Source of the DNA: Amoebophrya sp. A120
Lineage: Eukaryota > Protista > Dinoflagellata
Direction of reading: 5' to 3'
Length of the DNA stretch: 64,000 bases
Assembly (NCBI GenBank): GCA_905178155.1
Contig: CAJINV010000005.1
Location: forward strand, 5,411,038 to 5,475,037
Shown here: in pieces, positions 1 to 64,000 of the stretch
Numbering within the stretch: the first letter of the stretch is position 1
How the letters are laid out: each line of letters begins with the position of its first letter
Translations under genes and position numbers: made by a program
The notes under the pieces: generated by a model
Told to the model about the DNA's origin: nothing
The model's database searches: none
The model's input: only the letters and a program-made list of their open reading frames with translations

Positions 1-3000
1 CCACCCGACGGATCTCGTGCCGACTAGGACCACCCTGGAAGTAGATGGTCATCACGCCCAGGATCTTCATACAACTGGACGAGATGACGCAGTTCCTTCT
101 CGTCCTCGTCTCGTCCACGATGAAAATGCAAACGACCCACCACAGGACGAGCTCGTCCGTGCAAGAGCAACTGGCTCTGCCAACAGCGCAAGAAACAACT
201 CCAACTCGTCCACTGGCGGAACCCGAACCGGGGGCAACGACGTTGTGTCTTGTTGTTCTACCGCTCCGGTTGCGCTGCAGCTGAAACAACAAATTCATGA
301 CGGGGATGAAGAAAATGTTGACGAAAGAAAAAATTCTACGGGCTTTACTGGAGGTGTAGTTGACACCAGAAGTAATAGAAGTCTTCCTGATCATCATGAC
401 CACCCCGTTCATCCTACTTCCGGCGCGAGAACATCGACCAAGACGACGAGCGCCACGACCACGCCCTCTTCTATCCTGACCAAGCTGCGGCTTTTGAACG
501 CTTTCCTGGTGCGGCGCTTTCTCGTGTATCCACAGTAAATATCCCGGACACGTACATCAAATGTGGTTTCTGCATGACAAAACTTGCCTCCAATCCTAGT
601 GCAGCATGACAAGCTGGGCTCCGCAAGGTAGCGAAATTTGTCATGCATTTTGTACATGTTGTACAGGAAATTTACATCGCATATCGTGGTCCAGCTGCGG
701 CGAAAGAGACGGATTCAGGTGGTGTACAACTGTCTGAACCACTGGAATATCGAGTGCAAATATGTCTGGGTCTGGAAGAGTGCCAGGTTTGTCATGCAGG
801 TTTTCCATGGCCACCCATGAGGGGTGGTATGTAGGACATAGCACGACAGATTCTGCGAGAGTTCAATCATGCCTGGTCTGCATGAGAAACTACTGCCTCT
901 CGATTAGGTCAAAAGCGCACAGCTTTTGGCAATCATGCAACACAGATTTACTTTACATGATTTTGATTCAGATTTAGCATGACAAGTTGCACCCTTTGTC
1001 TGCTTCCAGACCCAGACACATTTGCATTTGATATGGAAAATTCTCGGCAGGCTGATGCTTGCGTTCAAGCAGTATTACGCCAAGATCCGCAGAGTTCAGT
1101 CCTGTATCCTGTGCAAGAGCATCGTATTCGTATAAATGCATTATAAATTTTCTCAGCATGAGAAACAATAACAAATGAAACTTGTAATGCGGATTGACTT
1201 TAAGAAAAAGATTTAAGTATAATGCATCATGACTGCAATTAGTACGAGTACGTGTGCGATACTTTTGCGCTGCATATCCTGGTGGAAGGAAGACGCCGGG
1301 AAAAAACTAGCGGCGAAAGTCCAACGGCTGACGAATCGGTGGACCAAAATCGAGTACCAGATCGTGGAAAAAAAGTTGCTGGCTTTAGAAGACCACAGTG
1401 CGCCGGGAGCTAGTACAACTACAGTTGCGGGGGCGGATCATATCGCAAGAAAAAACTTGTAATGCAGAAACTGTATCTCAGAAGTGTTTGTCTTGCTACA
1501 CATGCAAGCCAGGTGATGTTTAGCTGTGTTTTCCCTTAGGGACCTCGCATGGCAAGTCTTCCCTGTCATGTAGAGCAAACTTGTAATGCAAAACTTGCAA
1601 AATTCCTACAGTGAAACACCTTTTTCGTACGATAGATCGAGGCCGAGTGAACTACAAACAGGGCGGCGCGACGAGGAGGAGAGGGAACAACATAAAGAAC
1701 TTGAACGGTAGTTCATCTGTGGCGCAAGCAAATCAAAAAAAGAACCCGATCCACCCGGGCAGCTGCAACTTCTTCTACAAGGACAACAACCACACCTCCG
1801 GAACTAGTAGTACAGTGAAGCTTCGCAATTTTAACACGTCCCTAGCTGGGGGCTCTACTGGTGGTCGTGCTGGTGGTATGGAGAGAAAAAAGTTTGTCAC
1901 AGTCACTACCTTGCAGGTTTTGCATTACAAATTTTTTCAGCATCACAGCTTTTCCCTGTATTGCAGAAACACTAGGGAAATGCCTTATGAAGTTTGGCTG
2001 TGATGCATTTTTACGCATGACAGAAAATTTTGTATTGCAAAAATGCGCATAAATGGTTGTGGCGAACTTTTTTTGTTTGATAGGTGGCGGCGCTGCAGGG
2101 TACTCGACGTCAAAAGCTGGCAACTTATCGACTTCATCCACCTCAGCGGTATCAACTGTAAAAATGTCTGGGTCTGGAAGAATGCAACTTGTCATGCTAA
2201 ATCTGAAGCATGCAAAAATCTGCGTTGCATGATTACCAAAAGTCGTCCAGATTTGACCAAGTCGGGAGGGAGTTGCTCATGCAGGATAGGCATGAGAGAG
2301 ATCGGACCGAATCTGTCATGCTAGGCCCTGCATTCCAGACCTCGCGGGTCATGGAAAAGCTGCATGACAAATCGCGCATTCTTCCAGACCCATACACTTT
2401 TACACTTGATAAGCGGTGCAAAGCAGCAAGGTTCAAAAGATGCTCCAATTGGATTTTTCGGAGCGCGTGCAACTAGCTATGGTCTCGGAGCCAGTCCGGA
2501 CGAAGTTTATCAAGCAGCACCTGCGCCAGCTGCGGACGTCCGACTACCTGCCGAAAGTGAAAAACTGGGAGAAGGTATCACGAAGAAAAACCCCCCTTCC
2601 CCATATCAATGTCAGCTTTTTTGTCATGCTAGAAGGCAAATAAAGATGCGGACTCACTACAACTGTAGTGCTTGGTGGCGTGGGAAAGTAAGCCTTGCAG
2701 CTTCAGCATGACAGGAGACAGTGGGGAGCAGCATCATGGCAAATTGCCTGCAAGAAACGAGGCCACGACTGCGGCTCTTGGCCTTCTAGCAATACAAGTC
2801 GATTTGTGTATTCTGATACAGCATCACAAATTTCGTTTTCGATATGGGGAGGTGGGGGGAGTTTTCCTTGCAATAGAAGCTGTTCAAGATCTACCAAGAG
2901 AAGTTGAAGAGCTGGTGCGAAGATCGTATCCTGTGCAAAAGTGTCGTATTTGTATTGCAGTCATGCATTACAAATCTTTTTCTATAAGGAAATCAGCATT

Positions 3001-5992
3001 ACAAACTTTATTTCTCATCATGCTGAGGAAATTTGTAATGCAGTTATCCGAATGCGATACTTTTGCAATTCATAGATCGGAAGGCGATTCAATTTCTGCA
3101 CCAGATGCTCTCCCCGCCCGCTGCCAGCTCTGTTTCCTCGAGCGGCGGCGGTGGTGGTAGAAATAACAGCGCTCCTGCGGCTGCTGGAAATAGTACAAGT
3201 GGCAAAACAAGCAGCAAGACGAGCAATAGTACTTCTTCTGGCGCAGGCGCCAGGGCAGGACCGCACCGACGCCAGTCTTTGATCGAAATGGAGTACTTGC
3301 ACTCGAAGCCGTATCCCCTTCCCACCGGGTGCGGCTTTTTTAAGCCAGAATTCGCCATTTCTGACGAGACGTTGAACCAGTGGATTATATGCATTGCAAA
3401 AGTAAAAGTATCGTACCAGTATGAATAGCATTACAAATTTCTCCAAGAGAAAAAATGCAATTTGTCATGCTGGACAAGGTAGAAAGGTAGACGTAGATGA
3501 TTTGTAATGCATATGCCTGCCATTACTACGAGTGCGATACTTTTGCACAGGATAGATTACCAAATGTCGGAACGACATGCACGGAAACACCATCACGAGC
3601 ATTACCCAGGCGTGCTCGAAGTCCTTCTACGGGTCTTCCTCTCGTTCCTCGTGGCGCCCGGGCAGTTATGCTGTGCAACAGTATCGTACTACTTGCAAAT
3701 ATGCATGACAAATATTTTTCCTAGCGAAAAGAAGCATTACAAATTCCACTTTCCTTTTTGCCAAAATTTGTCATGCATTTTTCATACTAGTGCGATGCTG
3801 TTGCAATGCATAGCAGTACTTCTAGAACAATTGGGAGCTGTAATTATCATGGGGCGGCTGCTGGTACGTCGTCTACGAAGGATGGAAAACCGAACGAAGA
3901 AGATTCTTCCCCCTCCTCCGCGGCCTCCAGCACGTCTTCAGACGATTCCGGCAGCAGTTCATCCGCGCCAGAGGATCCTGAAGACTCGGACGATCCTTCC
4001 GACGCAGAGCAGAACATCGCCGCAACTTGGTCGGGGAGCAATTGTATTAGTGATAAAAATGTACAACTAGCCCTCAGAGCTGCAGCGCCAGGGCCCGGAG
4101 CAGGAGCTGCAGCCGCATCTTCTGCGGCAACTGGTTATCCTAAGCAAAAACGTCCCCACCCCATAGTCAAGTTGGGAATCTAGCAACACAAATCCCCAAG
4201 TTTTGGGAGCTGTGCGTGACAAGTTTCCCTCTGCAGTGTAGTGCTGGTCGGCAAGGGAAGCCGCATCAGAAAGCCATTTTCTCATCCCGTTTACAGCATT
4301 AGAAATTCCAAAACACGATTGGAATTTAGAAATGCCTCCCCTGGAGCTGCGCATTACAAATGTTCCTGTCAGTGCACGACATTTGCTTTTGCATGACAAC
4401 TCCGGGGTGCGGACGGGTTTACTTCGGATACTACTGGCGGTTTTTTTACCGCAGGTGGCCGTGGACGAGATCCAAGTGCAGCGGCTGGGTCTATGCACTG
4501 CAAAAGTATCGTACTCGCATAAATGCATGACAAATGTCCTCAGCATGGGAAATGAAATTTGTAATGCTGCTTCACCTTAAGAAAAAGATTTGTAAGGCAT
4601 GACTGCAATACGAATGCGATACTTTTGCACAGGATAGGGTCGTCACCTGCTCGATTTTCCTCGCCGTCGCCACTCTCGATGTTGGGGGCGAACAGCATCG
4701 GTGCGGGGGGAGGGGTATGAATTGCAAAAGTATCGTATTCGTATAAATGCATTACAAATTTCCTCAGCATGACAAATAAAATCTGTAATGCTAATTTGCC
4801 TTAAGAACAGGATTTGTAATGCATGATTACAATACGAGTACGATAGTTTTGCACAGGATAAGGGGGTAGTGTCCCGTCGCCGTCGAACAAGCTGCCCGGC
4901 GCCATGGGACGCATGTTTTATCAAAGTGAAAAAAGCCCCCACCCCATACTCAAAAGGCAATTTGTGTTGCTGGATTTGTGTACACAAATAAACTTTGTAT
5001 TGCGTGAAGAGCTTGCCGGTATATTCCAAGGCCATTTGGGTACTACGCATCCGGCTTGCAGCTGCGCATGAGAAACAAGTCTGACATAGGCGAAAACGCA
5101 TCACAGACTGGCTGCACAATGCACCACATGGGTGCCGTTTGCCTTGTGCGCAAGACAAAGTCAATTTGTGGCCACATATCAGCATCACAAATTTCCTTTT
5201 CGATATGGGGAGGGGGGATTTTTCCTCGCGATATGTTTGCCAACCTCGTTCTCGCGGACGCGCACGACGGGACTGGCGACTTCTATGGAATCGTCAGGTT
5301 TGAAATCGACAAAGTTGCAATGATTTGCCGTGCACAAAATGGATGCCAGTTGCAACCCAGTTTCCAAGCGGCGCATGACAAACCTCGGCGATGCTTAGTT
5401 CCAGTTTGTCATGCTGTTTAGGCAAAGATGACTGACTTTCTCATGCTACTTTAGCGGCTCGAGCTCTAACCCCAAACAGGCTTACAATTGCCCTCACTTG
5501 CCTGCTCTGCAACACACGTATTTCGCGCTATGCATTTTATGCATCACAAAGTATTTCAAGAACTTTGTCGATTTCAAACCTGACGCTTCCATAACTTCAT
5601 CGCGACACGCCGAAGGCCGCGAGAAGACAGCATTCTGAACAAGAAGCGGGGCTTATCAACTGCAAAAGTGTCTGGGTCTGGAAGAGTCGGGACTTGTGAT
5701 GCACATTTTGCATGACCCGTGAGGTCTGTGATGCTGGTGCTAGCGTCACAGATTTTTTGAGACCTTCTTGATGCTAATTACGCATGAGAAATGCCCTCTC
5801 CGCGTGCCAAGAGCTGACTCCTCTTGCTGCTCATGCAACACAGATACTTTTAGAATCCGCAGACAGCATAATTACAAGTTCCACTCTTCCCGACCCAGAC
5901 ACTTTTGTATTCCATAGGGCTCCGGAGGGGAAATTTTACCGAACAACCTGGAAGAGGTTTTCCAGCAGGTCGAGAATGTTCACTTTGAATGA
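1..5992 (+). CDS. Gene 1 (5' partial), hypothetical protein with an IQ-like segment, split by 16 introner elements
   Basis: Removing each element plus 5 nt joins ORF 17-538 to a continuous frame ...RRFLVVQLRRKRRIQVVYNCLNHWKILGRLMLAFKQYYAKIRRVQSWWKEDAGKK...EEVFQQVENVHFE, TGA at 5990-5992. The frame is open to the left edge. The IQ-like call (IRRVQSWWK) is weak. Confidence 0.85.
527..683. mobile_element. Introner family G
   Basis: TAT…ATA, imperfect TIR, TSD TCGTG. Confidence 0.9.
748..1033. mobile_element. Introner family B (TIR …TGTCTGGGTCTGGAA)
   Basis: TIR, TSD TGGAA. Confidence 0.92.
1105..1276. mobile_element. Introner family A (TIR TATCCTGTGCAAAAGTATCG)
   Basis: TIR, TSD TCCTG. Confidence 0.92.
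1441..1634. mobile_element. Introner family F
   Basis: TSD GATCA/GATCG. Confidence 0.88.
1877..2082. mobile_element. Introner family F-like
   Basis: TSD GGTGG. Confidence 0.88.
2150..2411. mobile_element. Introner family B
   Basis: TIR, TSD AGCGG. Confidence 0.92.
2576..2875. mobile_element. Introner family E (TIR …CCCCCTCCCCATA)
   Basis: TSD GAAGG/GAAGC. Confidence 0.9.
2927..3074. mobile_element. Introner family A
   Basis: TIR, TSD GATCG. Confidence 0.92.
3388..3554. mobile_element. Introner family A (reverse orientation)
   Basis: TIR, TSD GATTA. Confidence 0.92.
3667..3812. mobile_element. Introner family A
   Basis: TIR, TSD GCAGT. Confidence 0.9.
4136..4430. mobile_element. Introner family D (TIR TATCCTGAGTAAAAACGTCCCCAC)
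   Basis: TIR; TSD CTGGT vs CTA-CTGGC. Confidence 0.85.
4492..4636. mobile_element. Introner family A (reverse)
   Basis: TIR, TSD GGGTC. Confidence 0.92.
4716..4860. mobile_element. Introner family A (reverse)
   Basis: TIR, TSD AGGGG. Confidence 0.92.
4919..5233. mobile_element. Introner family E
   Basis: TSD TGTTT. Confidence 0.92.
5284..5593. mobile_element. Introner family C (TIR TATGGRAGYGTCAGG…GAAATCG)
   Basis: TIR, TSD ACTTC. Confidence 0.92.
5654..5916. mobile_element. Introner family B
   Basis: TIR, TSD GGGCT. Confidence 0.92.
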
Positions 5993-8055
5993 CCGGGGTT
6001 GTTGTAAAAAAATCGATCATAGCTGCAGACACCATTTATTAAGTACTTCATCTTCGTACGACAGCGAAAAGATAACGATATGACACCAGCAAAGTGATTA
6101 ATGCAGTGCAAAAATTTATTAGTAGTCTTATTTACGGTACTAGAAGATGTTACGAGTACGACGGCGACGCTAAGGCTACCGGTTTTTTTTTTTCGGAACC
6201 AACTACACGAAGATGCTGAGATTTTTGAACGACTTGCATAGAAGATACATGTTTACTTAGGCTTTAATATTGCACGATAGCCACAGCGACGGCCTACAAT
6301 AAGCGGGTGGTTGCGAGGTCTTGAATCTTTTTTACACATACACGGAAAATGAACCTGAAGACGATTTGCGCAGGACCATAACCCATATGGTAAAGGGTCG
6401 CACGAGCCATATTTTATGTACGATTTCTGGGGTAAGTGTGAAGCAGGAAGATTTCATCCGATAGCAACATCAGCGTGTTGCATTTGCATTTTTGAAAAAA
6501 ATGAACCTCAACAGAACTCTGGAAAACTCAAAGCGTCTTTAAGACGTGGATGTTTTTTATGGAGATTTTTGAAACATACTACATAGAAGTTCATCTACTT
6601 CCCATTGCTACTCTGTACATCAAGATCAAACTACATGACCAGAATACCCTGCAGCACCACCACACGGTTCGAAGAACACAACTACTACAAACATATTCAT
6701 CATTGATGAAGTGCTGGATTTAAAAATTCAAAATTCATCGCTTCTTTGGAAAAAAAAACCATTACAAATGAAGATACAACGTACCGCCAGGAGGTCCGTT
6801 GTCGGCGTGCCACTGCCGCCAGCGACACCACTACAATTATGCGTGGGGATAATAAGTACATGTTGTGACTTCATCGGTTGTCTACTAGAAAGTTTTGTCG
6901 GTCTTGCATTTGATTACTCTCGGTGTCGGTCCTTCCACTAAGTAACTCTGTTTCGTCGTCGTGGCGCCTACGACTTATACGTGACTTCTACTTCAACATA
7001 AAGGTAAATCTGAACTCAACAGGGCCTTAACATATCTTCGGTTCAAGTTCAACAGCTGCAAGAGATGGACCACGCTCGAAGAACATCATCAACAGCCAGT
7101 CTGTCTCGCAGTCGTGTGTGCTGGCCAGCACGACCCTTTATGTTGTCATCGCTCTTCGTCGGTTTTGAGTTGAATTGTAGCTGTCGTTGTCGTACAACAA
7201 AGCAGAGCCGCGTCGGTGTCGTTCAGCACGTTATAATCAGTCTGTCGTGAAGATGCATTTGCTGAACCAAGTATTAACTTCGTTCCGTCGACCTTGCCGT
7301 ACTAGTTCTTTCCATCGTCCTGATGTCATCCCTTTCCATGAAGAATAACAATAACTTCGTAAGCGTCGCTTTCCGTGCTTGCTGTCGTGTTCCAACTCGT
7401 GTAGAAGTCGTATAAATAGTGACAGCACAGCGACACCATGGGTGCCGCACGACGTTTGACGTTTCTCTCATTTTGATACTACTTGTTCAGATTTTTCTAA
7501 TTGTAATCAAAACTACAGAACCCGCACGACTTTTACCACTAACACTACGTCAACCCGTGAGGACAATTTCTTTACCCCCTGCTTTCGTTTCTTTTTAATC
7601 AACCTGTTTTTTTTACAGCAAATAAAACAAAAACTTTAAGAACCACTCAGTTCTCATCAACTTCAACAATAGTTCATCTTTCAGGAGCAGCAAGAACTGG
7701 AGTTGTGAGCTGTTTTAACTTTCAGCACAACAAGAAGATCGTCTTGCTCCCCCCCCACCTACGAGGACTCCGTTTCCATCTTGAAGAAGAGGCGCTCGAG
7801 CGTCGCGATACGAAAAACCGATTTGTTCTGCGTCATACTTCCGGGAGCGTCTTACTTCCGGTAGGTCAGTTCTGCAGGAGCACTTCGAGTCCTCGGCGTC
7901 GTCCTCGTCCACCAGGAGTTCATAGGCAGGAAACAAGTGGCTGCTGTACCAAATTTTATTCTGGAGCAAGTGGAGACTCGATAATAATTTCGGGCACAAG
8001 AACTGGACGGAGGCTGAGGAAATAAACTAGAAGGAAAAGAACGCAGTCGCAGAGG

Positions 8056-11000
8056 ATGCCGATGTGGGGTTCAATGCCATTTTTTTCCAAGAAGACGCTG
8101 ATTGCGGTTTGGTGGGCCAGCCTGGTCGGGGAGGTGGAAGGTACAGGTGCTGCTGCGGGGAGTGCCGATCTTCCCGCTCAACCTGTTAATGAAGATAAGA
8201 GATTCGATCCAACAAAACCATTTAAGATCCGGTTCCCAAGGGCCAAAGGAATAATGGTTACCGAGATGCTATTGCTGGCAAGAAAAAAATCCATCGCACT
8301 AACAATCATGCACATGCGGAATCGCCGCGCACTACAAATCGTGACGCGAAACGACGAGATGGAGAACTACTCTGCATGCAGATGTGCAAGCGCGGCGCTC
8401 CTTTTCATTTTCATTCGGCTTCACGCCTGGTGCATGTTGCGACCCACTTGTCGCTTTCCTACTTGTCGCGTTCCTGTAGGCGCGTGGTGAAGTGAATACT
8501 TAGATTGATACGCACAAACAACTGCTGCAGCTGACGTCTCACGTGCAGCTGACGCAGCTGGTCGAGAACTCGCTCGCCAGCTTTCAACTTTTCTTTTTCA
8601 AATGAAATGTAAAAGTAAATTTTGGTTATGATTTTTTTTTTTTTTGCAGATGAAAAATTGGTAGTGTGGTGCGGGGAATTTTTTTCTTTCCATCGCGTCA
8701 GGGCTCTGACAACCTTCAAGCCATGTTCGATAAGGAGGCCACTTCACGTCAAGCTCAAGGAGCTCAAGATTCAGGCGCAGCTGCTGCACAAGCACTCGTG
8801 GACCTGGCCGAACAGATCGAGAGCCAGACGATGGAGATGGTACTCGTCCACCACGATGCAGCGGAGGGACAAGAACATGAAGTTCCAGGCGGGGTCCGCC
8901 ACGAAGTCCCTAACGCTGATCGTAATATTTATTGGTGTGGGAAAATAATATTTTCCCACAAAATAAAGATGTTCGATACAATAGCAACAGCAGAACACGA
9001 AGAAGCTGCATCGCAAAAATGTTTGAAGATGTCGGAACCCCGCGAAGGAGATTCGGGAGACAAACGACGCGACCTACTACTTGTGCCAGATAACGGCGCC
9101 TGCTCCGACCTATGCATCGGCGGAATTGCTGACAGACCTTCTTTGAGGTCGCAATGGGAGATCGCCACGCCTAACGGCAACATTCTGGAGCGGAATGCAG
9201 ACCGACGAGTCTTGGTTGCGGACAAGGACAAGTTTGACACTCTGAAGGACACGGATCTGATGAACCCAGATTCCGTCGCGGGTCTTCGCTCGAACGCGGG
9301 GGACCTTCGCCCCGCAATTCAGCTTACGAAAAGACCCCACGCAGCGGAGAATGGGTGGCCCCGCAACCTTGAGATTTTGCAGGAAAGACCTACATCAGGA
9401 GGGGATGGCGGAACGATCTGGATAGGAACCACCAGTCCGGCTCATCAAGGTGCGAACCAAATGTATTTCGCCGCACCGGCCGTTTCAGCTCCAGAGGAAC
9501 CGGCAAGGGCAAGGGGCGATCCGGAACCAGGTTTGTTTTTTATCTTATGCCGTTTGACTTGATGTTGATGTTGATCTGTATTCTTGACCTTTTAGTTTTT
9601 CTCTGATTTTTGGCGTCCTCCCAGACGAGCCAGGTTTTTCTCAAAAAGAAAGGGGTCGTTGCCTGCACATCATGTTAATTTATCAGAAGGACAACTAGAG
9701 ACAGGCGGAGCTGCAGTAGTATCAGCCGTATAAATATGCATAAAACTCCTATAATTTTACATGCATATTTGTACAAGCTGCACGCACTACCAATACTTCC
9801 TACGATCGCAAAACTTCAATGAGAGTGTTGCCTTTTGTTCGTCCACGTCACCCATAGTTTGATAATAATTGTTCAGAAATGAGTCACGTTCTTGTGCGTA
9901 TAATTTACATATATATAATACATAAACGCTTACCTTTTTTAGAAGTCCAAGCCTACCGCGAAGCTTTATGGTCCACCTTAGTTGTGTATGTTAATGCATA
10001 AATCTAACAGGCGGAGCCGGAGGAGCAGGAGGAGGGCCAGCAGATCCAGTTCTTCCAGGTGCGAGCGTATGAAATCAATGATGCCTACTTGTGCTTTTGT
10101 TCGGCCACGCCCTCCCAGCATAATACTTATTCTTTTTTAGTCCAGGCCCACCGCGAATCAACATTGTCAACCTTAGCACGTTGAACCACAGAGCAAGCAC
10201 GTGGTGCTTACTTTTGTTCGTCCACGCCCAGCATAGTAATTGTTCTTTTTTAGTCCAGGCGGCCCCCCGCGTAGCAACATGGCCCACCTGCTTTGTTAGC
10301 GTGAACCACAGACCGAGCACGTGACAGGTGGACCATTTCACTCTGCGTCGGCGTGGAAACAGCGCTAGCGGCGGGGGCGCACGGGCCGCGTTCAAGCGGC
10401 GCGCGCATAGTCGTGCCTTGATAATGGTCGGCCACTCCAGAACAAGTCTCGAGATCATAGCATGTATCCAGCGGTCTCGGGATCAGGCTTCAATAGCGCC
10501 AGCTATCAACTAATAGAGGAACACCGCGACGAGCTCGGGGCTTTTAGAAGTCCAGGGACCAATCATAGCTTTAAGCGAGCGCCATTAGATTTTCTTCCGC
10601 TTAGGGCCGCTTTCCCTCGCGCCGCGGTTGAATCGCTTCGGACGATTATATGGGCATAAGTAAAAGTAGACGCAGCGTCGAGCACTTACGTGCTGGCTGC
10701 TGGAAAATTACAAAGGCGCTTGTTGCTAATGCCAAGGGTTTTTCAAAGGGGCAAAGACGTTTAGTACAAAAATGATCCAATTCCAAATGACTATCAGGTC
10801 TAGTAGCACCACCACAAGCAGCAGCAGCAGCAGCAGCAGAAACAGCAGCGCCAGCAGCTGCTCCGCCAGCTGGGCCAGGTACTACGAGCGCAAAGAAATT
10901 AATGATGTCTTTCTTTGTTCGTCCTCGGTCATAGTAGTGATATTCCTTTTCCATAGTCCCTGCCGCTGCCCACCGCAAAGCAACATGGTCAACCTTGGAA

Positions 11001-14000
11001 GACCAAGCACGTGCCAGGTGGAATATGTCGCTTCGCATGTCAGAAGGAGCACTAGAGGCATGCGAAGGCGAAGCTGCAGTAGCAATTTAGCATAAAAAAG
11101 AAGCAAGAACAGGAGCAGCATAAAAAAGAAGCAGTTGTGTAAGTTAATGCATAATCAAACTAATCAGGGTCACCACCACCAGCAGCACCACCACGACCAC
11201 GAACTCGAGCAGTCCTCTCCGACCAACCGGTATCCGTAGCAATAGATATAAACGACCCCTCTCATCCATTACACCCCCACTACCAATCACCAGCAGCAAA
11301 GCGAGGTGCTGCCCCTGCTCTGCCAGATACAGGTACTACGAGCGCAAAAAAGTCAATGACGTCTTTATTTTTTTCGTTCACACCTTTTTTTTATACTTTA
11401 GCAAGAGCAGGAGAAGCTTAAAAAAGAAGCAGTTGATGTATAATGTTATGTTAATGCATAAAATTAAAACTAGCAGGTGGAGTAGAAGATCCAGCACCAC
11501 CACCACGACCACCACCAGCAAAACCGCCACCACCAAAACAAAAAGCGCCAGCAGCTTCTCAACCACCAGCACAGCTGGCTGGAGCTGCTGAGCCAGGTAC
11601 AACTACGAGCGCAAAAAATCAATGATGTTTTTATTTGTTCGTCCACACTCATAGTAGTGATGTTGCTTTTTGATAGTCCCTGCTCACCGCGATGAAGCAA
11701 CATAGTCAACCATAGGCACAGGGCGTTGAACCACCGAGAAAGCGCGTGCCAGTTGGATCATGCCGCTTCGCGGTTGGCGTCCATTCCGCAGCGTCTTTTT
11801 ACAGTTCCTCTTCATGGAGGAGCTGCTGCGGCAATATGCAATACAAATTTGTCTGGCTCGCGAAAAAATGACCTTCAGAAGATCCTCCTCAGAAAGATGG
11901 TCAAGGCCACGAAGCTGCATTGTCTTCCCCAGTGTTGAAGAAGGGAGGACAGCTTGGCCTTCCAGCGGGCGTGCCTTTGTGATACTGTGCGCCGCTCTTC
12001 AGAGTTGGTAGAGTCTTTGTAGGAAAAATAACAGCTGCAGTGGCGTAGATGAGACCTGTAACGACGCTTAGGCATAGGCTTCTTCTGTGAAAATAAAAGA
12101 CGCAGCGAGCAATTGCGTGCTGGCTGATGCTGACGAGATTTATATAAGCAGTGCGATCATTCATCGGAGTCGAAAAATTATATACTATACTTACAGACGG
12201 CGCTCCGGCTCCGGCTCTCACTATGCCACGACCACCACCACCACCACCACCACAAGGCCAACAACAACGACAACCACAACCACGACCACCAGGAGGAGCT
12301 GTGGAGCTAGTAGCTCTAGGTAAGAGCGCAACATGAAATCAATGATGCCTACTTTTGTTCGTCGTCGTCCACACTCAACATAACTACTATTGCCTAAATA
12401 TCCCTTTTTTTTTTTATTATGTATTCCGTGAGCTGTGTCATTCTCATTGTCCGAGCCGAAAAGGCAAAGCGGAAGTGGGTTGGCATGAAGATGAATCGGC
12501 GCAAGGTGCTAGTCGTGCCCAAAGAATAACTGTGACTACCAGGCACAGGCCTGGCGTCAGCTTCTTCAAGTGGAGTGCCACAGTAACGCCAGACCGCCCG
12601 TAGTTACCTTGACGATTTCAAAACAATTCCAAACTGAATTCAAAACGCCAGGGGGGGCGCCAGGGGCGTGCTCAAGCGCGCGTAATATAGCCTTGATCAT
12701 TAGAATGGCCGCGCAGGAGTAGTTGCAGTTGCCAACAAGACTGCAGACCGGGCTGAGGCTGATCTCTCTCTGCTCTCGCGCTCGCGCCTCACGTTGAGTG
12801 TCATTGTCAGTGCCTAAAAGTGGAAGTAGGTGAGCATGATGAATCGACGCAAGTTACTAGTCGTGTGGATGTGCGCACTGTTTTTAAGTAATCAAAGCCA
12901 AGAAAGCCGTGTATTGAACTCACCAAGGCTCGCTGTGAGATAATTTCCTCTTATTTGAGAAGGCACAGAACGATATCGGGTAGCAGCTGGATTAGCAGTC
13001 ATTTTAGGGGTAGCTCATGACTAGGGCAAGCTTATACAACAGAAATGATCAGCACCATCGCCGAAAACAAATTTGAGCAGCAGGGTCTCAGGAGCCTGTT
13101 AGTTTTGTTACCAAGGCCACTTCTAGAATCGCATCGCAAATATCGCAATCACATCAACTACATCGATTACAGGATTGCAGACAATCCAAGAAGGAGAAGA
13201 AGAAGAAGAAGAAGGAGAAGAAGACGGGCCGGGAGGTACTAGAGTCAATAATTTGATGAGGTAGGTGGAGTAGGGGAATTAGAGTTGTGTCTTTTCAAGC
13301 CCTCTGCAGGTTCCAAGCCCTCTGCAGGTTCTTGCAGAAGATCTTCAGATACAGCAGAGTCAAATTTGCAAGTTCTTATCCACAGAAGAAATGTTAGAAG
13401 TAAACCACCGGACTGCAGCCGCTTTCGATATTCCATGATGTTGAAAGCATCGCCACACTATAATGATTTGTGAAGAGTATAGTTAAATCGCGTCGCCGCG
13501 GTCCTCTCCCACCAACCACGAAGCTGCATCGTCTTCTCCAGTGTTGAAGGGAGGACTGCTTGGCCTTCCAGCGGGCATGCCTTCGCGACACTGTGCGCCG
13601 CTCTTCAGAGTTGGCAGAGTCTTTGTAGGAAAAAAAACCGCTGCAGTGGCGTAGATGAGACCTGACGTAACGGCGCTTAGGCATAGGCTTGTGAAAATAA
13701 AAGACGCAGCGAGCAATTGCGTGCTGGCTGCTGCTGAGATTTATATAAGCAGTGCGATCATTCGGAATCGGAAAATTATATACTATACAGGCGGCGATCC
13801 GGCTCCCCTTCAAGGACAAGACGGCCCAGGTGGGTGGTTGCGGTGGCCGCAGTGGCTGCGGCTGCCGCGGTGGCGACAACCACAAGAACCACAATCAGAA
13901 TCACAACCACCACCACAACCACCACAACCACTACAACCAGTACAACCAGTACAACCACTACAACAACAAGAACAACAACAACAACAACAAGGCCAACTAC

Positions 14001-16077
14001 AACCACCACAACAACAACCACTACAACAACAACAACCAGCACAACCACAACCACGACCACCAGTTGGAGGAGCTGTTGGAGCAGTAGCTCAAGGTAAGAG
14101 CGCCACATGAAATCAATGACGCCTACTTTTGTTCGTCGTCGTCCACGCTCAGCATAACTATTGCTGATTATCCCTTTTAATTTTTTTTTGAATATTCCGT
14201 GATGGTCATTCTCATTGTCATTGCCTAAAAGCGGAAGTAGGTGAGCATGAAGATGAATCGGCGCAAGGTGCTAGTCGTGCCCAACGAATAACTATGACTA
14301 CCAGGCACAGGCCTGGCGTCAGCATCAGCTTCTTCAAGTGGAATGCCAGAAGCGCCGAGCGCAAACCACAGACACTGCGACGAGCGCAAAAAAATCAATG
14401 ATGTGTTTTTTTGTTCGTCCACATCCAGGGGATTGCTGATCATTCTATAAGCTAGTCCTTTGCGGCGATAGTCCATGCCAACCGCGAAGCAACATGGTCA
14501 ACCTGCTTAGCGCGTCGAACCACAGACGAAGCACATGCCAGGTGGTGGATCATGTCGCAGCTTCGCGTGTCAGAAGGACTCTAGAGGCAGGCGAAGCTGC
14601 AGTAGCAGGAGCAGTATAGAAAAGAAGCAAGAACAGGAGCAGCAAAAAATAAAAGACGCAGATGTATATGATTACAACTTAAACCATAAAACACTACACA
14701 ACTAACAGTTGAAGGGCCACTTCCGCGACCTCAACGACGCTTGCGCCCGCCGAAACAGTTTTCGGTCGATGGCGCACTGCACTCGCTCATCAAGTTCGGC
14801 AGCCAGGACACTACTGCGGAAAAGCTCACAGAGGTGGTGAAGGCGTACTGTGATCAGTACAAGGGACTCGACAAGCTAGTGAAAACACTCCCGGAAGACT
14901 GGCCAGAAGCAGATAATGAGCAAGGCGCCCCCGCCCCCAACCCCGACGAGGACGTGAGGTGCGACCTCTTCTCTGGCTACTTTCATGTGGGGACGCTGTC
15001 GGGCGGCAAAAGCGTGGCCGGCACCAATAAAGTCCGGGCCCTGAAGCTGTACACTGAAGACACACGACCAGCACGAGCACCGGAAGCTGCCGAAGCGGTC
15101 ATTTTGGCGCCTGGGTGGGAGGTGATTGTGGCGACCCCGAGCGTGGTGGTGAACCAGAATTCTGTATCGACGGAAAAAATGTCTGCTAGATCTGGAAAGT
15201 TGTTATGCTAAAAGCGAACGGTAGGCGCAGGCCCACACCCAGTGCGATGCATCGTAAAGCCCAAGCGTGACAAACTTACGAGCTTCCATGTGTTGCGGAT
15301 TCCGCGTGATGCGCTGTCCAGTTTTTGCATGACAGATAAGTAGAGGACCTTTATTTTGTCCTCGTGCCCATGCGTCACGGATTCTCGAGTTGTCGTGTCA
15401 GACATGCATGAAAAATGTAGCAATCGTCTAGACCTCCCAGACATGTTTGCATTTGATAGTATGGCAGCGGCAGCGAATCATGGGAATGGTTCTCGCTCGT
15501 CTTCCTGAACTACGCTCCGAACGATCTGAACACGGTGCGATCCCAAATTTTGAACGAGAAGTTTAGCATCACAAACCCAATGGCCCAGCCCTTGCTGGTG
15601 CCCACCCGGGACATCACGTTCTATCAACTGTAAAAATGTCTGGGTCTGGAAGATTCTGACACTTGTCATGCACGTTTTGCATGAGCCACGGTGTCTGTGA
15701 TCCATACCCTAGCAATACAGATTTTTTGAGGGCTTCTTGATGCCTATTCCGAATGACAAATGCCTTCTCAGCGTAGCAAAAATTGCATTCCCTTTGGTAC
15801 TCATGCAATACAGATTTTTTTGGAATCCAAACGCAGCATCACAGGTTGCATTCTTCCAGACCCAGACACTTTTACATGTGATACGTTCGAAACTGTGTTG
15901 GTGAAGCCTCCTCCAGCTGCAACAACGGAAGCTGCACCAACGGAGCCTCCTCCTGCCGCAACAGCACAATCAACAGCAGCAGCTGCAGCAGAGCCTGCAG
16001 CTACACAACCTTCCGCGCCGAGCCAAACCAGGGACGCGGTTCCATTTTCAACTGGGACTCAGTATTTCGGGGACTAG
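8056..16077 (+). CDS. Gene 2, hypothetical Pro/Ala/Gln-rich protein; 8 phase-1 GT-AG introns plus 2 introners
   Basis: Exons ~8702-9530, 10011-10058, 10798-10878, 11168-11332, 11477-11596, 12197-12319, 13173-13235, 13791-14093, 14709-15164, then across elements 15165-15458 and 15622-15883 to TAG at 16077. All internal exons from 10011 to 14093 are 3n and open. The link to the 5' ORF at 8056 is uncertain. Confidence 0.65.
11907..14348 (+). repeat. Segmental duplication of an intron-exon-intron module (~11907-12580 vs ~13516-14348)
   Basis: Near-identical flanks CCACGAAGCTGCAT…TATACTATAC and GGTAAGAGCG…AGCTTCTTCAAGTGGA. Confidence 0.85.
13875..14060 (+). repeat. (CAA/CCA)n coding microsatellite, Gln/Pro tract
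   Basis: Directly visible in exon 13791-14093. Confidence 0.9.
15165..15458. mobile_element. Introner family B (diverged)
   Basis: Degenerate TIR, TSD TTCTG/GTATG, frame restored. Confidence 0.8.
15622..15883. mobile_element. Introner family B
   Basis: TIR, TSD CGTTC. Confidence 0.92.
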
Positions 16078-17104
16078 CAGCTACGATGCATGACCCGGCG
16101 CTTGCTCCCGTTAATTAGTCCCTGCCTCTTCTTCATTTTCATCTTCCACTACTGCCACTATTTCTAGATCAGCAGCAGCAGCTAGTCCCTCGCAAACCAC
16201 TGATGACAATTATAACAGCTTCAACTACAGAAATCATTCTACTTTGTCATCATCGTCATCATCTTCTTCTTCTTCTTTTACATCAGCAGCGCAATCTTTT
16301 CAATCGGTTTCAGCAGCAGACAGAGTACCAATCCAGGCGATACGGAGAATGCAGGGTCGTGAAAGGATATTCTGAGGCGAAAGCGCCGAATAGAATGCAA
16401 TAAGTTCATCAGGTTGCTCCCGCTGTTGCAGCCGGGGCAACTGCCGATCACCACCCTGCAGCGGGGGTTGTAGGTGGACCAGGGGAGGGTGTTGAGAAGA
16501 TGGTTGTATCAGCTGCAGCGCCACCTCATGATATTTAAACCTCGAGCAGCCCCTGCGTCGGTCGTAGCGCCAGTTGGTGTCGCGTTTCCTTCCTCGTCCC
16601 GCTGTAATGCATCACTCAACCACCACTGGCCTTCAAGCGCAACCATTGCAATACAATTCAAAGACTCAAGTAGAATGAATGACTGCGCAGTCCGCCCCCG
16701 AACTTCAGAATGACTAGGAGCGCTTGGTCATATTTTGACTACTTTCTTTTATATTGTTCTTTTTTGTTTGTCCACGTCAGTCAATCCCATCTCATTAGGA
16801 TACATGTATTGTTTTTTTGTAAATCTTCTTTTCTTCTTGCAGTGCCCTGTTTAAGTTTATCAACCCCTGTCGTGGTTCTTGCCCAGGGCGAGACTCATGT
16901 GCGCGAGTTGGCCGCGCCTGCTAATTGTATGTTGTGCGCCCTCGGCCCGCGAGAAGATCTTCGATGACGAGGGAAATAACTACAAGAACCTCCGCCGCGC
17001 AAAGTTTTTTCACTTTGCGCGGCGGATGTTTTCTTCGTCTTTAAGACGAAGAAAACATCAAGCAGGAGCCGCGAGAGCTTTTTATCAAGTGGGAGCAGGC
17101 CACT

Positions 17105-17570
17105 TTTCTTGCTTTTGTTGCTATTTCAATGCTTTTTGGTTTTTTTTTGTTTTTTTTTTCGTTTTTTTTCCAATTTTTTTCCTTTTTTTCTTTTTTTTTT
17201 TCATGCGCAGTTTTTCGCTTTCTTTTTTGCGCGCTTTTTTTTTTGCTTTACTTCATGGCCATTTTTTGCACCGAGCATCCATCTATCATAGTCTTATTCG
17301 TATAGAGCTATGACTGAACTCCATGCGATTGTCTATGACAGACATGCACTGGATCAGGTGCCGAGCTTTTGTTTCTTTTTTTCGCTTTCGGCTTTCCATT
17401 TTCATTTTTTCACTTTTGTTTTCTCACTTTCTTCATTTTCGCTTTTGCACCTTTACTTTTCCACTTTTTCTCCTTTTCCGCTTTTTTTTGTTGGTTTGCG
17501 TTTTCCATTTTCGCTTTTGCTTTATTTTTTTGGAATCTTTTGTTTTGTTTTTCTTCTTTTCGCGCCCTTC
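17105..17570. repeat. T-rich low-complexity tract
   Basis: Runs of T with recurring TTTTCGCTTTT. Confidence 0.8.
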
Positions 17571-19970
17571 ATTTACTCAAGCATAAATCAACAAAACAAA
17601 GACCACAAGCACTTGAATGCTCTATGTCTAAAAAGAAGCGCATTCCATGCGCAGGAACAAGAATTCTACTGCAGATAGCATATGCGCAGCGGCCCCCCCC
17701 CTGTCGTTCATATGCCCAAGGTTGATCATATTTGCAATTATGAGTCCAGGCCGTCGTTTTTTTTGATGTCTTGCAGAACACGCTACCTCCGCACGTGACC
17801 CCCTGCACAGAACGACATGTCGACTGCTCAAGCGCAGTATCCATGTGTCGCGTGGCTCTGAGAAAGGAGCGTCTGACTTTTTACGACCTTCCGGCTTCTG
17901 CATGTTCTTGATCAACAAGCCCCGACTTTGATAATTGCGACCCAGCTGCTGCAGTAGATGCGACCCCCTTTCGTTCCTTGAGAAGCATACAACAATTTCA
18001 CCATGCTGCACAAACGAAGCACTACTAGCACGACAATAAATAAAGTAACATCAGCAGCACCCGATGAAAAATGTAAATGGAGAATTATCAGTGCAAAAAG
18101 TATTTCTCTACGAAGATATATCACACGCAGCGGAGCCGACAGGAATAGTGCTGGATGGTGTCTGTGTTTGTCGAGAGTGCGCCTCGTACTCGTTTCAAAT
18201 ACGACCTTGCGGCTTTTCTCCTTCCAGTGGTATTTACAGATTTTTAGCAGATGCTGTCTCCTCGATCTCGGTTCGTGATCGTACTAGCATCATTTAGTAA
18301 AGAGCTCTAACTCGTCTTCAACGCTAACGGCTTGGACTCCTTTCGGTTTAGCTTCCGTTCCGTGCTTCATTCGCGACCAAGGAAGCAAGCACAGGAGAAG
18401 TGAAAACTCGGTTTTGAGCGAGCTAGATTCAGCAACAGCATCACGTTGGCTACTTCTTTCTCGGTTTATTTCGTGTAGCAGGAGGAAAAAAATGAAATGC
18501 ACTTTCCTGCTTTTTCTTGCGCTTCCTTGATGAGTAGCGAGCTGCTAGGCTTTTAATTTCATGTCTTTGGTCGTTGATTGGTGACAGAGCATGTCAATGT
18601 CTATCAAGCACGGCAGAAGTCGGTCCTAGTGTCTAGTGTTAATACGACGAGGTATTATTAGCTCTCTTCGTCCTTGTGGCACGTATTGACACGTGATTGT
18701 GTACATGTCGGCTTGTCTTCCCTACGTGATGTGGCACTTGAAGATGATTTTCGTCCTGTGCCGGCGCGGAGTGTTGCCCTCATAATTCGGTTTATCGTGT
18801 TGTACTTTTGCGCAAGTGCAGCAGGGAGGTGCACGCACGAGAAGCAGTGTTTGGTCGGTGTGGTACAACGTGCCTGCTTCGTGTTTGGTCGTCAAACTCA
18901 AGAGCAGCACTCTCAAGTAGATGCACCAACATTCCCTTTTTCGGTGTCGTGTTTCATTGTGCTTTATTCTACAACTTTTTTTCGGTGTCGTGCTTTTCAT
19001 CTCACTGCTACATCACTCTATCGCTGGTGCGGAAGATATCCCCTTGTTCATTTTCTTTCGTCAGGTACAGACCTCTTCCTCTTAATATTTTCTCGCTCTC
19101 CCGCCCCAGGAATTAATAAGCTTAAAACGCGCAACATTATTGCTCTTGTCCTCCCCTGTACGTTAATAAATCTTGATCATATCGAAGCTGCTAGCGCTAG
19201 ACGCGTAGTACGCTGGAGGATAATTACAATTAGAGAAGTATTTACGGAGAGCAGAGAATTACCAAAGTAAACTCAATACGGAAGAAGTTTTACCCGTTGA
19301 ACGCGCAACACTATGGCCAAAACCAACATGAAGTAGGCCTTTTCCTCTCGTGCTCATTGACCCGCAAACCTCTTCTGTGCGTTCGATTTGAAGAATGAAG
19401 GCTGGCAGCAACGTCAAGCTCGTCAACATCGAGCATTTTTACCGAGTTGTAACATGATCATTCGGCGGCGCATCCGCATCGCACGACGACGGCCGCGGCC
19501 GGGACTGAGCTCCGGTTCAAAATAGGCCAATTTCAATTTATTACAAGGCGTAGCATTTCGAATTCTCCATCTCCACTCATCATCACCAAGCGCTGTATAC
19601 GAAGGCAGAGGCAGACCAATATAAGTAAGTACTTAAGCATCTCTCGTCATCGACGTCTGTACCTGTAGTGCCACGACGTTTGTATAGTGTATAGGTACAT
19701 TATAGCTTCCAAGTAGAGTAAAAATAAAATGCAGACAGTCACGAATTACGAGGAAGAGGAAGACACGCTGGGCGAAGTTATCACACACAGAAGATGATGA
19801 AAACCACTACACGACTGTCACTGGTGTCGGGAGCATGAGTATTAAGTTGTCGTCGTTGATGTCCTGCAGCTTTGCGTTTTGCAGAAATAGAAAATCAAAA
19901 GAAACGAAAATAACAACGAGGCCACACTCGCACACAGATGTTGAAGAAGCATCTTATGTTTGTTTTGTAG

Positions 19971-22900
19971 CCGATTGCGATTCATGGAAGAAGTTTTGAC
20001 CTCATCGATGCATCTTCTACACGCCTCCACTATAGTGCAGAAGCAGAAGTGGTTTTCTTTATCTTCTGGATATTACTTGGCTCCTGTGGTTGCCCCCGGA
20101 CGGAGGAACCGAACATGTATGGGCTACTCAGCTGGATTATGACAGTGCGCAACTCGTCCCCCTCCCCGTCATTTGTATAGCATGAACAGCAAAAATACAG
20201 GCATCAGCAAGGATGCCGGTTTTGCATGACAAATTTGTACTGGAGTAGAGTGCTACTCGGGCTACGAGAACTTGTCATGCAAACAGTGCCAAGGGCCAAT
20301 GGGTGGATATGGATTGGGTATTTTGCATGACAAATGAGGGGGAGCAGGGAGAGTTGTGCATTGTCATATAATGGATGAAAAAAATTAAGTGGAAAAAGGT
20401 GAACAAAGAGCAAATTTGACTTTCTCCGATACCGATCCCTGTTGTAGCAACTTCTCTTGCATGATGAGAGATGTTGATTCTATTTGCATGGAATGCAATG
20501 CGGTTTGGAAGTACGTGTCATGCCAAACACGTATTAAAGTATAAGTAGTGGTAGAGCAGGACTTCCTGTTGTTCTTGACTCGGGGGCACCCGATGTATTA
20601 ATTAATACTTCCCGCATGTTGAAATAAAGATAATTGATCTTGCATGAATAAAATGATATTATTTATACAAATTCTTTCCCTTGAGATGATTATTCCCACT
20701 GTTGAGGCTTGTTCCATAACTGCTTTTTGAAGTTTCTTTGCTGCACTTATGCATTGCAAATATGTCTGGGTCTGGAAGAATGCAACCTCTCTTGCTAAAA
20801 AATCTGAATCATGCAAAAATCTGTGTTGCATGGTTGCCAAAAGTCGTCCGGCTTTGACCAAGTCGGGAGGGAGTTTCTCATGCAGGATAGGCATGATAGA
20901 GATCGCGGAGAATCTGTCGCGCTAGGTCCTGCATTCCAGACCTCAAGGGTTATGGAAAAGCTGCGTTACAAATCTCGTAATCTTCCAGACCAACACATAT
21001 TTGCAATTGATAGCACTTGCTCGATCGCGAATTGGGATGGGTATGCAGGCTGCCCCTTTGTCATCTCCGTTGCCGGTGTGTCCGGTGGCAGTTTGTTGCT
21101 TCTGATTGCAGTCGTGCTGCGTTGCACCGCCTACGTGACCGAAACGACTACGGTCACGACAGTTACGCAGGGCAGTTCCGGCGGGGCGACTACATATCAA
21201 GTGAAAATATGTCTGGGTCTGGAAGACTGCATGTTTGTCATGCTTGTCTGGCATGGCTCTCAAATCTGTCATGCACGTTACCCAAGAGCGCAAGGCGATT
21301 TTTCTGACATTCAGAAACGCAGTTTGTCATGCAGAATAGGCAACACTTAGAACAAGCTCAGAAACCTGTCATGCTGAGCCAGCACCACTTGTGGCCTCCT
21401 CATGGTGCGCCACCCAGCATCACAAGTTTCCAGACCCTGACATATTTTCATTTGATACTACAAGCGCTAGTACAACTGAAACAGACGACGCAAGAACGTC
21501 ATCAGAGGAGACTAGTAGTGAAGAGACTGGCTGTATCCTGAGTAAAAACGTCCCCACACCAGAGTTGTAATGCAGATTTGCAAAGACAGGAAGACTTGTA
21601 ATGCGCATCCCCATGAGAGCCATTTCCAATCGTGTTTTGGAATTTGTGATGCTGTGAACAGGATGAGCAGATGAATCTGTGACGTGGATGCACTTGCTAA
21701 CCTGCACTACACTGCAGAGCGCAACTTGTCACGCGTGACTCACAAAGCTCCTAGGTTTGTGTTGCAAAATCCCCATCCTGACTCTGGTGTGGGTACGTTT
21801 TTACTCAGGATAGCGTGGAAGGGCGGCGCGTGCGTGGGGGTTTTGTTCTGGTTTGCGGTAATTACCGGCGTAGCGCTTCTCGTCGCCGCAATGGCGCACG
21901 GCGCATTTTTCTGGGTGCCCTCCGTCTACCAACCACCGAAAAGGTATGGAAGCGTCAGGTTTGAAATCGTCAAAGTTGAAATAGTCTGTAATGCATAAAA
22001 TGCATGACCCGACCCCGAGGCACGTGTGTTGCAGAGCAGGTAAGTGAGGCCGATTGCAAGCCTGTTCGGGGTTACAGCTCGAGCTGCTAAAGTAGCATGA
22101 GAAAATCACTCTTCTTTGCCTAAACAGCATGACAAACTGGATCTAGGGACCACCGAAATTTGTCATGCGCCACTTAGAAACTGGATTCCAACTGGCAACC
22201 ATTTTATGCATGACAAATTATTTCAACTTTGTTGATTTCAACTCTGACACATCCATAAAAGGCGAACGACCCATGCCGCGATGATCCCCGCACTGGGGCC
22301 GGCGGTCAAGGCCAAAAATAAAGCTGTTAGCACAAGAACCAGTGATGGCGCAGCAGCAGAAACCGCGCCGCCCCCTGGTTCGCAGCAGGGGGGTGACGCC
22401 CCTGCAGACGTGGATATTATTTCCGAAGATATCGAAAGGAAAAATGCCCCCTCGCCATAATATCAAAATGGAACTTCTGACGCTGAATTTGTGTACGCAA
22501 ATACGCTTTGCATTGATGCAGGAATGCATTGCGTTTGCGGCCAGATCTCCAACCTAGGTAGGGGCTTTTGGGTCCTCTAGAAGTTGTTCAGCATTGCAAA
22601 CGGCTGCCCTGTTTTAGGCCCAAGAACAGCATGGAAAAGCGCTTCCATAATGGGACGCACAAGCTTCTGCCCTTGTCTTCTTGCAAGACAAAGAACGTGA
22701 CTCGTGGCCACAAATCAGCAAGAACGCAAATTTTCGGAAGCTGCGTGCCTTTTCAAGATGGGGACGAGGGGGAGTTTTTCCTTTTGATAGAAGGGGGGCC
22801 ATCTTCTTCAACTATCAAATGTAAAAATATCTGGGTCTGGAAGATTCTGAGATTTGTCATGCATGTTTTGCATGACCCAGGATGTCTGTAATGCACGACC

Positions 22901-25900
22901 GCGCATCACAGATTTTGAGCGGGCTTCCTGATGCCTACTCCGCATGACAAACGCCCTCCCCGCGTAGCACAAACTAGACTCCTCTTGCTGGTCATGCAAT
23001 ACAGAGTTTTCTAGAGTCCAAAGTTAGCATCACAAGTTCCAATTTTCCAGACCCAGACATTTTTACATTTGATATCAACCGCGGGCAGCCAACTCCAGTC
23101 CGGAGTTAATACAAGTCTCGCACACAGCGTAGCGGCCGGGACGTATCCTGTGCAAAAGTATCGTACTCGTTGTATTGCAATCATGCATTACAAATCCTTT
23201 TGTTAAGGTAAATCAGCACTACAAATTTTATTTCTCATGCTGAGGAAATTTGTAATGCATTTATACGAATGCGATGCTTTTGCAATGCATAGGACGGGCG
23301 GCGGTTGGATGTCCTCCGCGAGTGCTGGCGCAAAAATATCAAATGCAAATATGTCCTCTGTGTCTGGAAGAAGGCAAGGTCTGTCATGCTTGTCTGGCAT
23401 GAGTAAAGGGTTTGTGATGCGTGTCCCAGAAAAGCCTTCTGCTTCTTGCTTGTCATGCAAAAACGCAGTTTGTCATGCGAGAAACGCAACGCAAAGCCTC
23501 GCAAATCTTTCTCATGCTTGGCTGTGCATTACAGAGCAGTCACCATTCACAGCCCAGCATTCCAAGTTTCCAGACCCAGACAAATTTGCATTTGATAAAA
23601 AATGAACTGGAACAAATTGAAGAACATGGGGCTCCCCCCTGGGGCTGAGGGATCTGGACGCTTCAACAGTCGGGCAAGAGGGTATGACAGTGCACAACTC
23701 CCCCTCGTTCTCATTTCTCATGTTGCAAATGACAACTCCACGCTTTCCCTCCTGTCACTATTATGCATGACAAGTTCTGGCAGCCCAACCAGTCCTAAGT
23801 ACACTCTAGCACAAATTTGTCATGCAAAACCGGCACTCTTGCTGGTGCAGCTTGCATTGTCGTTCATGCTATACAAATGAGGGGGAGGGGGAGTTGAGCA
23901 CTCTCATAGAGGGCCCCGGGGAAATTCCGCATCTGCTGCGGACATTTATCTCCTGACCGGCGAATCTTCCATATCAAAGTGAAAAAAGCCCCCACCCCAT
24001 ATAGGAAACAGAAGATGCGCGAATTTGTGATGCTGTATTTGAGTACACAAATCGACTTGTATTGCTAGAAGGCCAAGAGACGAAGCTGCGGCCTAAATGG
24101 CAGGTAATCTGTCATGTTGTTTCCCACTTCCAGTTGCCTCCTGTCATCCTGGAGCTGCAGGGCTTTCCCACGCTAGACAGCACTACAGTCCGCATCTTTT
24201 TCCTTCTAGCATCACAAAGCTTTTTTGTGACCCCAAATCTGCATCACAGATTTCCGTTTTGATATGGGGAGGGGGCGTTTTTCATTGTAATATTCCATCT
24301 CGGGCTTGCAGAGCACCAGCGGCGAGGCCGCGGCGGTGAATGCGCGACCTGCTGAGGATATCAACTGCAAAAATGTCTGGGTCTGGAAACTTGTGATGCA
24401 AGAAAGGGAATAGTGAACTCACTATAATGCGCGGCCAAGCATCACAAGTTTTTTCCATGGCTCTGAGTTGCGTACTCCGCATGAGAAACTGCGTTTTTGC
24501 ATGACAGGGAGGAGGAGCTCCTCGCGGCCATGCAACACAGAGTTCAGAGTCATGCCAGACAAGCCTGTCAAATCTCGCAATCTCCCAGACCCAGACACTT
24601 TTGCATTTGATAGATGACCACGCTGAGCAAGAGCAGGTGCTGGTACCTGACCCACCGGAACGGCGTTCGTCCATCTACCGCCAGCACGATGATCACCCGG
24701 ACTTCGACCCGCAGCATGTTGATAATCATGATGCGGCCTCCGAAGATGTTGAGGAGGGGTCGCACGACAGCCACATGAGCTTCGACGATATGGAAGCGTC
24801 AGGTTTGAAATCGTCAAAGTTGAAATAATTTGCAACGCATAAAATGCATGACCCGCGGCACGTGTGTTGCAGAGCAGGCAAGTGAGGCCGATTGTAAGCG
24901 TGTTTGGGGTTACAGCTCGAGCTGCTAAAGTAGCATGAGAAAGTCGCCCTTCTTTGCCTAAACAGCATGACAAAGTGGATTTAGGGACCACCGAAATTTG
25001 TCTTGCGCCACTTACAAACTGGGTTCCAACTGGCATCCATTTTATGCATGACAAATTATTTCAACTTTGTCGATTTCAACTCTGACACATCCATAGACGA
25101 GGGCTCCGCAGTAGAAATTTCGGACGAAGCCGCCAACTATGGGAGTGTCAGGATCGAAATCGACAAAATCGAAACGATCTGCAATGCATAAAATGCTACG
25201 CAAAAAGCGAGTCTATTGCAGTGGATGCAAGGAAGACGGATTGTAGTCCTGGTAAGGGTTAAGTGTTGGGCTGCTGACTAGCATGACAGAAGGCAGCTGC
25301 TTTGCCCTAAACCGCATGACAGATTCGCTTCCAGGACGGGGAGAATTTGTCATGCGCCGACTACAAACTGTGGCTCTAACTGGCATCGATTTTGTGCATC
25401 ACAAGTTTTTCGATTTTGTCAATTTCGATCCTGACAGTTCCATACCAACCTGTTCAAAAATATCATGGTGGCCAAAAACTTCCACCCCACGCCACATGAA
25501 CATCATGAGCCTCCGGCAGAAGAGCAACAGCAAGCGGAACAAGAACCACAGCAGAACGTCGATGAGGTGCTGGCCACCAGCAATTCCAACTTCGACCCAG
25601 GCTATGCGAGGACCACCGGAGCAGGTGCTAGTAGCAGTGGAACGGTGCATATCGCAAGAAAGAACTGTTTCAGTGTGAACTTGTGATGCAGAGAATGGAG
25701 CATAGAACGATTTGTCTTGCTACACCTGCATAGAGCATTGGAGTTTTAAGCGTGTTTCCACTATGGGAAATGCGCGCGTGGGAAATTTTCTGTGTCATGT
25801 GTAACATCAAACTTGTGATGCAGATCTTGCAAGATCATCTGAGTGAGACATTTTTTTCGTGGGATAGTGCAAGTCGTTGTTGGAGCGGGCGCGGCGGCGG

Positions 25901-28900
25901 CGGCGGCCAACTACCTATGAAAGCCTCAGAATGGAAATCCTCAAAGAGGACATACTTTGTGATGCATGAAATGCAAGGCAAAAAAGACTGGATTGCAGAG
26001 GACGCAATGGAGTCCGACTATTGTCCTGCTAGGGGTGAAGAATTGGGCTGCTGATTAGCACGACAGAAGGGCACCCCTTTGCTTAACTAGCATGACAGAC
26101 ACGTTTTGAATGCCCGGGAAATTTGTCATGCGCCGACTACAAATGGCGCTTCAACTGGAGTCGTTTTTTTGCATTACAAATTATTTCCACTTTGAGGATT
26201 TCCAACCTGAGGCTTTCATACTACCCTGGTGCTCTTGCGTCGTCCGGGGGCGCCGCACAGTTTCTGCCCCCCGCGCGTCGTCCGCCGCCACTGTCGCCCG
26301 AGGAGCAAGAGAGGCTGGCCGCGCTAGATCGCGCTAAGGGTACCAGCTCTCTGGCGAAACGCAGAGCCGCGCGTGCGAATAAGAGCAGTGGGTCCTTGGC
26401 AATGGCCAACATGGTGCAGCTGGTGGCGAACAACAAGCAGGCAAATAAGACGCACAACGTGCAGGCGGAGGACAGCACGATCGTCAACTCTGCAGCGAGC
26501 ACCGAATTATCAAATGCAAAAAATTGTCTGGGTCTGGAAGATTGCGAGATTTGTCATGCTTGTCTGACATGACCAAAACGTCTGTGCTGATGCGTGTCCA
26601 AGTAGAGACCCTTGTGCCTGTCATGCAAAAACGCAGTTTGTCATGCGAAAAACGCAACACGAAGAAGCGCAGATATTAATTTCTCATGCTTGTCTGTGCA
26701 TTACAGAGCGTTCACCATTCCCATCGCAGCATTAAAAGTTTCCAGACCCAGACATATTTGCAGTTCATACGAATCCCCAACGCGCAACACACAGCAGCTC
26801 GACAGCAGCGTGGTACATATCAACTGCAAATATGTCTGGGTCTGGAAGTAGAGTGCGAACTTGTGATGCGCATTTCACAACACATAAAAATCTCTCATGC
26901 ATAGGCAGCAAAAGCTACCCACTCTCTGGCGTCACCAAAATGTGGCATTTGTGGTCTTGCGGATTCACGGCATTGCGGAAGCTTCTCGAAATCTGTGACG
27001 CTAGAGCTTCCATGCCAGACCTTATGCGTCATGCAAAAGCAGCATGAGACCCAGACACACACATTTGCATTTGATAGTACAGCCGCAGGATCAACAACAT
27101 AATCCGGTTGAGCACGAACACGTAGAGGGCTGGCACAACGCCGCCGCCGGGCGAGTGCCAGAAGGAGATCAAATCATATTAACCCCCCGCGGCCCACCAG
27201 GAGAAGCTGAAGCAGAAAGAGATGAAAGTGAAATTATATTCACCGGCCTCGCAGCACCTGTAGTTCAAGTCTTCACTTTGGGTGCGCTGTATTGCATGCC
27301 AAAAGCAAAAACGGCACTGCGCGCGCCAGCACTGACAGGGGCTGCAGGCTGCCCTTGCATAGGGCGCAGAACTACTGTAGGCCCCCTTCGCACCTGCTCG
27401 CGCGCTCTGTTAGTTTGAATTGCAGTGGCTGGCGCGCTCTGCTTTGTTTCTGTGCTGAAGCAAAACAATGATGGGCGGTAGCGGGGTCATGGGGTGGGGG
27501 AGGCGGGGCTTTCTCTTGAATGATTCACGGACGGGCAGCGCTTTTTTGCCTTTTCTGAGGATATTCATTCGGGAGCCGGCTCTTGTTGTGAATTTTCGCA
27601 AGAAGCGCTGCTTTTCTGGATCCCGATTTTGAATCATTCAGCGGCCGGGAGCAAGCGGCCGGGCCTTGCTTCCCTTTTTTTTGCCTCTAGGCACACACGC
27701 CGCAGGCCTGGGCAGAAGCCTGGCGCACACGCTGCCAGATTGCATTCCAGGCGCAGAACTACCTTGCTTACCGTCTAGGTATGGGGTGCGTCTTGTTCTG
27801 AGTTGCAGAACGAAGAAAAACCTTGCAGGCGGCGGCAACGAAGCCAAGGCGGGCACGTAGCTGCGCGCGCAGGCACGTAGCGACGCCTATACTTCTTCTC
27901 CCCGGTGCTTGTTGGCGCAGCTACGATGCGCCGATGAAACAACGCGCAACTATTTCCGCGTGCCGGAGGCGGAGGCCGCTGCCACGCCTCAGACCTCCGC
28001 TGGCGCCGTTGGCGTTGCTTTTTTTGCCGCGCCTGCTCGGTAGTTGCTGTTTTGAAACTCAGGGCGTGGCTGTTGAACCCGGAAAACGTCGGCTTCGGTG
28101 TCGGTGACGGGCGTGTTTGAAAAAATCATTCTTCTGCAAAGTGTAAATATTCACGGCCGATTTTGAATATATTCAAAATAGATCCATGAAGCTAAATGGA
28201 CTTTGTCCCTTCATAAGAAAGAGATGAAAGTGAAATTATATTCACCGGCCTCGCAGCACCTGTAGGTGTAGTTCTCCCGACACCTGTCTTGCACGACCAC
28301 CATCCTTCTCCCCGACGTCTTCAACAGCGTGCTGAGGGGGAAAATCATGAATCATTGCTGCTGAGGAAAGCGAAAGGTGAGGAGCAAATAAATGATTTTT
28401 ATACTAGTCTTCTTGATGAACAAGAACAAGCAGCAGGAGGAGCGCATTCGTCGTCCTCTGCCGGCGGGTCTTCAACTACATCTTATGGAAGCGTCAGGTT
28501 TGAAATCGCCAAAGTTGAAATAATTTGTGATGCGTAATAAAATGCATAGCGCAAAATACGTGTGTTGCAGAGCAGGCAAGGAAGGCCGATTGTGAGCCTG
28601 TTTGGGGTTAGAGCTCGAGCTGCTAAAGTAGCATGAGAAAATCAGCCATCTTTGCCTAAACAGCATGCCAAACTGGATTTAGGCATCTTCGCCAAAATTT
28701 GTCATGCGCCACTTGGAAACTGGGCTCCAGCTGGCATCCATTTTATGCATCACAAACTATTTCAACTTTGACGATTTCAATCCTGACAGTTCCATACATC
28801 TCGTCGTGCTAGTAGTTCTCCTTGTTCCTCAGGTGGCCCTCGGAAGATGAACAAAAACTTCTACGTACTATCAAGATAAAAATCCCCCCTCGTCCCCATA

Positions 28901-30791
28901 CAACACAAACGGAGATTTGTGTAGCATGATTTGTGATCAGATGAAATCGCCTTGTCATGCTAGAGGGGAAGAGATGATGCCATGCGGCCTGTAGTGGCGG
29001 CTGCCGTGGGAACAAAGCCTTGCGTCTTCTAGCAAGCCGACTTGTGTACGCAAATCCAGCATGACAACTATCCTCTTTGATATAGGCTGGGGGGATCATT
29101 TTTCCTCACAATACTAGGAGTCCTCGCGGCCCATAATTCCGTCCTCAACTATGGCGTTCTCAAACGTTACATTCTTAACTGTTTCTGTTGCACGAATCTG
29201 TGATGCAAGAAGAGCAATATGGAAAGGGGCAAGTCTCGCAGAGTCTCGCATCACAATTTTGCAACAGATGTCGATGCTGTTTAGCCCTTCGAGAATTTGT
29301 CATGCAGAGCGCCTTAATCTCCTGGCGACTTATGGGAATTTTGCATGACAAATCATGCAACAGTTGAGAATGTAACGCTTGAGAGTCCCATATCAACTGG
29401 AGAGCAGCCAGACCAGCACGACGACGACGTATCAAAGTGCACAACTCGTCCCTCTGCCCCTCATTTCTTGTGTTGCACGAACAGCAATACATCAAGCGTC
29501 AGCAAGAATTCTACACGTTTTGCATGACAAATCTGGACAGGAGAGTAGTGCTATTTGGGCTGCCAGAACTTCAACTTGTCATGCAAACTACAGTGCCAAG
29601 ATAAATCAGGTACTGTTCTCTACATGCCGAATATGAGGGGGACGAGGGGGAGTTGTGCAGGTGCACTCTCATACGACGACGATGACGACGAAGCGAGTGA
29701 AACCGAACAAGATGAAATGCTCACGCCGCTGGTTGAAGGAGGTGTACCGAGAAGTACAACAACTCCGGCGAGGTGGACGTCATCTTGTTCATCTCGTGTA
29801 ATATGTAAGAATCCTTCCTGGACTTCCTCCCCCTACGAGGATGAGTATGCGGACTACACGGGAGAGACTGAAGACCGCCTTGAGGAAGAGGATCGCAGCT
29901 CGTTTATCCCTTCCTCGTGCCCGTCCCGCGCCTGCGAGCGGGGACGACGAGCAGGAGCTCCTGCGCGACCACGTGCGATGGCAAGCACGAACCCGCTGCA
30001 CAATCGACGAGGCCGGCCGGCGCCGCGGCGCGAGAAGATGCACCAGGAGGTAAAAACTAGTACACTCGGCGTCGAAGAAGTTCATCTTCCAGCAGCAGAC
30101 CGTGTTGTACAAGAACCAGCTCGAGGAGCTCCTTCATCCACGAAGGGCTCGGTCCACCAGATGGAACCAACACGGCCACCAACAACATCAATATCAAACG
30201 GTAGTACCACGAAGAAACCAGCTTCTAGTACTTCTGCCTACCAGAGCGCCACGGAGCGGATGAAGATTTTGTTCAAAATATCCTGTGGAAAAACTAACAC
30301 CCACGACACCCCAGAGTATTGACGCGGCTGGACAGCAACTACACAAGTCCGGAAGTTGTGGGAGTGCTCACGCATGACAGGTAGTTGTTCCTGCTCTCTG
30401 TAGAATTCTAATGCATTTTAGCAACTGCAACTGGTGGTGGAAGTGCCACAGTGGATGATCGCAAAGGCATTACAAATTGGAGAACGCGGTTGGAAAAAAT
30501 CGAAATGCCTCGCATGGGAATGCGCATTTTTGACTACAAATCTTGATCTTCCTGTAACTACTGCAAATCTGCATGACAACTCTGGGGTCCACCTCATGGG
30601 ACAGTTTTTTCTCAGGATACAAAACGGGCTCTGAGAAGCTGACGCTGATTTTGCGGAGCAGCGATGATTCCTCTTCCAGCTGTAACTACACCGACGATCA
30701 CGCTAGTTGGATCATGAATACGTCAGACGAGGACGACGAAGAAGAGTTGCTGCTCATCAACAAACGGCTAGGAAAATTGAACAAAAAGTAA
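19971..30791 (+). CDS. Gene 3, hypothetical protein with N-terminal hydrophobic (putative TM) segments and a long low-complexity tail; 23 introners plus one 952-bp insertion
   Basis: Frame reconstructed from 21013 to TAA at 30791 (…VISVAGVSGGSLLLLIAVVLR…GVLFWFAVITGVALLVAAM…KRLGKLNKK). The 5' structure (19971-20747) and start codon are unresolved. Confidence 0.75.
20138..20368. mobile_element. Introner family H (TIR TATGACAGTGCRCAACTC)
   Basis: TIR; TSD TGGAT vs TAA-TGGAT. Confidence 0.85.
20748..21012. mobile_element. Introner family B
   Basis: TIR, TSD GCACT. Confidence 0.92.
21195..21457. mobile_element. Introner family B
   Basis: TIR, TSD CTACA. Confidence 0.92.
21534..21812. mobile_element. 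Introner family D
   Basis: TIR, TSD GGCTG/GCGTG. Confidence 0.9.
21945..22257. mobile_element. Introner family C
   Basis: TIR, TSD AAAGG. Confidence 0.92.
22430..22789. mobile_element. Introner family E
   Basis: TIR, TSD GAAGA/GAAGG. Confidence 0.9.
22813..23074. mobile_element. Introner family B
   Basis: Near-perfect ~30-bp TIR, TSD TCAAC. Confidence 0.93.
23144..23291. mobile_element. Introner family A
   Basis: TIR, TSD GGACG. Confidence 0.92.
23337..23597. mobile_element. Introner family B
   Basis: TIR, TSD AAAAA. Confidence 0.92.
23683..23908. mobile_element. Introner family H
   Basis: TIR, TSD GAGGG. Confidence 0.92.
23972..24292. mobile_element. Introner family E
   Basis: TSD TTCCA. 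Confidence 0.92.
24359..24612. mobile_element. Introner family B
   Basis: TIR, TSD GAGGA/GATGA. Confidence 0.9.
24789..25095. mobile_element. Introner family C
   Basis: TIR, TSD GACGA. Confidence 0.92.
25138..25444. mobile_element. Introner family C
   Basis: TIR, TSD CCAAC. Confidence 0.92.
25650..25866. mobile_element. Introner family F
   Basis: TSD GTGCA. Confidence 0.9.
25916..26220. mobile_element. Introner, C-related interior with distinct TIR TATGAAAGCCTCAG
   Basis: Perfect 14-bp TIR, TSD CTACC. Confidence 0.92.
26508..26769. mobile_element. Introner family B
   Basis: TIR, TSD CGAAT. Confidence 0.92.
26818..27076. mobile_element. Introner family B
   Basis: TIR, TSD GTACA. Confidence 0.92.
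27264..28215. mobile_element. 952-bp insertion flanked by a perfect 50-bp direct repeat inside gene 3
   Basis: 27214-27263 is identical to 28216-28265 (AGAAAGAGATGAAAGTG…CACCTGTAG). Removing 1002 nt restores the frame. Confidence 0.75.
28484..28796. mobile_element. Introner family C
   Basis: TIR, TSD CATCT. Confidence 0.92.
28869..29113. mobile_element. Introner family E-like (diverged)
   Basis: Degenerate TIR; flanks CGTAC/CTAGG; frame restored by +5 removal. Confidence 0.8.
29150..29392. mobile_element. Introner family J (TIR …TCTCAAACGTTACATTCT)
   Basis: TIR, TSD TCAAC. Confidence 0.92.
29430..29673. mobile_element. Introner family H
   Basis: TIR, TSD CGACG. Confidence 0.9.
30279..30619. 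mobile_element. Introner family D-like
   Basis: TIR, TSD CAAAA. Confidence 0.9.
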
Positions 30792-32688
30792 ACTACAGCA
30801 TGGGCCGCGGCGGCATGGCAGGAACTGGAACTGGAACTCTGTGGGCGGGTACTAGATGAAACCACCGACCAATTATTATAACTTCTCAGTTTCATCGTCG
30901 TTGTCTTCTTCACCGGCAGCTGCTACGAAATTTCGTCATCTCGTGGTGTAACTACAAGATCGACGTGGACGTGGTTTGATTCATTCTCATTACTCCAAGC
31001 ACAGCCCATACAGAGGCGCACTACTTCCAGTTTTTCTTTTCGCCTCGTCTCCTCCATAAGTATACCTCGTTCTTATACACACGAAATTTTGATTTCATAA
31101 TCTCTCTATGTTTTTTTCCAATGTCTACGGTATCTACAGAACACGCATCACTAGCATACATGCCTTTTGGCTTTGATCATTTTTTAGCTGTGGCTCATGA
31201 ATGTGCTATCGGCGCAGCATGCACAAGCAGCCTTTTTTGGCGTTTTATCATTTTTTCACATATTACTCACTGACTTCGATTTTCAATTTCCAATCTTTTT
31301 TTATACCATTTGTTTTGCCTATATTTTCATTTTTGATTTATTCATCATTTAAAAGTCGCTCTTCTCTCTATCCAAGAAGTATTGAGTCGTTCCATCTGAA
31401 GATATCAAAGAAAAAAATTACGTGCAATACCGATACAAAAATACCGATAGTACGACTAAAAACCACAACTCCTAACGTGACAGTCGCCCGCATGTTTACC
31501 TCTGAGCAGTACGCTGACTGAATTTAGAACTAAAAGAAACACTCCATCGGCTTTTGCGCGTTGCTGCCGCCGGCCTGCAGCACGGGGCTGCTATTGCTAT
31601 TCAGCCCTGGCCCTGTATAGAAGATTGATGTTCTTGTTGTTCGCGAAATTGGACGACGGGCTAGGTGGTGAAGTTTAGTAAGACAATTTCAATTCCCAAG
31701 AAGAAGTCCAGCTTGCGAAATGCTCGGGAATTCTTGTACCGGACGAGCATAAATGGGTCGTCGATTTTTGCGATGATTCGCGTACCGCTCGTACGATCCT
31801 GCAATATGATCCTCCAACGTAGCGGCCTAGATCGTCATATGAAGTTTGATGTGGTGTTGGCCTCGTCGTCGTGTGGTCGTGGAGATTGACTGATTTCGAT
31901 GTTCCCTACTTTTTAGTCATTTATGCGATTGAGAATGAAAAGGTTACGACGACTGCAACAAGGGTCACGATGAAAATGTAGGTTCGTGACGATGACTGCA
32001 ACAAGGGTCTGCTATAATTTCACGAAGATCCACTTCAATATCAATTTGTAAAAAATTTCGGGTCGCTCGTTGTACAACTCTCGTGTGTGTTATACCAATT
32101 TTTGATGAAGATGATCTGCTGGGTGCTGGAAGGCTATTTTTAGATTGTGTTTCCTCGTCGTGAAAAGAATTTCGTTTTTCATCGGGAGTTCTTGCACCAT
32201 AATTGATATAGATTTGCCGGCCACCTCGGAACTAACAATCCAGTGAAAAATATTTTTTTGCGATGGACCACAAGAGGAAGCCGTGGTTCGCGTTTATTTC
32301 GAGAAGCGAAAAATCGAGAGTAGCATTGATCTTCGTCGAGACTCATGAAACATTATCAATGGTGGATATGTGGATCATGTTGTTGATGTAGGTATAGGTT
32401 CAGGTCAGTTGTAATGCCATTGGTTGCATTGCGAGGCTTGTCCTTGTGTTTTTTTCAAGGGACCACGGGCCTGAAAATCAAAATCTTCGGAGTTGTGGAA
32501 ATCGTGCTGCCGTGTGATGGCCAAGCTCCTTCGGATCTCCATGAAGATCGTGGGAATATGTAAAACGAAACTCGTACATTCATAAGGCTAAGGCATAGCA
32601 CACGACGAAGGAATTCCAATTCGCAGTTTGCGTCCACGACCACGACCACGGGGGCGGGAGTGGATTCTGATCAACAACATCAAGGAAA

Positions 32689-35600
32689 ATGTCGGCGTCT
32701 TCGCTTTCCTCGGCCGCCCCAGGTCCACCTCCTCGTTTTGCCCCAGCCATGTCGAGTAGACAATCTTGTTCGACGCCTAGAAGCGAAAACTCTTCGACAG
32801 CAGATCACCACCTGCACCTCCAAGACCGGCTTTTGCGCGTGAAACAGATCGAGAATGGTATTCGGACGGAGATCGCGCGGGCTCGGGCGGCGGGGCCGGC
32901 CGCGCGGAGGCCTGCTACGGGAAATCGCCAAGTAGATGAACACCTCCATTCTGTCGTCTCCCGGGAAGTAGATGTAGAAGTTGCAGCCAGTTGTACAACG
33001 GGGAGGACCCGCACAGCAGCTCCGGTCACGGACATCCAAGTCGAGGAGCAGCCAGGTGTTCCTAGTGCAGCTGATTTTGACCATGATTTTTCATTTTCCC
33101 CCACAAGAACGGCGGCCAGACCCGGAGCCGGGGCCACGACTGTCGCACACCAGCGCAAAGAGGCGACCACAGGTCGGCCCAAGAACAAAGAGGCGATGGA
33201 TGAGAAAGAGCAAGACACTTGGTCCGAAAATAGCGATTTATTGCGAAGAGTGGAAAAATACGAACAGGTAGAGGACCAAGCAGGTGGAAAAAATTCTAAC
33301 TATAACATCGAAGAAGTTCAACAAGATCAAGATGATGAAAAGGAAAACTTCTACTCTCCCGAAGACTTCTGCACTCACAGTCACAGCCACCAAGGTCAGC
33401 GACAGGACCCTCCACAGCCACAACCAGATGAACCAGGGTCAGGTGTGGAAGTAGTAGTAGAAGATGAAAAGAACAAGAAAAATCGCATTGAAGAAACATT
33501 GGATCACCAGGACCACGACCGCGATCATGACCTGCTCTCTTCCACTTCTTCCTGGGCCGTCCGAGCGGTAAAACAAAACTTCAGCAACCTGTTTTATTTC
33601 AACAACAAAAAAAACTACGCCGAGAATCCGAATCTTCGCAGTGTTGCCACCAGTGCTGGTGCGCCTCCAACTACTGCCATGGCTATGGCTTCCACAAAAT
33701 GTAAGCAGCAAGGAGGTCCTCGCTGTGAAGATAACATGAGCAACTTGCTCAGCGCGCGGAAAAGCGCAGTGCTTTCCGGAGGAGCTGCAGAGTGTGACCA
33801 CCAGGGTGGAGGAGCACGTGGATGGACACAAACAGGAAACGGGCAACATCTAGATGAACTAAAAGTGTCGTCGACGTCGAAAGCAGCAACTACAACACGC
33901 ACGTCTTCAAAGCTACTGAACTTCGAGCCAGGAGTGGGGCTCAAATTGACAGCACTTTTGCCGAAAACGTTTCAGATGAATTTGCTCTCTGGTCGGCGAG
34001 AAAATCTAAATCATGGGGTCGACAATAAAACCTGTTTGAGTTGTACTAGTACTTCTGAAGGACGAACATCTACATCAGGCGCAGCTCCTACAGCATCTCC
34101 TGTCGAGGGCAGAAGTACTACGACGATGAGGACGACCACAGGGACTTCTAACATCGTCGACACTTCTACAGGAGGCCGCGGAAAAGTGGACCGGAAGTTG
34201 GAGAATCAAAATACTTGCTCGACAACCAACTCCAACTACGCTTCTTCGAAGGTATGAATTGCAAAAATGTCTGGGTCTGGAAGATTGCCAGATTTGCCAT
34301 GCTAGTCTGGCATGACTCTGAACTCTGTATTGCGTGCCCGCGAAAAGCGCTTCCTATCTGTCATGCAAAAACGCAGTTTCTCATGCGGATTAGGATTACG
34401 CAACTCTCTCTGAACCACGGAAAAACTTGTCATGCTGGACAGCGCATTACTACAGTGCGCTCACTCGTCCCTTTCTTGCATCACAAGTTTCCAGACCCAG
34501 ACATTTTTGCATTTGATAGAAGGAAACAACCTCTGCGATGAACGTCCTCAGCAGCCGCACCAGTTGTACTAGTTCTAGTAGGTTATGGGAGTGTCAGGAT
34601 TGAAATCGACAAAGTTGAAATGATTTGTAATGCATAAAACGGATACCAGTTGGCGCCTAGCTTTCAAGTGGCGCATGAAAAATCTGGGTAGAGCCGAAAT
34701 CCGGTTTGTAATGCTGTTTGGGTACGAGAGAAGCCTTTTGTCATGCTACTTTAGCGCCTCTACTTCTACCCCTCAACAGGCTCACAATCTGCCTCCTTTG
34801 CCTTCTCTGCAAGACAGGCATTTTGTGGGTTGCATTTTATGCATCGCAAACTATTTCAACTTTGACGATTTCAATCCTGACGCTTCTATATAGCTGCTCT
34901 GGCGGCTATGATAATTCGAGTGCACATCCTGCCGCTGTTCCTCAACAGCGACTTTTGCTCGGCAAGAACATCTATCCTGTGCAAAAGTATCGTACTCGTA
35001 GTAATCGCGTTCATGCAATACATCAAATTTTATTTCTCATGCTGAGGAAATTTGTCATGCGACTTATATATACTAGTACGATGCTTTTGCATTTCATAAC
35101 ATCGACCTCCTCAGTTGCTCTTCTTCGCTCCTACAGTGGCCAGCCCGGCGCTCGGACAAGAACTCCTCTTCATCTTCGGTGCCATATGAACTGCAAAAGT
35201 AAAAACGTATTCGTATAAATGCATTACAAATTTCCTCAGCATGAGAAATAAAATTTGTAATGCTGATTTACCTTCAGAGAAAGATTTGTAATGCATGATT
35301 GCAATACGAGTGCGATACTTTTGCACACGATATGCCAGCTAGTTGCACGACACCGGAGGATCTAACCAGTTCTTATCCAGGAAAAAACACAGCACATCCC
35401 CATCAATTTTTCGCATGACGAACACTGAATTTTATGCATGTTTTGCATGACAAATTGAATGGGGATGGGTGTTTTTTCCTGGATAGTTCCTCGAAAGAAA
35501 CCATGATCGCGCCGCCGGCGCACGAAGTTGTATCTGCAGCAGCGGAAGCACATGATGCACAGCAGGCGCAGGAGAAGCGAAAAGATGATCAAGATGTTAA

Positions 35601-38600
35601 TGAGGAGCGTAGGCAGCTACAACTGGAGCTTGAACAAGCTACTTCATCAACTCGGAAGATTTGGACACCGCTTTTCGATTTGAAACTCCCCGGGGCGAGG
35701 GAAACAGCAGCTGTGAGTAGTACTAAGAGTGGTCGTGTTGAGCTGTTTCAACATCTGAATGTTGGCGCTTCTACTTGTAGGACGAAGGATTCGTTGAAAG
35801 CAGGGCAACAAGAAGGAGCCAAGAAAACCTCGTCAAGTAGAGTGGGGGGTATGAAGAACGCTTACGGGCGGGGCGACAAGGCAAATTCTCTTTCTCAAGA
35901 ACACGATAGCACTCCTGCTCCAGGTCGTTCAGGTGCGGCTGAAACCGGAAACATCAAAGCTAGCGAGGTGGACGACGACGCAGCTGCTGGTACAACATCA
36001 ACATCTTCTGCAGCACTTGTACTTCCAGAGGCAGCAAAAATACAACCGACGCACGCGAAGGAAAATAAGAATTGCATGACGGTGATACACGCGGAGGATG
36101 TGGAAATTTTGGTAGAACAAGATGAGTTGGATCTACTTCGTCCGACGACCTCAGCGCAGCAACGACAACGAGAAAGGTCGACGAAGCCGAATGGTAAGAA
36201 GGTGACTACAACCACCACGACCATTATCAAGCACCCGCGGGTAACGCCGGCTTCGAAGGTTATGAAGATGCAGCTAGGAGGAGCAGGGTATGGGTGTGTC
36301 AGGATCGAAATCGACAAAATCGAAAAACTTGTGATGCATAAAATGCAGGGCACTGAAGGCGTGTATTGGGGAGCAGGCAAATGAGACCGATTGTAAGCCT
36401 GTTTAGGGGTATGCAATGTGCTGCCAGAGAAGCATGACAGGAGCCGTCTACTTTGTCCAAACAGCATGACAGACTGGATTTGGGTGCTCCCGAAATTTGT
36501 CATGCGCCACGTGGAAACTGAGGCTCCAACTGGTATCGATTTATATACATCACAAATTTTTCGACTTTGTCAATTTCGATTCTGACACATCCATACAGGG
36601 GGCTCTACTAGTAGTGCCGCAAGCCGCACCGCCGCATCATCTTCTACTACGAGGACTCCGGGACCACGACGAGAGTTGTCGTCTTCGACGACCACTGCGA
36701 ATGCCAGAGCCGCCGCGCCCGCCCGGATTGCTACTTGTGGTGAAAATGAAAATGAAGAAGCGTCCTCTTCGATGGCCGCCCTGTTGTACTCTGCCAAGGG
36801 CGCACTGCTTCTAGAAGCATCATCAACAAGTGCAAGAACTTTAGTCACATCGTCCCCGGCCGCTGGAGGACACGATGACGATGAAGCACTTCTGACTTCC
36901 GGTAGTTCTGCTGCCGCCACTGCCGAGGTTGAACAGAAGGACCACTACCCGCCCAATACCAGCCTGAGCACGACGACCGGTGAAAACACCACAAGCGCCG
37001 GCGGCGCGCTGAAGATCATTCCTTCCGCGCCCGCCTTGACCATCTTCACGGCCCCAAAGCTGCAAATCCCGCATATCGCAAGAAAGAAGTGTTACAGTTA
37101 CACATTGTGTTGCAAGACCGGCAACACAGACAACCCTTCTCATGCAGGAAATGCTTGAGAGCCTCGCGTCCTTCCTGTTTTCCCTTATGATCTTCGCATT
37201 ACAAGTTTTCTCTGTGTCAAGTTTTCTCTGCCGCACAGAGAAAATCTGTGATGCAGAAACTCCAACAAATGTGTAACTGTTGTAACGCTTTTTTCTCATG
37301 ATCCCGCAGGCAAAGAAGCCAGTACTGAGCGGCTCTCCGCTGTTTCCGACGACCGCGCTGCATCAAGAGGGGACTACTTCATGTGGAGCAGAAGGAAAGG
37401 ACGGTGGTACAACGACGAGGGCGCTGACGAGTCTTTCTGCCGCGTCCAGTACTAGCGGACTCGTCGGACGATCAGCGAACTACCTTGGTGATGAGCGCGG
37501 ACTTTCTTCTAAAAACAGTAAGACGTCAACCTCGTTCAGTGCTGAGGGCAGTGCTCTCTTGGCACCCCCGCCGGTAAGTAGATCAACTAGCGTTCGCTCC
37601 TATGCATTGCAAATATGTCTGGGTCTGGACGAATGCAACTTGTGATGCTGACTTTGGATTCTACAAAAATCTGTATTGCATGAACAGCAAAAGAGGTCCA
37701 GTGTTTGCTACTGCGTCGAGAGGGCATTTCTCATGCGGTATAGGCATCAGGAAGCCCTCATAAAATCTGTGATGCTAGGGCATGCGTCACAGATCGATCA
37801 GGAGTCAACATGCAAAATGTGCATGACAGACCTGGCGCCTCCCTTCCAGACCCAGACATATTTGCATTTGATAGCCTCCCGAAGATGTTGTTCCCCACGA
37901 AAGCGGCAGCGACCGCCGTGCCTGTTGGCAAAAAACTCCTGTTGAATAATTTCAGTGGCACCAGCACCGCGCCGTCTCCTTATCAAATGTAAAAATGTCT
38001 GGGTCTGGAAACTTGTAATGCTAAAAGTGAATGATAGAAGCACTGCAATACGCAGCTATGCATGACAAATTTTTTGGCTGCTATGTCTTACGTATTCCGC
38101 ATGGCAGACTGCGTTTTTGCATGACAGGTAAGCGGGCCTTTTCGTGCCTATGCAACACAGATTCTCGAGTCATGCCAGACAAGCATGGCAGACTTGCATT
38201 CTTCCAGACCCAGACATTTTTACAATCCATACTCCTATGGGAGGTACAACAACTATTGGCCTGCTTGAGGACCCATCTGCAGGAAGGTCATCAACATGGA
38301 AGACGATGTCGTCCGTAGTTCTTGCGTATCCACACTAAATTTCCCGTACACGTAGTACAGATGCGATTTCTGCATGACAAAACTTTCATTCATCCTATTC
38401 AGCATGACAAGCGTCATGCTTCAAGTTGGCGAAATTTGTGATGCATTTGGTACGTCGTGACTGTGCAGGAAATTTGTATTGCATATTGCGCCATCACTGC
38501 TGGCGCAAGGGCAACAAGGCCAAGGGGACGTCGCTTTGAGAAGTGCTGCTCCTACTAGTACTAGAGCAACTGGCGTTCTTATTAAGTCCACGACCTCGTA

Positions 38601-41600
38601 TGGGAGCGTCAGGATTGAAATCGACAAAGTTGAAATAATTTGTCATGCATAAAAAAATGGACGCCAGTTGGAACCCAGTTTCCAAGTGGCGCATGACAAA
38701 TTTCAGTGGTTCCTAAATCCAGTCTGTCATGCTGTTTAGGCAAAGGCGAGTGATTTTCTCATGCTACTTTAGCAGCTCGAGCTGTAACCCCAAACAGGCT
38801 TACAATCGGCCTCACTTGCCTGCTCTGCAACACACGTACCTCGGGCCATGCATTTTATGCATTACAGATTATTTCAACTTTGACGATTTCAAACCTGACG
38901 CTTCCATACCTCGGTGGAGAAGAATACTACATCGATCCCGGCGGTGGTCCGGACCACCCCGATAAGTGATCAGAGAGATGAAGTAGCTGTTCCTGCAGCT
39001 GCTGTTCATACCACTACTTCCACACCGCCCAGCACTTTCGATGACGCTGCGCGTCGTGCCGCTGCTCTGGACAAGGCTACGAACAATTTTCGGCAGCCAA
39101 GTGAGATGATGTTTCACAGCAGCGACGAGGACGATGAAGACGACGATGAAATTCCCTCTATTACCCTCGGGGGGAAGCCGAAGGAGCTCCTTCGTCACGC
39201 ACACGACACCAAACACGGAGGGACGCAGAAACAAGGCCGAAGGACGAAAATAAACTCGACCAGCAGAAGCCGGAGCACATCGAGGTCGCCGACTAAGTAT
39301 GCACTGCAAAAGTATCGCACTCGTATAAATGCACTACAAATTTCCTCAGCATGAGAAATGAAATTTGTAATGCTGATTGACCTTAAGCAAAAGATTTGTA
39401 ATGCAAGAATTGCATTTAATATTCGAGTACAGTACTTTTGCACAGGATACTAAGCAAGAGTTCGAGATTTTCCGAAATCTCCCCCGGAGTTTGAGTTTCA
39501 ACTACGCAGGTGGAGGATCAGGAGCGGCCACCACGACTGGAAAAACGGTGCATGGTGGAGCAGGAGGAGTCAGTGCAGCTGCTGCATCTTCAGCTGCCTC
39601 TACGTTCGCAGGTGGTGGTTCATGTGCACTCTCAACAGCGGCCGTAACTACACCACGAACACTCGGGATGAAGAACATGAAAAAACAAGCTGCTGCTGCA
39701 AATCATGGATCATTGACGATGAATACAATGGACGTTGCCGGGTCTTCAGCATCAGCTACGCTGTCAGGGGGCGTAGCCGATCACGTCCCAACAGCGGGGG
39801 CGGATGTAAACAAGACAGAGCTGGCTCCTGGGCCCTCTAGTACAGGAGAACCCCCGGGTGGTCCGCGGCCCTCGGCTCCTCGCAGGTCGGCTGTTCAGGC
39901 AGAAGGAGCTCGTCTAGGAGGTACTAGTAAAAACGCAGCTAGTTCTTGCACAAACAGCAGAGTACCATCGCGTCGAGCAACTCTCACCGCATATTATGGG
40001 CTGAACAACAGGAGTAAAGTACCTAGTCGTGCAGCAGGAGGAGCTACTAGTACTAGTACAACTTTCGACGCCACCAGTCCCAGTGGCACAGGTGCAGCAG
40101 CTTCATCTACCGATAGTACTGCAGGAGCTGTACCTATGGAGGCGTCAGGTTTGAAATCGTCAAAGTTGAAATAATTTGTAATGCATAAAATGCGATACAA
40201 AAAGTGACTCTATTGCAGAGGACCCACGGGAGGCAGATTATAGTCCTGGTAAGGGTCAAAAGTTGGACTGCTAAGTAGCATGACAGAAGGCAGCTCTTTT
40301 GCCCTAAACCGCATGACAGACTCGCTTCCAGGACCGGGAAAATTTGTCATGCACCGACTACAAACTGTAGGTCTAACCGGTATCCGTTTTATGCATGACA
40401 AACTATTTCAACTTTGACGATTTCAAACCTGACACATCCATAGTACCTGCTGGTGTGGTGCGGAAGATGAGTGTATTGTGAGGAAAAATCCCCCCTCCCC
40501 ATATCGAAAAGGCATGTTTCCGAAGATTTGTGTTGCTGATTTGAGGTCACAAATCACGTCTGTCTTGCAAGAAGACACGGGCAAAAGCTCCGCCCCCATT
40601 ATGGAGGCGATTTGTCATGCTGTTGGGCCTAAAGCGGAGCCGTTTGCCATGCTGAACAACTAGACCGATACGCCCCTGCATAGCCTGGAGATCTGGCCGC
40701 GATGCCTTCCTGCAATACAAAGCCGATTTGTGTACACAGATCCCGCATCACAGATTTCCATTTCGATATGGGGTGGGGGGATTTTTCCTTTTGATAGAGT
40801 GGCGCGACGACGACAAGGGTGGCAGGGACCAGTCCGAGCTTGTCCATATCAAATGTAAAAATGTCTGGGTCCTCTGGAAGGGTCATGCTGTTTTTGCATG
40901 ACACAGAAGGGCTGAGATGGAAGCTCTAGCATCACAGGTTTCGAGAAGCTTCCGCCATGCCGAGTTTTTCGCATGACAAATCCCCCAATTTGGTCACAGA
41001 AAGTGGGCAGCTTTTGCTACCTATGCATGAGAGATTTTTCTGTGTTCTGCAATGCGCATCACAGGTTTGTATTCTTCCAGACCCAGACACTTTTGCAATC
41101 CATAGTCCACGTCTCCGTACAAAAAACTAGTGCTTGCCGCTGTGCCAACTAGCAGTACTTGTATTTCATCTTCCCGAGGTCGGATTTCTAGAGATAGTGG
41201 TGCACAGACTTGCTCTAGTGCTACAACATCAAAAGTCACAAGAGCAGCGTCTGGCTCCACTAGTACTGCCACTCCCTCATCCACCTCTTTCGTCAGTAAT
41301 ACGGCTAACCGGGCGGCTATCCAGGAAAAAACACCCTTGGCCATCCATTTTTTAGATGACAAACACTGCACATTATGCATGTTTTGCATGACAAATTGGA
41401 TGGGAGTGGGTGTTTTATGTTCCTGGATAGCGGCTGTGCGCCGACGGCTCTCCGCGGTGCAGCGCAGACAGTCGGTGCCGACGGAGCAGATAGCTTCGAC
41501 TACCGTATCAATGTCTTCTCACAGTACAACCAGAGCTGGTCGTGCGCCGCCGACGTCGTCGCGTCAACAAGGGGCGGTAGTTTCTACTTCATGGAATAGC

Positions 41601-42172
41601 ACAGCGACTGCTTCCCAAAGAAGGGCGCCGAAACATCAAGGCGTAGAAGTAGTGGAGATACGAACTACCATGAGTGCAGCTGGTGGTCCGAAAATAGAAT
41701 CTCCTGAACAAGAAGAAGAAGGTGAAGGGGAAAATAAAGCAGGTGGTTCTGCGGAAGCTGTGCCGGCTTGTGTGAGGCAAAGTGATCATCACCGTGAAGT
41801 GGACGTCCTACCAACAGCAGTCGCGTCTGACATCGACGCACCATTCGACGCAGGAGCCGATCCATCAATAGATGGGAACTACACTCCTGCCACTGTAGCT
41901 GGTGACGAAGATGATCATCCTGTCCAGCTCCAGTATGCGTTGCAAAAGTATCGTACTAGTATGAATCGCATCACAAATTTTTTCAAGATGAACAAGAAAG
42001 ATGAAATTTTTCATGCTGGACAAGGTACAAAGTTAGATTTGTAATGCATGCCTGACATTTTTTATTACTAGCTACGAGTGCGATACTTTGCCGACAGGAT
42101 ATCCAGCCCGTGGAACCGATTCCTTCCCCCTTGGGAGGGGAAACGAGTTGTTCGGACGCCGATTCAGCATGA
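32689..42172 (+). CDS. Gene 4, large Ser/Thr/Ala-rich hypothetical protein split by 17 introners
   Basis: The 522-aa first exon ORF continues in frame through all 17 junctions to …SCSDADSA, TGA at 42170-42172. If 42165-45089 plus one CGATT is removed it ends instead …DADYFRLQGLLFTETG, TAA at 45135. Confidence 0.85.
34253..34518. mobile_element. Introner family B
   Basis: TIR, TSD GAAGG. Confidence 0.92.
34584..34890. mobile_element. Introner family C
   Basis: TIR, TSD TAGGT/TAGCT. Confidence 0.9.
34973..35098. mobile_element. Introner family A
   Basis: TIR, TSD ACATC. Confidence 0.92.
35185..35332. mobile_element. Introner family A (reverse)
   Basis: TIR, TSD TGCCA. Confidence 0.92.
35374..35485. 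mobile_element. Introner family K (112 bp, TIR TATCCAGGAAAAAACAC)
   Basis: Perfect TIR, TSD GTTCT/GTTCC. Confidence 0.92.
36289..36595. mobile_element. Introner family C
   Basis: TIR, TSD CAGGG. Confidence 0.92.
37074..37303. mobile_element. Introner family F (ends ATC)
   Basis: TSD CCGCA. Confidence 0.88.
37601..37873. mobile_element. Introner family B
   Basis: TIR, TSD GCTCC/GCCTC. Confidence 0.9.
37981..38231. mobile_element. Introner family B
   Basis: TIR, TSD CTCCT. Confidence 0.92.
38327..38485. mobile_element. Introner family G
   Basis: Homologous to 527-683, TSD TTGCG. Confidence 0.92.
38599..38908. mobile_element. Introner family C (reverse relative to 21945)
   Basis: TIR, TSD CCTCG. 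Confidence 0.92.
39298..39449. mobile_element. Introner family A (reverse)
   Basis: TIR, TSD CTAAG. Confidence 0.92.
40135..40442. mobile_element. Introner family C
   Basis: TIR, TSD GTACC. Confidence 0.92.
40474..40796. mobile_element. Introner family E
   Basis: TIR, TSD GAGTG. Confidence 0.92.
40847..41104. mobile_element. Introner family B
   Basis: TIR, TSD GTCCA. Confidence 0.92.
41318..41429. mobile_element. Introner family K (112 bp)
   Basis: TIR, TSD GCGGC; homologous to 35374-35485. Confidence 0.92.
41934..42101. mobile_element. Introner family A (reverse)
   Basis: TIR, TSD TCCAG. Confidence 0.92.
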
Positions 42173-42415
42173 TCTTAACCACTTGTTAGAAATAGAATGC
42201 TTGCGCGTTCTTGACTTGTACTTACTAGCAATCGAACACCGATAACACAACATCAAAATGCAACGAGCACCAACAGAAGGGGAACAAAGCAAAGTCGTGC
42301 CCCCCCCGGGATTAGAAACGCGGGTCCGCGTTTGGTTTTTTGGCCAATTTCTGCACACACACTTTACACATTTGGCTTCGGGGCGAGTTGTTCTCTCAGG
42401 AGGTTCCTGGGCGCT

Positions 42416-42600
42416 CTTATTCTTGTCCGCGGCGCCCGGATGGGGCCATCGGAGCCGGGGCAGTTCCTTATTCTTGTCCGCGGCGCCCGGATGGGGCCAT
42501 CGGAGCCGGGGCGACCCCTTATTCTTGTCCGCGGCGCCCGGATGGGGCCATCCGAGCCGGGGTGGCCCCTTATTCTTGTCCGCGGCGCCCGGATGGGCCA
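42416..42600. repeat. Tandem repeat, 51-bp unit, ~3.6 copies
   Basis: CTTATTCTTGTCCGCGGCGCCCGGATGGGGCCAT… starts at 42416, 42467, 42518 and 42569. Confidence 0.95.
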
Positions 42601-42608
42601 CCGCGGGC

Positions 42609-42907
42609 CGGGGAGTTGGGGTCTTGGGAAGTTGGGGTTTTGGGGGAGTTGGGGTTTTCGGGGAGTTGAGGTTTTCGGGGAGTTGGGGTTTTGGAGGAGT
42701 TGGGTTTTTGGGGGAGTTGGGGTTTTGGGGGAGTTGGGGTTTTCGGGGAGTTGGGGTTTTCGGGGAGTTGGGGTTTTCGGGGAGTTGGGGTTTTGGGGGA
42801 GTTGGGGTTTTGGGGGAGTTGGGGTTTTGGGGGAGTTGGGGTCCTGGGGAGCTGGGGTCCTGGGGAGCTGGGGTCCTGGGGAGTTGGGGTTTTGGTGAGT
42901 TGGGGCC
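42609..42907 (+). repeat. G-rich minisatellite (GGGGAGTTGGGGTTTT[C/T])n
   Basis: Directly visible; G-tracts roughly every 8-9 nt. Confidence 0.95.
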
Positions 42908-43530
42908 CCCGGAGGAGGAGAAGGTCTGGACCCGGGCGGGGGAGGCACGGAGGCCCAACCTCCGGAGGAAGAGGTCCGGCCTCCGGAGGAGGAGGAGGCC
43001 CAACCCCCGGAGGAGGTGGTCTGAGGTCCGGAGAAGGAGGTCCGGCCTCCGGAGGAGGAGGAGGTCCAACCCCCGGAGGAGGAGGGCGGACCTCCGGAGG
43101 AGGAGGTCCGGCCCCCGGAGGAGGAGGAGGTCCAACCCCCGGAGGAGGTGGTCCGGCCTCCGGAGGAGGAGGAGGTCCAACCCCCGGAGGAGGAGGGCGG
43201 ACCTCCAGATGAGGAGGTCCGGCCTCCGGAGGAGGAGGAGGTCCAACCCCCGGAGGAGGTGGTCTGAGGTCCGGAGGAGGAGGTCGGGCCTCCGGAGGAG
43301 GAGGTCCTTCCAACCTCCGGAGGAGGAGGTCCTTCCAACCTCCGGAGGAGGAGGCCCAACCTCCGGAGGAGGAGGCCCAACCTCCGGAGGAGGAGGGCCG
43401 GTGTACGGAGGAGGAGGAGCTCCGGGGTCCGGAGGAGGAGGCCCGGTGACCGGAGGAGGTGGTCATGGTTTGGACGGAGAAGGCCTTGGGCGTGGGAGGA
43501 GGTGGTCCGGTTGGGGGAGGAGGTGGCCGG
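42908..43530 (+). repeat. G-rich repeat (CCGGAGGAGGAGGTCC…)n
   Basis: Directly visible degenerate tandem units. Confidence 0.9.
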
Positions 43531-43629
43531 GGTTTTTGTTGGTGCTCGTGAAAATTGTTGGGTATGAACGGTTTTCGTCCTTAATTACATTTCTCAACCC
43601 CAGCCAAGGAACGAAAATACGAATACGCA

Positions 43630-45024
43630 ATGACAGAGCGGTGCGTCATACCCGAAGAGGAAGGGGTCGCAACCACCGAGGGAACACTGGTAGAGTGCGA
43701 CGGGGTGGACCTGCGAAAAGAATACAGGGACGCAGCGGCACAAGTGTGCACCCGCCGCATGGGGGATTTGAGCCCGACCCACTTGTTGATATGGGACAGC
43801 GGTCACTACAACGTGGTCAAGTTCAAGGCCTCCGGCTGGGTGATTCTGGATAACGGGAAGGCGATGCGGCTTACCCGCCTGGGGCGCAGGGAGTACATCC
43901 TCGACAAGCACAACGAACACCGATGCCCAAAGTGTGGGGATGTGTTGGACGACGCAAAGGCTCTGAAATACCACTTGGCGACCGGGTTCTGCAGAAAAGA
44001 CAAAACGATCCACGAACAGGGAACCTTACGGGTGGCCAGGGTGGTAGAGCAAAAGAAAAAAGGCGAAAGGGAATCCCCTGAGGCGGGGCCGGTCGACATC
44101 TGGCACGACGGGAAGCAGATCGCCTCGGTGGCGAGGTTTGTCTACCTGGGCACAGAAATAGACCGGAACGCAGCCACTTCGTCGGAGACCCGACGGCGCT
44201 GCGCCATGGCCTTGAGCGTGGTGCGGTCGCTGTCAAAGATCTGGCGCGACAGGGAAATCCCGAAACACCTAAAAGCCGCCCTGTATAGATCGCTCTGCAT
44301 CAGCGTGGCCCTCTACAATGCCGAAACTTGGGCGACAACGGAAGCCGACGAGCAGACGCTCCGGAACTTCCAGAGGCAGGCGCTCAGGTTCATCCTCGGA
44401 TACTGGGAGTGGCAGGAAGTGCCGCCAAGGGAAGAGATGTGCAAGGCATTGGGGGTGCAGACCATAGAAACCGAGCTTCGGGAAAAACGGATAGCGTGGA
44501 TCGCCCACGCCGCTAGAGATCCGTACGGCGAGGGATCAATAACCCGCATCGAGGACGAGATCAAGGAAAAAACGAGATGGGGAAAGCTGGCGGCGGACGA
44601 CCTTGACTACTACCGGGTCAAGGTCGCCGACCTGAAGGCGCAGCGGCCTACGGGGGCGGTGGTGCGAGAGATGATAGTGCGGCGCAGACCCTTCGCTACG
44701 GTGAAACGGGAACCAAAAAAGAAGGGCCCTGCACCGGGAAAACCGTCAAAGAGGTCCAGAGAGATGCAGGAAGAGAGGCGCCAGCGGTTGGAAAAACAGA
44801 GGGAAGAGCAGGCACAAGCTGCACAGGCACTAGTAGACGCCCTGTCGGGAAAGCATTGGAAGCCATCGGGTAGCCGGGCGGGTTTTTGGGAGCTAGAAGA
44901 AGACCCGCAGTGCGTCTTCGAGGTCAGCGAGGTCTTCTTCTGCGAAAACACGGGGAGAGAGGAAGTAAATGTAGCCGGAGTGTGGTTCCAGAAGGAAGAT
45001 GATGGCACATATATCCTCCGATAG
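43630..45024 (+). CDS. LINE-derived protein: Zn-finger-like CxxC..H..C plus RT domain-7/thumb region of RTE-like non-LTR elements
   Basis: Intact 464-aa ORF with FVYLG, LSKIWRD, LYRS…LYNAETW, FQRQALRFILG and REKRIAWIAHAAR motifs. No YADD motif is present. Confidence 0.8.
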   Translation: MTERCVIPEEEGVATTEGTLVECDGVDLRKEYRDAAAQVCTRRMGDLSPTHLLIWDSGHYNVVKFKASGWVILDNGKAMRLTRLGRREYILDKHNEHRCPKCGDVLDDAKALKYHLATGFCRKDKTIHEQGTLRVARVVEQKKKGERESPEAGPVDIWHDGKQIASVARFVYLGTEIDRNAATSSETRRRCAMALSVVRSLSKIWRDREIPKHLKAALYRSLCISVALYNAETWATTEADEQTLRNFQRQALRFILGYWEWQEVPPREEMCKALGVQTIETELREKRIAWIAHAARDPYGEGSITRIEDEIKEKTRWGKLAADDLDYYRVKVADLKAQRPTGAVVREMIVRRRPFATVKREPKKKGPAPGKPSKRSREMQEERRQRLEKQREEQAQAAQALVDALSGKHWKPSGSRAGFWELEEDPQCVFEVSEVFFCENTGREEVNVAGVWFQKEDDGTYILR

Positions 45025-46516
45025 GGAACGACTCCGAGAAGAAGGAAAAAACGAAGATGATAGAAATGCACGCACATCCACGACTCAATCGATTATTTCA
45101 GACTACAAGGACTACTTTTTACTGAAACCGGATAAGCGTATGAACTGAACTGAACTGAACCCCAGCCAAGAAGGGCAGCCATGTGCATGTAGTTGCTTTT
45201 GCGTATGTTGGCAACTATAGCTGAACCAGAGCTGCAAAAATGTGAATCGCAAAGACGAATACGACTGCTGGGATTTGTTTTTAATTCTATGTTTAAATCG
45301 CTCGCCTTCTTCGTCTCTTCTGTATGCAAATCAGAAACCGAGGATTAATATTTCAGGTCCAGGAAAATAAGTAAAGTAAGCAGATTCTCCCACGTTTTCC
45401 TTTGTGTTTTTACCTTGTTTTTGCTTCGAGGAAAAATTAATATGTGGAACAAATGTTAGATACGCTAATGACGGGCAGGTGGAAACCGCGCTTCTAAGAC
45501 GAGCAATTCTACTGTACGAATCTCACGATCCAACTTTCCCTATCGACAACTACTTTCGGTGCCACTTTGCTAAGAGAGACACAGTCACGAGGAAGACCAA
45601 GACGAAGTGGTTTTCAGTTCGCGTGTTTTTGGCTTCAATTCCATTTCATCACATGACATCATTCGATTACTTGTGGCGTCAGTACGACCCATCGGTTGCC
45701 TCAGACATGGTTTGTAAATATGAAGAAGTACTACTAGCTGTCATGCCGCTATCCGTCCCAGTTTCGGTTGCTTTCTATTGCACTACCTGCCACGTCGGTT
45801 CCGGTGATAATTTTCATTGCGTAGTATTCTTCATGCTGTGTACAACTCTAGTTCCACTCGGACTTTAATTTCGGTTTTCATCGTGGTGCAACTGCAACTC
45901 GACTCCACTCGTCGGACTTTATGTCGGTTCTCATCGTGGTCGTGGTGCAAGAACTCGTTCTGTCATTGCTCACGAAAAATCGTGTAGTACTTACTTTTTA
46001 GCTGGTCTTGCTTATTTATCGTGCAAAAATAAAGATGACAAATCGTTCAACGTTGAGCACGTCGTTCGGTTCGCGGCTCGTGCGCTGAAAAAAAGGAAGA
46101 CTCGTCCCCAGATGTCGGTCGTGCATTCTTTTTTATCGTACAACACAACTGCAACTACTTGTCGTGGTCATGAGAAAAGTAGTTCAAGTTGCAGCTTTTG
46201 CCAAAACTACGTCGAAATTTGCGCTGCCGCCGCTGGTGCGTTTGGTCGAGTATTTATTATATGACTTTTTATGGACTTCCTGCTGCAGTTTCAAGCGTTG
46301 TTTCCCCTTCGTTTGAGCCATGTGTCTCTAAAAACTTAAACTGTTTATTTCTTTCACTTTCCGCCCCGTACACTAAAATAAAAATTGTTTGACCTGATGA
46401 AGCAAAACCAAAACCAAAACTCCCCCAAATAACAAAAAACAAGATTTTTACAGTTTGTGCCTAATCGTATTTTACTCTTCATCCATGTGCGTTTTTGTTC
46501 CCCAGCAGAAGCACAG

Positions 46517-49500
46517 ATGACGATGATGTCGACACAGCAGGAGGATCAAAAACAACACGCCCAGCGGGCGCCGATGACCTGGAAAAATGCGGCGAAGCCG
46601 GGAGCGAGTACCGCACTGGGACTGGCAACCACATGGGGAATGGTGAGTTATTCTTTGTAGATGCATTGACTCAGCTCAGACTTTGCTCACACCAGCCGCA
46701 CTGCAAAGGCATCATTTGCTGACTATCCTGTTTACAGCATTGCAAATTGATTCCAAAACACGACTGGAATTATTGCCTATCATGGGGACGATCACGCGCC
46801 GCGTGGTCACAAATGTTCCTGTCATTGTTATTGCAAATCCGCATCACAAGAACTCGGGGGCGGCGGTGGGAGCCTTTTTGGTTAACAGGGTGAAATCTGA
46901 ACTACTCAAAAAAAGCTCAACGTCTAGAAATAAAATAAGAATCAACTATTGAAAATTTTAAACTCTCTCCCACTGCTCTCTACTACTTTCAATTTTTTTA
47001 AAACAGCGGCCACAACTCGTCGCGAGGAACGCGAAGACGAGAGCGGGTGCTACCGCGCTGGCAACATGGCTGACGTTGTTGAAAAGTGGGCCTTTTACAA
47101 CAACGGTCGAGGGATACAATCCGCGACCGGGAGGTGGCACAACCACATCTACTGTCGCAAAAATGGGACCGGAACTACAAGATGACGAAAATAACAACCG
47201 AGGAGACGACGAACTGCCAACAATAACACACGTCGAACACCTATCCAAGGAAAAAAAATGTGTAAGTGTAACTTTCTTTAGGTGCTGACAGCATCACAAA
47301 TTTGCTCTGCATGACAGAGAAAGCCTGTCACGCGTGGTTTGTAAGGGAAAACACACATGAAAAGAGGACTTGATGGTTGTCTGGCATGACAGGCGTGCCT
47401 CTGTTGCATGTTTTGCATTACAGAGTTTGTTACACTTACGCAGTTTTTTTCTTGCGATAACACCGGCAGAGCATTCCGGTGTCTTCGCTCGGAGGCAGGA
47501 TCAACATCCCCGCCAGCACCTCGAGTGCTGCAGCCGCGCCACGACCTCCTACTTCTCAAAAAGAAGCTGCAGCAGCAGGAGCTCCACGCAGGGCCTCTTC
47601 ATCTGGTCGTGAAAGTACTTGGAGAGCAGCACGATCTAGTACTTCTTCTTCTTCCTCTTCGTTCGTCGAAACCACAAGACGGGAGAGTACGGAAAAAAAC
47701 CACCAGGAGCACCAGACAACCTCAACCGCGCACGACACGAACGACGATTTCGGCTGTGAGCACGGTGCCTGCGGTGATGAGGACTCTAGATACGCCAAGA
47801 GAAAACTGTTTGTTCACTGTAAAGTTTACAGTGAAAGAACCTGTAGTAATGCAGAAAATGCATCGCTGAAGTGTTTGTCTTGCTGTGGACCCCCAGGATC
47901 AGGTAGACGAGGTCCCAGACCGAAGTGGTAGGCGCTTAGGGTGAACTATGTATGTAGGGCCCTTCCGTGCGGCCAATTTGTATGTCCCGCAACGGGGTTC
48001 GCCTATGTCGGTCATTTGTATGTGAGGCGATGGGTTACCCGGTCGGCAGAGCCGATCCACAACGAACGAACGATACACATGCAAGACGAGTGATTTTTCG
48101 CGGCGTTTCCCCTTAAGATCCTCGCATGGCGAGTTTTCTTTGTAAAAATGTGTAGCGAGCTTGTAATGCAAAACTTGCAATAAAATTCTATACAGTGAAA
48201 CAGTTTTTTCTTACGATACTAGAGGCCCAGAGGCCACAGTCGACCTGCACTCCGCCACGAAGCCCAGGATGCAGCCTGGAGGTCGGAAGAAAACTGCGGG
48301 GGGTCCTCCTATGGGAGTGTCAGGATCGAAATCGACAAAATCGAAAAACTTGTAATGCATAAAATGCAGGGCACGCAAGGCCTGTGTTGGGGAGAAGGCA
48401 AATGAGACCGATAATTGCAAGCCTGTTTAGGGGAAGAAGACGCGTTGCCAGAGAAGCATGACAGGAGCAGTGTTCTTTGCCCAAACAGCATGACAGACTG
48501 GATTTTGCAGCTCCCGAAATTTGTCATGCGCCACTTGGAAACTGAGGGCCCAACTGGTATCGATTTTATGCATCACAAATTTTTCGATGTTGTTGATTTC
48601 GATCCTGACACATCCATACCTCCCCGTGCAGATGAGGAGAATGGCGATGGATGGTCGTGTACCATTTGTAAAAACGTCTCCACCTCTTCCCCAGAGTCAA
48701 GTAGACGGGAAATCTGCTAGACAAATCAGCATGCTTTGGCTGTTGCGCATGACAAGTTCTTTGGGCGCGTAGTCGTGTGCTAGACGTCGCTTACGTTATT
48801 TCGCGCTAGTGCAGAAGCATCGCACATGCAGCATCTTACGCTGATTTGAGCATCACAAATTCAGATTCCAAAAGAACGCGTACGAGTAGAATACTAAAAC
48901 ACTTCTACCACTACTCATGGGGCTTCGCATACGAAACATTTTGAGCATGCAGCTTTGCATGACAAGAACTCTGGGCACGACCACCTGGGGACATTTTTAC
49001 ACAGGATATCGTGTGACGACGACGACGACGACGATGGTGGAGAATCCGGACTGTGTATCCTGAGTAAAAGTGTCCCCATACCAGAGTCAAGATGGGAAAT
49101 CTGCTAGACAATTCTCCAAGCTTTGGGAGTTTTGCATGACAAGTTTCCATCTGTAGTGTACTGCTGTTTAACAAGAGAAGCAGCATGAGAAAGCGAGCTT
49201 CTCATCCTGTTTACAGCATTACAAAGTCCAAAAAACGATTGGAAAGGCCTCTCATGGAGATGCGCATCACAAATCTTCCTCTCATTGCACATTTGCATGA
49301 CAACTATGGGGTGGGGACGCTTTTACATACGATACTGTGCCCAGGCGGGTCCTCGTCCTCAACTCGCCCCGTCGAAGCGATGATGGCTCCGCCCGGTGGT
49401 CGTGAACAAGTTCTATCAAATGTAAAAATGTCTGGGTCTGGAACGATGCAACTTGTGATGCGCATTTCACACCACACAAAAATCTGTCATGCATGCAAGC

Positions 49501-52500
49501 CAAAAGGTGCACATTTCCGGTCACCGAAAGAAGTGCTTTGTCATGCGGATGACGCATTAGGAGACCTTCTCAAACAAAACCTGTCACGCTAGGGCGTGCA
49601 TGGTAGACCTTCTGGGTCATGCCAAAGCTGCATCACATACCTCTGCATTTTTCCAGACCCAGACATTTTTACATTTGATAAGTTCAAGGAGGTGACGATC
49701 ATGCTGGTGTTCTTACTCACCAGCGCGCGGCGCAGATGTCTTCCAACACGGGTCGTGGTCCTGCTGCGCGGGTGGTCACTGCGAATGCAAATGCGGGAGT
49801 AGGGGTGCAACAACTTGATTTCGACATTCCCGACCGAAATGGAGAGATCGTCGGCCACGCGACCATGGTCCCCGCTACCGGCGTCGTATCCGTGACGGCC
49901 ACCCAGGGAAATACGGTGAGACAGTCTCCTATGGAACTGTCAAGATTGAAATTGACAAAGTTGAAAAATTTGTGATGCATAAAACCGATCATACCAGTTG
50001 AGAGCCCCATTTCCAAGCGGTGCGTGACAAGTTTCTACGTCAGCGAAATCCAGTTTGTCTTGCTGTTTAGCGAAAGAAGGCATCCTTTGTCATGCTACTT
50101 TAGCAGCTCTATCTCAAACGACCCATTGCAGGCTCACAATCGGCCTCACTTGCAATCCCTGCAACGCAGTCACTTCGTGCCTTGCATTTTATGCATCTTC
50201 ACAGATTATTTCAACTTTGTTAATTTCAATCCTGACACAACCATATCTCCGGGAGGACGGGCCGCAAACGGGCAGCAACTGCCCCCCGAAGTCTGGATCG
50301 AAACCAAGGATGGCGAATGGGTGTTTGTCAAAGCGCCGTACGTCTCTTACGACCCGGTGACCGGGGAAGTACGAGTGCCCGACCCTACTGGTACAGCTGC
50401 AGCGACTGTGCCAACCTCTGCTCAGCAGCAGCTGTCCCGGGGAAGAAGAGGACGACGAAATCTCGGGGGGAGACAAGATGAGCAAGAAGATCTATCCTGT
50501 GCAAAAGTATCGTACTAGTCGAAATTGCATTACAAATTTCCTCAGCATGAGAGATAAAATTTGTAATGCGGACTTACATTAAGGAAAAGAAAAAGATTTG
50601 TAATGCATGACTGCAATGCCTAGGACTACGAGTGCGATACTTTTGCACAGGATGAGATCCCTTGGAAAACGATCCGCTGATGCAGCCCGATCCTGATTTG
50701 GATCTGCATGTTATCCTGAGTAAAAACGTACCCACACCAGAGTTGTAATGCAAATCTGCATGCTGAAAATGTTTCTCATGCGGAGCTCCATGAGAAGCAT
50801 TTTCTAGTCGTGTTTTGCAATTTGTCATGCTCCAATCAGCATGGTATGCTAGATCTGTGATGCTGCTGAGCTAGCTCAAACAGCACTACACTACGAATCC
50901 AAATTTGTCATACAAAACGGCCAAAGCTTGTGGATTTGTCTAGCCGATTCCCCATCTTGACTCTGGTGTGGGTACGTTTTTACTCAGGATACATGTTGGC
51001 GAGACGGGGAACTACAACAACTACCCCAATTATGGGCCGCCTCGTCCTCCCGCACCGCCCGCTTGGCAGCAGCAGCAGCAGCAGCAGCAGCGATACGGTT
51101 CTGTCGCTTATTCCAACCAGCACCTCGTGCTGGGCCAACCTGGCTTTCCCGCTGTTCTTGGTCCTGCTGTTGCAGGAGGAGCTCCGTGGGCGCCTGCTCC
51201 AGCTGCGCCGCAAGACCGAAACCGAGGGGGGTGGAACAACGACAAGAGCTGGTGGAAAGAGAACCACGGCAACCACGAGTGGAACGACGGCAACTGGGGG
51301 CGGAAAAACCACGGCGACGGGTGGAAGTACGACTACCGGGGGCGGAACAGCAAGTGGCGGCAGCCGCAGCAGCCACAGCAGCCGCCGCCGCAGCAGCAGC
51401 AGCAGCAGCTGTTGCGGCAGCAGCAGCAGGAGTTCCGGCGGGAGCAGCAGTTGTTGCAGCAGCAGCAGCAGCAGCAGCAGTTGTTGCGGCAGCCGCAGGA
51501 GTTGTGGCAGCAGCAGCAGCAGCAGCAGATGGAGCAGCAGCAGCAGGAGTTGTGGCAGCAGTTGCAGCAGTTGCAGGAGATGGTGCAGCATCAGCAGAAG
51601 GAGTTGTTGCAGCTGCGGCAGCAGCAGCCGCAGTGGCAGCAGCAGCAGCGGCAGCAGATGGAGCAGCAGTTGCAGCAGTTGCAGGAGATGTTGCAGCGGC
51701 AGCAGCAGGAGTTGTGGCAGCAGTGGCAGCAGCAGCCGCAGCAGCAGCCGCAGTGGCAGCAGCAGCAGCAGCAGATAGAGAAGCAGCAGCAGCAGTTGCA
51801 GCAGTTGCAGCAGTTGTTGCAGCGGCAGCAGCAGGAGTTGCGGCAGCAGTGGCAGCAGCGGGGTCCTCCTGCTCCTCAACAACGACCGCCAGATGACCTT
51901 CGTCCAGATGGCCATCCTCCTGCTCCTCGAACGCCGCCGGCCCCCGGCGTCCACACGACCTACGAGTTGTCTTTCCCCCGTGAACTTCGCCCGGTCCACC
52001 CGGAAGAGGTTTTGGGTGAGGACTCTTTCCCCCCGCCGATATCCAGTGCAAAAGCATCTTCGCACTCCTGCTCGTCGTACTTCTAATCGCAGTTATGCAT
52101 GACAGATCTATGACCACCTGAGGGAACAAGTAGTGGTCAGCATATAATAAATTAACAAGCTCGACGTCCTGCGTTTCTTCCCTACGGAAAAATTTGTACT
52201 ATTTTTGCGATTTCTACTATATACGATTACGATTATACTTTTGCAATGGATAGCCGATGTTGCCCGACAATGCAGACGACGCGGAGTTTATCCAGGAAAA
52301 AAACTGTGTAAGTGTAAGCTTCTTGGTGGAAGAGCATCGCAATTTTGCTCTGCACGACACAGAAAACCTCCTCCTGTCATGCGTAGCTAGTACGTGAAAA
52401 CACGCACGAAAATTCAAATTGCCTCTGATGCATGTCCAGCATGACAAGTGTAACAGTTTTGCATTTTCTGCAACGCAGAGTTACACTTACACAGTTTTTT

Positions 52501-55500
52501 TCTTCCATAGAGTTCGTCGGGGTGGTGTCCGTCGTGACGCAGGTGCTGGTTCTGACCCACGAGCTGCTGGAAAGCTACGAGGGGATTCGAAATTGGGATC
52601 CGCCACATCCTGGTATGTTGTCTCGAATTCAACAATTCATCGACGACAGTACCTCCTCCACCTCCTGTCCGTATTTCAGCCAAGAGAATGCCCGGAAAGT
52701 GCGCAGCGGGCCCGCACAACCCAAACCGGAAGCCAAACCGGCCGCAAAACCGGGTGCAAAAGCCAGGAACCTGAGCAGCCTGTTGCTGTCTGGCCAGTTG
52801 ATCTCGTCCCAGCTGTTTTTCATGAACGACTTGGACCAGGTCCGGGAGTGGCTGGTGGACTTCGACAAGTACATTCAGGAGGAAGTTTATCCTGAGAAAA
52901 AACTGTCTCAGTCTCAACTTGTAATGCGCAACTTCCTTGGGACAGTTTTTTGTCAACATGCTCGACATGCAAGAAAGAGAAAGTCGTCTTTGATCATATG
53001 TGTTTTCCGTTTTTGTGTTTGACGCATCACAGGTTTTCCGTGTCATGCTGAGCAAATTTGGGTTGCCGAGCCAGACAGTTTTTCTTGCGATAATGTTTTT
53101 ATCGAGAAGATTGTTCTTGACGGACGAGAACAGCCAGCGAATGACCCTGGTGCCTTCTGGTCGCACAACGCGCTTCACAAGAGGATTTGCGAATATGCAG
53201 CTCACGATCCCCCTCATGGTGATGACTATTTCGAGGGGGGGGATATCACGTTGGGCCGCCCAGTTGTTGATGGAACGCCGCGAGCGCCGTGGTCGTGCTT
53301 TATCAAGCCTGAGGCCACGGCAGGGCCGAGCCGTGCGCCCGACGAGAAGCAAAAACGTGTAAAGCTGGAAAGGCACGCTGCGCTCTGCGGCGCGCAAAAA
53401 CATTTGATCGAGCCGCTGCAGAAATTTCTCGGGTTGGGGCAAGCAGGTGTCAATGGGGTGCCGTCGAGAGCACATGTGCCGTCGAGAGAAGAGCGAAGAG
53501 GAGACGACTTTGGGACGCAGTTCCACTTGCCCGAATGGGTTCTTCAACTACTGCAAGAAGGGAAGCAGAAGCTCGACGGAGCGAAACTGTGCAAAAGAGC
53601 TTACGTCAAGGACCCCCAGCATCCGACCAGCGACACCGCTGAGCCCATGTGCTCCGACGTTCTTCATACGCGGTCGTGCGAGATTTTGCGCGTAGACTTC
53701 TGTGAAAGAGTTGAGGATTCGGGTGGTGGCGGTGTTAGCGGACAATTGGGGGTGAATCCGAGGAAGTTTTCCGAACTGGGCTCGTCGCACCCAAACAACG
53801 GGAAACCTTGCTGCGAAAGGAGCGCAGCCGGCATCAACGTGTTCGAGCAGGGTTACTTCGAACAGATATCAAATGCAAATACGTCTGGGTCTGGAAGAAT
53901 GCGACTTGTGATGCTGCATTTGGATTCCAAAAAAATCTGTATTGCATGAGCAGCAAAGGGAATGCGATCTCTGCTCCGTGGAGTGGGCATTTGTCATGCT
54001 GAGTAGGCATCTGCAAGATGCCCTAAAAAAATCTGTGATGCTACGGCATGCATTACAGACATCATGGCCCATGCAAAATGTGCATGACAAGCTCCGACTC
54101 TTCCAGAGCCAGACTTTTTTGCGTTTGATAACAGAATCAAAAACCCTTACGCAAAATGCTTGGCGCGTCGAATGAGCACACGACGCGACTTCTCTCCGAC
54201 TCGAACAAAGATTTTGGCGCAACGCACGAGTTATGGATTGCAAACGTGTCTTCATCTGCGTGGATCTCTGGAAACAACAAGGAAAACTACCTGTGAAGTA
54301 GTAGATCCTCTGTAAATAACCGGTTGGGGATGATTTTTGCAATGCTCGAAGGAGCCAACATGGCTGCTTTCTCGCATGACAAATTGAAAGGAACAAGCTA
54401 GAGCCCACCTATTGCTATTACAAGTTTGGCTTTATTTCTACTTCCAGATCCAGACATATTTGCAGTGCATACGAGTTGGCGCGGGAGTTGGTTCTCACGG
54501 AATTGCAGCTCGTCGAAACGTATGCATTGCAAAAGTATCGCACTCGTAGTAATTGCAGTAGTTATGCTGCATTACAAATCTACATCCCAAGGTAAAACAG
54601 CATGACAAATTCCATTTGTCATGCTGAGGTAATTTGTAATGCAATCAAGTACTGCTAGTACGACGTGCACGATGCTTTTGCAGTTCATAAAACTTATGCG
54701 TTGCAAAAGTTGTATCGCACAACTAAGACTAACATTTTAGCAGCACCAGAGAAGATCTGCGCATCACAAATTTGGTCAGCATGAACAATAGAATTTTCGT
54801 ATGCTGGTTCTTAGCATACGAAGATTATAGGTCTGGTTTTTAGCGTACGAGAAAGAAAATCATACATGATTTTTACCATTACAGTTTGTTAGGAGTATGA
54901 TACTTTTTTTGTACAGGATAAAGATCTGAACGCGGTGAGCGAGTTGGGACTTCGTGACGAAGCCGACCTCTTACGAGAATTCGGCCGAGAATTCGGCCTT
55001 CCGTATGGGAGTGTCAGGATTGAAATCGACAAATTTGAAACAATTTGCAATGCATAAAACGGATACCAGTTGGCCCCTAGTTTTCAAGTGGCGCATGACA
55101 AATTTGAGTAGAACCGAAATCCAGTCTGTCATGCTGTCTGGGTAAGGAAGGCGCCTTTTGTGATGCTACTTTAACAGCTCTATTTCTACAACCCCTCAAC
55201 AGGCTTACAATCTGCCTGCCTTGCCTACTCTACAAGACAGGCATTTTGTGGGTTGCGTTTTATGCGTCGCCAACTATTTCAACTTTGACGAGTTCAATTA
55301 TCCTGACGCTTCCATATTCCGGAACCAAGCCCGCGGCACACATACCAAAAGGTCCAGCAGATTTTGGCTCCGGAGCGGCAGCGGCTGCAGCACCTGCGGT
55401 GGCTGGTAGATTTGAATGACGTCGAGTTGTTGCGGAGGCAGAGCCCTATTCAACCTCAACGGGGAGGTCCTCCGGTGCCTAATGCGGCAAGTAGATCACC

Positions 55501-58500
55501 TCCAACGCGAACGCCGCTCGACCAACTGAAGACTGCGATCATCGAGTTCCAGTTCAAACCAATCGTCGAGTTGCACACCTTATGAATCGCAAAAAGCAGA
55601 TCGTCATCGTAAGTACTACTAATAGTATATTCATCATAGTGCGAAAATCATATGCGCCGGCGCTGCAAATCTTTTTCCTAAGGTAAATCCGCACGGTTGC
55701 AGCAAAGTCCATTTCTCATGCTGATGAAGTTTGTAAGTAAATGCAATAGCAATTGATGTTACTAGTAGTAGTACTAGTAGATACGATTACGATACTTTTG
55801 CAATGCATACACGTTTGCTCGCATCTACCTGGATCATGAACAACAGCCGGACGCCGCCCAGCCGCCGGGTTCAACACCTTCGTCCCCTGGTGCTAGTGCA
55901 GCAACAGCAACAGCTGCATGGCAAATGTCTGAGGACATGAAAGTACAGGCGGAAAAAATAACCGAGGCCGTGAAAGGGGATCGCGCGTTTTGCCCCTTGT
56001 TGCCAGGGCGAAGGGAAGCTGACTACATGCCGAACCTGGTCCACTTCGAGAAGTGGAAGGTTTTCTACGCCGATTCTGTGCCTCGGGGTGTTTTGTCGCA
56101 GGTTCTTGAACGCATTCCCGAAGAGCAGAGGGAGACGCTTCGTAACCAGGTTAACGAGGCACGCAACAATCCCGATGAAAACCGTGATTTGATGTTCGGT
56201 CAACTTGACGCGTATGAGGGCCGCAGAAAAGCGCTGCGTGACGCGGAAACAAGTATCGTGACTGGTCCGCTTGAGTTTTTGCGAACCGCGATGTGCGAGT
56301 ATTCCTATGGAGCGAAACGCGCCTTGCACCAGTACGACGCCAAACTTGTTGCTTTTGCGAACAAGCGTCATGGTCGGCATCCTGATTTGCCGCGGATCCA
56401 AAGCAGAACGGACCATTTTCTGGAGGCGAGTGGTACCCCCGTTTCCCGAGCTGGGGCTGCACCAGCAGGTGCAGCACCGCAAGCGGCTCCTGCAGGGGGA
56501 TCTCGTGGAGGAGGAGGAGGAGGAAGTCGATCCCCCCAACAAGCACAATCGAGACCACAAGCGGCGCGTCGTTCCTCTTCTGCGCTGGAGCTCCCGCAGC
56601 AGAGCAATTCCCAAAACAGCATCTCGTCCGTATGGGAAGCTTCTCAAATGTTACATTCTCAACTGTCACATGAGTTTGTGATGCAAAAATGACAAAAGTG
56701 AAAGGGGTGACCTTGCACGTCTCGCATGACCACAGATTTGCGTCAGAGATTCTCAGACTGTTTGGCTGTTCTAGAATTTGTCATGCGAAGCAGCTTGAAG
56801 ATCGCGTCGATTCTGCTTGTAGTTTTGCATGACAAAAAATCATACAGCAGTTCAAGATGAAACATTTGAGAACCCCATAGTCCGCAGACGAGGACCACGG
56901 GTCTCCTACTACCTTCACTTCCATGCTGGAAACCATGACGAACAAAGAACTCTCGGACCTACTACAATGAAAAATGCCCCCACGACGACGACCCCGAAAT
57001 TTGAAAAAGTGTCTCACGCATGAGATTTTCAAATGAACAAGAACTTTTTGTCTATGCATGAAAGGACTCCCGCGAGTCTTTCTGGTGCAGAACCGAGATG
57101 CCTGCGTAAGGTACCTTCTGGACCATAACAGACCCGGCTCCTGTTGTTGGGCTCCTTTGCAGCACAGATTTGCGCTATTCATCAACAGGGAGATGACTTT
57201 GTGACGCTGATACAAGCAAGGCGGGGAATTTTTCCATTGGAAAGGTTTGCACACACAAACGCTGCCAAGTTCTCGGGTGGGGGCATTTTTCATCGTAATA
57301 CGCCGCTGATGTTGAGGCCGCCCGGGTGGTCTTTGATGAAGCTGAAGCTGGTGAAGTTGAGGCCGCCCACGTGGCCTCTGGTGAAGCTGAAGGTGCTGGT
57401 GAAGTTGAGGCCCGCGTGGCCTCTGGTGAAGCTGAAGGTGCTGAAGATATCCTGAGCAAAAACGTCGTCCCCACCTCAGACTCAAGATGAGAAATCTGCT
57501 GGAAGATGAGAATAAATTTTTGACCAGTTCGTGGTCAACAGGGTCGTGAAGACGTTGTGTCGAAGATGACAGGTTCTTTGGCCTCGTAGTCGTCTAAATG
57601 CTAATGCTGTTTAGATAGTTCAGAAGCGTCTTCACAGATCTAGATCTACTACGTAAAGCATATTGAAAAGTAATCCTTTTATGCTGATAATTCGAGCAAG
57701 ACAAATGCAAATCCCCAAAGTACTAGAGCTGCATCAGACATAAATGCTCCTCATAAAGCTCGTCCGCATGAGAAATCAATTTTCTGCATGACGAGAACTC
57801 TGGGCTCGACGTTTTTACTGAGGATAGTTCTTATCGGCGACGAGGGCGACGACGACGAAGATATCAAAAAGAAAAAGCCCCCCTCCCCATATCGGAAACG
57901 AAATTTGTGATGCTGTATATGAGTACACAAGAAATCGACTTGTATTGCTAGAAGGCCAAGAGACGCAGTTGTGGCCTGAATTGCAGGCAATTTTTCATGC
58001 TGTTTCCCACTTCCAGTTGCCTCGTGTCATGCTGGAGATGCAATACTTCCCTACGCTAGGTAGCACTACAGTCCGCATCTACTTTTGCCTTCTAGCATCA
58101 CAAAGCTGATTTGCGACCACAAATCTGCATCACAAATGTCCATTTTGATATAATGGGGGGGATTTTTGTTCTTGATAGACGACGAGAGAAGTTCTTTGGC
58201 CGTCACCATCGGAGAGGAGGGAAGCACCAGCACGGTCTATCAAATACAAATATCGAAGATCTGGGCCTAGATGAAGATTTTTGCAGGGAGGTTTGTTGAT
58301 GTCATGCGCAGACCGTCGCTTTCCATGCCGCCCATGACTGAAGTCTGAAATGCTGCAGGGCTTTGTTCTAGCGTGACAGATTAAGTACAACGTGAGTAGT
58401 TCTTTCTCTCATGCCTGTTCTGCTTCTGCATGACGTGCATGACCACGAGAAAAACCCTGCTTTATCACCTTGAGACCAAAATTTGGCAAGAACTCTTGGA

Positions 58501-59987
58501 GGCAACCATGCAACGTTAGATTTTTGTGTGACCACCACCGACCCCCATGATTAAGCACATCAATCAATCAAACCAGGAGCATTATGCATCATTTTAATAT
58601 TTTAGACCCAGACACAATTCTTGCAATGCATACGGGCCTGCTGGAAACCGAAGATCCCGCGACGAACAAAATTGCTCCGGCTGAAGATGCAGCGGTAGTA
58701 TCCTGTGCAAAAGTAATATGATCGTACTCGTAGTAATTGCAGTCATGCATTACAAATCTCGTTCCCAAGGCAAATAAGCATGACAAATTCCAGTTGTCGC
58801 GCTGAGCAAATTTGTAATGCAATTATTATGACTAGTACGGTAGTACTTTTGCAATTCACATGCCGCGGCTGCAGCGCCCACGACAACTACGCGGAAGAGA
58901 AACCTTATGGAACTGTCAGGACTGAAATTGACAAAGTTGAAATAATTTGTAATGCAGAAAATGCATGACGCGAGGTACGTGTGTTGCAGAGCAGGCAAGT
59001 GAGGCCGATTGTAAGCCTGTTTGGGGTTAGGGCTCGAGATGCTAAGGTAGCGTGAGAGAATCAGTCTTCTTTGCCTAAACAGCACGACAAACTGGATTTT
59101 AGGACCGCCAAAATTTGTCATGCGCTACTTGGAAACTGGGTTCCAACTGGCATCCATTTTATGCATGACAAATTATTTCAACTTTGTCAATTTCAAACCT
59201 GACGCTTCCATAAACCTGAAATTCCTCGAGCGCGTGGCGCCGCAAGAAAAGAAGACGGCGGAGAAGGATATCCCAAGGAAAAACGTCCTCAACTACTTCA
59301 AGTTTATTGGGTTGTCGAGCATGACAAGTTCTAGTACGTGCTATTGACTTTCGGCTCGTAGTGGTCTAATAATCCTCTTGCTTCAGCTAGTAGTCGTGCA
59401 ATCGCAGTAAAAAGTGACTACCTTAACCTTACTCTGATTGTTCTAGCATGACAAAGAACTACTCCACCTCCCAGACTGGATTTTTAGAAATAAATGGCTT
59501 TCATGCAGCTGGGACTGCGCATCAGAAACGTTTTAATTATGCTTGCGGGTTTACAACGTGACGAGAACCCTGGGGAGGTGGGGACATTTTTACTCAGGAT
59601 TCCAGCGGAAGCGGAAGGACAAGAAAACGAGGGGAGCCAGAGCCAGGAGCAGCCCGCCAAGTATGGATTGCAAAAATGTCTGGGTCTGGAAGATTGCTAG
59701 GTTTGTCATGCACGTTTTGCGTGACGCGTGAGTGTCTGTGATGCATGACCTAGCATCACAGACAACTTTTAGAGGCTCTCCTAAATCAGGATGAGAAATG
59801 CTCTCTCCGTCTAACACAAAGAAATGGACTCGCTCTTCTTGTTGGTCATGCAATACAGATTCTTTTGGAATTCAAAGACAGCATTACAAGTTGCAACCTT
59901 GTTCCCGACCCAGACACTTTTGCAATGCATACCAAGCCGGCGAAAACAACGGAGCGAAAGTTCCTGGCCCCCCGAGGTGAGGAATAG
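46517..59987 (+). CDS. Gene 5, large hypothetical protein with a Gln-rich region; one GT-AG intron (46643-47006) and 27 introners
   Basis: MTMMSTQQ…TTWGM|RPQLVAR… stays in frame through all junctions, incorporating ORF-track segments 50968, 52432, 53251, 55364 and 55925, to TAG at 59985-59987. A GT donor at 59977 could extend it. Confidence 0.8.
47242..47459. mobile_element. Introner family F
   Basis: TSD ACACC. Confidence 0.9.
47791..48218. mobile_element. Introner family F with nested insertion (starts TAC)
   Basis: TSD CTAGA. Confidence 0.88.
47884..48073. mobile_element. Nested ~190-bp insertion within introner 47791-48218
   Basis: Interrupts GTTTGTCTTGC|TACACATGCAAG, which is contiguous in relative 1441-1634. 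TGTGGA…TCCACA ends plus an (ACGA)3 tail. Confidence 0.7.
48310..48618. mobile_element. Introner family C
   Basis: TIR, TSD CCTCC. Confidence 0.92.
48660..49008. mobile_element. Introner family D-like (starts TAC)
   Basis: TSD TCGTG. Confidence 0.88.
49056..49334. mobile_element. Introner family D
   Basis: TIR, TSD CTGTG. Confidence 0.92.
49414..49680. mobile_element. Introner family B
   Basis: Perfect ~30-bp TIR, TSD AGTTC. Confidence 0.93.
49930..50245. mobile_element. Introner family C
   Basis: TIR, TSD TCTCC. Confidence 0.92.
50493..50654. mobile_element. Introner family A (ends ATG)
   Basis: TIR, TSD AGATC. Confidence 0.9.
50712..50991. mobile_element. Introner family D
   Basis: Perfect ~32-bp TIR, TSD CATGT. 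Confidence 0.93.
51360..51860 (+). repeat. (CAG)n-rich coding repeat, poly-Gln with LLQ/ELW spacers
   Basis: Directly visible in a gene 5 exon. Confidence 0.9.
52040..52252. mobile_element. Introner family A-like (diverged)
   Basis: TIR TATCCA(G/T)TGCAAAAG, TSD GCCGA. Confidence 0.9.
52289..52509. mobile_element. Introner family F
   Basis: TIR …AAAAAACTGTGTAAGTGTAA, TSD GAGTT. Confidence 0.92.
52888..53092. mobile_element. Introner family F
   Basis: TSD AAGTT/ATGTT. Confidence 0.88.
53867..54130. mobile_element. Introner family B
   Basis: TIR, TSD ACAGA. Confidence 0.92.
54232..54471. mobile_element. Introner family B (diverged)
   Basis: TSD CGAGT. Confidence 0.9.
54521..54689. mobile_element. 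Introner family A (first of a back-to-back pair)
   Basis: TSD AAACG/AAACT. Confidence 0.88.
54695..54920. mobile_element. Introner family A-like (second of the pair)
   Basis: TSD AAACT/AAGAT. Confidence 0.82.
55004..55316. mobile_element. Introner family C
   Basis: TIR, TSD TTCCG. Confidence 0.92.
55581..55809. mobile_element. Introner family A-like (diverged)
   Basis: TSD CACCT/CACGT. Confidence 0.88.
56631..56879. mobile_element. Introner family J
   Basis: TIR, TSD GTCCG. Confidence 0.92.
56960..57300. mobile_element. Introner family L (TIR TAYTACRATGAAAAATGCCCCCA)
   Basis: TIR; flanks GGACC/CGCCG; frame restored by +5 removal. Confidence 0.85.
57448..57826. mobile_element. Introner family D-like (diverged)
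   Basis: TIR; flanks GAAGA/GTTCT; frame restored. Confidence 0.85.
57862..58177. mobile_element. Introner family E
   Basis: TSD GAAGA/GACGA. Confidence 0.9.
58238..58632. mobile_element. Introner family B (diverged)
   Basis: TSD CGGTC/CGGGC. Confidence 0.85.
58699..58860. mobile_element. Introner family A (ends ACA)
   Basis: TIR; flanks GGTAG/TGCCG; frame restored. Confidence 0.85.
58906..59212. mobile_element. Introner family C
   Basis: TIR, TSD AACCT. Confidence 0.92.
59269..59601. mobile_element. Introner family D-like (diverged, ends ATT)
   Basis: Flanks AAGGA/CCAGC; frame restored. Confidence 0.82.
59662..59931. mobile_element. Introner family B
   Basis: TIR, TSD CCAAG. Confidence 0.92.
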
Positions 59988-62842
59988 ACGTGGAAAGGGG
60001 GGGAAGATTTTTTTTCATGGCAGGTGGACACGCCTGCTCTTTTTTTTTTTCCATTTTTTTTTTTTGCTTCGTGGCGCTTGCTAGGGTGTTCCTTCGGGGA
60101 TCCTTCCGCCGTGATCCTGTAGTGGCTTTTCGGACGAGATCCACCGTGATGCGACGGCCTAGAAGCTCGCAGAACGAAGAACGACAGAAATGCGCGCAAG
60201 CGGCCTTGCGGGGGGCCATTTCTTACCATAGCGCGCGACCTATTTATTCTTTATTCCTGGCGGAACGCGACCACAGCACCCGACGGATGGCGCCACGAAG
60301 CGTTTTTTTTTTTTTATTTTTTCACCACCGTTTTTGAAATATTTGCTTCCGCTTCTCGCGATTCCTATGTCTGAGGTATGTTTTAACATGTCAGCGAAAG
60401 TAGTTTTTTTTTCAATTTTGAATTGCAGAGACAGAGACACAGCTTCAATAGCATCAGCATCTGTGCACTTCCTGTTACTTACATTTTTAACTTATCCTTC
60501 TCACAACTATTTTTTCAGGAGCTTGTTATGCAAAGTCACGCAACCACGAGCGTTTCTATTGGGTAGCGCTAGGACGACGTGAGCAGAACCAGAAGGCAAA
60601 CCCTTCTTCCCCGGAGTAGGCCCACGCTCCCAATAGTGAAAATAAACAGGCTTCCGCTCCTCGTTTCTTGCTCGTGCTTTTATTCATTTTTTCAACTTTT
60701 TTTCTTTTTCTAAACTATTTACATTTTGAATTCGTTTCCCTTTCCTCGTTTCGTATTACTTTTTGACATCGATTATTTTGAACTAGACTCATCATCATCT
60801 TATCGTGGCACTTGATATCACATTACATTATCACATGACGTTTTCGTACTATTATTTCACATTATCGCTACATCAACTAGTATCGCATTTGCATTCGAGT
60901 AGAAAAACGAGCCAGAGCCTAAATGTAAAGATGAAAGTACTACTTCTACAGAGGCCTCCGCCTCTTCATGAAGACGATAGCGCGTTCCATCCTTGCGATA
61001 GCTTGAGCTTAGGAACGCAAAGAAACCGATCTTCGACGAACGCAAAGGAACAACGCCCAGCATCAAAAAAGAGGCGCTCACAACTCGAAGAACTACTCCT
61101 TGTTGTCCTATTGTCATCTAATATTTTCTTGTAGCAGATTTTCATCAATATTCAATATCAATTTTGATTTTATAGCTTTTTTTCTTCCAAACCACACATG
61201 TTTCTGATAACATAACGCACGTTTTTTCTACCTTATTTCCAGTTGAGATCCCAGCATTTCTTCGGCACCTCCAATGTACAGAGTCAAAGCTGATAAATTT
61301 TCCTCGCAAAAAATCAAAAACAGTACAACTAGCTGCACCAGACCTATGGCACCTGATGTTGATTGTTTCCATCATCTTTTTCGGATGTATTTTGAGCCAT
61401 TTTTTTTCTGCATGCTCACAAGTCAAGTTAGTAGAAGCCGGCCTTACATACTACAACCACACGAGCACCGCATCTCTACGACGAGGAGCTAGGGACAGAA
61501 GTATGCATAAAAAAGGGCGTGCTGGGCGAATCTCAACATTCTTAAAAAGGTTGCAGATGGTGATGGGAAGATCACGATTACAAATATGTTGGGCGATGAC
61601 AGGGACGTCGACCATGAGCATGTTACGAGTGCTTCTTGAAGACGTCGACCGCTACGTGATCATCTTCTGTTTGGAACAATAAAGATTTTCAGCACGACAA
61701 TAATTGTATTTCGTTCATCTTCTTGTACTTCGACGTAGTCGTACAGCTACAGGCGTAAAAATGTTGACATTAACGAGTCAGCAGGTGATTTCTTCGGTTC
61801 ATTATCTACGTTGTATACAAGATGTCGGTTCTTTGTCGTGCAGAAGTATCAATGAGCAAGATTTTATAGGCTTCGTGAATTGATAAAAATATGTGAAGAT
61901 GCAGTCGGTTCTTGTTTCTCATCTTGTTCTCTATAAAACATCGGTTTTTTCGCTTTCCTCGTTCATCGCATTTGATGATGCACTTAATATTGAAAACGTC
62001 CTCGGACCGGGACCATTCTCCTATAAGTGCTGTTGAGTCGTGACCCTGATCGACTTCGTGCCACCGCGTTGTGCGGCAACTTGCAGCAAGAAGACCGTGT
62101 GGTCGTCGTGGTCGGTTTTTACATTTTCTTATCGATAATTTATCTTAATCTTTCAGTTACACTGTTAAAATCGGTTATTATTTACCGGCTCGACAAGAAA
62201 TCGGAATAGCGTGCTGGTCCGCAGCTTCTCGTCCACTTCTACCGCTTCTCGTCCGACAACTTTATACTTTGCGTATATAATAGTTCCTGCGAACAAGGCG
62301 CAATCGTACCACCTCCACGTTCTCGCGAAAAAGAATTTTTCAGTACTCGTACTACTAGTCGTATTATACGCACATACACTACCTGCTGTTGTAGATGAAG
62401 CAGCCTTGTTCGTTCATCCTCCTCTGTGCTGAGTAGATAGGTGGAGGACAAAGAGGAAGTTAGTACTTCCATGACCTGCAATGTCTCTCTGATAGAATTG
62501 ATAGCCGGAGGAGAACTAACCCCCCCGAATGCTTTCGAGGGGTGGCACCAGCGCGAGAATTTCGCACTCGCGCCGCGCTTGGGCGCGTGCTGGAGGGTCA
62601 CGACCACAAGGGGCCTGCTGCCCTATGTCTGTTAAAGCTTCTGAGAAACTACGGACCTGCCTTCCGTCGAGAAATAAAGGGGTTAGAAGTCCGACGTGAA
62701 AAAGCTTTCACTTTGGAAAAGTGAGAAATCGTTGACAATTTCCCACTCCGTTCTTTCTCGAAGGTTTTCGAGAATTATCGGAGTGAAAAGTCATTACTTC
62801 GCTTCTTACTTCTGAAAAGTCTTCATTCATTCTGGAAAAGTG

Positions 62843-62970
62843 AGATCCCTGTTAGTGGCAGGGAGTTGGTGCTCCCTGTTAGTTGTGGAGATCCCTGTTA
62901 GTGGAGATCCCTGTTAGTCCCACGACCCTGGGGCCCGCGGGCGTGGTTCGATCCCTGTTAGTGGCAGGAC
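62843..62970 (+). repeat. Five copies of (GA)TCCCTGTTAGT(GGCA), resembling a tRNA 3' end
   Basis: The last copy reads GGTTCGATCCCTGTTAGTGGCA (T-loop plus acceptor-like 3' strand). Confidence 0.6.
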
Positions 62971-64000
62971 TGTTTTGACGGATCCAGCGCGCCGGCTTTT
63001 GTCGCTGCATGCCAGCGGCGTGCTCTTGGGGGCGGCGCGTTGCGATGGCTCGGCCAAAGAGCCCCGCAGCGAGCCTCGTAGGCCGGCCACAGACATTGGC
63101 GCCCTGGGGTTTTTTCGCCAGGAATTGGCCTAGATGGCTGGGGTGTTCCGTGCTTTAGCATTGGAGCCGATCTGGGTGCTCGGCCGGCGCAGGTCTTTTC
63201 CCCCTTCGGTAGGCATCAACCGGCGTGGATGGGCCGGGCCCTTTTGTCGAGTGCCCCGCCGGACAGTTTTCTTTGTTAGTTCGCATTGCCGCGCACGCCG
63301 CTGAAGCGCTTTGCTTTATTCCCCGTTGGCCCAACTACAACAACAAGCGAAGCGGCGTGCCACTGTGTAACGCTCGTTACACGATGGCGCTGGCCTCTCG
63401 CCTGAGAAGGCTAAACAGGCAGGACAACTACACTCATGTAGTACAGCGTCATGCTGCGGCGTGTAGGCGCCGGCGTGTACGACATCATTGTATGTCTTGA
63501 ACAGGCGGGATCATGTAGTTGTACAACGTAAACATGCTACAAACGCACACTTCATCTTTCGTCCCTAACATCGCAACATGACCACTCCCCCCTGGTGCCT
63601 CCTGCTTCGCAACATAATTTTCAACACTTGTACTTGTACCCTAAATTTCAACTTACTGCTTCTATCGATTCATTTGCGAGCAGTTTAGAATCTTTATCGA
63701 ATGAAAATTCGAGAGGATTTTAAATCTCCAACAAAATTATAAATCGCGACAATTTAAATTTTGTTAAAAGCATTTCTAACCACCACCATGAGTTTTGTTG
63801 ACAACTACTAAGTATTCTTGTTCAACGACTTCATCAACATCTCTACCCTGAAAATAAAACGAGTACAAAAAAAACCGAAACCCAACAAACCGGAGTACTA
63901 TTACTGCAATAAACGACCCCTACTTGTAGAAGTTTTCATCTTGTTTCTAAAATAAGCATTGCTGTTGTTCCTCAAGAACATTGCAGCATTTGTAAGAATT

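Follow-up and report, generated by a model that had tools for sequence, protein, structure and literature searches.

The elements that interrupt the genes of the window (the whole 64-kb stretch of DNA analysed) are non-autonomous transposons with terminal inverted repeats (TIRs), or MITEs, that act as introns. Wherever the cut could be placed, the intron began one base ahead of the element and ended four bases past it. By their signature as published, the elements are assigned to a system already known, the introner elements of Amoebophrya A120 (Farhat 2021, PMC7789003), which makes this marine parasite the likely source of the DNA. The sequence-only reading had correctly linked them to Amoebophrya introners, and the match goes beyond likeness, since the inverted repeat (IR) motif and 5-bp direct repeat (DR) described for A120 are those of these elements. 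New here are the N-TAT...ATA-NNNN register, a constraint on the +2 T at the 5' end only, canonical GTA donors in a relative and sites that are polymorphic against a wild orthologous locus (L003).

A curated catalogue holds 85 TIR elements in 527..59931, each of 112-428 nt and together 21,543 bp or 34% of the window (Table 1). They start with TAT (82/85) or TAC (3/85) and 81/85 end in ATA; position 1 is T and position 2 is A in all 85, position 3 is T in 82, and A stands at positions 11, 12 and 13 in 65, 68 and 77 of 85. The 5-bp direct repeat (TSD) is exact in 63/85 and has 1-4 mismatches in 22/85. As a control for chance, pairs of TAT..ATA with exact TSD (≤600 nt, TIR score ≥3) were counted, with 60 in the window versus 0-1 per Markov-simulated window (n=20). 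Among 116 scored TIR pairs the TSD was 5 bp in 58 and 6 bp in one, the rest (mostly mispaired ends) having neither. Catalogue and simulation bear out the earlier description of 85 elements with TIRs, TAT…ATA ends and a 5-bp TSD, with the correction that a quarter of the TSDs are imperfect. The elements form at least 13 multi-copy families plus 13 singletons, and both orientations relative to the genes are used. Summed depth of the DNA-like run X1 over elements reached up to 155,000 versus ~45, which marks genome-wide repeats and gives no copy number. An internal motif, GCAT[GCT]A[CG]A, is common to nearly all families and falls inside elements at 263 of its 269 window matches (136 on the + and 127 on the - strand); nothing relevant by title was found for it among the literature matches listed. 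Folding predicted strong hairpins (median z -7), with TIR positions 4-15 paired in 76/85 elements and no terminal helix in 9/85, 54695 included. Neither a TSD base bias nor a phase bias (27/27/30, p=0.9) was found.

Table 1. Genes with their elements, and the two introns with a uniquely fixed register.
Feature	Coordinates	Strand	Elements or ends	Basis
g1	ORF 2-5992, 5' open	+	16 within 527..5916: 527-683, 748-1033, 1105-1276, 1441-1634, 1877-2082, 2150-2411, 2576-2875, 2927-3074, 3388-3554, 3667-3812, 4136-4430, 4492-4636, 4716-4860, 4919-5233, 5284-5593, 5654-5916	Catalogue and frame
g2	ORF 14690-16077	+	2: 15165-15458, 15622-15883	Catalogue and frame
g3a	ORF 20706-27418	+	18 within 20138..27076: 20138-20368 (upstream of ORF), 20748-21012, 21195-21457, 21534-21812, 21945-22257, 22430-22789, 22813-23074, 23144-23291, 23337-23597, 23683-23908, 23972-24292, 24359-24612, 24789-25095, 25138-25444, 25650-25866, 25916-26220, 26508-26769, 26818-27076	11 junctions in RNA-like contigs; orthologous locus L003
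g3b	ORF 28217-30791	+	5: 28484-28796, 28869-29113, 29150-29392, 29430-29673, 30279-30619	All skipped as element+5 in X3 and X8
g4	ORF 32671-42172	+	17 within 34253..42101: 34253-34518, 34584-34890, 34973-35098, 35185-35332, 35374-35485, 36289-36595, 37074-37303, 37601-37873, 37981-38231, 38327-38485, 38599-38908, 39298-39449, 40135-40442, 40474-40796, 40847-41104, 41318-41429, 41934-42101	Catalogue and frame; no junction among rows listed, little cover
g5	ORF 46962-59987	+	27 within 47242..59931: 47242-47459, 47791-48218, 48310-48618, 48660-49008, 49056-49334, 49414-49680, 49930-50245, 50493-50654, 50712-50991, 52040-52252, 52289-52509, 52888-53092, 53867-54130, 54232-54471, 54521-54689, 54695-54920, 55004-55316, 55581-55809, 56631-56879, 56960-57300, 57448-57826, 57862-58177, 58238-58632, 58699-58860, 58906-59212, 59269-59601, 59662-59931	Last 16 absent from one X3 contig
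Uniquely fixed intron	28868..29117	+	CT..AG; TSD copies differ at 4/5 positions	X3 and X8
Uniquely fixed intron	57447..57830	+	AT..TC; flanks differ at 4/5 positions	X3 piece ends 57446, X8 record 20 agrees, X1 confirms DNA

Removal was followed in X3 and X8, contigs of a single study that are presumed to be RNA and behave as such, none of the datasets containing this stretch being recorded as RNA. At least 32 of the 51 elements compared were missing as exactly element+5, without contradiction among the joints listed; six of the other 19 were consistent only via the total length of X3 record 2. Fourteen of the 15 joints listed skip exactly element+5, and two further elements are bracketed. The 3,557-nt X3 contig in g5 lacks its 16 elements by adjacent pieces in three cases and by exact length sums in 13. 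Elements 54521 and 54695 sit 5 nt apart (54520..54924), leaving no exon base between them in the observed register, and the X3 length sum fits loss of both plus 10 nt. The raw RNA runs X9 and X10 gave no junctions, both covering only two repeat stretches. In X1, depth was ~42-60 in unique bins and pieces spanned whole elements with 0 differences; X6 pieces also ran through elements. The depth of the element-free run X3 was gene-specific (348, 30, 0). These data support precise removal at the RNA level.

Removal of element+5 left a stop-free frame at 16/16 junctions in g1, 2/2 in g2, 17/18 in g3a, 5/5 in g3b, 17/17 in g4 and 27/27 in g5, as had been claimed for g1, g4 and g5; the g3a exception is the upstream element 20138. 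ORFs of 1,816 and 1,868 aa reappeared only with elements removed. Removing element+3, +4, +6 or +7 broke the long frames. In g1 and g4 the frame also survives removal of element+2 or +8, and frame alone is therefore no proof of 5 nt. The length follows from the RNA-like contigs together with the RPB1 gene of a relative, whose contig carries the same elements. This RPB1 has a EukProt protein as its best match (86%), with further matches to apicomplexans and dinoflagellates from 61-64%. Removal of element+5 was needed inside highly conserved motifs and gave a gapless alignment at 6/6 alignable exonic junctions, where +2 and +8 failed. Five genes had been proposed for the window; six ORFs were traced, which come to five genes if a distinct 1,002-nt insert divides a single gene into g3a and g3b. 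No Pfam family scored above cut-off in 24 window exons/ORFs, Rfam gave 0 matches, and one homologue search, started from exon 1 of g4, returned nothing.

Insertion was compared at the wild locus L003, which has 96.6% exon identity to the window. Seven of 11 insertion sites differed. All seven differed by element+5, and each empty site held one TSD copy. L003 precisely lacks five window elements, shares four and has two of its own; since one contig keeps the shared elements and has its own, the differences are strain polymorphism. Over 712 aligned exon bases, which held 24 substitutions, six elements were polymorphic. Such precise presence/absence differences point to recent turnover, with no transposase reported for A120. 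The empty sites, the TIRs, the fixed-length TSD and the short, non-coding sequence identify the elements as MITEs. No transposase Pfam family was detected in the 24 window exons/ORFs or in 137/233 long locus ORFs, and the window and 150 loci held no autonomous element that has the same ends and encodes a transposase. The loci also have long TAT..ATA elements (631-1,104 nt), which contain cargo or extend across neighbours, with no frame >240 codons in four examined. Farhat et al. 2021 found no transposase in A120 (PMC7789003); Gozashti et al. 2025 describe a TIR family of A120 that has an integrase-like ORF and no Ginger termini (PMC12130899).

The position of the cut was read at seven junctions with unequal TSD copies. 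With k as the number of left-TSD bases kept, 21534 allows k 3-5, 22430 k≤4, 28869 k=4, 52888 k≥2, 55581 k≥4, 56960 k 3-4 and 57448 k=4. All share the register exon/N-TAT...ATA-NNNN/exon (slashes mark the cuts), and two fix it uniquely (Table 1). At 57448 the flanks differ so much that no usable direct repeat is left. Element 20138 has three extra bases between ATA and repeat, and the X3 piece start at 20373 (a piece start only) fits the ATA+4 rule. Contrary to what had been assumed, the six registers are not equivalent; one is used wherever readable. That most TSDs allow no GT…AG in any register was correct, with none in 80/85 elements (5/85 in any register). In the observed register (k=4) GT-AG occurred in 3/85 versus 1.8 expected. 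Neither G at +1 (27/85, p=0.63) nor a terminal AG (10/85, p=0.22) was enriched, and the first base of the next exon followed background composition.

The two ends differ at one base. The element's first T (intron +2) was altered in 0/240 and its 3' mirror T in 10/240 (pooled p=0.002), made up of 0/85 vs 3/85 in the window and 0/155 vs 7/155 in metagenome elements (p=0.016). The latter were oriented by a codon model, 180/335 being unorientable and dropped; one of these, L001:1358, would count as a 5' variant (GC donor) should it share the strand of the neighbouring gene. Elsewhere the TIRs showed no 5'/3' asymmetry, which leaves neither a polypyrimidine nor a branch signal to be seen, and no strand-specific branch motif was found in the elements. 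The data give no support to a branch point at the A of ATA. The A at -7 is invariant in the window and varies in 2/131 metagenome elements. Canonical introns in the relative's RPB1, a small sample (n=7), have GTA donors in 7/7 and GTAT in 4/7. A set of 18 ab initio canonical-intron calls was discarded, as the finder missed those already known in RPB1.

We consider it probable that these MITE-derived introns are cut by a relaxed U2-type spliceosome with the TIR as a ruler. The TAT of the TIR would supply donor positions +2 to +4 and, as this matches canonical GTA(T) donors, only the G at +1 would be waived. The TIR duplex likely draws both ends together and fixes the acceptor at 4 nt beyond its base, replacing AG scanning. 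With the cut inside the TSD, the exon regains its sequence at any target, and the elements would thus be able to spread almost freely through coding DNA. Insertion is likely by a DDE transposase, with the shared internal motif as its candidate binding site. Amoebophrya has U2, U4, U6, PRP8 and the majority of the spliceosomal proteins; snRNP27 was not detected, and U1 was not found in A25/A120 (PMC7789003); in yeasts, absence of SNRNP27K accompanies a +4 U preference (PMC10581693). The chances are about even that the spliceosome is U1-less, needs neither +1 G nor terminal AG, reads U(+2)AU from a transposon end and measures off the acceptor at 4 nt beyond the TIR helix. If so, any MITE insertion, in either orientation and at any target, would become a seamless intron, which would account for an intron turnover that runs, between close relatives, at about one intron gained or lost for every four exon substitutions. 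Against a spliceosome count the missing enrichment of +1 G and AG, the lack of a polypyrimidine or branch signal, a stable TIR duplex that would hide the donor bases from U6, the U1 not found in A25/A120, a register uniquely fixed at two junctions only and the nine elements lacking a predicted terminal helix. Of the dedicated precise-excision pathway proposed from sequence alone, precise RNA-level removal is supported, but a relaxed spliceosome fits better than a wholly dedicated machinery. How Amoebophrya removes its >60% non-canonical introns is a question standing since 2021, which the single cut rule, the 5'-only +2 U and the GTA(T) match make testable in specifics. The rule would also mend intron annotation, whose borders now scatter across the repeat. 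Were the route spliceosomal, the chemistry would be possible even when the G(+1)-G(-1) contact is missing, and TIR structure could stand in for AG selection.

A separate RNA endonuclease/ligase, non-spliceosomal or a second spliceosome, that recognises the TIR helix and cleaves at set distances from it, on the model put forward for Euglena, is possible but rather unlikely. Offsets that are measured by structure (1 nt 5', 4 nt 3') while the end dinucleotides are free, function in both orientations and the unfound U1 suit it, as do the 2-3 nt longer 3' spacer of the Euglena rule (PMC12501133) and intron circles in euglenids (PMC11282704). It does not account for a cut that coincides with TAT at +2..+4 of canonical donors or for a +2 T constrained at the 5' end only, and TSD-made hybrids (GT..NN, NT..AG) occur at background rates but are described as rare in Euglena. 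We regard as improbable that a transposase-derived protein on the TIR or the internal motif directs RNA excision. The intron ends are transposon ends and the motif is near-universal; end recognition would, however, be symmetric, whereas register and base constraint follow the direction of the gene and not of the element, so a symmetric transposase-type cut fits poorly. The transposase searches were also negative, here in 24 window exons/ORFs and 137/233 long locus ORFs and in A120 per Farhat.

Template-switch artefacts classically arise where short direct repeats flank strong hairpins. The elements have this layout, and window proteins without Pfam match and the empty g4 search would suit decayed genes. 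Reverse-transcriptase switching in decayed genes is still very improbable: junctions 28869 and 57448 are exact despite having no usable repeat, whole contigs lack every element, the two long ORFs return only after removal, and the relative's RPB1 needs the same removal in conserved motifs. IES-like DNA excision in one life stage, which the sequence-only reading had allowed, is the least credible, as the DNA-like X1 run holds the elements in place, X6 pieces run through them, X3 depth is gene-specific and the five elements precisely missing from L003 reflect strain polymorphism, even though contigs drop rare variants and a minor or stage-specific excised fraction would escape.

Among known systems, ciliate-type IESs are removed precisely from somatic DNA, whereas X1 keeps the elements at unique-sequence depth. 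IS3EU/GingerRoot elements share TA..TA termini and encode an integrase-like DDE transposase, but their TSD is usually 6 bp rather than 5 bp (PMC10045372). Introns of Fritillaria borealis also bear TIRs and TSDs and are removed by a modified U2 spliceosome (PMC11282704, PMC13326754); AG-AC and AG-AT ends dominate there, whereas the window elements leave +1 and the two final bases unconstrained. Euglena nonconventional introns are likewise MITE-like with TIR-paired ends, a spacer-defined cut, a longer 3' spacer and GT-AG introns alongside. They differ in their rule N3-CDG..CH'G-N5-6/R (PMC12501133), with a CDG/CHG core at N3 and N5-6 and a required next-exon purine, and in circular products (PMC11282704); the window has N1-TAT..ATA-N4 with a free next-exon base. 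From U2-type introns the elements depart in mostly lacking GT (GC)-AG ends (present in 3/85 in the observed register), and they resemble host canonical donors in +2 U and +3/+4 (0/240 changes; GTA 7/7). A120 introners have an IR of TAT + 7 nt + AAA and a DR of 3-5 nt, 5 bp in the Fig. S19 legend, and their predominant non-canonical motifs are NT-NN in 9/9 A120 rows and TT-NN in 9/9 A25 rows of Table S4 (PMC7789003). The window elements have the TAT, seven variable bases and at least three As, a direct repeat that overlaps the exon/intron border with the cut inside it, repeated families and non-GT-AG ends, and they are dropped from RNA-like contigs. The A120 family lengths in 19/58 dataset rows (~106, 149, 160, 214, 260, 278, 305 and 320 bp) match the size classes of the window. 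With a mean length of ~240 nt and tens of introns per gene in both, the elements do not differ in kind from the A120 introners as described.

A de novo scan of the window, made with no prior assumptions, returned 65 matches of terminal inverted repeats (TIRs) with a 5-bp repeat, 45 of them starting with TAT. A screen for TAT..ATA pairs no longer than 600 nt, with an exact 5-bp repeat and a TIR score of at least 3, found 60, compared with 0-1 per window in 20 simulations. High-confidence ends were used as a library and, following hand curation, the catalogue held 85 elements of 112-428 nt, which confirms the number given by the sequence-only reading. Their direct repeats are exact in 63 and imperfect in 22 cases. 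Grouping the elements gave 13 multi-copy families plus 13 singletons; members of the larger families lie in both orientations relative to genes. The motif GCAT[GCT]A[CG]A fell inside elements, on both strands, in 263/269 matches. Searches of the window and of the scanned loci revealed no transposase.

Removal of each element plus 5 nt (element+5) gave single frames, all on the + strand. The frame was kept at 16/16 junctions of g1, 2/2 of g2, 17/18 of g3a, 5/5 of g3b, 17/17 of g4 and 27/27 of g5 (the traced ORFs carrying elements), reproducing the stop-free counts reported before for genes 1, 4 and 5 (16, 17 and 27). Other offsets disrupt the frames, except +2 and +8, which frame by itself cannot rule out. 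GT-AG is available in no register in 80 of the 85 elements, as had been claimed for most target site duplications (TSDs).

Removal was then followed in contigs of two RNA-like runs, X3 and X8, both from one study and taken as RNA by guess. Within 20001-40000, 14 of the 15 joints listed skip exactly element+5, and the remaining one is an opposite-strand join of element copies; two further elements are bracketed by contig pieces beyond these joints. All 16 elements of 52700-61200 are missing from a single X3 contig (3 judged from adjacent pieces, 13 from exact length sums). Overall, at least 32 of 51 compared elements are absent from the RNA-like contigs and 0 are contradicted. X3 depth differs from gene to gene. 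The run X1 has a DNA-like depth of ~42-60 in unique bins, and its pieces, e.g. 56775-57894, cross whole elements with 0 differences; X1 may equal the sample used to assemble the window. Since the X3/X8 contigs lack elements that X1 retains, the elements are removed at the RNA level, which supports the precise excision proposed earlier, although a rare DNA-excised fraction may still exist.

The cut register was read at elements with differing TSD copies, where the contigs reveal which bases remain (k, the left-copy bases kept in the exon; see table). Only k=4 is consistent with all seven informative junctions, giving one register and the intron N-TAT...ATA-NNNN. As the flanks at 28869 and 57448 differ at 4/5 bases, the repeat itself is unnecessary. 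The element at 20138 has three additional bases between its ATA and the repeat; an X3 piece begins at 20373, in indirect agreement with the ATA+4 prediction. In the k=4 register the 85 donors are GT (27), AT (21), CT (19) and TT (18), all at background, and an AG acceptor occurs in 10/85 elements, again at background level.

Features of the window and of loci from the wild relative, with their locations
Feature	Location	Observation
Cut register	21534	k 3-5 (X3/X8 contigs)
Cut register	22430	k at most 4 (X3/X8 contigs)
Cut register	28869	k exactly 4 (contigs)
Cut register	52888	k at least 2 (contigs)
Cut register	55581	k at least 4 (contigs)
Cut register	56960	k 3-4 (contigs)
Cut register	57448	k exactly 4 (contigs)
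Lone TIR-like left end	11835	partner not found
Insert of 952 nt flanked by a pair of 50-nt direct repeats	27214-28265	TIR-like end on right side only
X9/X10 raw RNA pile-up	27747-28215	template-switch adaptors at 27747 and 27839
Element pair with 5-nt spacing	54521-54920	zero-base exon between them at k=4
Long low-complexity frames	42246-45024; 50992-52039	no elements
Element nested in canonical GT-AG intron	L068:7308-7547	in RPB1
Known-family elements with 400-800 nt unrelated cargo	L068:5792-6763; L015:505-1608; L044:3862-4492	
Conserved gene adjoining elements	L013:2-1090	C-5 DNA methylase
Conserved gene adjoining elements	L012:4890-7352	SNF2 helicase
Conserved gene adjoining elements	L006:2-1414	UBA1
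Conserved gene adjoining elements	L030:5595-7271	KIN17
Conserved gene adjoining elements	L050:2663-5176	TRIP4

Other features of the window were inspected as well. The zero-base exon implies that removal there is either recursive or single-step. Loss of the 952-nt insert and one repeat (1,002 nt) would fuse g3a and g3b in frame; none of the contigs listed spans this join, and X3 record 2 stops within the first repeat. Reads of the raw RNA runs X9/X10 continue into other sequence at 28215, and 40 extra bases are present at 28047 in all four runs; the pile-up likely reflects an expressed copy of this repeat stretch located elsewhere. The low-complexity frames gave no Pfam match. Gly/Pro repeats lie near 43041-43433, and g5 has a Gln-rich exon.

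A metagenome pattern scan yielded 150 loci, from one assembly only, with the same element families. Five of them hold conserved eukaryotic genes next to elements (table), a possible source of further canonical donors. One of these (L003) is orthologous to window 16656-23520 at 96.6% exon identity. The two share 4 elements, while 5 are window-only and 2 L003-only. All seven differences equal element+5, leaving precise empty sites, at which two genomes alone do not separate gain from precise loss. The set comprised 335 unique elements (at most 2 TSD mismatches), of which 155 were oriented by a codon model that matched ORF orientation in 115/119 callable cases; 180 were dropped. Among the oriented elements the terminal T was changed at 0/155 5' ends versus 7/155 3' ends (p=0.016), and at 0/240 versus 10/240 with the window included (p=0.002). 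The constraint on this T, intron position +2, is 5'-only, and such asymmetry was absent at every other TIR position. One unoriented element would give a GC donor if on its neighbour's strand. In the relative's RPB1, element+5 removal gave a gapless alignment at 6/6 alignable exonic junctions, a count that excludes three elements in the poorly aligned tail and one within a canonical intron, whereas +2 or +8 left a gap. A 972-nt cargo element sits in a conserved RPB1 motif, and its element+5 removal still works. The seven GT-AG introns of this gene all start with GTA, four of them with GTAT. All seven (L068/L070) end in CAG, with 3' ends mostly C/A-rich rather than pyrimidine-rich.

The best candidate for the removing machinery is a modified U2-type spliceosome. 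A transposase would insert the elements, the TAT of the TIR would replace donor positions +2 to +4, and the TIR helix, predicted in 76/85 elements (median z -7), would bring the ends together and fix the acceptor. In the available text on A120, most U2-type parts are present, with U1 and snRNP27 not detected (PMC7789003); U1 is described as present in a strain with canonical introns (PMC12005148, in part), and the accessible portion of a study of yeasts links SNRNP27K loss to +4 U (PMC10581693). Against a spliceosome, no branch signal was seen in the elements, their ends carry no trace of a G or AG preference, and the TIR helix would have to open. A Euglena-like machinery is the chief rival; its rule, in the parts of the sources consulted, likewise has a 3' spacer longer than the 5' spacer, by 2-3 nt (PMC12501133; review PMC11282704). 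IES-like DNA excision, raised earlier, fits poorly, as X1 pieces cross whole elements unchanged, and transposase-directed cutting and an RT artefact also fit poorly.

Among transposons, IS3EU/GingerRoot has TA..TA termini resembling the element ends, but membership is not supported because its TSD is usually 6 bp rather than 5 bp (PMC10045372, in the portion available). Non-canonical splicing in tunicates is the subject of PMC13326754, the accessible part of which does not mention Amoebophrya. The link to Amoebophrya introners drawn from the sequence holds: Farhat et al. (2021) describe, in the text available, A120 inverted repeats of TAT, seven variable bases and at least three As, the signature of our elements, with 3-5 nt direct repeats (PMC7789003). 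A120 or a close relative is accordingly the likely host. For RPB1 of a contig carrying these elements, the top hit stands at 86%, and apicomplexans and dinoflagellates lead the named hits. In 19 of the 58 A120 dataset rows, Gozashti et al. (2025) give A120 TIR families with mixed splice-site and TSD calls, whose lengths agree with ours (PMC12130899). The nine predominant A120 motifs in Table S4 of Farhat et al. are all NT-NN and their text places four direct-repeat bases upstream of the 5' end, so that the k=4 register is latent in their data, although the legend to Fig. 3 describes variable sites with an unknown border (PMC7789003). Our literature search, based on partly available texts, found no publication fixing the register; Roy et al. 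(2023), Henriet et al. (2019) and the figures of Farhat et al. may bear on it. The window elements are real and already known as Amoebophrya A120-type introners. To this known system we add a fixed register, a directional +2 U constraint, a match to the canonical donor and strain polymorphism, which bring the question of the removing machinery within reach of direct tests.

Follow-up and report, generated by a model that had tools for sequence, protein, structure and literature searches.

A helically phased 11-base motif shared by introner families of Amoebophrya sp. A120, a putative binding array for one DNA-binding protein

Amoebophrya A120 carries tens of thousands of introners, which the available text assigns to 1,954 families without a transposase or a known removal mechanism (Farhat et al., 2021; PMC7789003). 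Their inverted ends start with TAT, continue with a few free bases and a run of A, and lie within direct repeats of 3–5 bases (PMC7789003, as far as its available text goes). The same portions place putative transposases in A25 only and none in A120, and on this ground the authors reject a general mobilisation by transposases (PMC7789003). In the available sections of this paper and of a later one (Gozashti et al., 2025; PMC12130899), terminal repeats only are described, and no description of an internal motif, spacing or phasing was found; in the texts returned by literature searches, no paper describing a shared phased internal motif was found.

Internal sites are well described in other mobile elements. 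Transposase binds the subterminal repeats of the Emigrant MITE cooperatively in the Emigrant/Lemi1 system (PMC1636448), as it does those of the hAT element Hermes (PMC10368747). The non-canonical introns of Fritillaria borealis and of euglenids share with those of A120 the terminal inverted repeats, target duplications and removal at non-GT-AG borders, but have another border consensus, and the available text mentions no shared internal phased motif (PMC11282704).

The 64-kb stretch of A120 DNA analyzed here (the window) contains 86 elements whose sequence features match the published introners of this strain: the TAT/A-run inverted ends and short direct repeats are the same, and the mean length is about 250 bp, compared with 240 bp for non-canonical A120 introns in the available published text (Farhat et al., 2021, PMC7789003; Gozashti et al., 2025, PMC12130899). 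As in MITEs, the elements are short, non-coding and present in many copies, with terminal inverted repeats and a target duplication. Nearly all window elements lie within plus-strand reading frames. The set as a whole and the copy that serves as an example below are as follows.

527..59931, no strand assigned: 86 TAT...ATA elements of 112–428 bp, 21.7 kb in total, with 5-bp direct repeats at their borders
748..1033, no strand assigned: family 1 element with target duplication TGGAA, removed in a likely RNA contig
789..797, plus strand: motif core TTGTCATGC, facing inward from the left end of 748..1033
977..985, minus strand: motif core (GCATGACAA on the plus strand), reading inward from the right end of 748..1033

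The original prediction was that one internal motif, TTGT(C/A/G)ATGC, recurs in these elements and is rare in exons and intergenic DNA, and counts and shuffles confirm both points. Strict copies number 88 on the plus and 81 on the minus strand of the window, T occurring as the middle base only twice, and 167 of these 169 copies fall within the 86 elements (21,707 bp), against a mean of 1.7 and a maximum of 6 in 200 dinucleotide shuffles. This is an enrichment of about 100-fold over composition-matched background. The remaining 42,293 bp contain 2 strict copies against 1.1 expected, which is chance level:

15566..15574, minus strand: first of the two strict copies that lie in no element, at chance level
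32409..32417, plus strand: second of the two strict copies that lie in no element, at chance level

A strict copy is present in 78 of the 86 elements, but the form first proposed was too narrow. The motif extends further and tolerates more variation (AAA-YYTSTVWTGCD), with a full site of 11 bases (YYTSTVWTGCD) that occurs about four times per element, most elements having 2–7 repeats. At a score of at least 8 bits, 351 sites are found within elements versus 13 outside; the degenerate motif is found in all 86 window elements and in 355 of 362 independent elements. The sites are nearly strand-symmetric, and the free base is T in only about 1–2% of them. The example positions in 748..1033 were correctly located; this element has five sites, with centres at 46 (forward) and at 98, 137, 194 and 234 (reverse). 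That the terminal sites face inward holds for 15 of 26 family ends, the motif centre lying 36–38 or 44–47 bases from the element end in 14 of these, whereas the other 11 ends have outward-facing sites.

Three-site modules occur 12 times in the window versus 0 times in 100 shuffles, as exemplified by:

4749..4822, plus strand: three-site module of a family 0 element (reverse, forward +34 bp, forward +31 bp)

A family-independent three-site pattern detected at least 148 loci in one metagenome scan covering 27 of 64 parts, 2 matches in a prokaryote scan and no match in viral contigs. Comparison of the window with Rfam revealed no family and that of 8 window ORFs with Pfam no match, and no autonomous transposase-encoding relative was seen in the window or in the 148 loci (583 kb with overlaps), a tiny fraction of the genome.

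The terminal inverted repeats had been taken as unrelated among families; instead, a common end profile, T-A-T-S-V...A-A-A-A, emerges from 172 window ends and 836 ends found with consensuses. It is the interiors that are mostly unrelated: with motif and ends masked, 9 of 78 family pairs score above every one of 60 shuffles. Some families (1/3, 0/8 and 4/11) are related. The end motif was considered as a degenerate form of the internal motif, with no significant likeness (p=0.10). Family lengths span 109–321 bp, all 13 families are inserted in both orientations, and six longer elements carry foreign-looking inserts. A target duplication of exactly 5 bases flanks 416 of 598 elements (window: 63 of 86), and an 8-base border match, as for a hAT element, is seen in 2 of 598.

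The elements are absent from likely RNA contigs (runs flagged 'RNA?', from one sample) in all 31 testable cases, the missing stretch corresponding to the element length plus 5 bases with non-GT-AG borders. The raw-read runs X9 and X10, which gave only 8 and 6 partial matches, were left out; contigs of run X5 show a very high pile-up on elements and continue from exon into element. Removal extends to elements whose sites are all forward or all reverse, and two junctions inform on the register of the cut.

4136..4430, no strand assigned: family 5 element removed in a likely RNA contig; each of its six sites reads GCATNACA on the transcribed strand
21534..21812, no strand assigned: family 5 element inserted the other way round, with five sites that all point forward
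26818..27076, no strand assigned: element with three sites of at least 6 bits, all TGTNATGC on the transcribed strand, removed with joint 26812/27077
28484..28796, no strand assigned: family 2 element of about 307 bp with long arms, sites at 46F, 152R, 184R, 220F and 268R, removed
28868..29117, plus strand: removed stretch of an element with a decayed duplication, with an unambiguous cut that lies 1 base upstream of TAT and 4 bases downstream of ATA
30279..30619, no strand assigned: unclustered element with three sites, all reverse, removed with joint 30273/30620
37600..37877, plus strand: second informative junction, in the same register as 28868..29117, with one base of ambiguity

The commonest 5′ dinucleotides at non-GT-AG borders of A120 are all N-T in the available part of Table S4 (PMC7789003), which fits a cut one base before TAT. 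In the duplication counts, border bases show no drift towards GT or AG.

Across the 13 families, the sites lie on one helical face with a period of 10.4 bp (p≈0.003). Coherence among 103 site pairs of the 13 family consensuses peaks at 0.54 at this period, compared with a null maximum of 0.38 over periods of 8–14 in 300 trials, and is -0.01 at 11.0 bp, the repeat of an RNA duplex. The peak stays at 10.35–10.4 when any one family is left out, persists after merging of the 31–33 bp pairs (p=0.005) and without four related families (p=0.002), and agrees with 17 small clusters (p=0.015); the exceptions are family 12, which is out of phase (-0.24), and family 5, which is weakly phased (0.11). In addition, a same-direction site pair 30–33 bp apart is present in 10 of 13 families (null mean 2.15 families, maximum 8, in 20,000). 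Tandem duplication of a 31-bp unit is ruled out as its source because the spacer sequences of the 31–33 bp pairs are dissimilar. A 16-bp lattice, which fits the reverse-to-forward gaps (R=0.73), was rejected at 0.33 for all pairs versus 0.44–0.48 for 10.4 bp. Single-copy insertions are not depleted in the 31–33 spacers (ratio 0.89, p=0.53), as expected if the geometry matters only during movement of the element.

The occurrence of one motif and one spacing rule in families with unrelated interiors argues for a single shared factor. We consider it fairly probable that the phased 11-base array is the site of one sequence-specific DNA-binding protein, most likely a transposase or its cofactor mobilising all families. 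Several copies of this protein would load onto the phased sites and bend the 110–320 bp element, so that the two TAT ends could meet and a staggered 5-base insertion would follow. Only lineages keeping the array would go on spreading, which would explain why unrelated interiors share it. After insertion, the spacing would be unguarded and the site sequence partly guarded, most where inverted sites can pair; as the sequence appears partly guarded, the sites probably also aid removal from the transcript.

The arrangement resembles those of Emigrant/Lemi1 and Hermes in that short repeats, several per end and in both orientations, lie inside the ends, differ in arrangement between the two ends and are conserved relative to their flanks. 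Unlike in those systems, where the sites are bound by transposase, one putative 11-base site is common to families with unrelated interiors, the sites extend in 10.4-bp phase over the whole element with no significant likeness to the end motif, and the target duplication is 5 bp, compared with 8 bp in Hermes (PMC1636448; PMC10368747). That sites fill the whole element, and not just its ends, counts against a transposase reading, as does the lack of a phase relative to the ends common to the families.

In the 13 family alignments, four motif positions depart from consensus in 2.5–4.7% of cases versus 22.3% for other interior positions, and the free base varies in 28%; the motif is 5–9 times better kept than the spacers. 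Neither of the two outcomes that would have refuted the initial proposal is seen: the motif is enriched, and it decays more slowly than neighbouring bases. After insertion, decay of the main sites relative to neutral is 0.46 (95% 0.33–0.65), the invariant bases being changed at 127 of 5174 positions (2.45%). For comparison, mismatches between the two copies of the target duplication affect 52 of 968 non-degenerate and 27 of 258 fourfold positions, conserved non-motif columns show 5.5–5.9% differences, and a stricter, truncation-corrected clock gives about 3.6%. The sites seem to decay at roughly one-half to two-thirds of the rate of neutral positions, depending on the clock, hinting at a second role in removal that depends equally on the clock. 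Slower-than-neutral decay of main sites is not predicted by transposition alone and counts against a role confined to it.

This constraint, seen with three clocks and, by the column clock, on both site orientations, would also follow if the DNA-bound factor mainly served the host by marking elements on chromatin and setting intron boundaries during transcription. Such a factor would replace missing splice signals, and the motif would be shared because elements without the mark would be lost from exons. Of 357 testable elements, 336 lie within open frames and none in non-coding-like DNA, and in the available text neither A120 nor A25 yielded a U1 snRNA (PMC7789003). This explanation is nevertheless unlikely, given that partnerless sites (77 of 2528, 3.05%) are not below neutral under the stricter clock (p=0.15), that spacing is unguarded, that the number of damaged sites per element is binomially distributed and gives no hint of a required minimum, and that both clocks could be inflated by boundary errors or pre-insertion variation. 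When elements were ranked by target-duplication damage, damaged sites numbered 118 of 1216 versus 50 of 430 (p=0.27), a comparison with little power. An action on RNA, through forward/reverse stems or an RNA-binding splicing protein, is more doubtful still. Elements fold strongly, with a median z of -7.5 relative to mononucleotide shuffles, and in-register pairing with an opposite site is predicted for 152 of 346 sites. Stems may contribute after insertion, as predicted-paired sites are less damaged (49/659 versus 104/846, p=0.002). Non-motif stems also favour G-U over A-C on the transcribed strand (183 versus 139, p=0.016), and forward sites on that strand are slightly better kept (62/698 damaged versus 72/586 reverse, p=0.037). 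In motif stems, by contrast, G-U is rarer than A-C (42 versus 62), and the free base agrees between inverted partners in 609 of 1738 cases (35.0% versus 35.8% expected), without compensatory co-variation. Internal RNA stems, offered initially as a reason for the sharing, are not supported, on this point and in view of three families having all main sites in one direction; families 5, 10 and 12, which lack partner sites, nonetheless retain it, with changes at 19 of 677 invariant bases of the motif. Removal of elements of either single orientation and a period of 10.4 rather than 11 also speak against RNA, single-stranded RNA imposing no phase.

The period of 10.4 bp is also the repeat of nucleosomal DNA, and the array is phased internally: site phase relative to the ends is not common across families (R about 0.25), where only the first inward site clusters. 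Binding by a general host or nucleosome-associated protein, the elements exploiting access or protection and not catalysis, would fit these features but is very improbable, since such a factor should have targets of its own outside elements, where the motif is at chance level, and the family lengths have no obvious nucleosome unit. There is hardly any likelihood that a modified spliceosome uses the motif as its branch-point signal, or that the motif is a relic, without function, of a single ancestral element. Its reverse form contains T-N-A-C, which resembles the branch-point consensus, often 40–55 bases from the 3′ cut; a branch point should be confined to one strand, indispensable and conserved most strongly close to the 3′ end, but reverse sites in that region belong to the most heavily damaged classes (25 of 176, versus 62 of 698 for forward sites), a forward-only element is removed, and the GT-AG introns of the window at 8.6–14.7 kb have no strict copy. 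A relic would suit the few related families but not the far better keeping of motif than spacers. Taken together, phasing, diverged spacers, lack of co-variation and removal in single orientations favour a putative double-stranded-DNA binding array over stems or a branch point. Of the alternatives raised at the outset, the common trans factor is supported, as a putative binder of double-stranded DNA, by phasing, conservation and near strand symmetry.

The motif provides a defined bait for identification of the shared factor, and its arrays provide a family-independent pattern for finding elements. A bolder version, which we regard as tentative and rather unlikely, is that one array-bound protein both spreads the elements and marks the intron for splicing on chromatin, that is, intron definition on double-stranded DNA, in a lineage for which no U1 snRNA was found. 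If the constraint after insertion is borne out, the same code would link transposition and splicing.

The original prediction of a motif, TTGT(C/A/G)ATGC / GCAT(G/T/C)ACAA, that recurs within inserted elements and is rare elsewhere is borne out by counting: 167 of the 169 strict copies lie inside the elements (1.7 expected) and 2 outside (1.1 expected). A weight matrix extends the motif to AAA-YYTSTVWTGCD, with 351 sites within the window elements; T at position 2, G at 8 and C at 9 hardly vary; A, C and G all occur in the middle but T almost never, and C is almost never present 3' of TGC. The elements number 86, are 112–428 bp long and interrupt + strand reading frames; they start with TAT, finish with ATA and carry 5-base direct repeats, boundaries of the few with decayed ends having been set by hand. 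These ends agree with the description of introners in Amoebophrya sp. A120 (PMC7789003).

Elements interrupting + strand frames, grouped by sequence (window coordinates)
Family 0: 1105-1276, 2927-3074, 3388-3554, 3667-3812, 4492-4636, 4716-4860, 23144-23291, 34973-35098, 35185-35332, 39298-39449, 41934-42101, 50493-50654, 54521-54689, 58699-58861
Family 1: 748-1033, 2150-2411, 5654-5916, 15622-15883, 20748-21012, 22813-23074, 26818-27076, 37601-37873, 40847-41104, 49414-49680, 53867-54130, 59662-59931
Family 2: 5284-5593, 21945-22257, 24789-25095, 25138-25444, 25916-26220, 28484-28796, 34584-34890, 36289-36595, 38599-38908, 40135-40442, 48310-48618, 49930-50245, 55004-55316, 58906-59212
Family 3: 21195-21457, 23337-23597, 24359-24612, 26508-26769, 34253-34518, 37981-38231
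Family 4: 1441-1634, 25650-25866, 37074-37303, 47242-47459, 52289-52509
Family 5: 4136-4430, 21534-21812, 49056-49334, 50712-50991
Family 6: 20138-20368, 23683-23908
Family 7: 29150-29392, 56631-56879
Family 8: 527-683, 38327-38485
Family 9: 4919-5233, 22430-22789, 40474-40796
Family 10: 35374-35485, 41318-41429
Family 11: 1877-2082
Cluster 13: 2576-2875, 23972-24292, 57862-58177
Cluster 14: 56963-57300
Unclustered: 15165-15458, 28869-29113, 29430-29673, 30279-30619, 46724-46892, 47791-48218, 48660-49008, 52040-52252, 52888-53092, 54232-54471, 54695-54920, 55581-55809, 57448-57826, 58238-58632, 59269-59601

The families had been thought to have unrelated terminal repeats; instead, T-A-T-S-V...A-A-A-A is common to the ends of all of them. 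Because end positions 4–7 pair across the arms in just 40–60% of 419 elements while T occupies position 5 in 2 of 834 ends, each end looks to be read as sequence rather than as a hairpin alone.

Scripted deletion of each element plus 5 bases places 81 of the 86 junctions in long + strand frames and yields frames of 1,765 and 1,868 codons. Contigs of four sequence runs from one sample, flagged as possible RNA (X1–X4), are without the elements: at 1–6200, 16 elements are bypassed in a single contig, whose gaps match summed length plus 5, and at 20000–39900 all 15 joints among those listed (14 more are unlisted) equal length plus 5. Where duplications have decayed, two junctions show the cut one base upstream of TAT and four downstream of ATA, a register consistent with the N-T 5' dinucleotides listed for published Amoebophrya A120 introns. 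Elements removed from these likely RNA contigs include two with reverse-reading sites only (4136–4430, 30279–30619) and one with forward sites only (26818–27076), and each of the 13 families has members inserted in either direction with respect to the host gene.

Independent copies were sought with a three-site pattern naming no family, applied to 27 of 64 parts of a metagenome contig set. This yielded 148 loci (L001–L148), all of one accession prefix and with families identical to those of the window; they have no exon DNA in common with it, and may come from the same strain or another. Of the 86 window elements, an element finder retrieved 74, and it added 512 others. The 150 elements matching the search pattern were excluded from motif statistics and retained in the 'all' duplication clock; the site is present in 355 of the 362 remaining independent elements (1,511 sites in total), with an unchanged base profile. 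Thirteen families have at least seven members, and the family statistics leave out 50 elements that remained single. Once motif and ends are masked, similarity exceeds all shuffles in 9 of 78 family pairs, strongly only in 1/3, 0/8 and 4/11.

Across the window and these loci, 336 of 357 testable elements lie in coding frames, and none falls in non-coding-like DNA, to which 165 of 1,998 sampled points belong. The element at 46724–46892, family 5-like but truncated and with its right end decayed, lies in an apparent ordinary intron or non-coding stretch. Two elements stand back to back at 54521–54920, with just five bases (54690–54694) between them. About 190 internal bases of the 428-bp element at 47791–48218 (47880–48070) are missing from its relatives and are probably a nested insert. 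Otherwise normal elements at L052:476–2934, L038:448–1573, L014:433–1641 and L026:6184–6998 carry foreign-looking inserts of roughly 0.5–2.2 kb with their 5-base duplications intact; the one in L052 contains a minus-strand open frame of 415 codons. Within family alignments, insertions longer than one base are more frequent than deletions at most lengths, with multiples of three favoured (258 three-base and 89 six-base insertions vs 4 and 6 deletions) despite removal of the elements from the message.

Elsewhere in the window, a gene at 8654–14700 has, by eye, a repeated family of GT...AG introns; no strict motif copy occurs in these introns, and no TAT...ATA element was found in the region. At 42164–45200, GC-rich repeats precede a 479-codon frame (43585–45024) with no Pfam match, and the region resembles a retroelement end by eye. 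A long CAG-rich coding repeat at 50980–51870 encodes a glutamine-rich tract.

The invariant motif positions 2, 7, 8 and 9 depart from the family consensus in 2.5, 4.5, 2.6 and 4.7% of copies, compared with 22.3% for other interior bases; the free middle base departs in 28.1%. Three of the 56 family sites are clearly looser, each 16–20 bp from another site; these were labelled accessory post hoc and are reported separately from the main sites. The spacing of sites is also restricted. Same-direction pairs within 75 bp are 31–33 bp apart in 373 of 965 cases and 21–29 bp apart in 16; counted once per family, a 31–33-bp pair occurs in 10 of 13 families (null mean 2.15, maximum 8 in 20,000). Over 103 site pairs, fitted with a single offset for reverse-reading sites, phase coherence is maximal at 10.4 bp (0.54; p = 0.003 relative to the highest value for periods 8–14 in 300 random layouts), falling to 0.07 at 10.0 bp and −0.01 at 11.0 bp. 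Values are above zero in 12 of the 13 families, and the coherence persists when the 31–33-bp pairs are merged (p = 0.005) or families 3, 6, 8 and 11 are left out (p = 0.002); 17 small clusters outside the fit give 0.18 (p = 0.015). Site phase relative to element ends shows no value common to the families. B-DNA repeats every ~10.4–10.5 bp and RNA duplexes every ~11.

Because both copies of a target duplication are identical at the start, the pair dates the insertion. Divergence between the copies is 5.4% at non-degenerate and 10.5% at fourfold positions, implying ~5% neutral change in each copy; a second clock, based on conserved non-motif columns and counting older variation too, gives 5.5–5.9%. 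Invariant bases of main sites changed by 2.45%, a ratio of 0.46 (0.33–0.65) to neutral. Transversions are more frequent among duplication mismatches than among changes in the interior, suggesting that the duplication clock includes some boundary error. Near-perfect duplications alone (2.9% and 8.5%) give a ~3.6% clock once corrected for truncation, against which only sites predicted to pair are significantly low (1.8%), unpartnered sites (3.05%) not being significantly below neutral. Single-copy insertions are rarer in motif cores (2.6 per kb vs 4.6–4.8), to which gap placement may contribute, and are not depleted in the 31–33-bp spacers. Real motif constraint after insertion has about an even chance, or somewhat better.

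The motif had also been proposed to supply internal RNA stems, and co-variation does not support this: the free base agrees at chance between inverted sites (609 of 1738), with no excess in symmetric inverted pairs (196/507 = 38.7% vs 37.1% expected). On the transcribed strand, damage is slightly lower in forward than in reverse sites (8.9% vs 12.3%; p = 0.037, among several tests), and background substitution is strand-symmetric. A branch-point reading, which needs reverse sites near the 3' end, is disfavoured: damage affects 25 of the 176 such sites. Since fewer changes have accumulated in the 5' T-A than in the 3' T-A (4 vs 20 in 838 bases; p = 0.001) and G-U is favoured in non-motif stems, RNA removal is probably directed by the ends together with the hairpin as a whole. 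The motif may aid removal, as stems or via a bound factor, and a splicing role for it is suggested.

In the simplest reading, the motif copies would form a phased array for one putative DNA-binding protein. To bring its ends together, so short an element would have to bend sharply, and sites on the same face would sum their bends. The 5-base duplication is consistent with DDE-type staggered insertion. Subterminal repeats of Emigrant/Lemi1 and Hermes are bound cooperatively by transposases (PMC1636448, PMC10368747); for the window elements, analogous binding is proposed. Gozashti et al. (PMC12130899) report inverted ends and integrase-like homology for one family of A120. GCAT and TTGT are both absent from the supplement text of PMC7789003 (figures and logos excluded), the two motif spellings have no match in 12 of the 14 supplementary files of PMC12130899, and literature searches, with subscription papers and theses outside their scope, found no description of the motif. 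The shared motif with whole-element helical phasing appears undescribed in the searchable literature; the feature is real, strongly selected and within a known class of elements.
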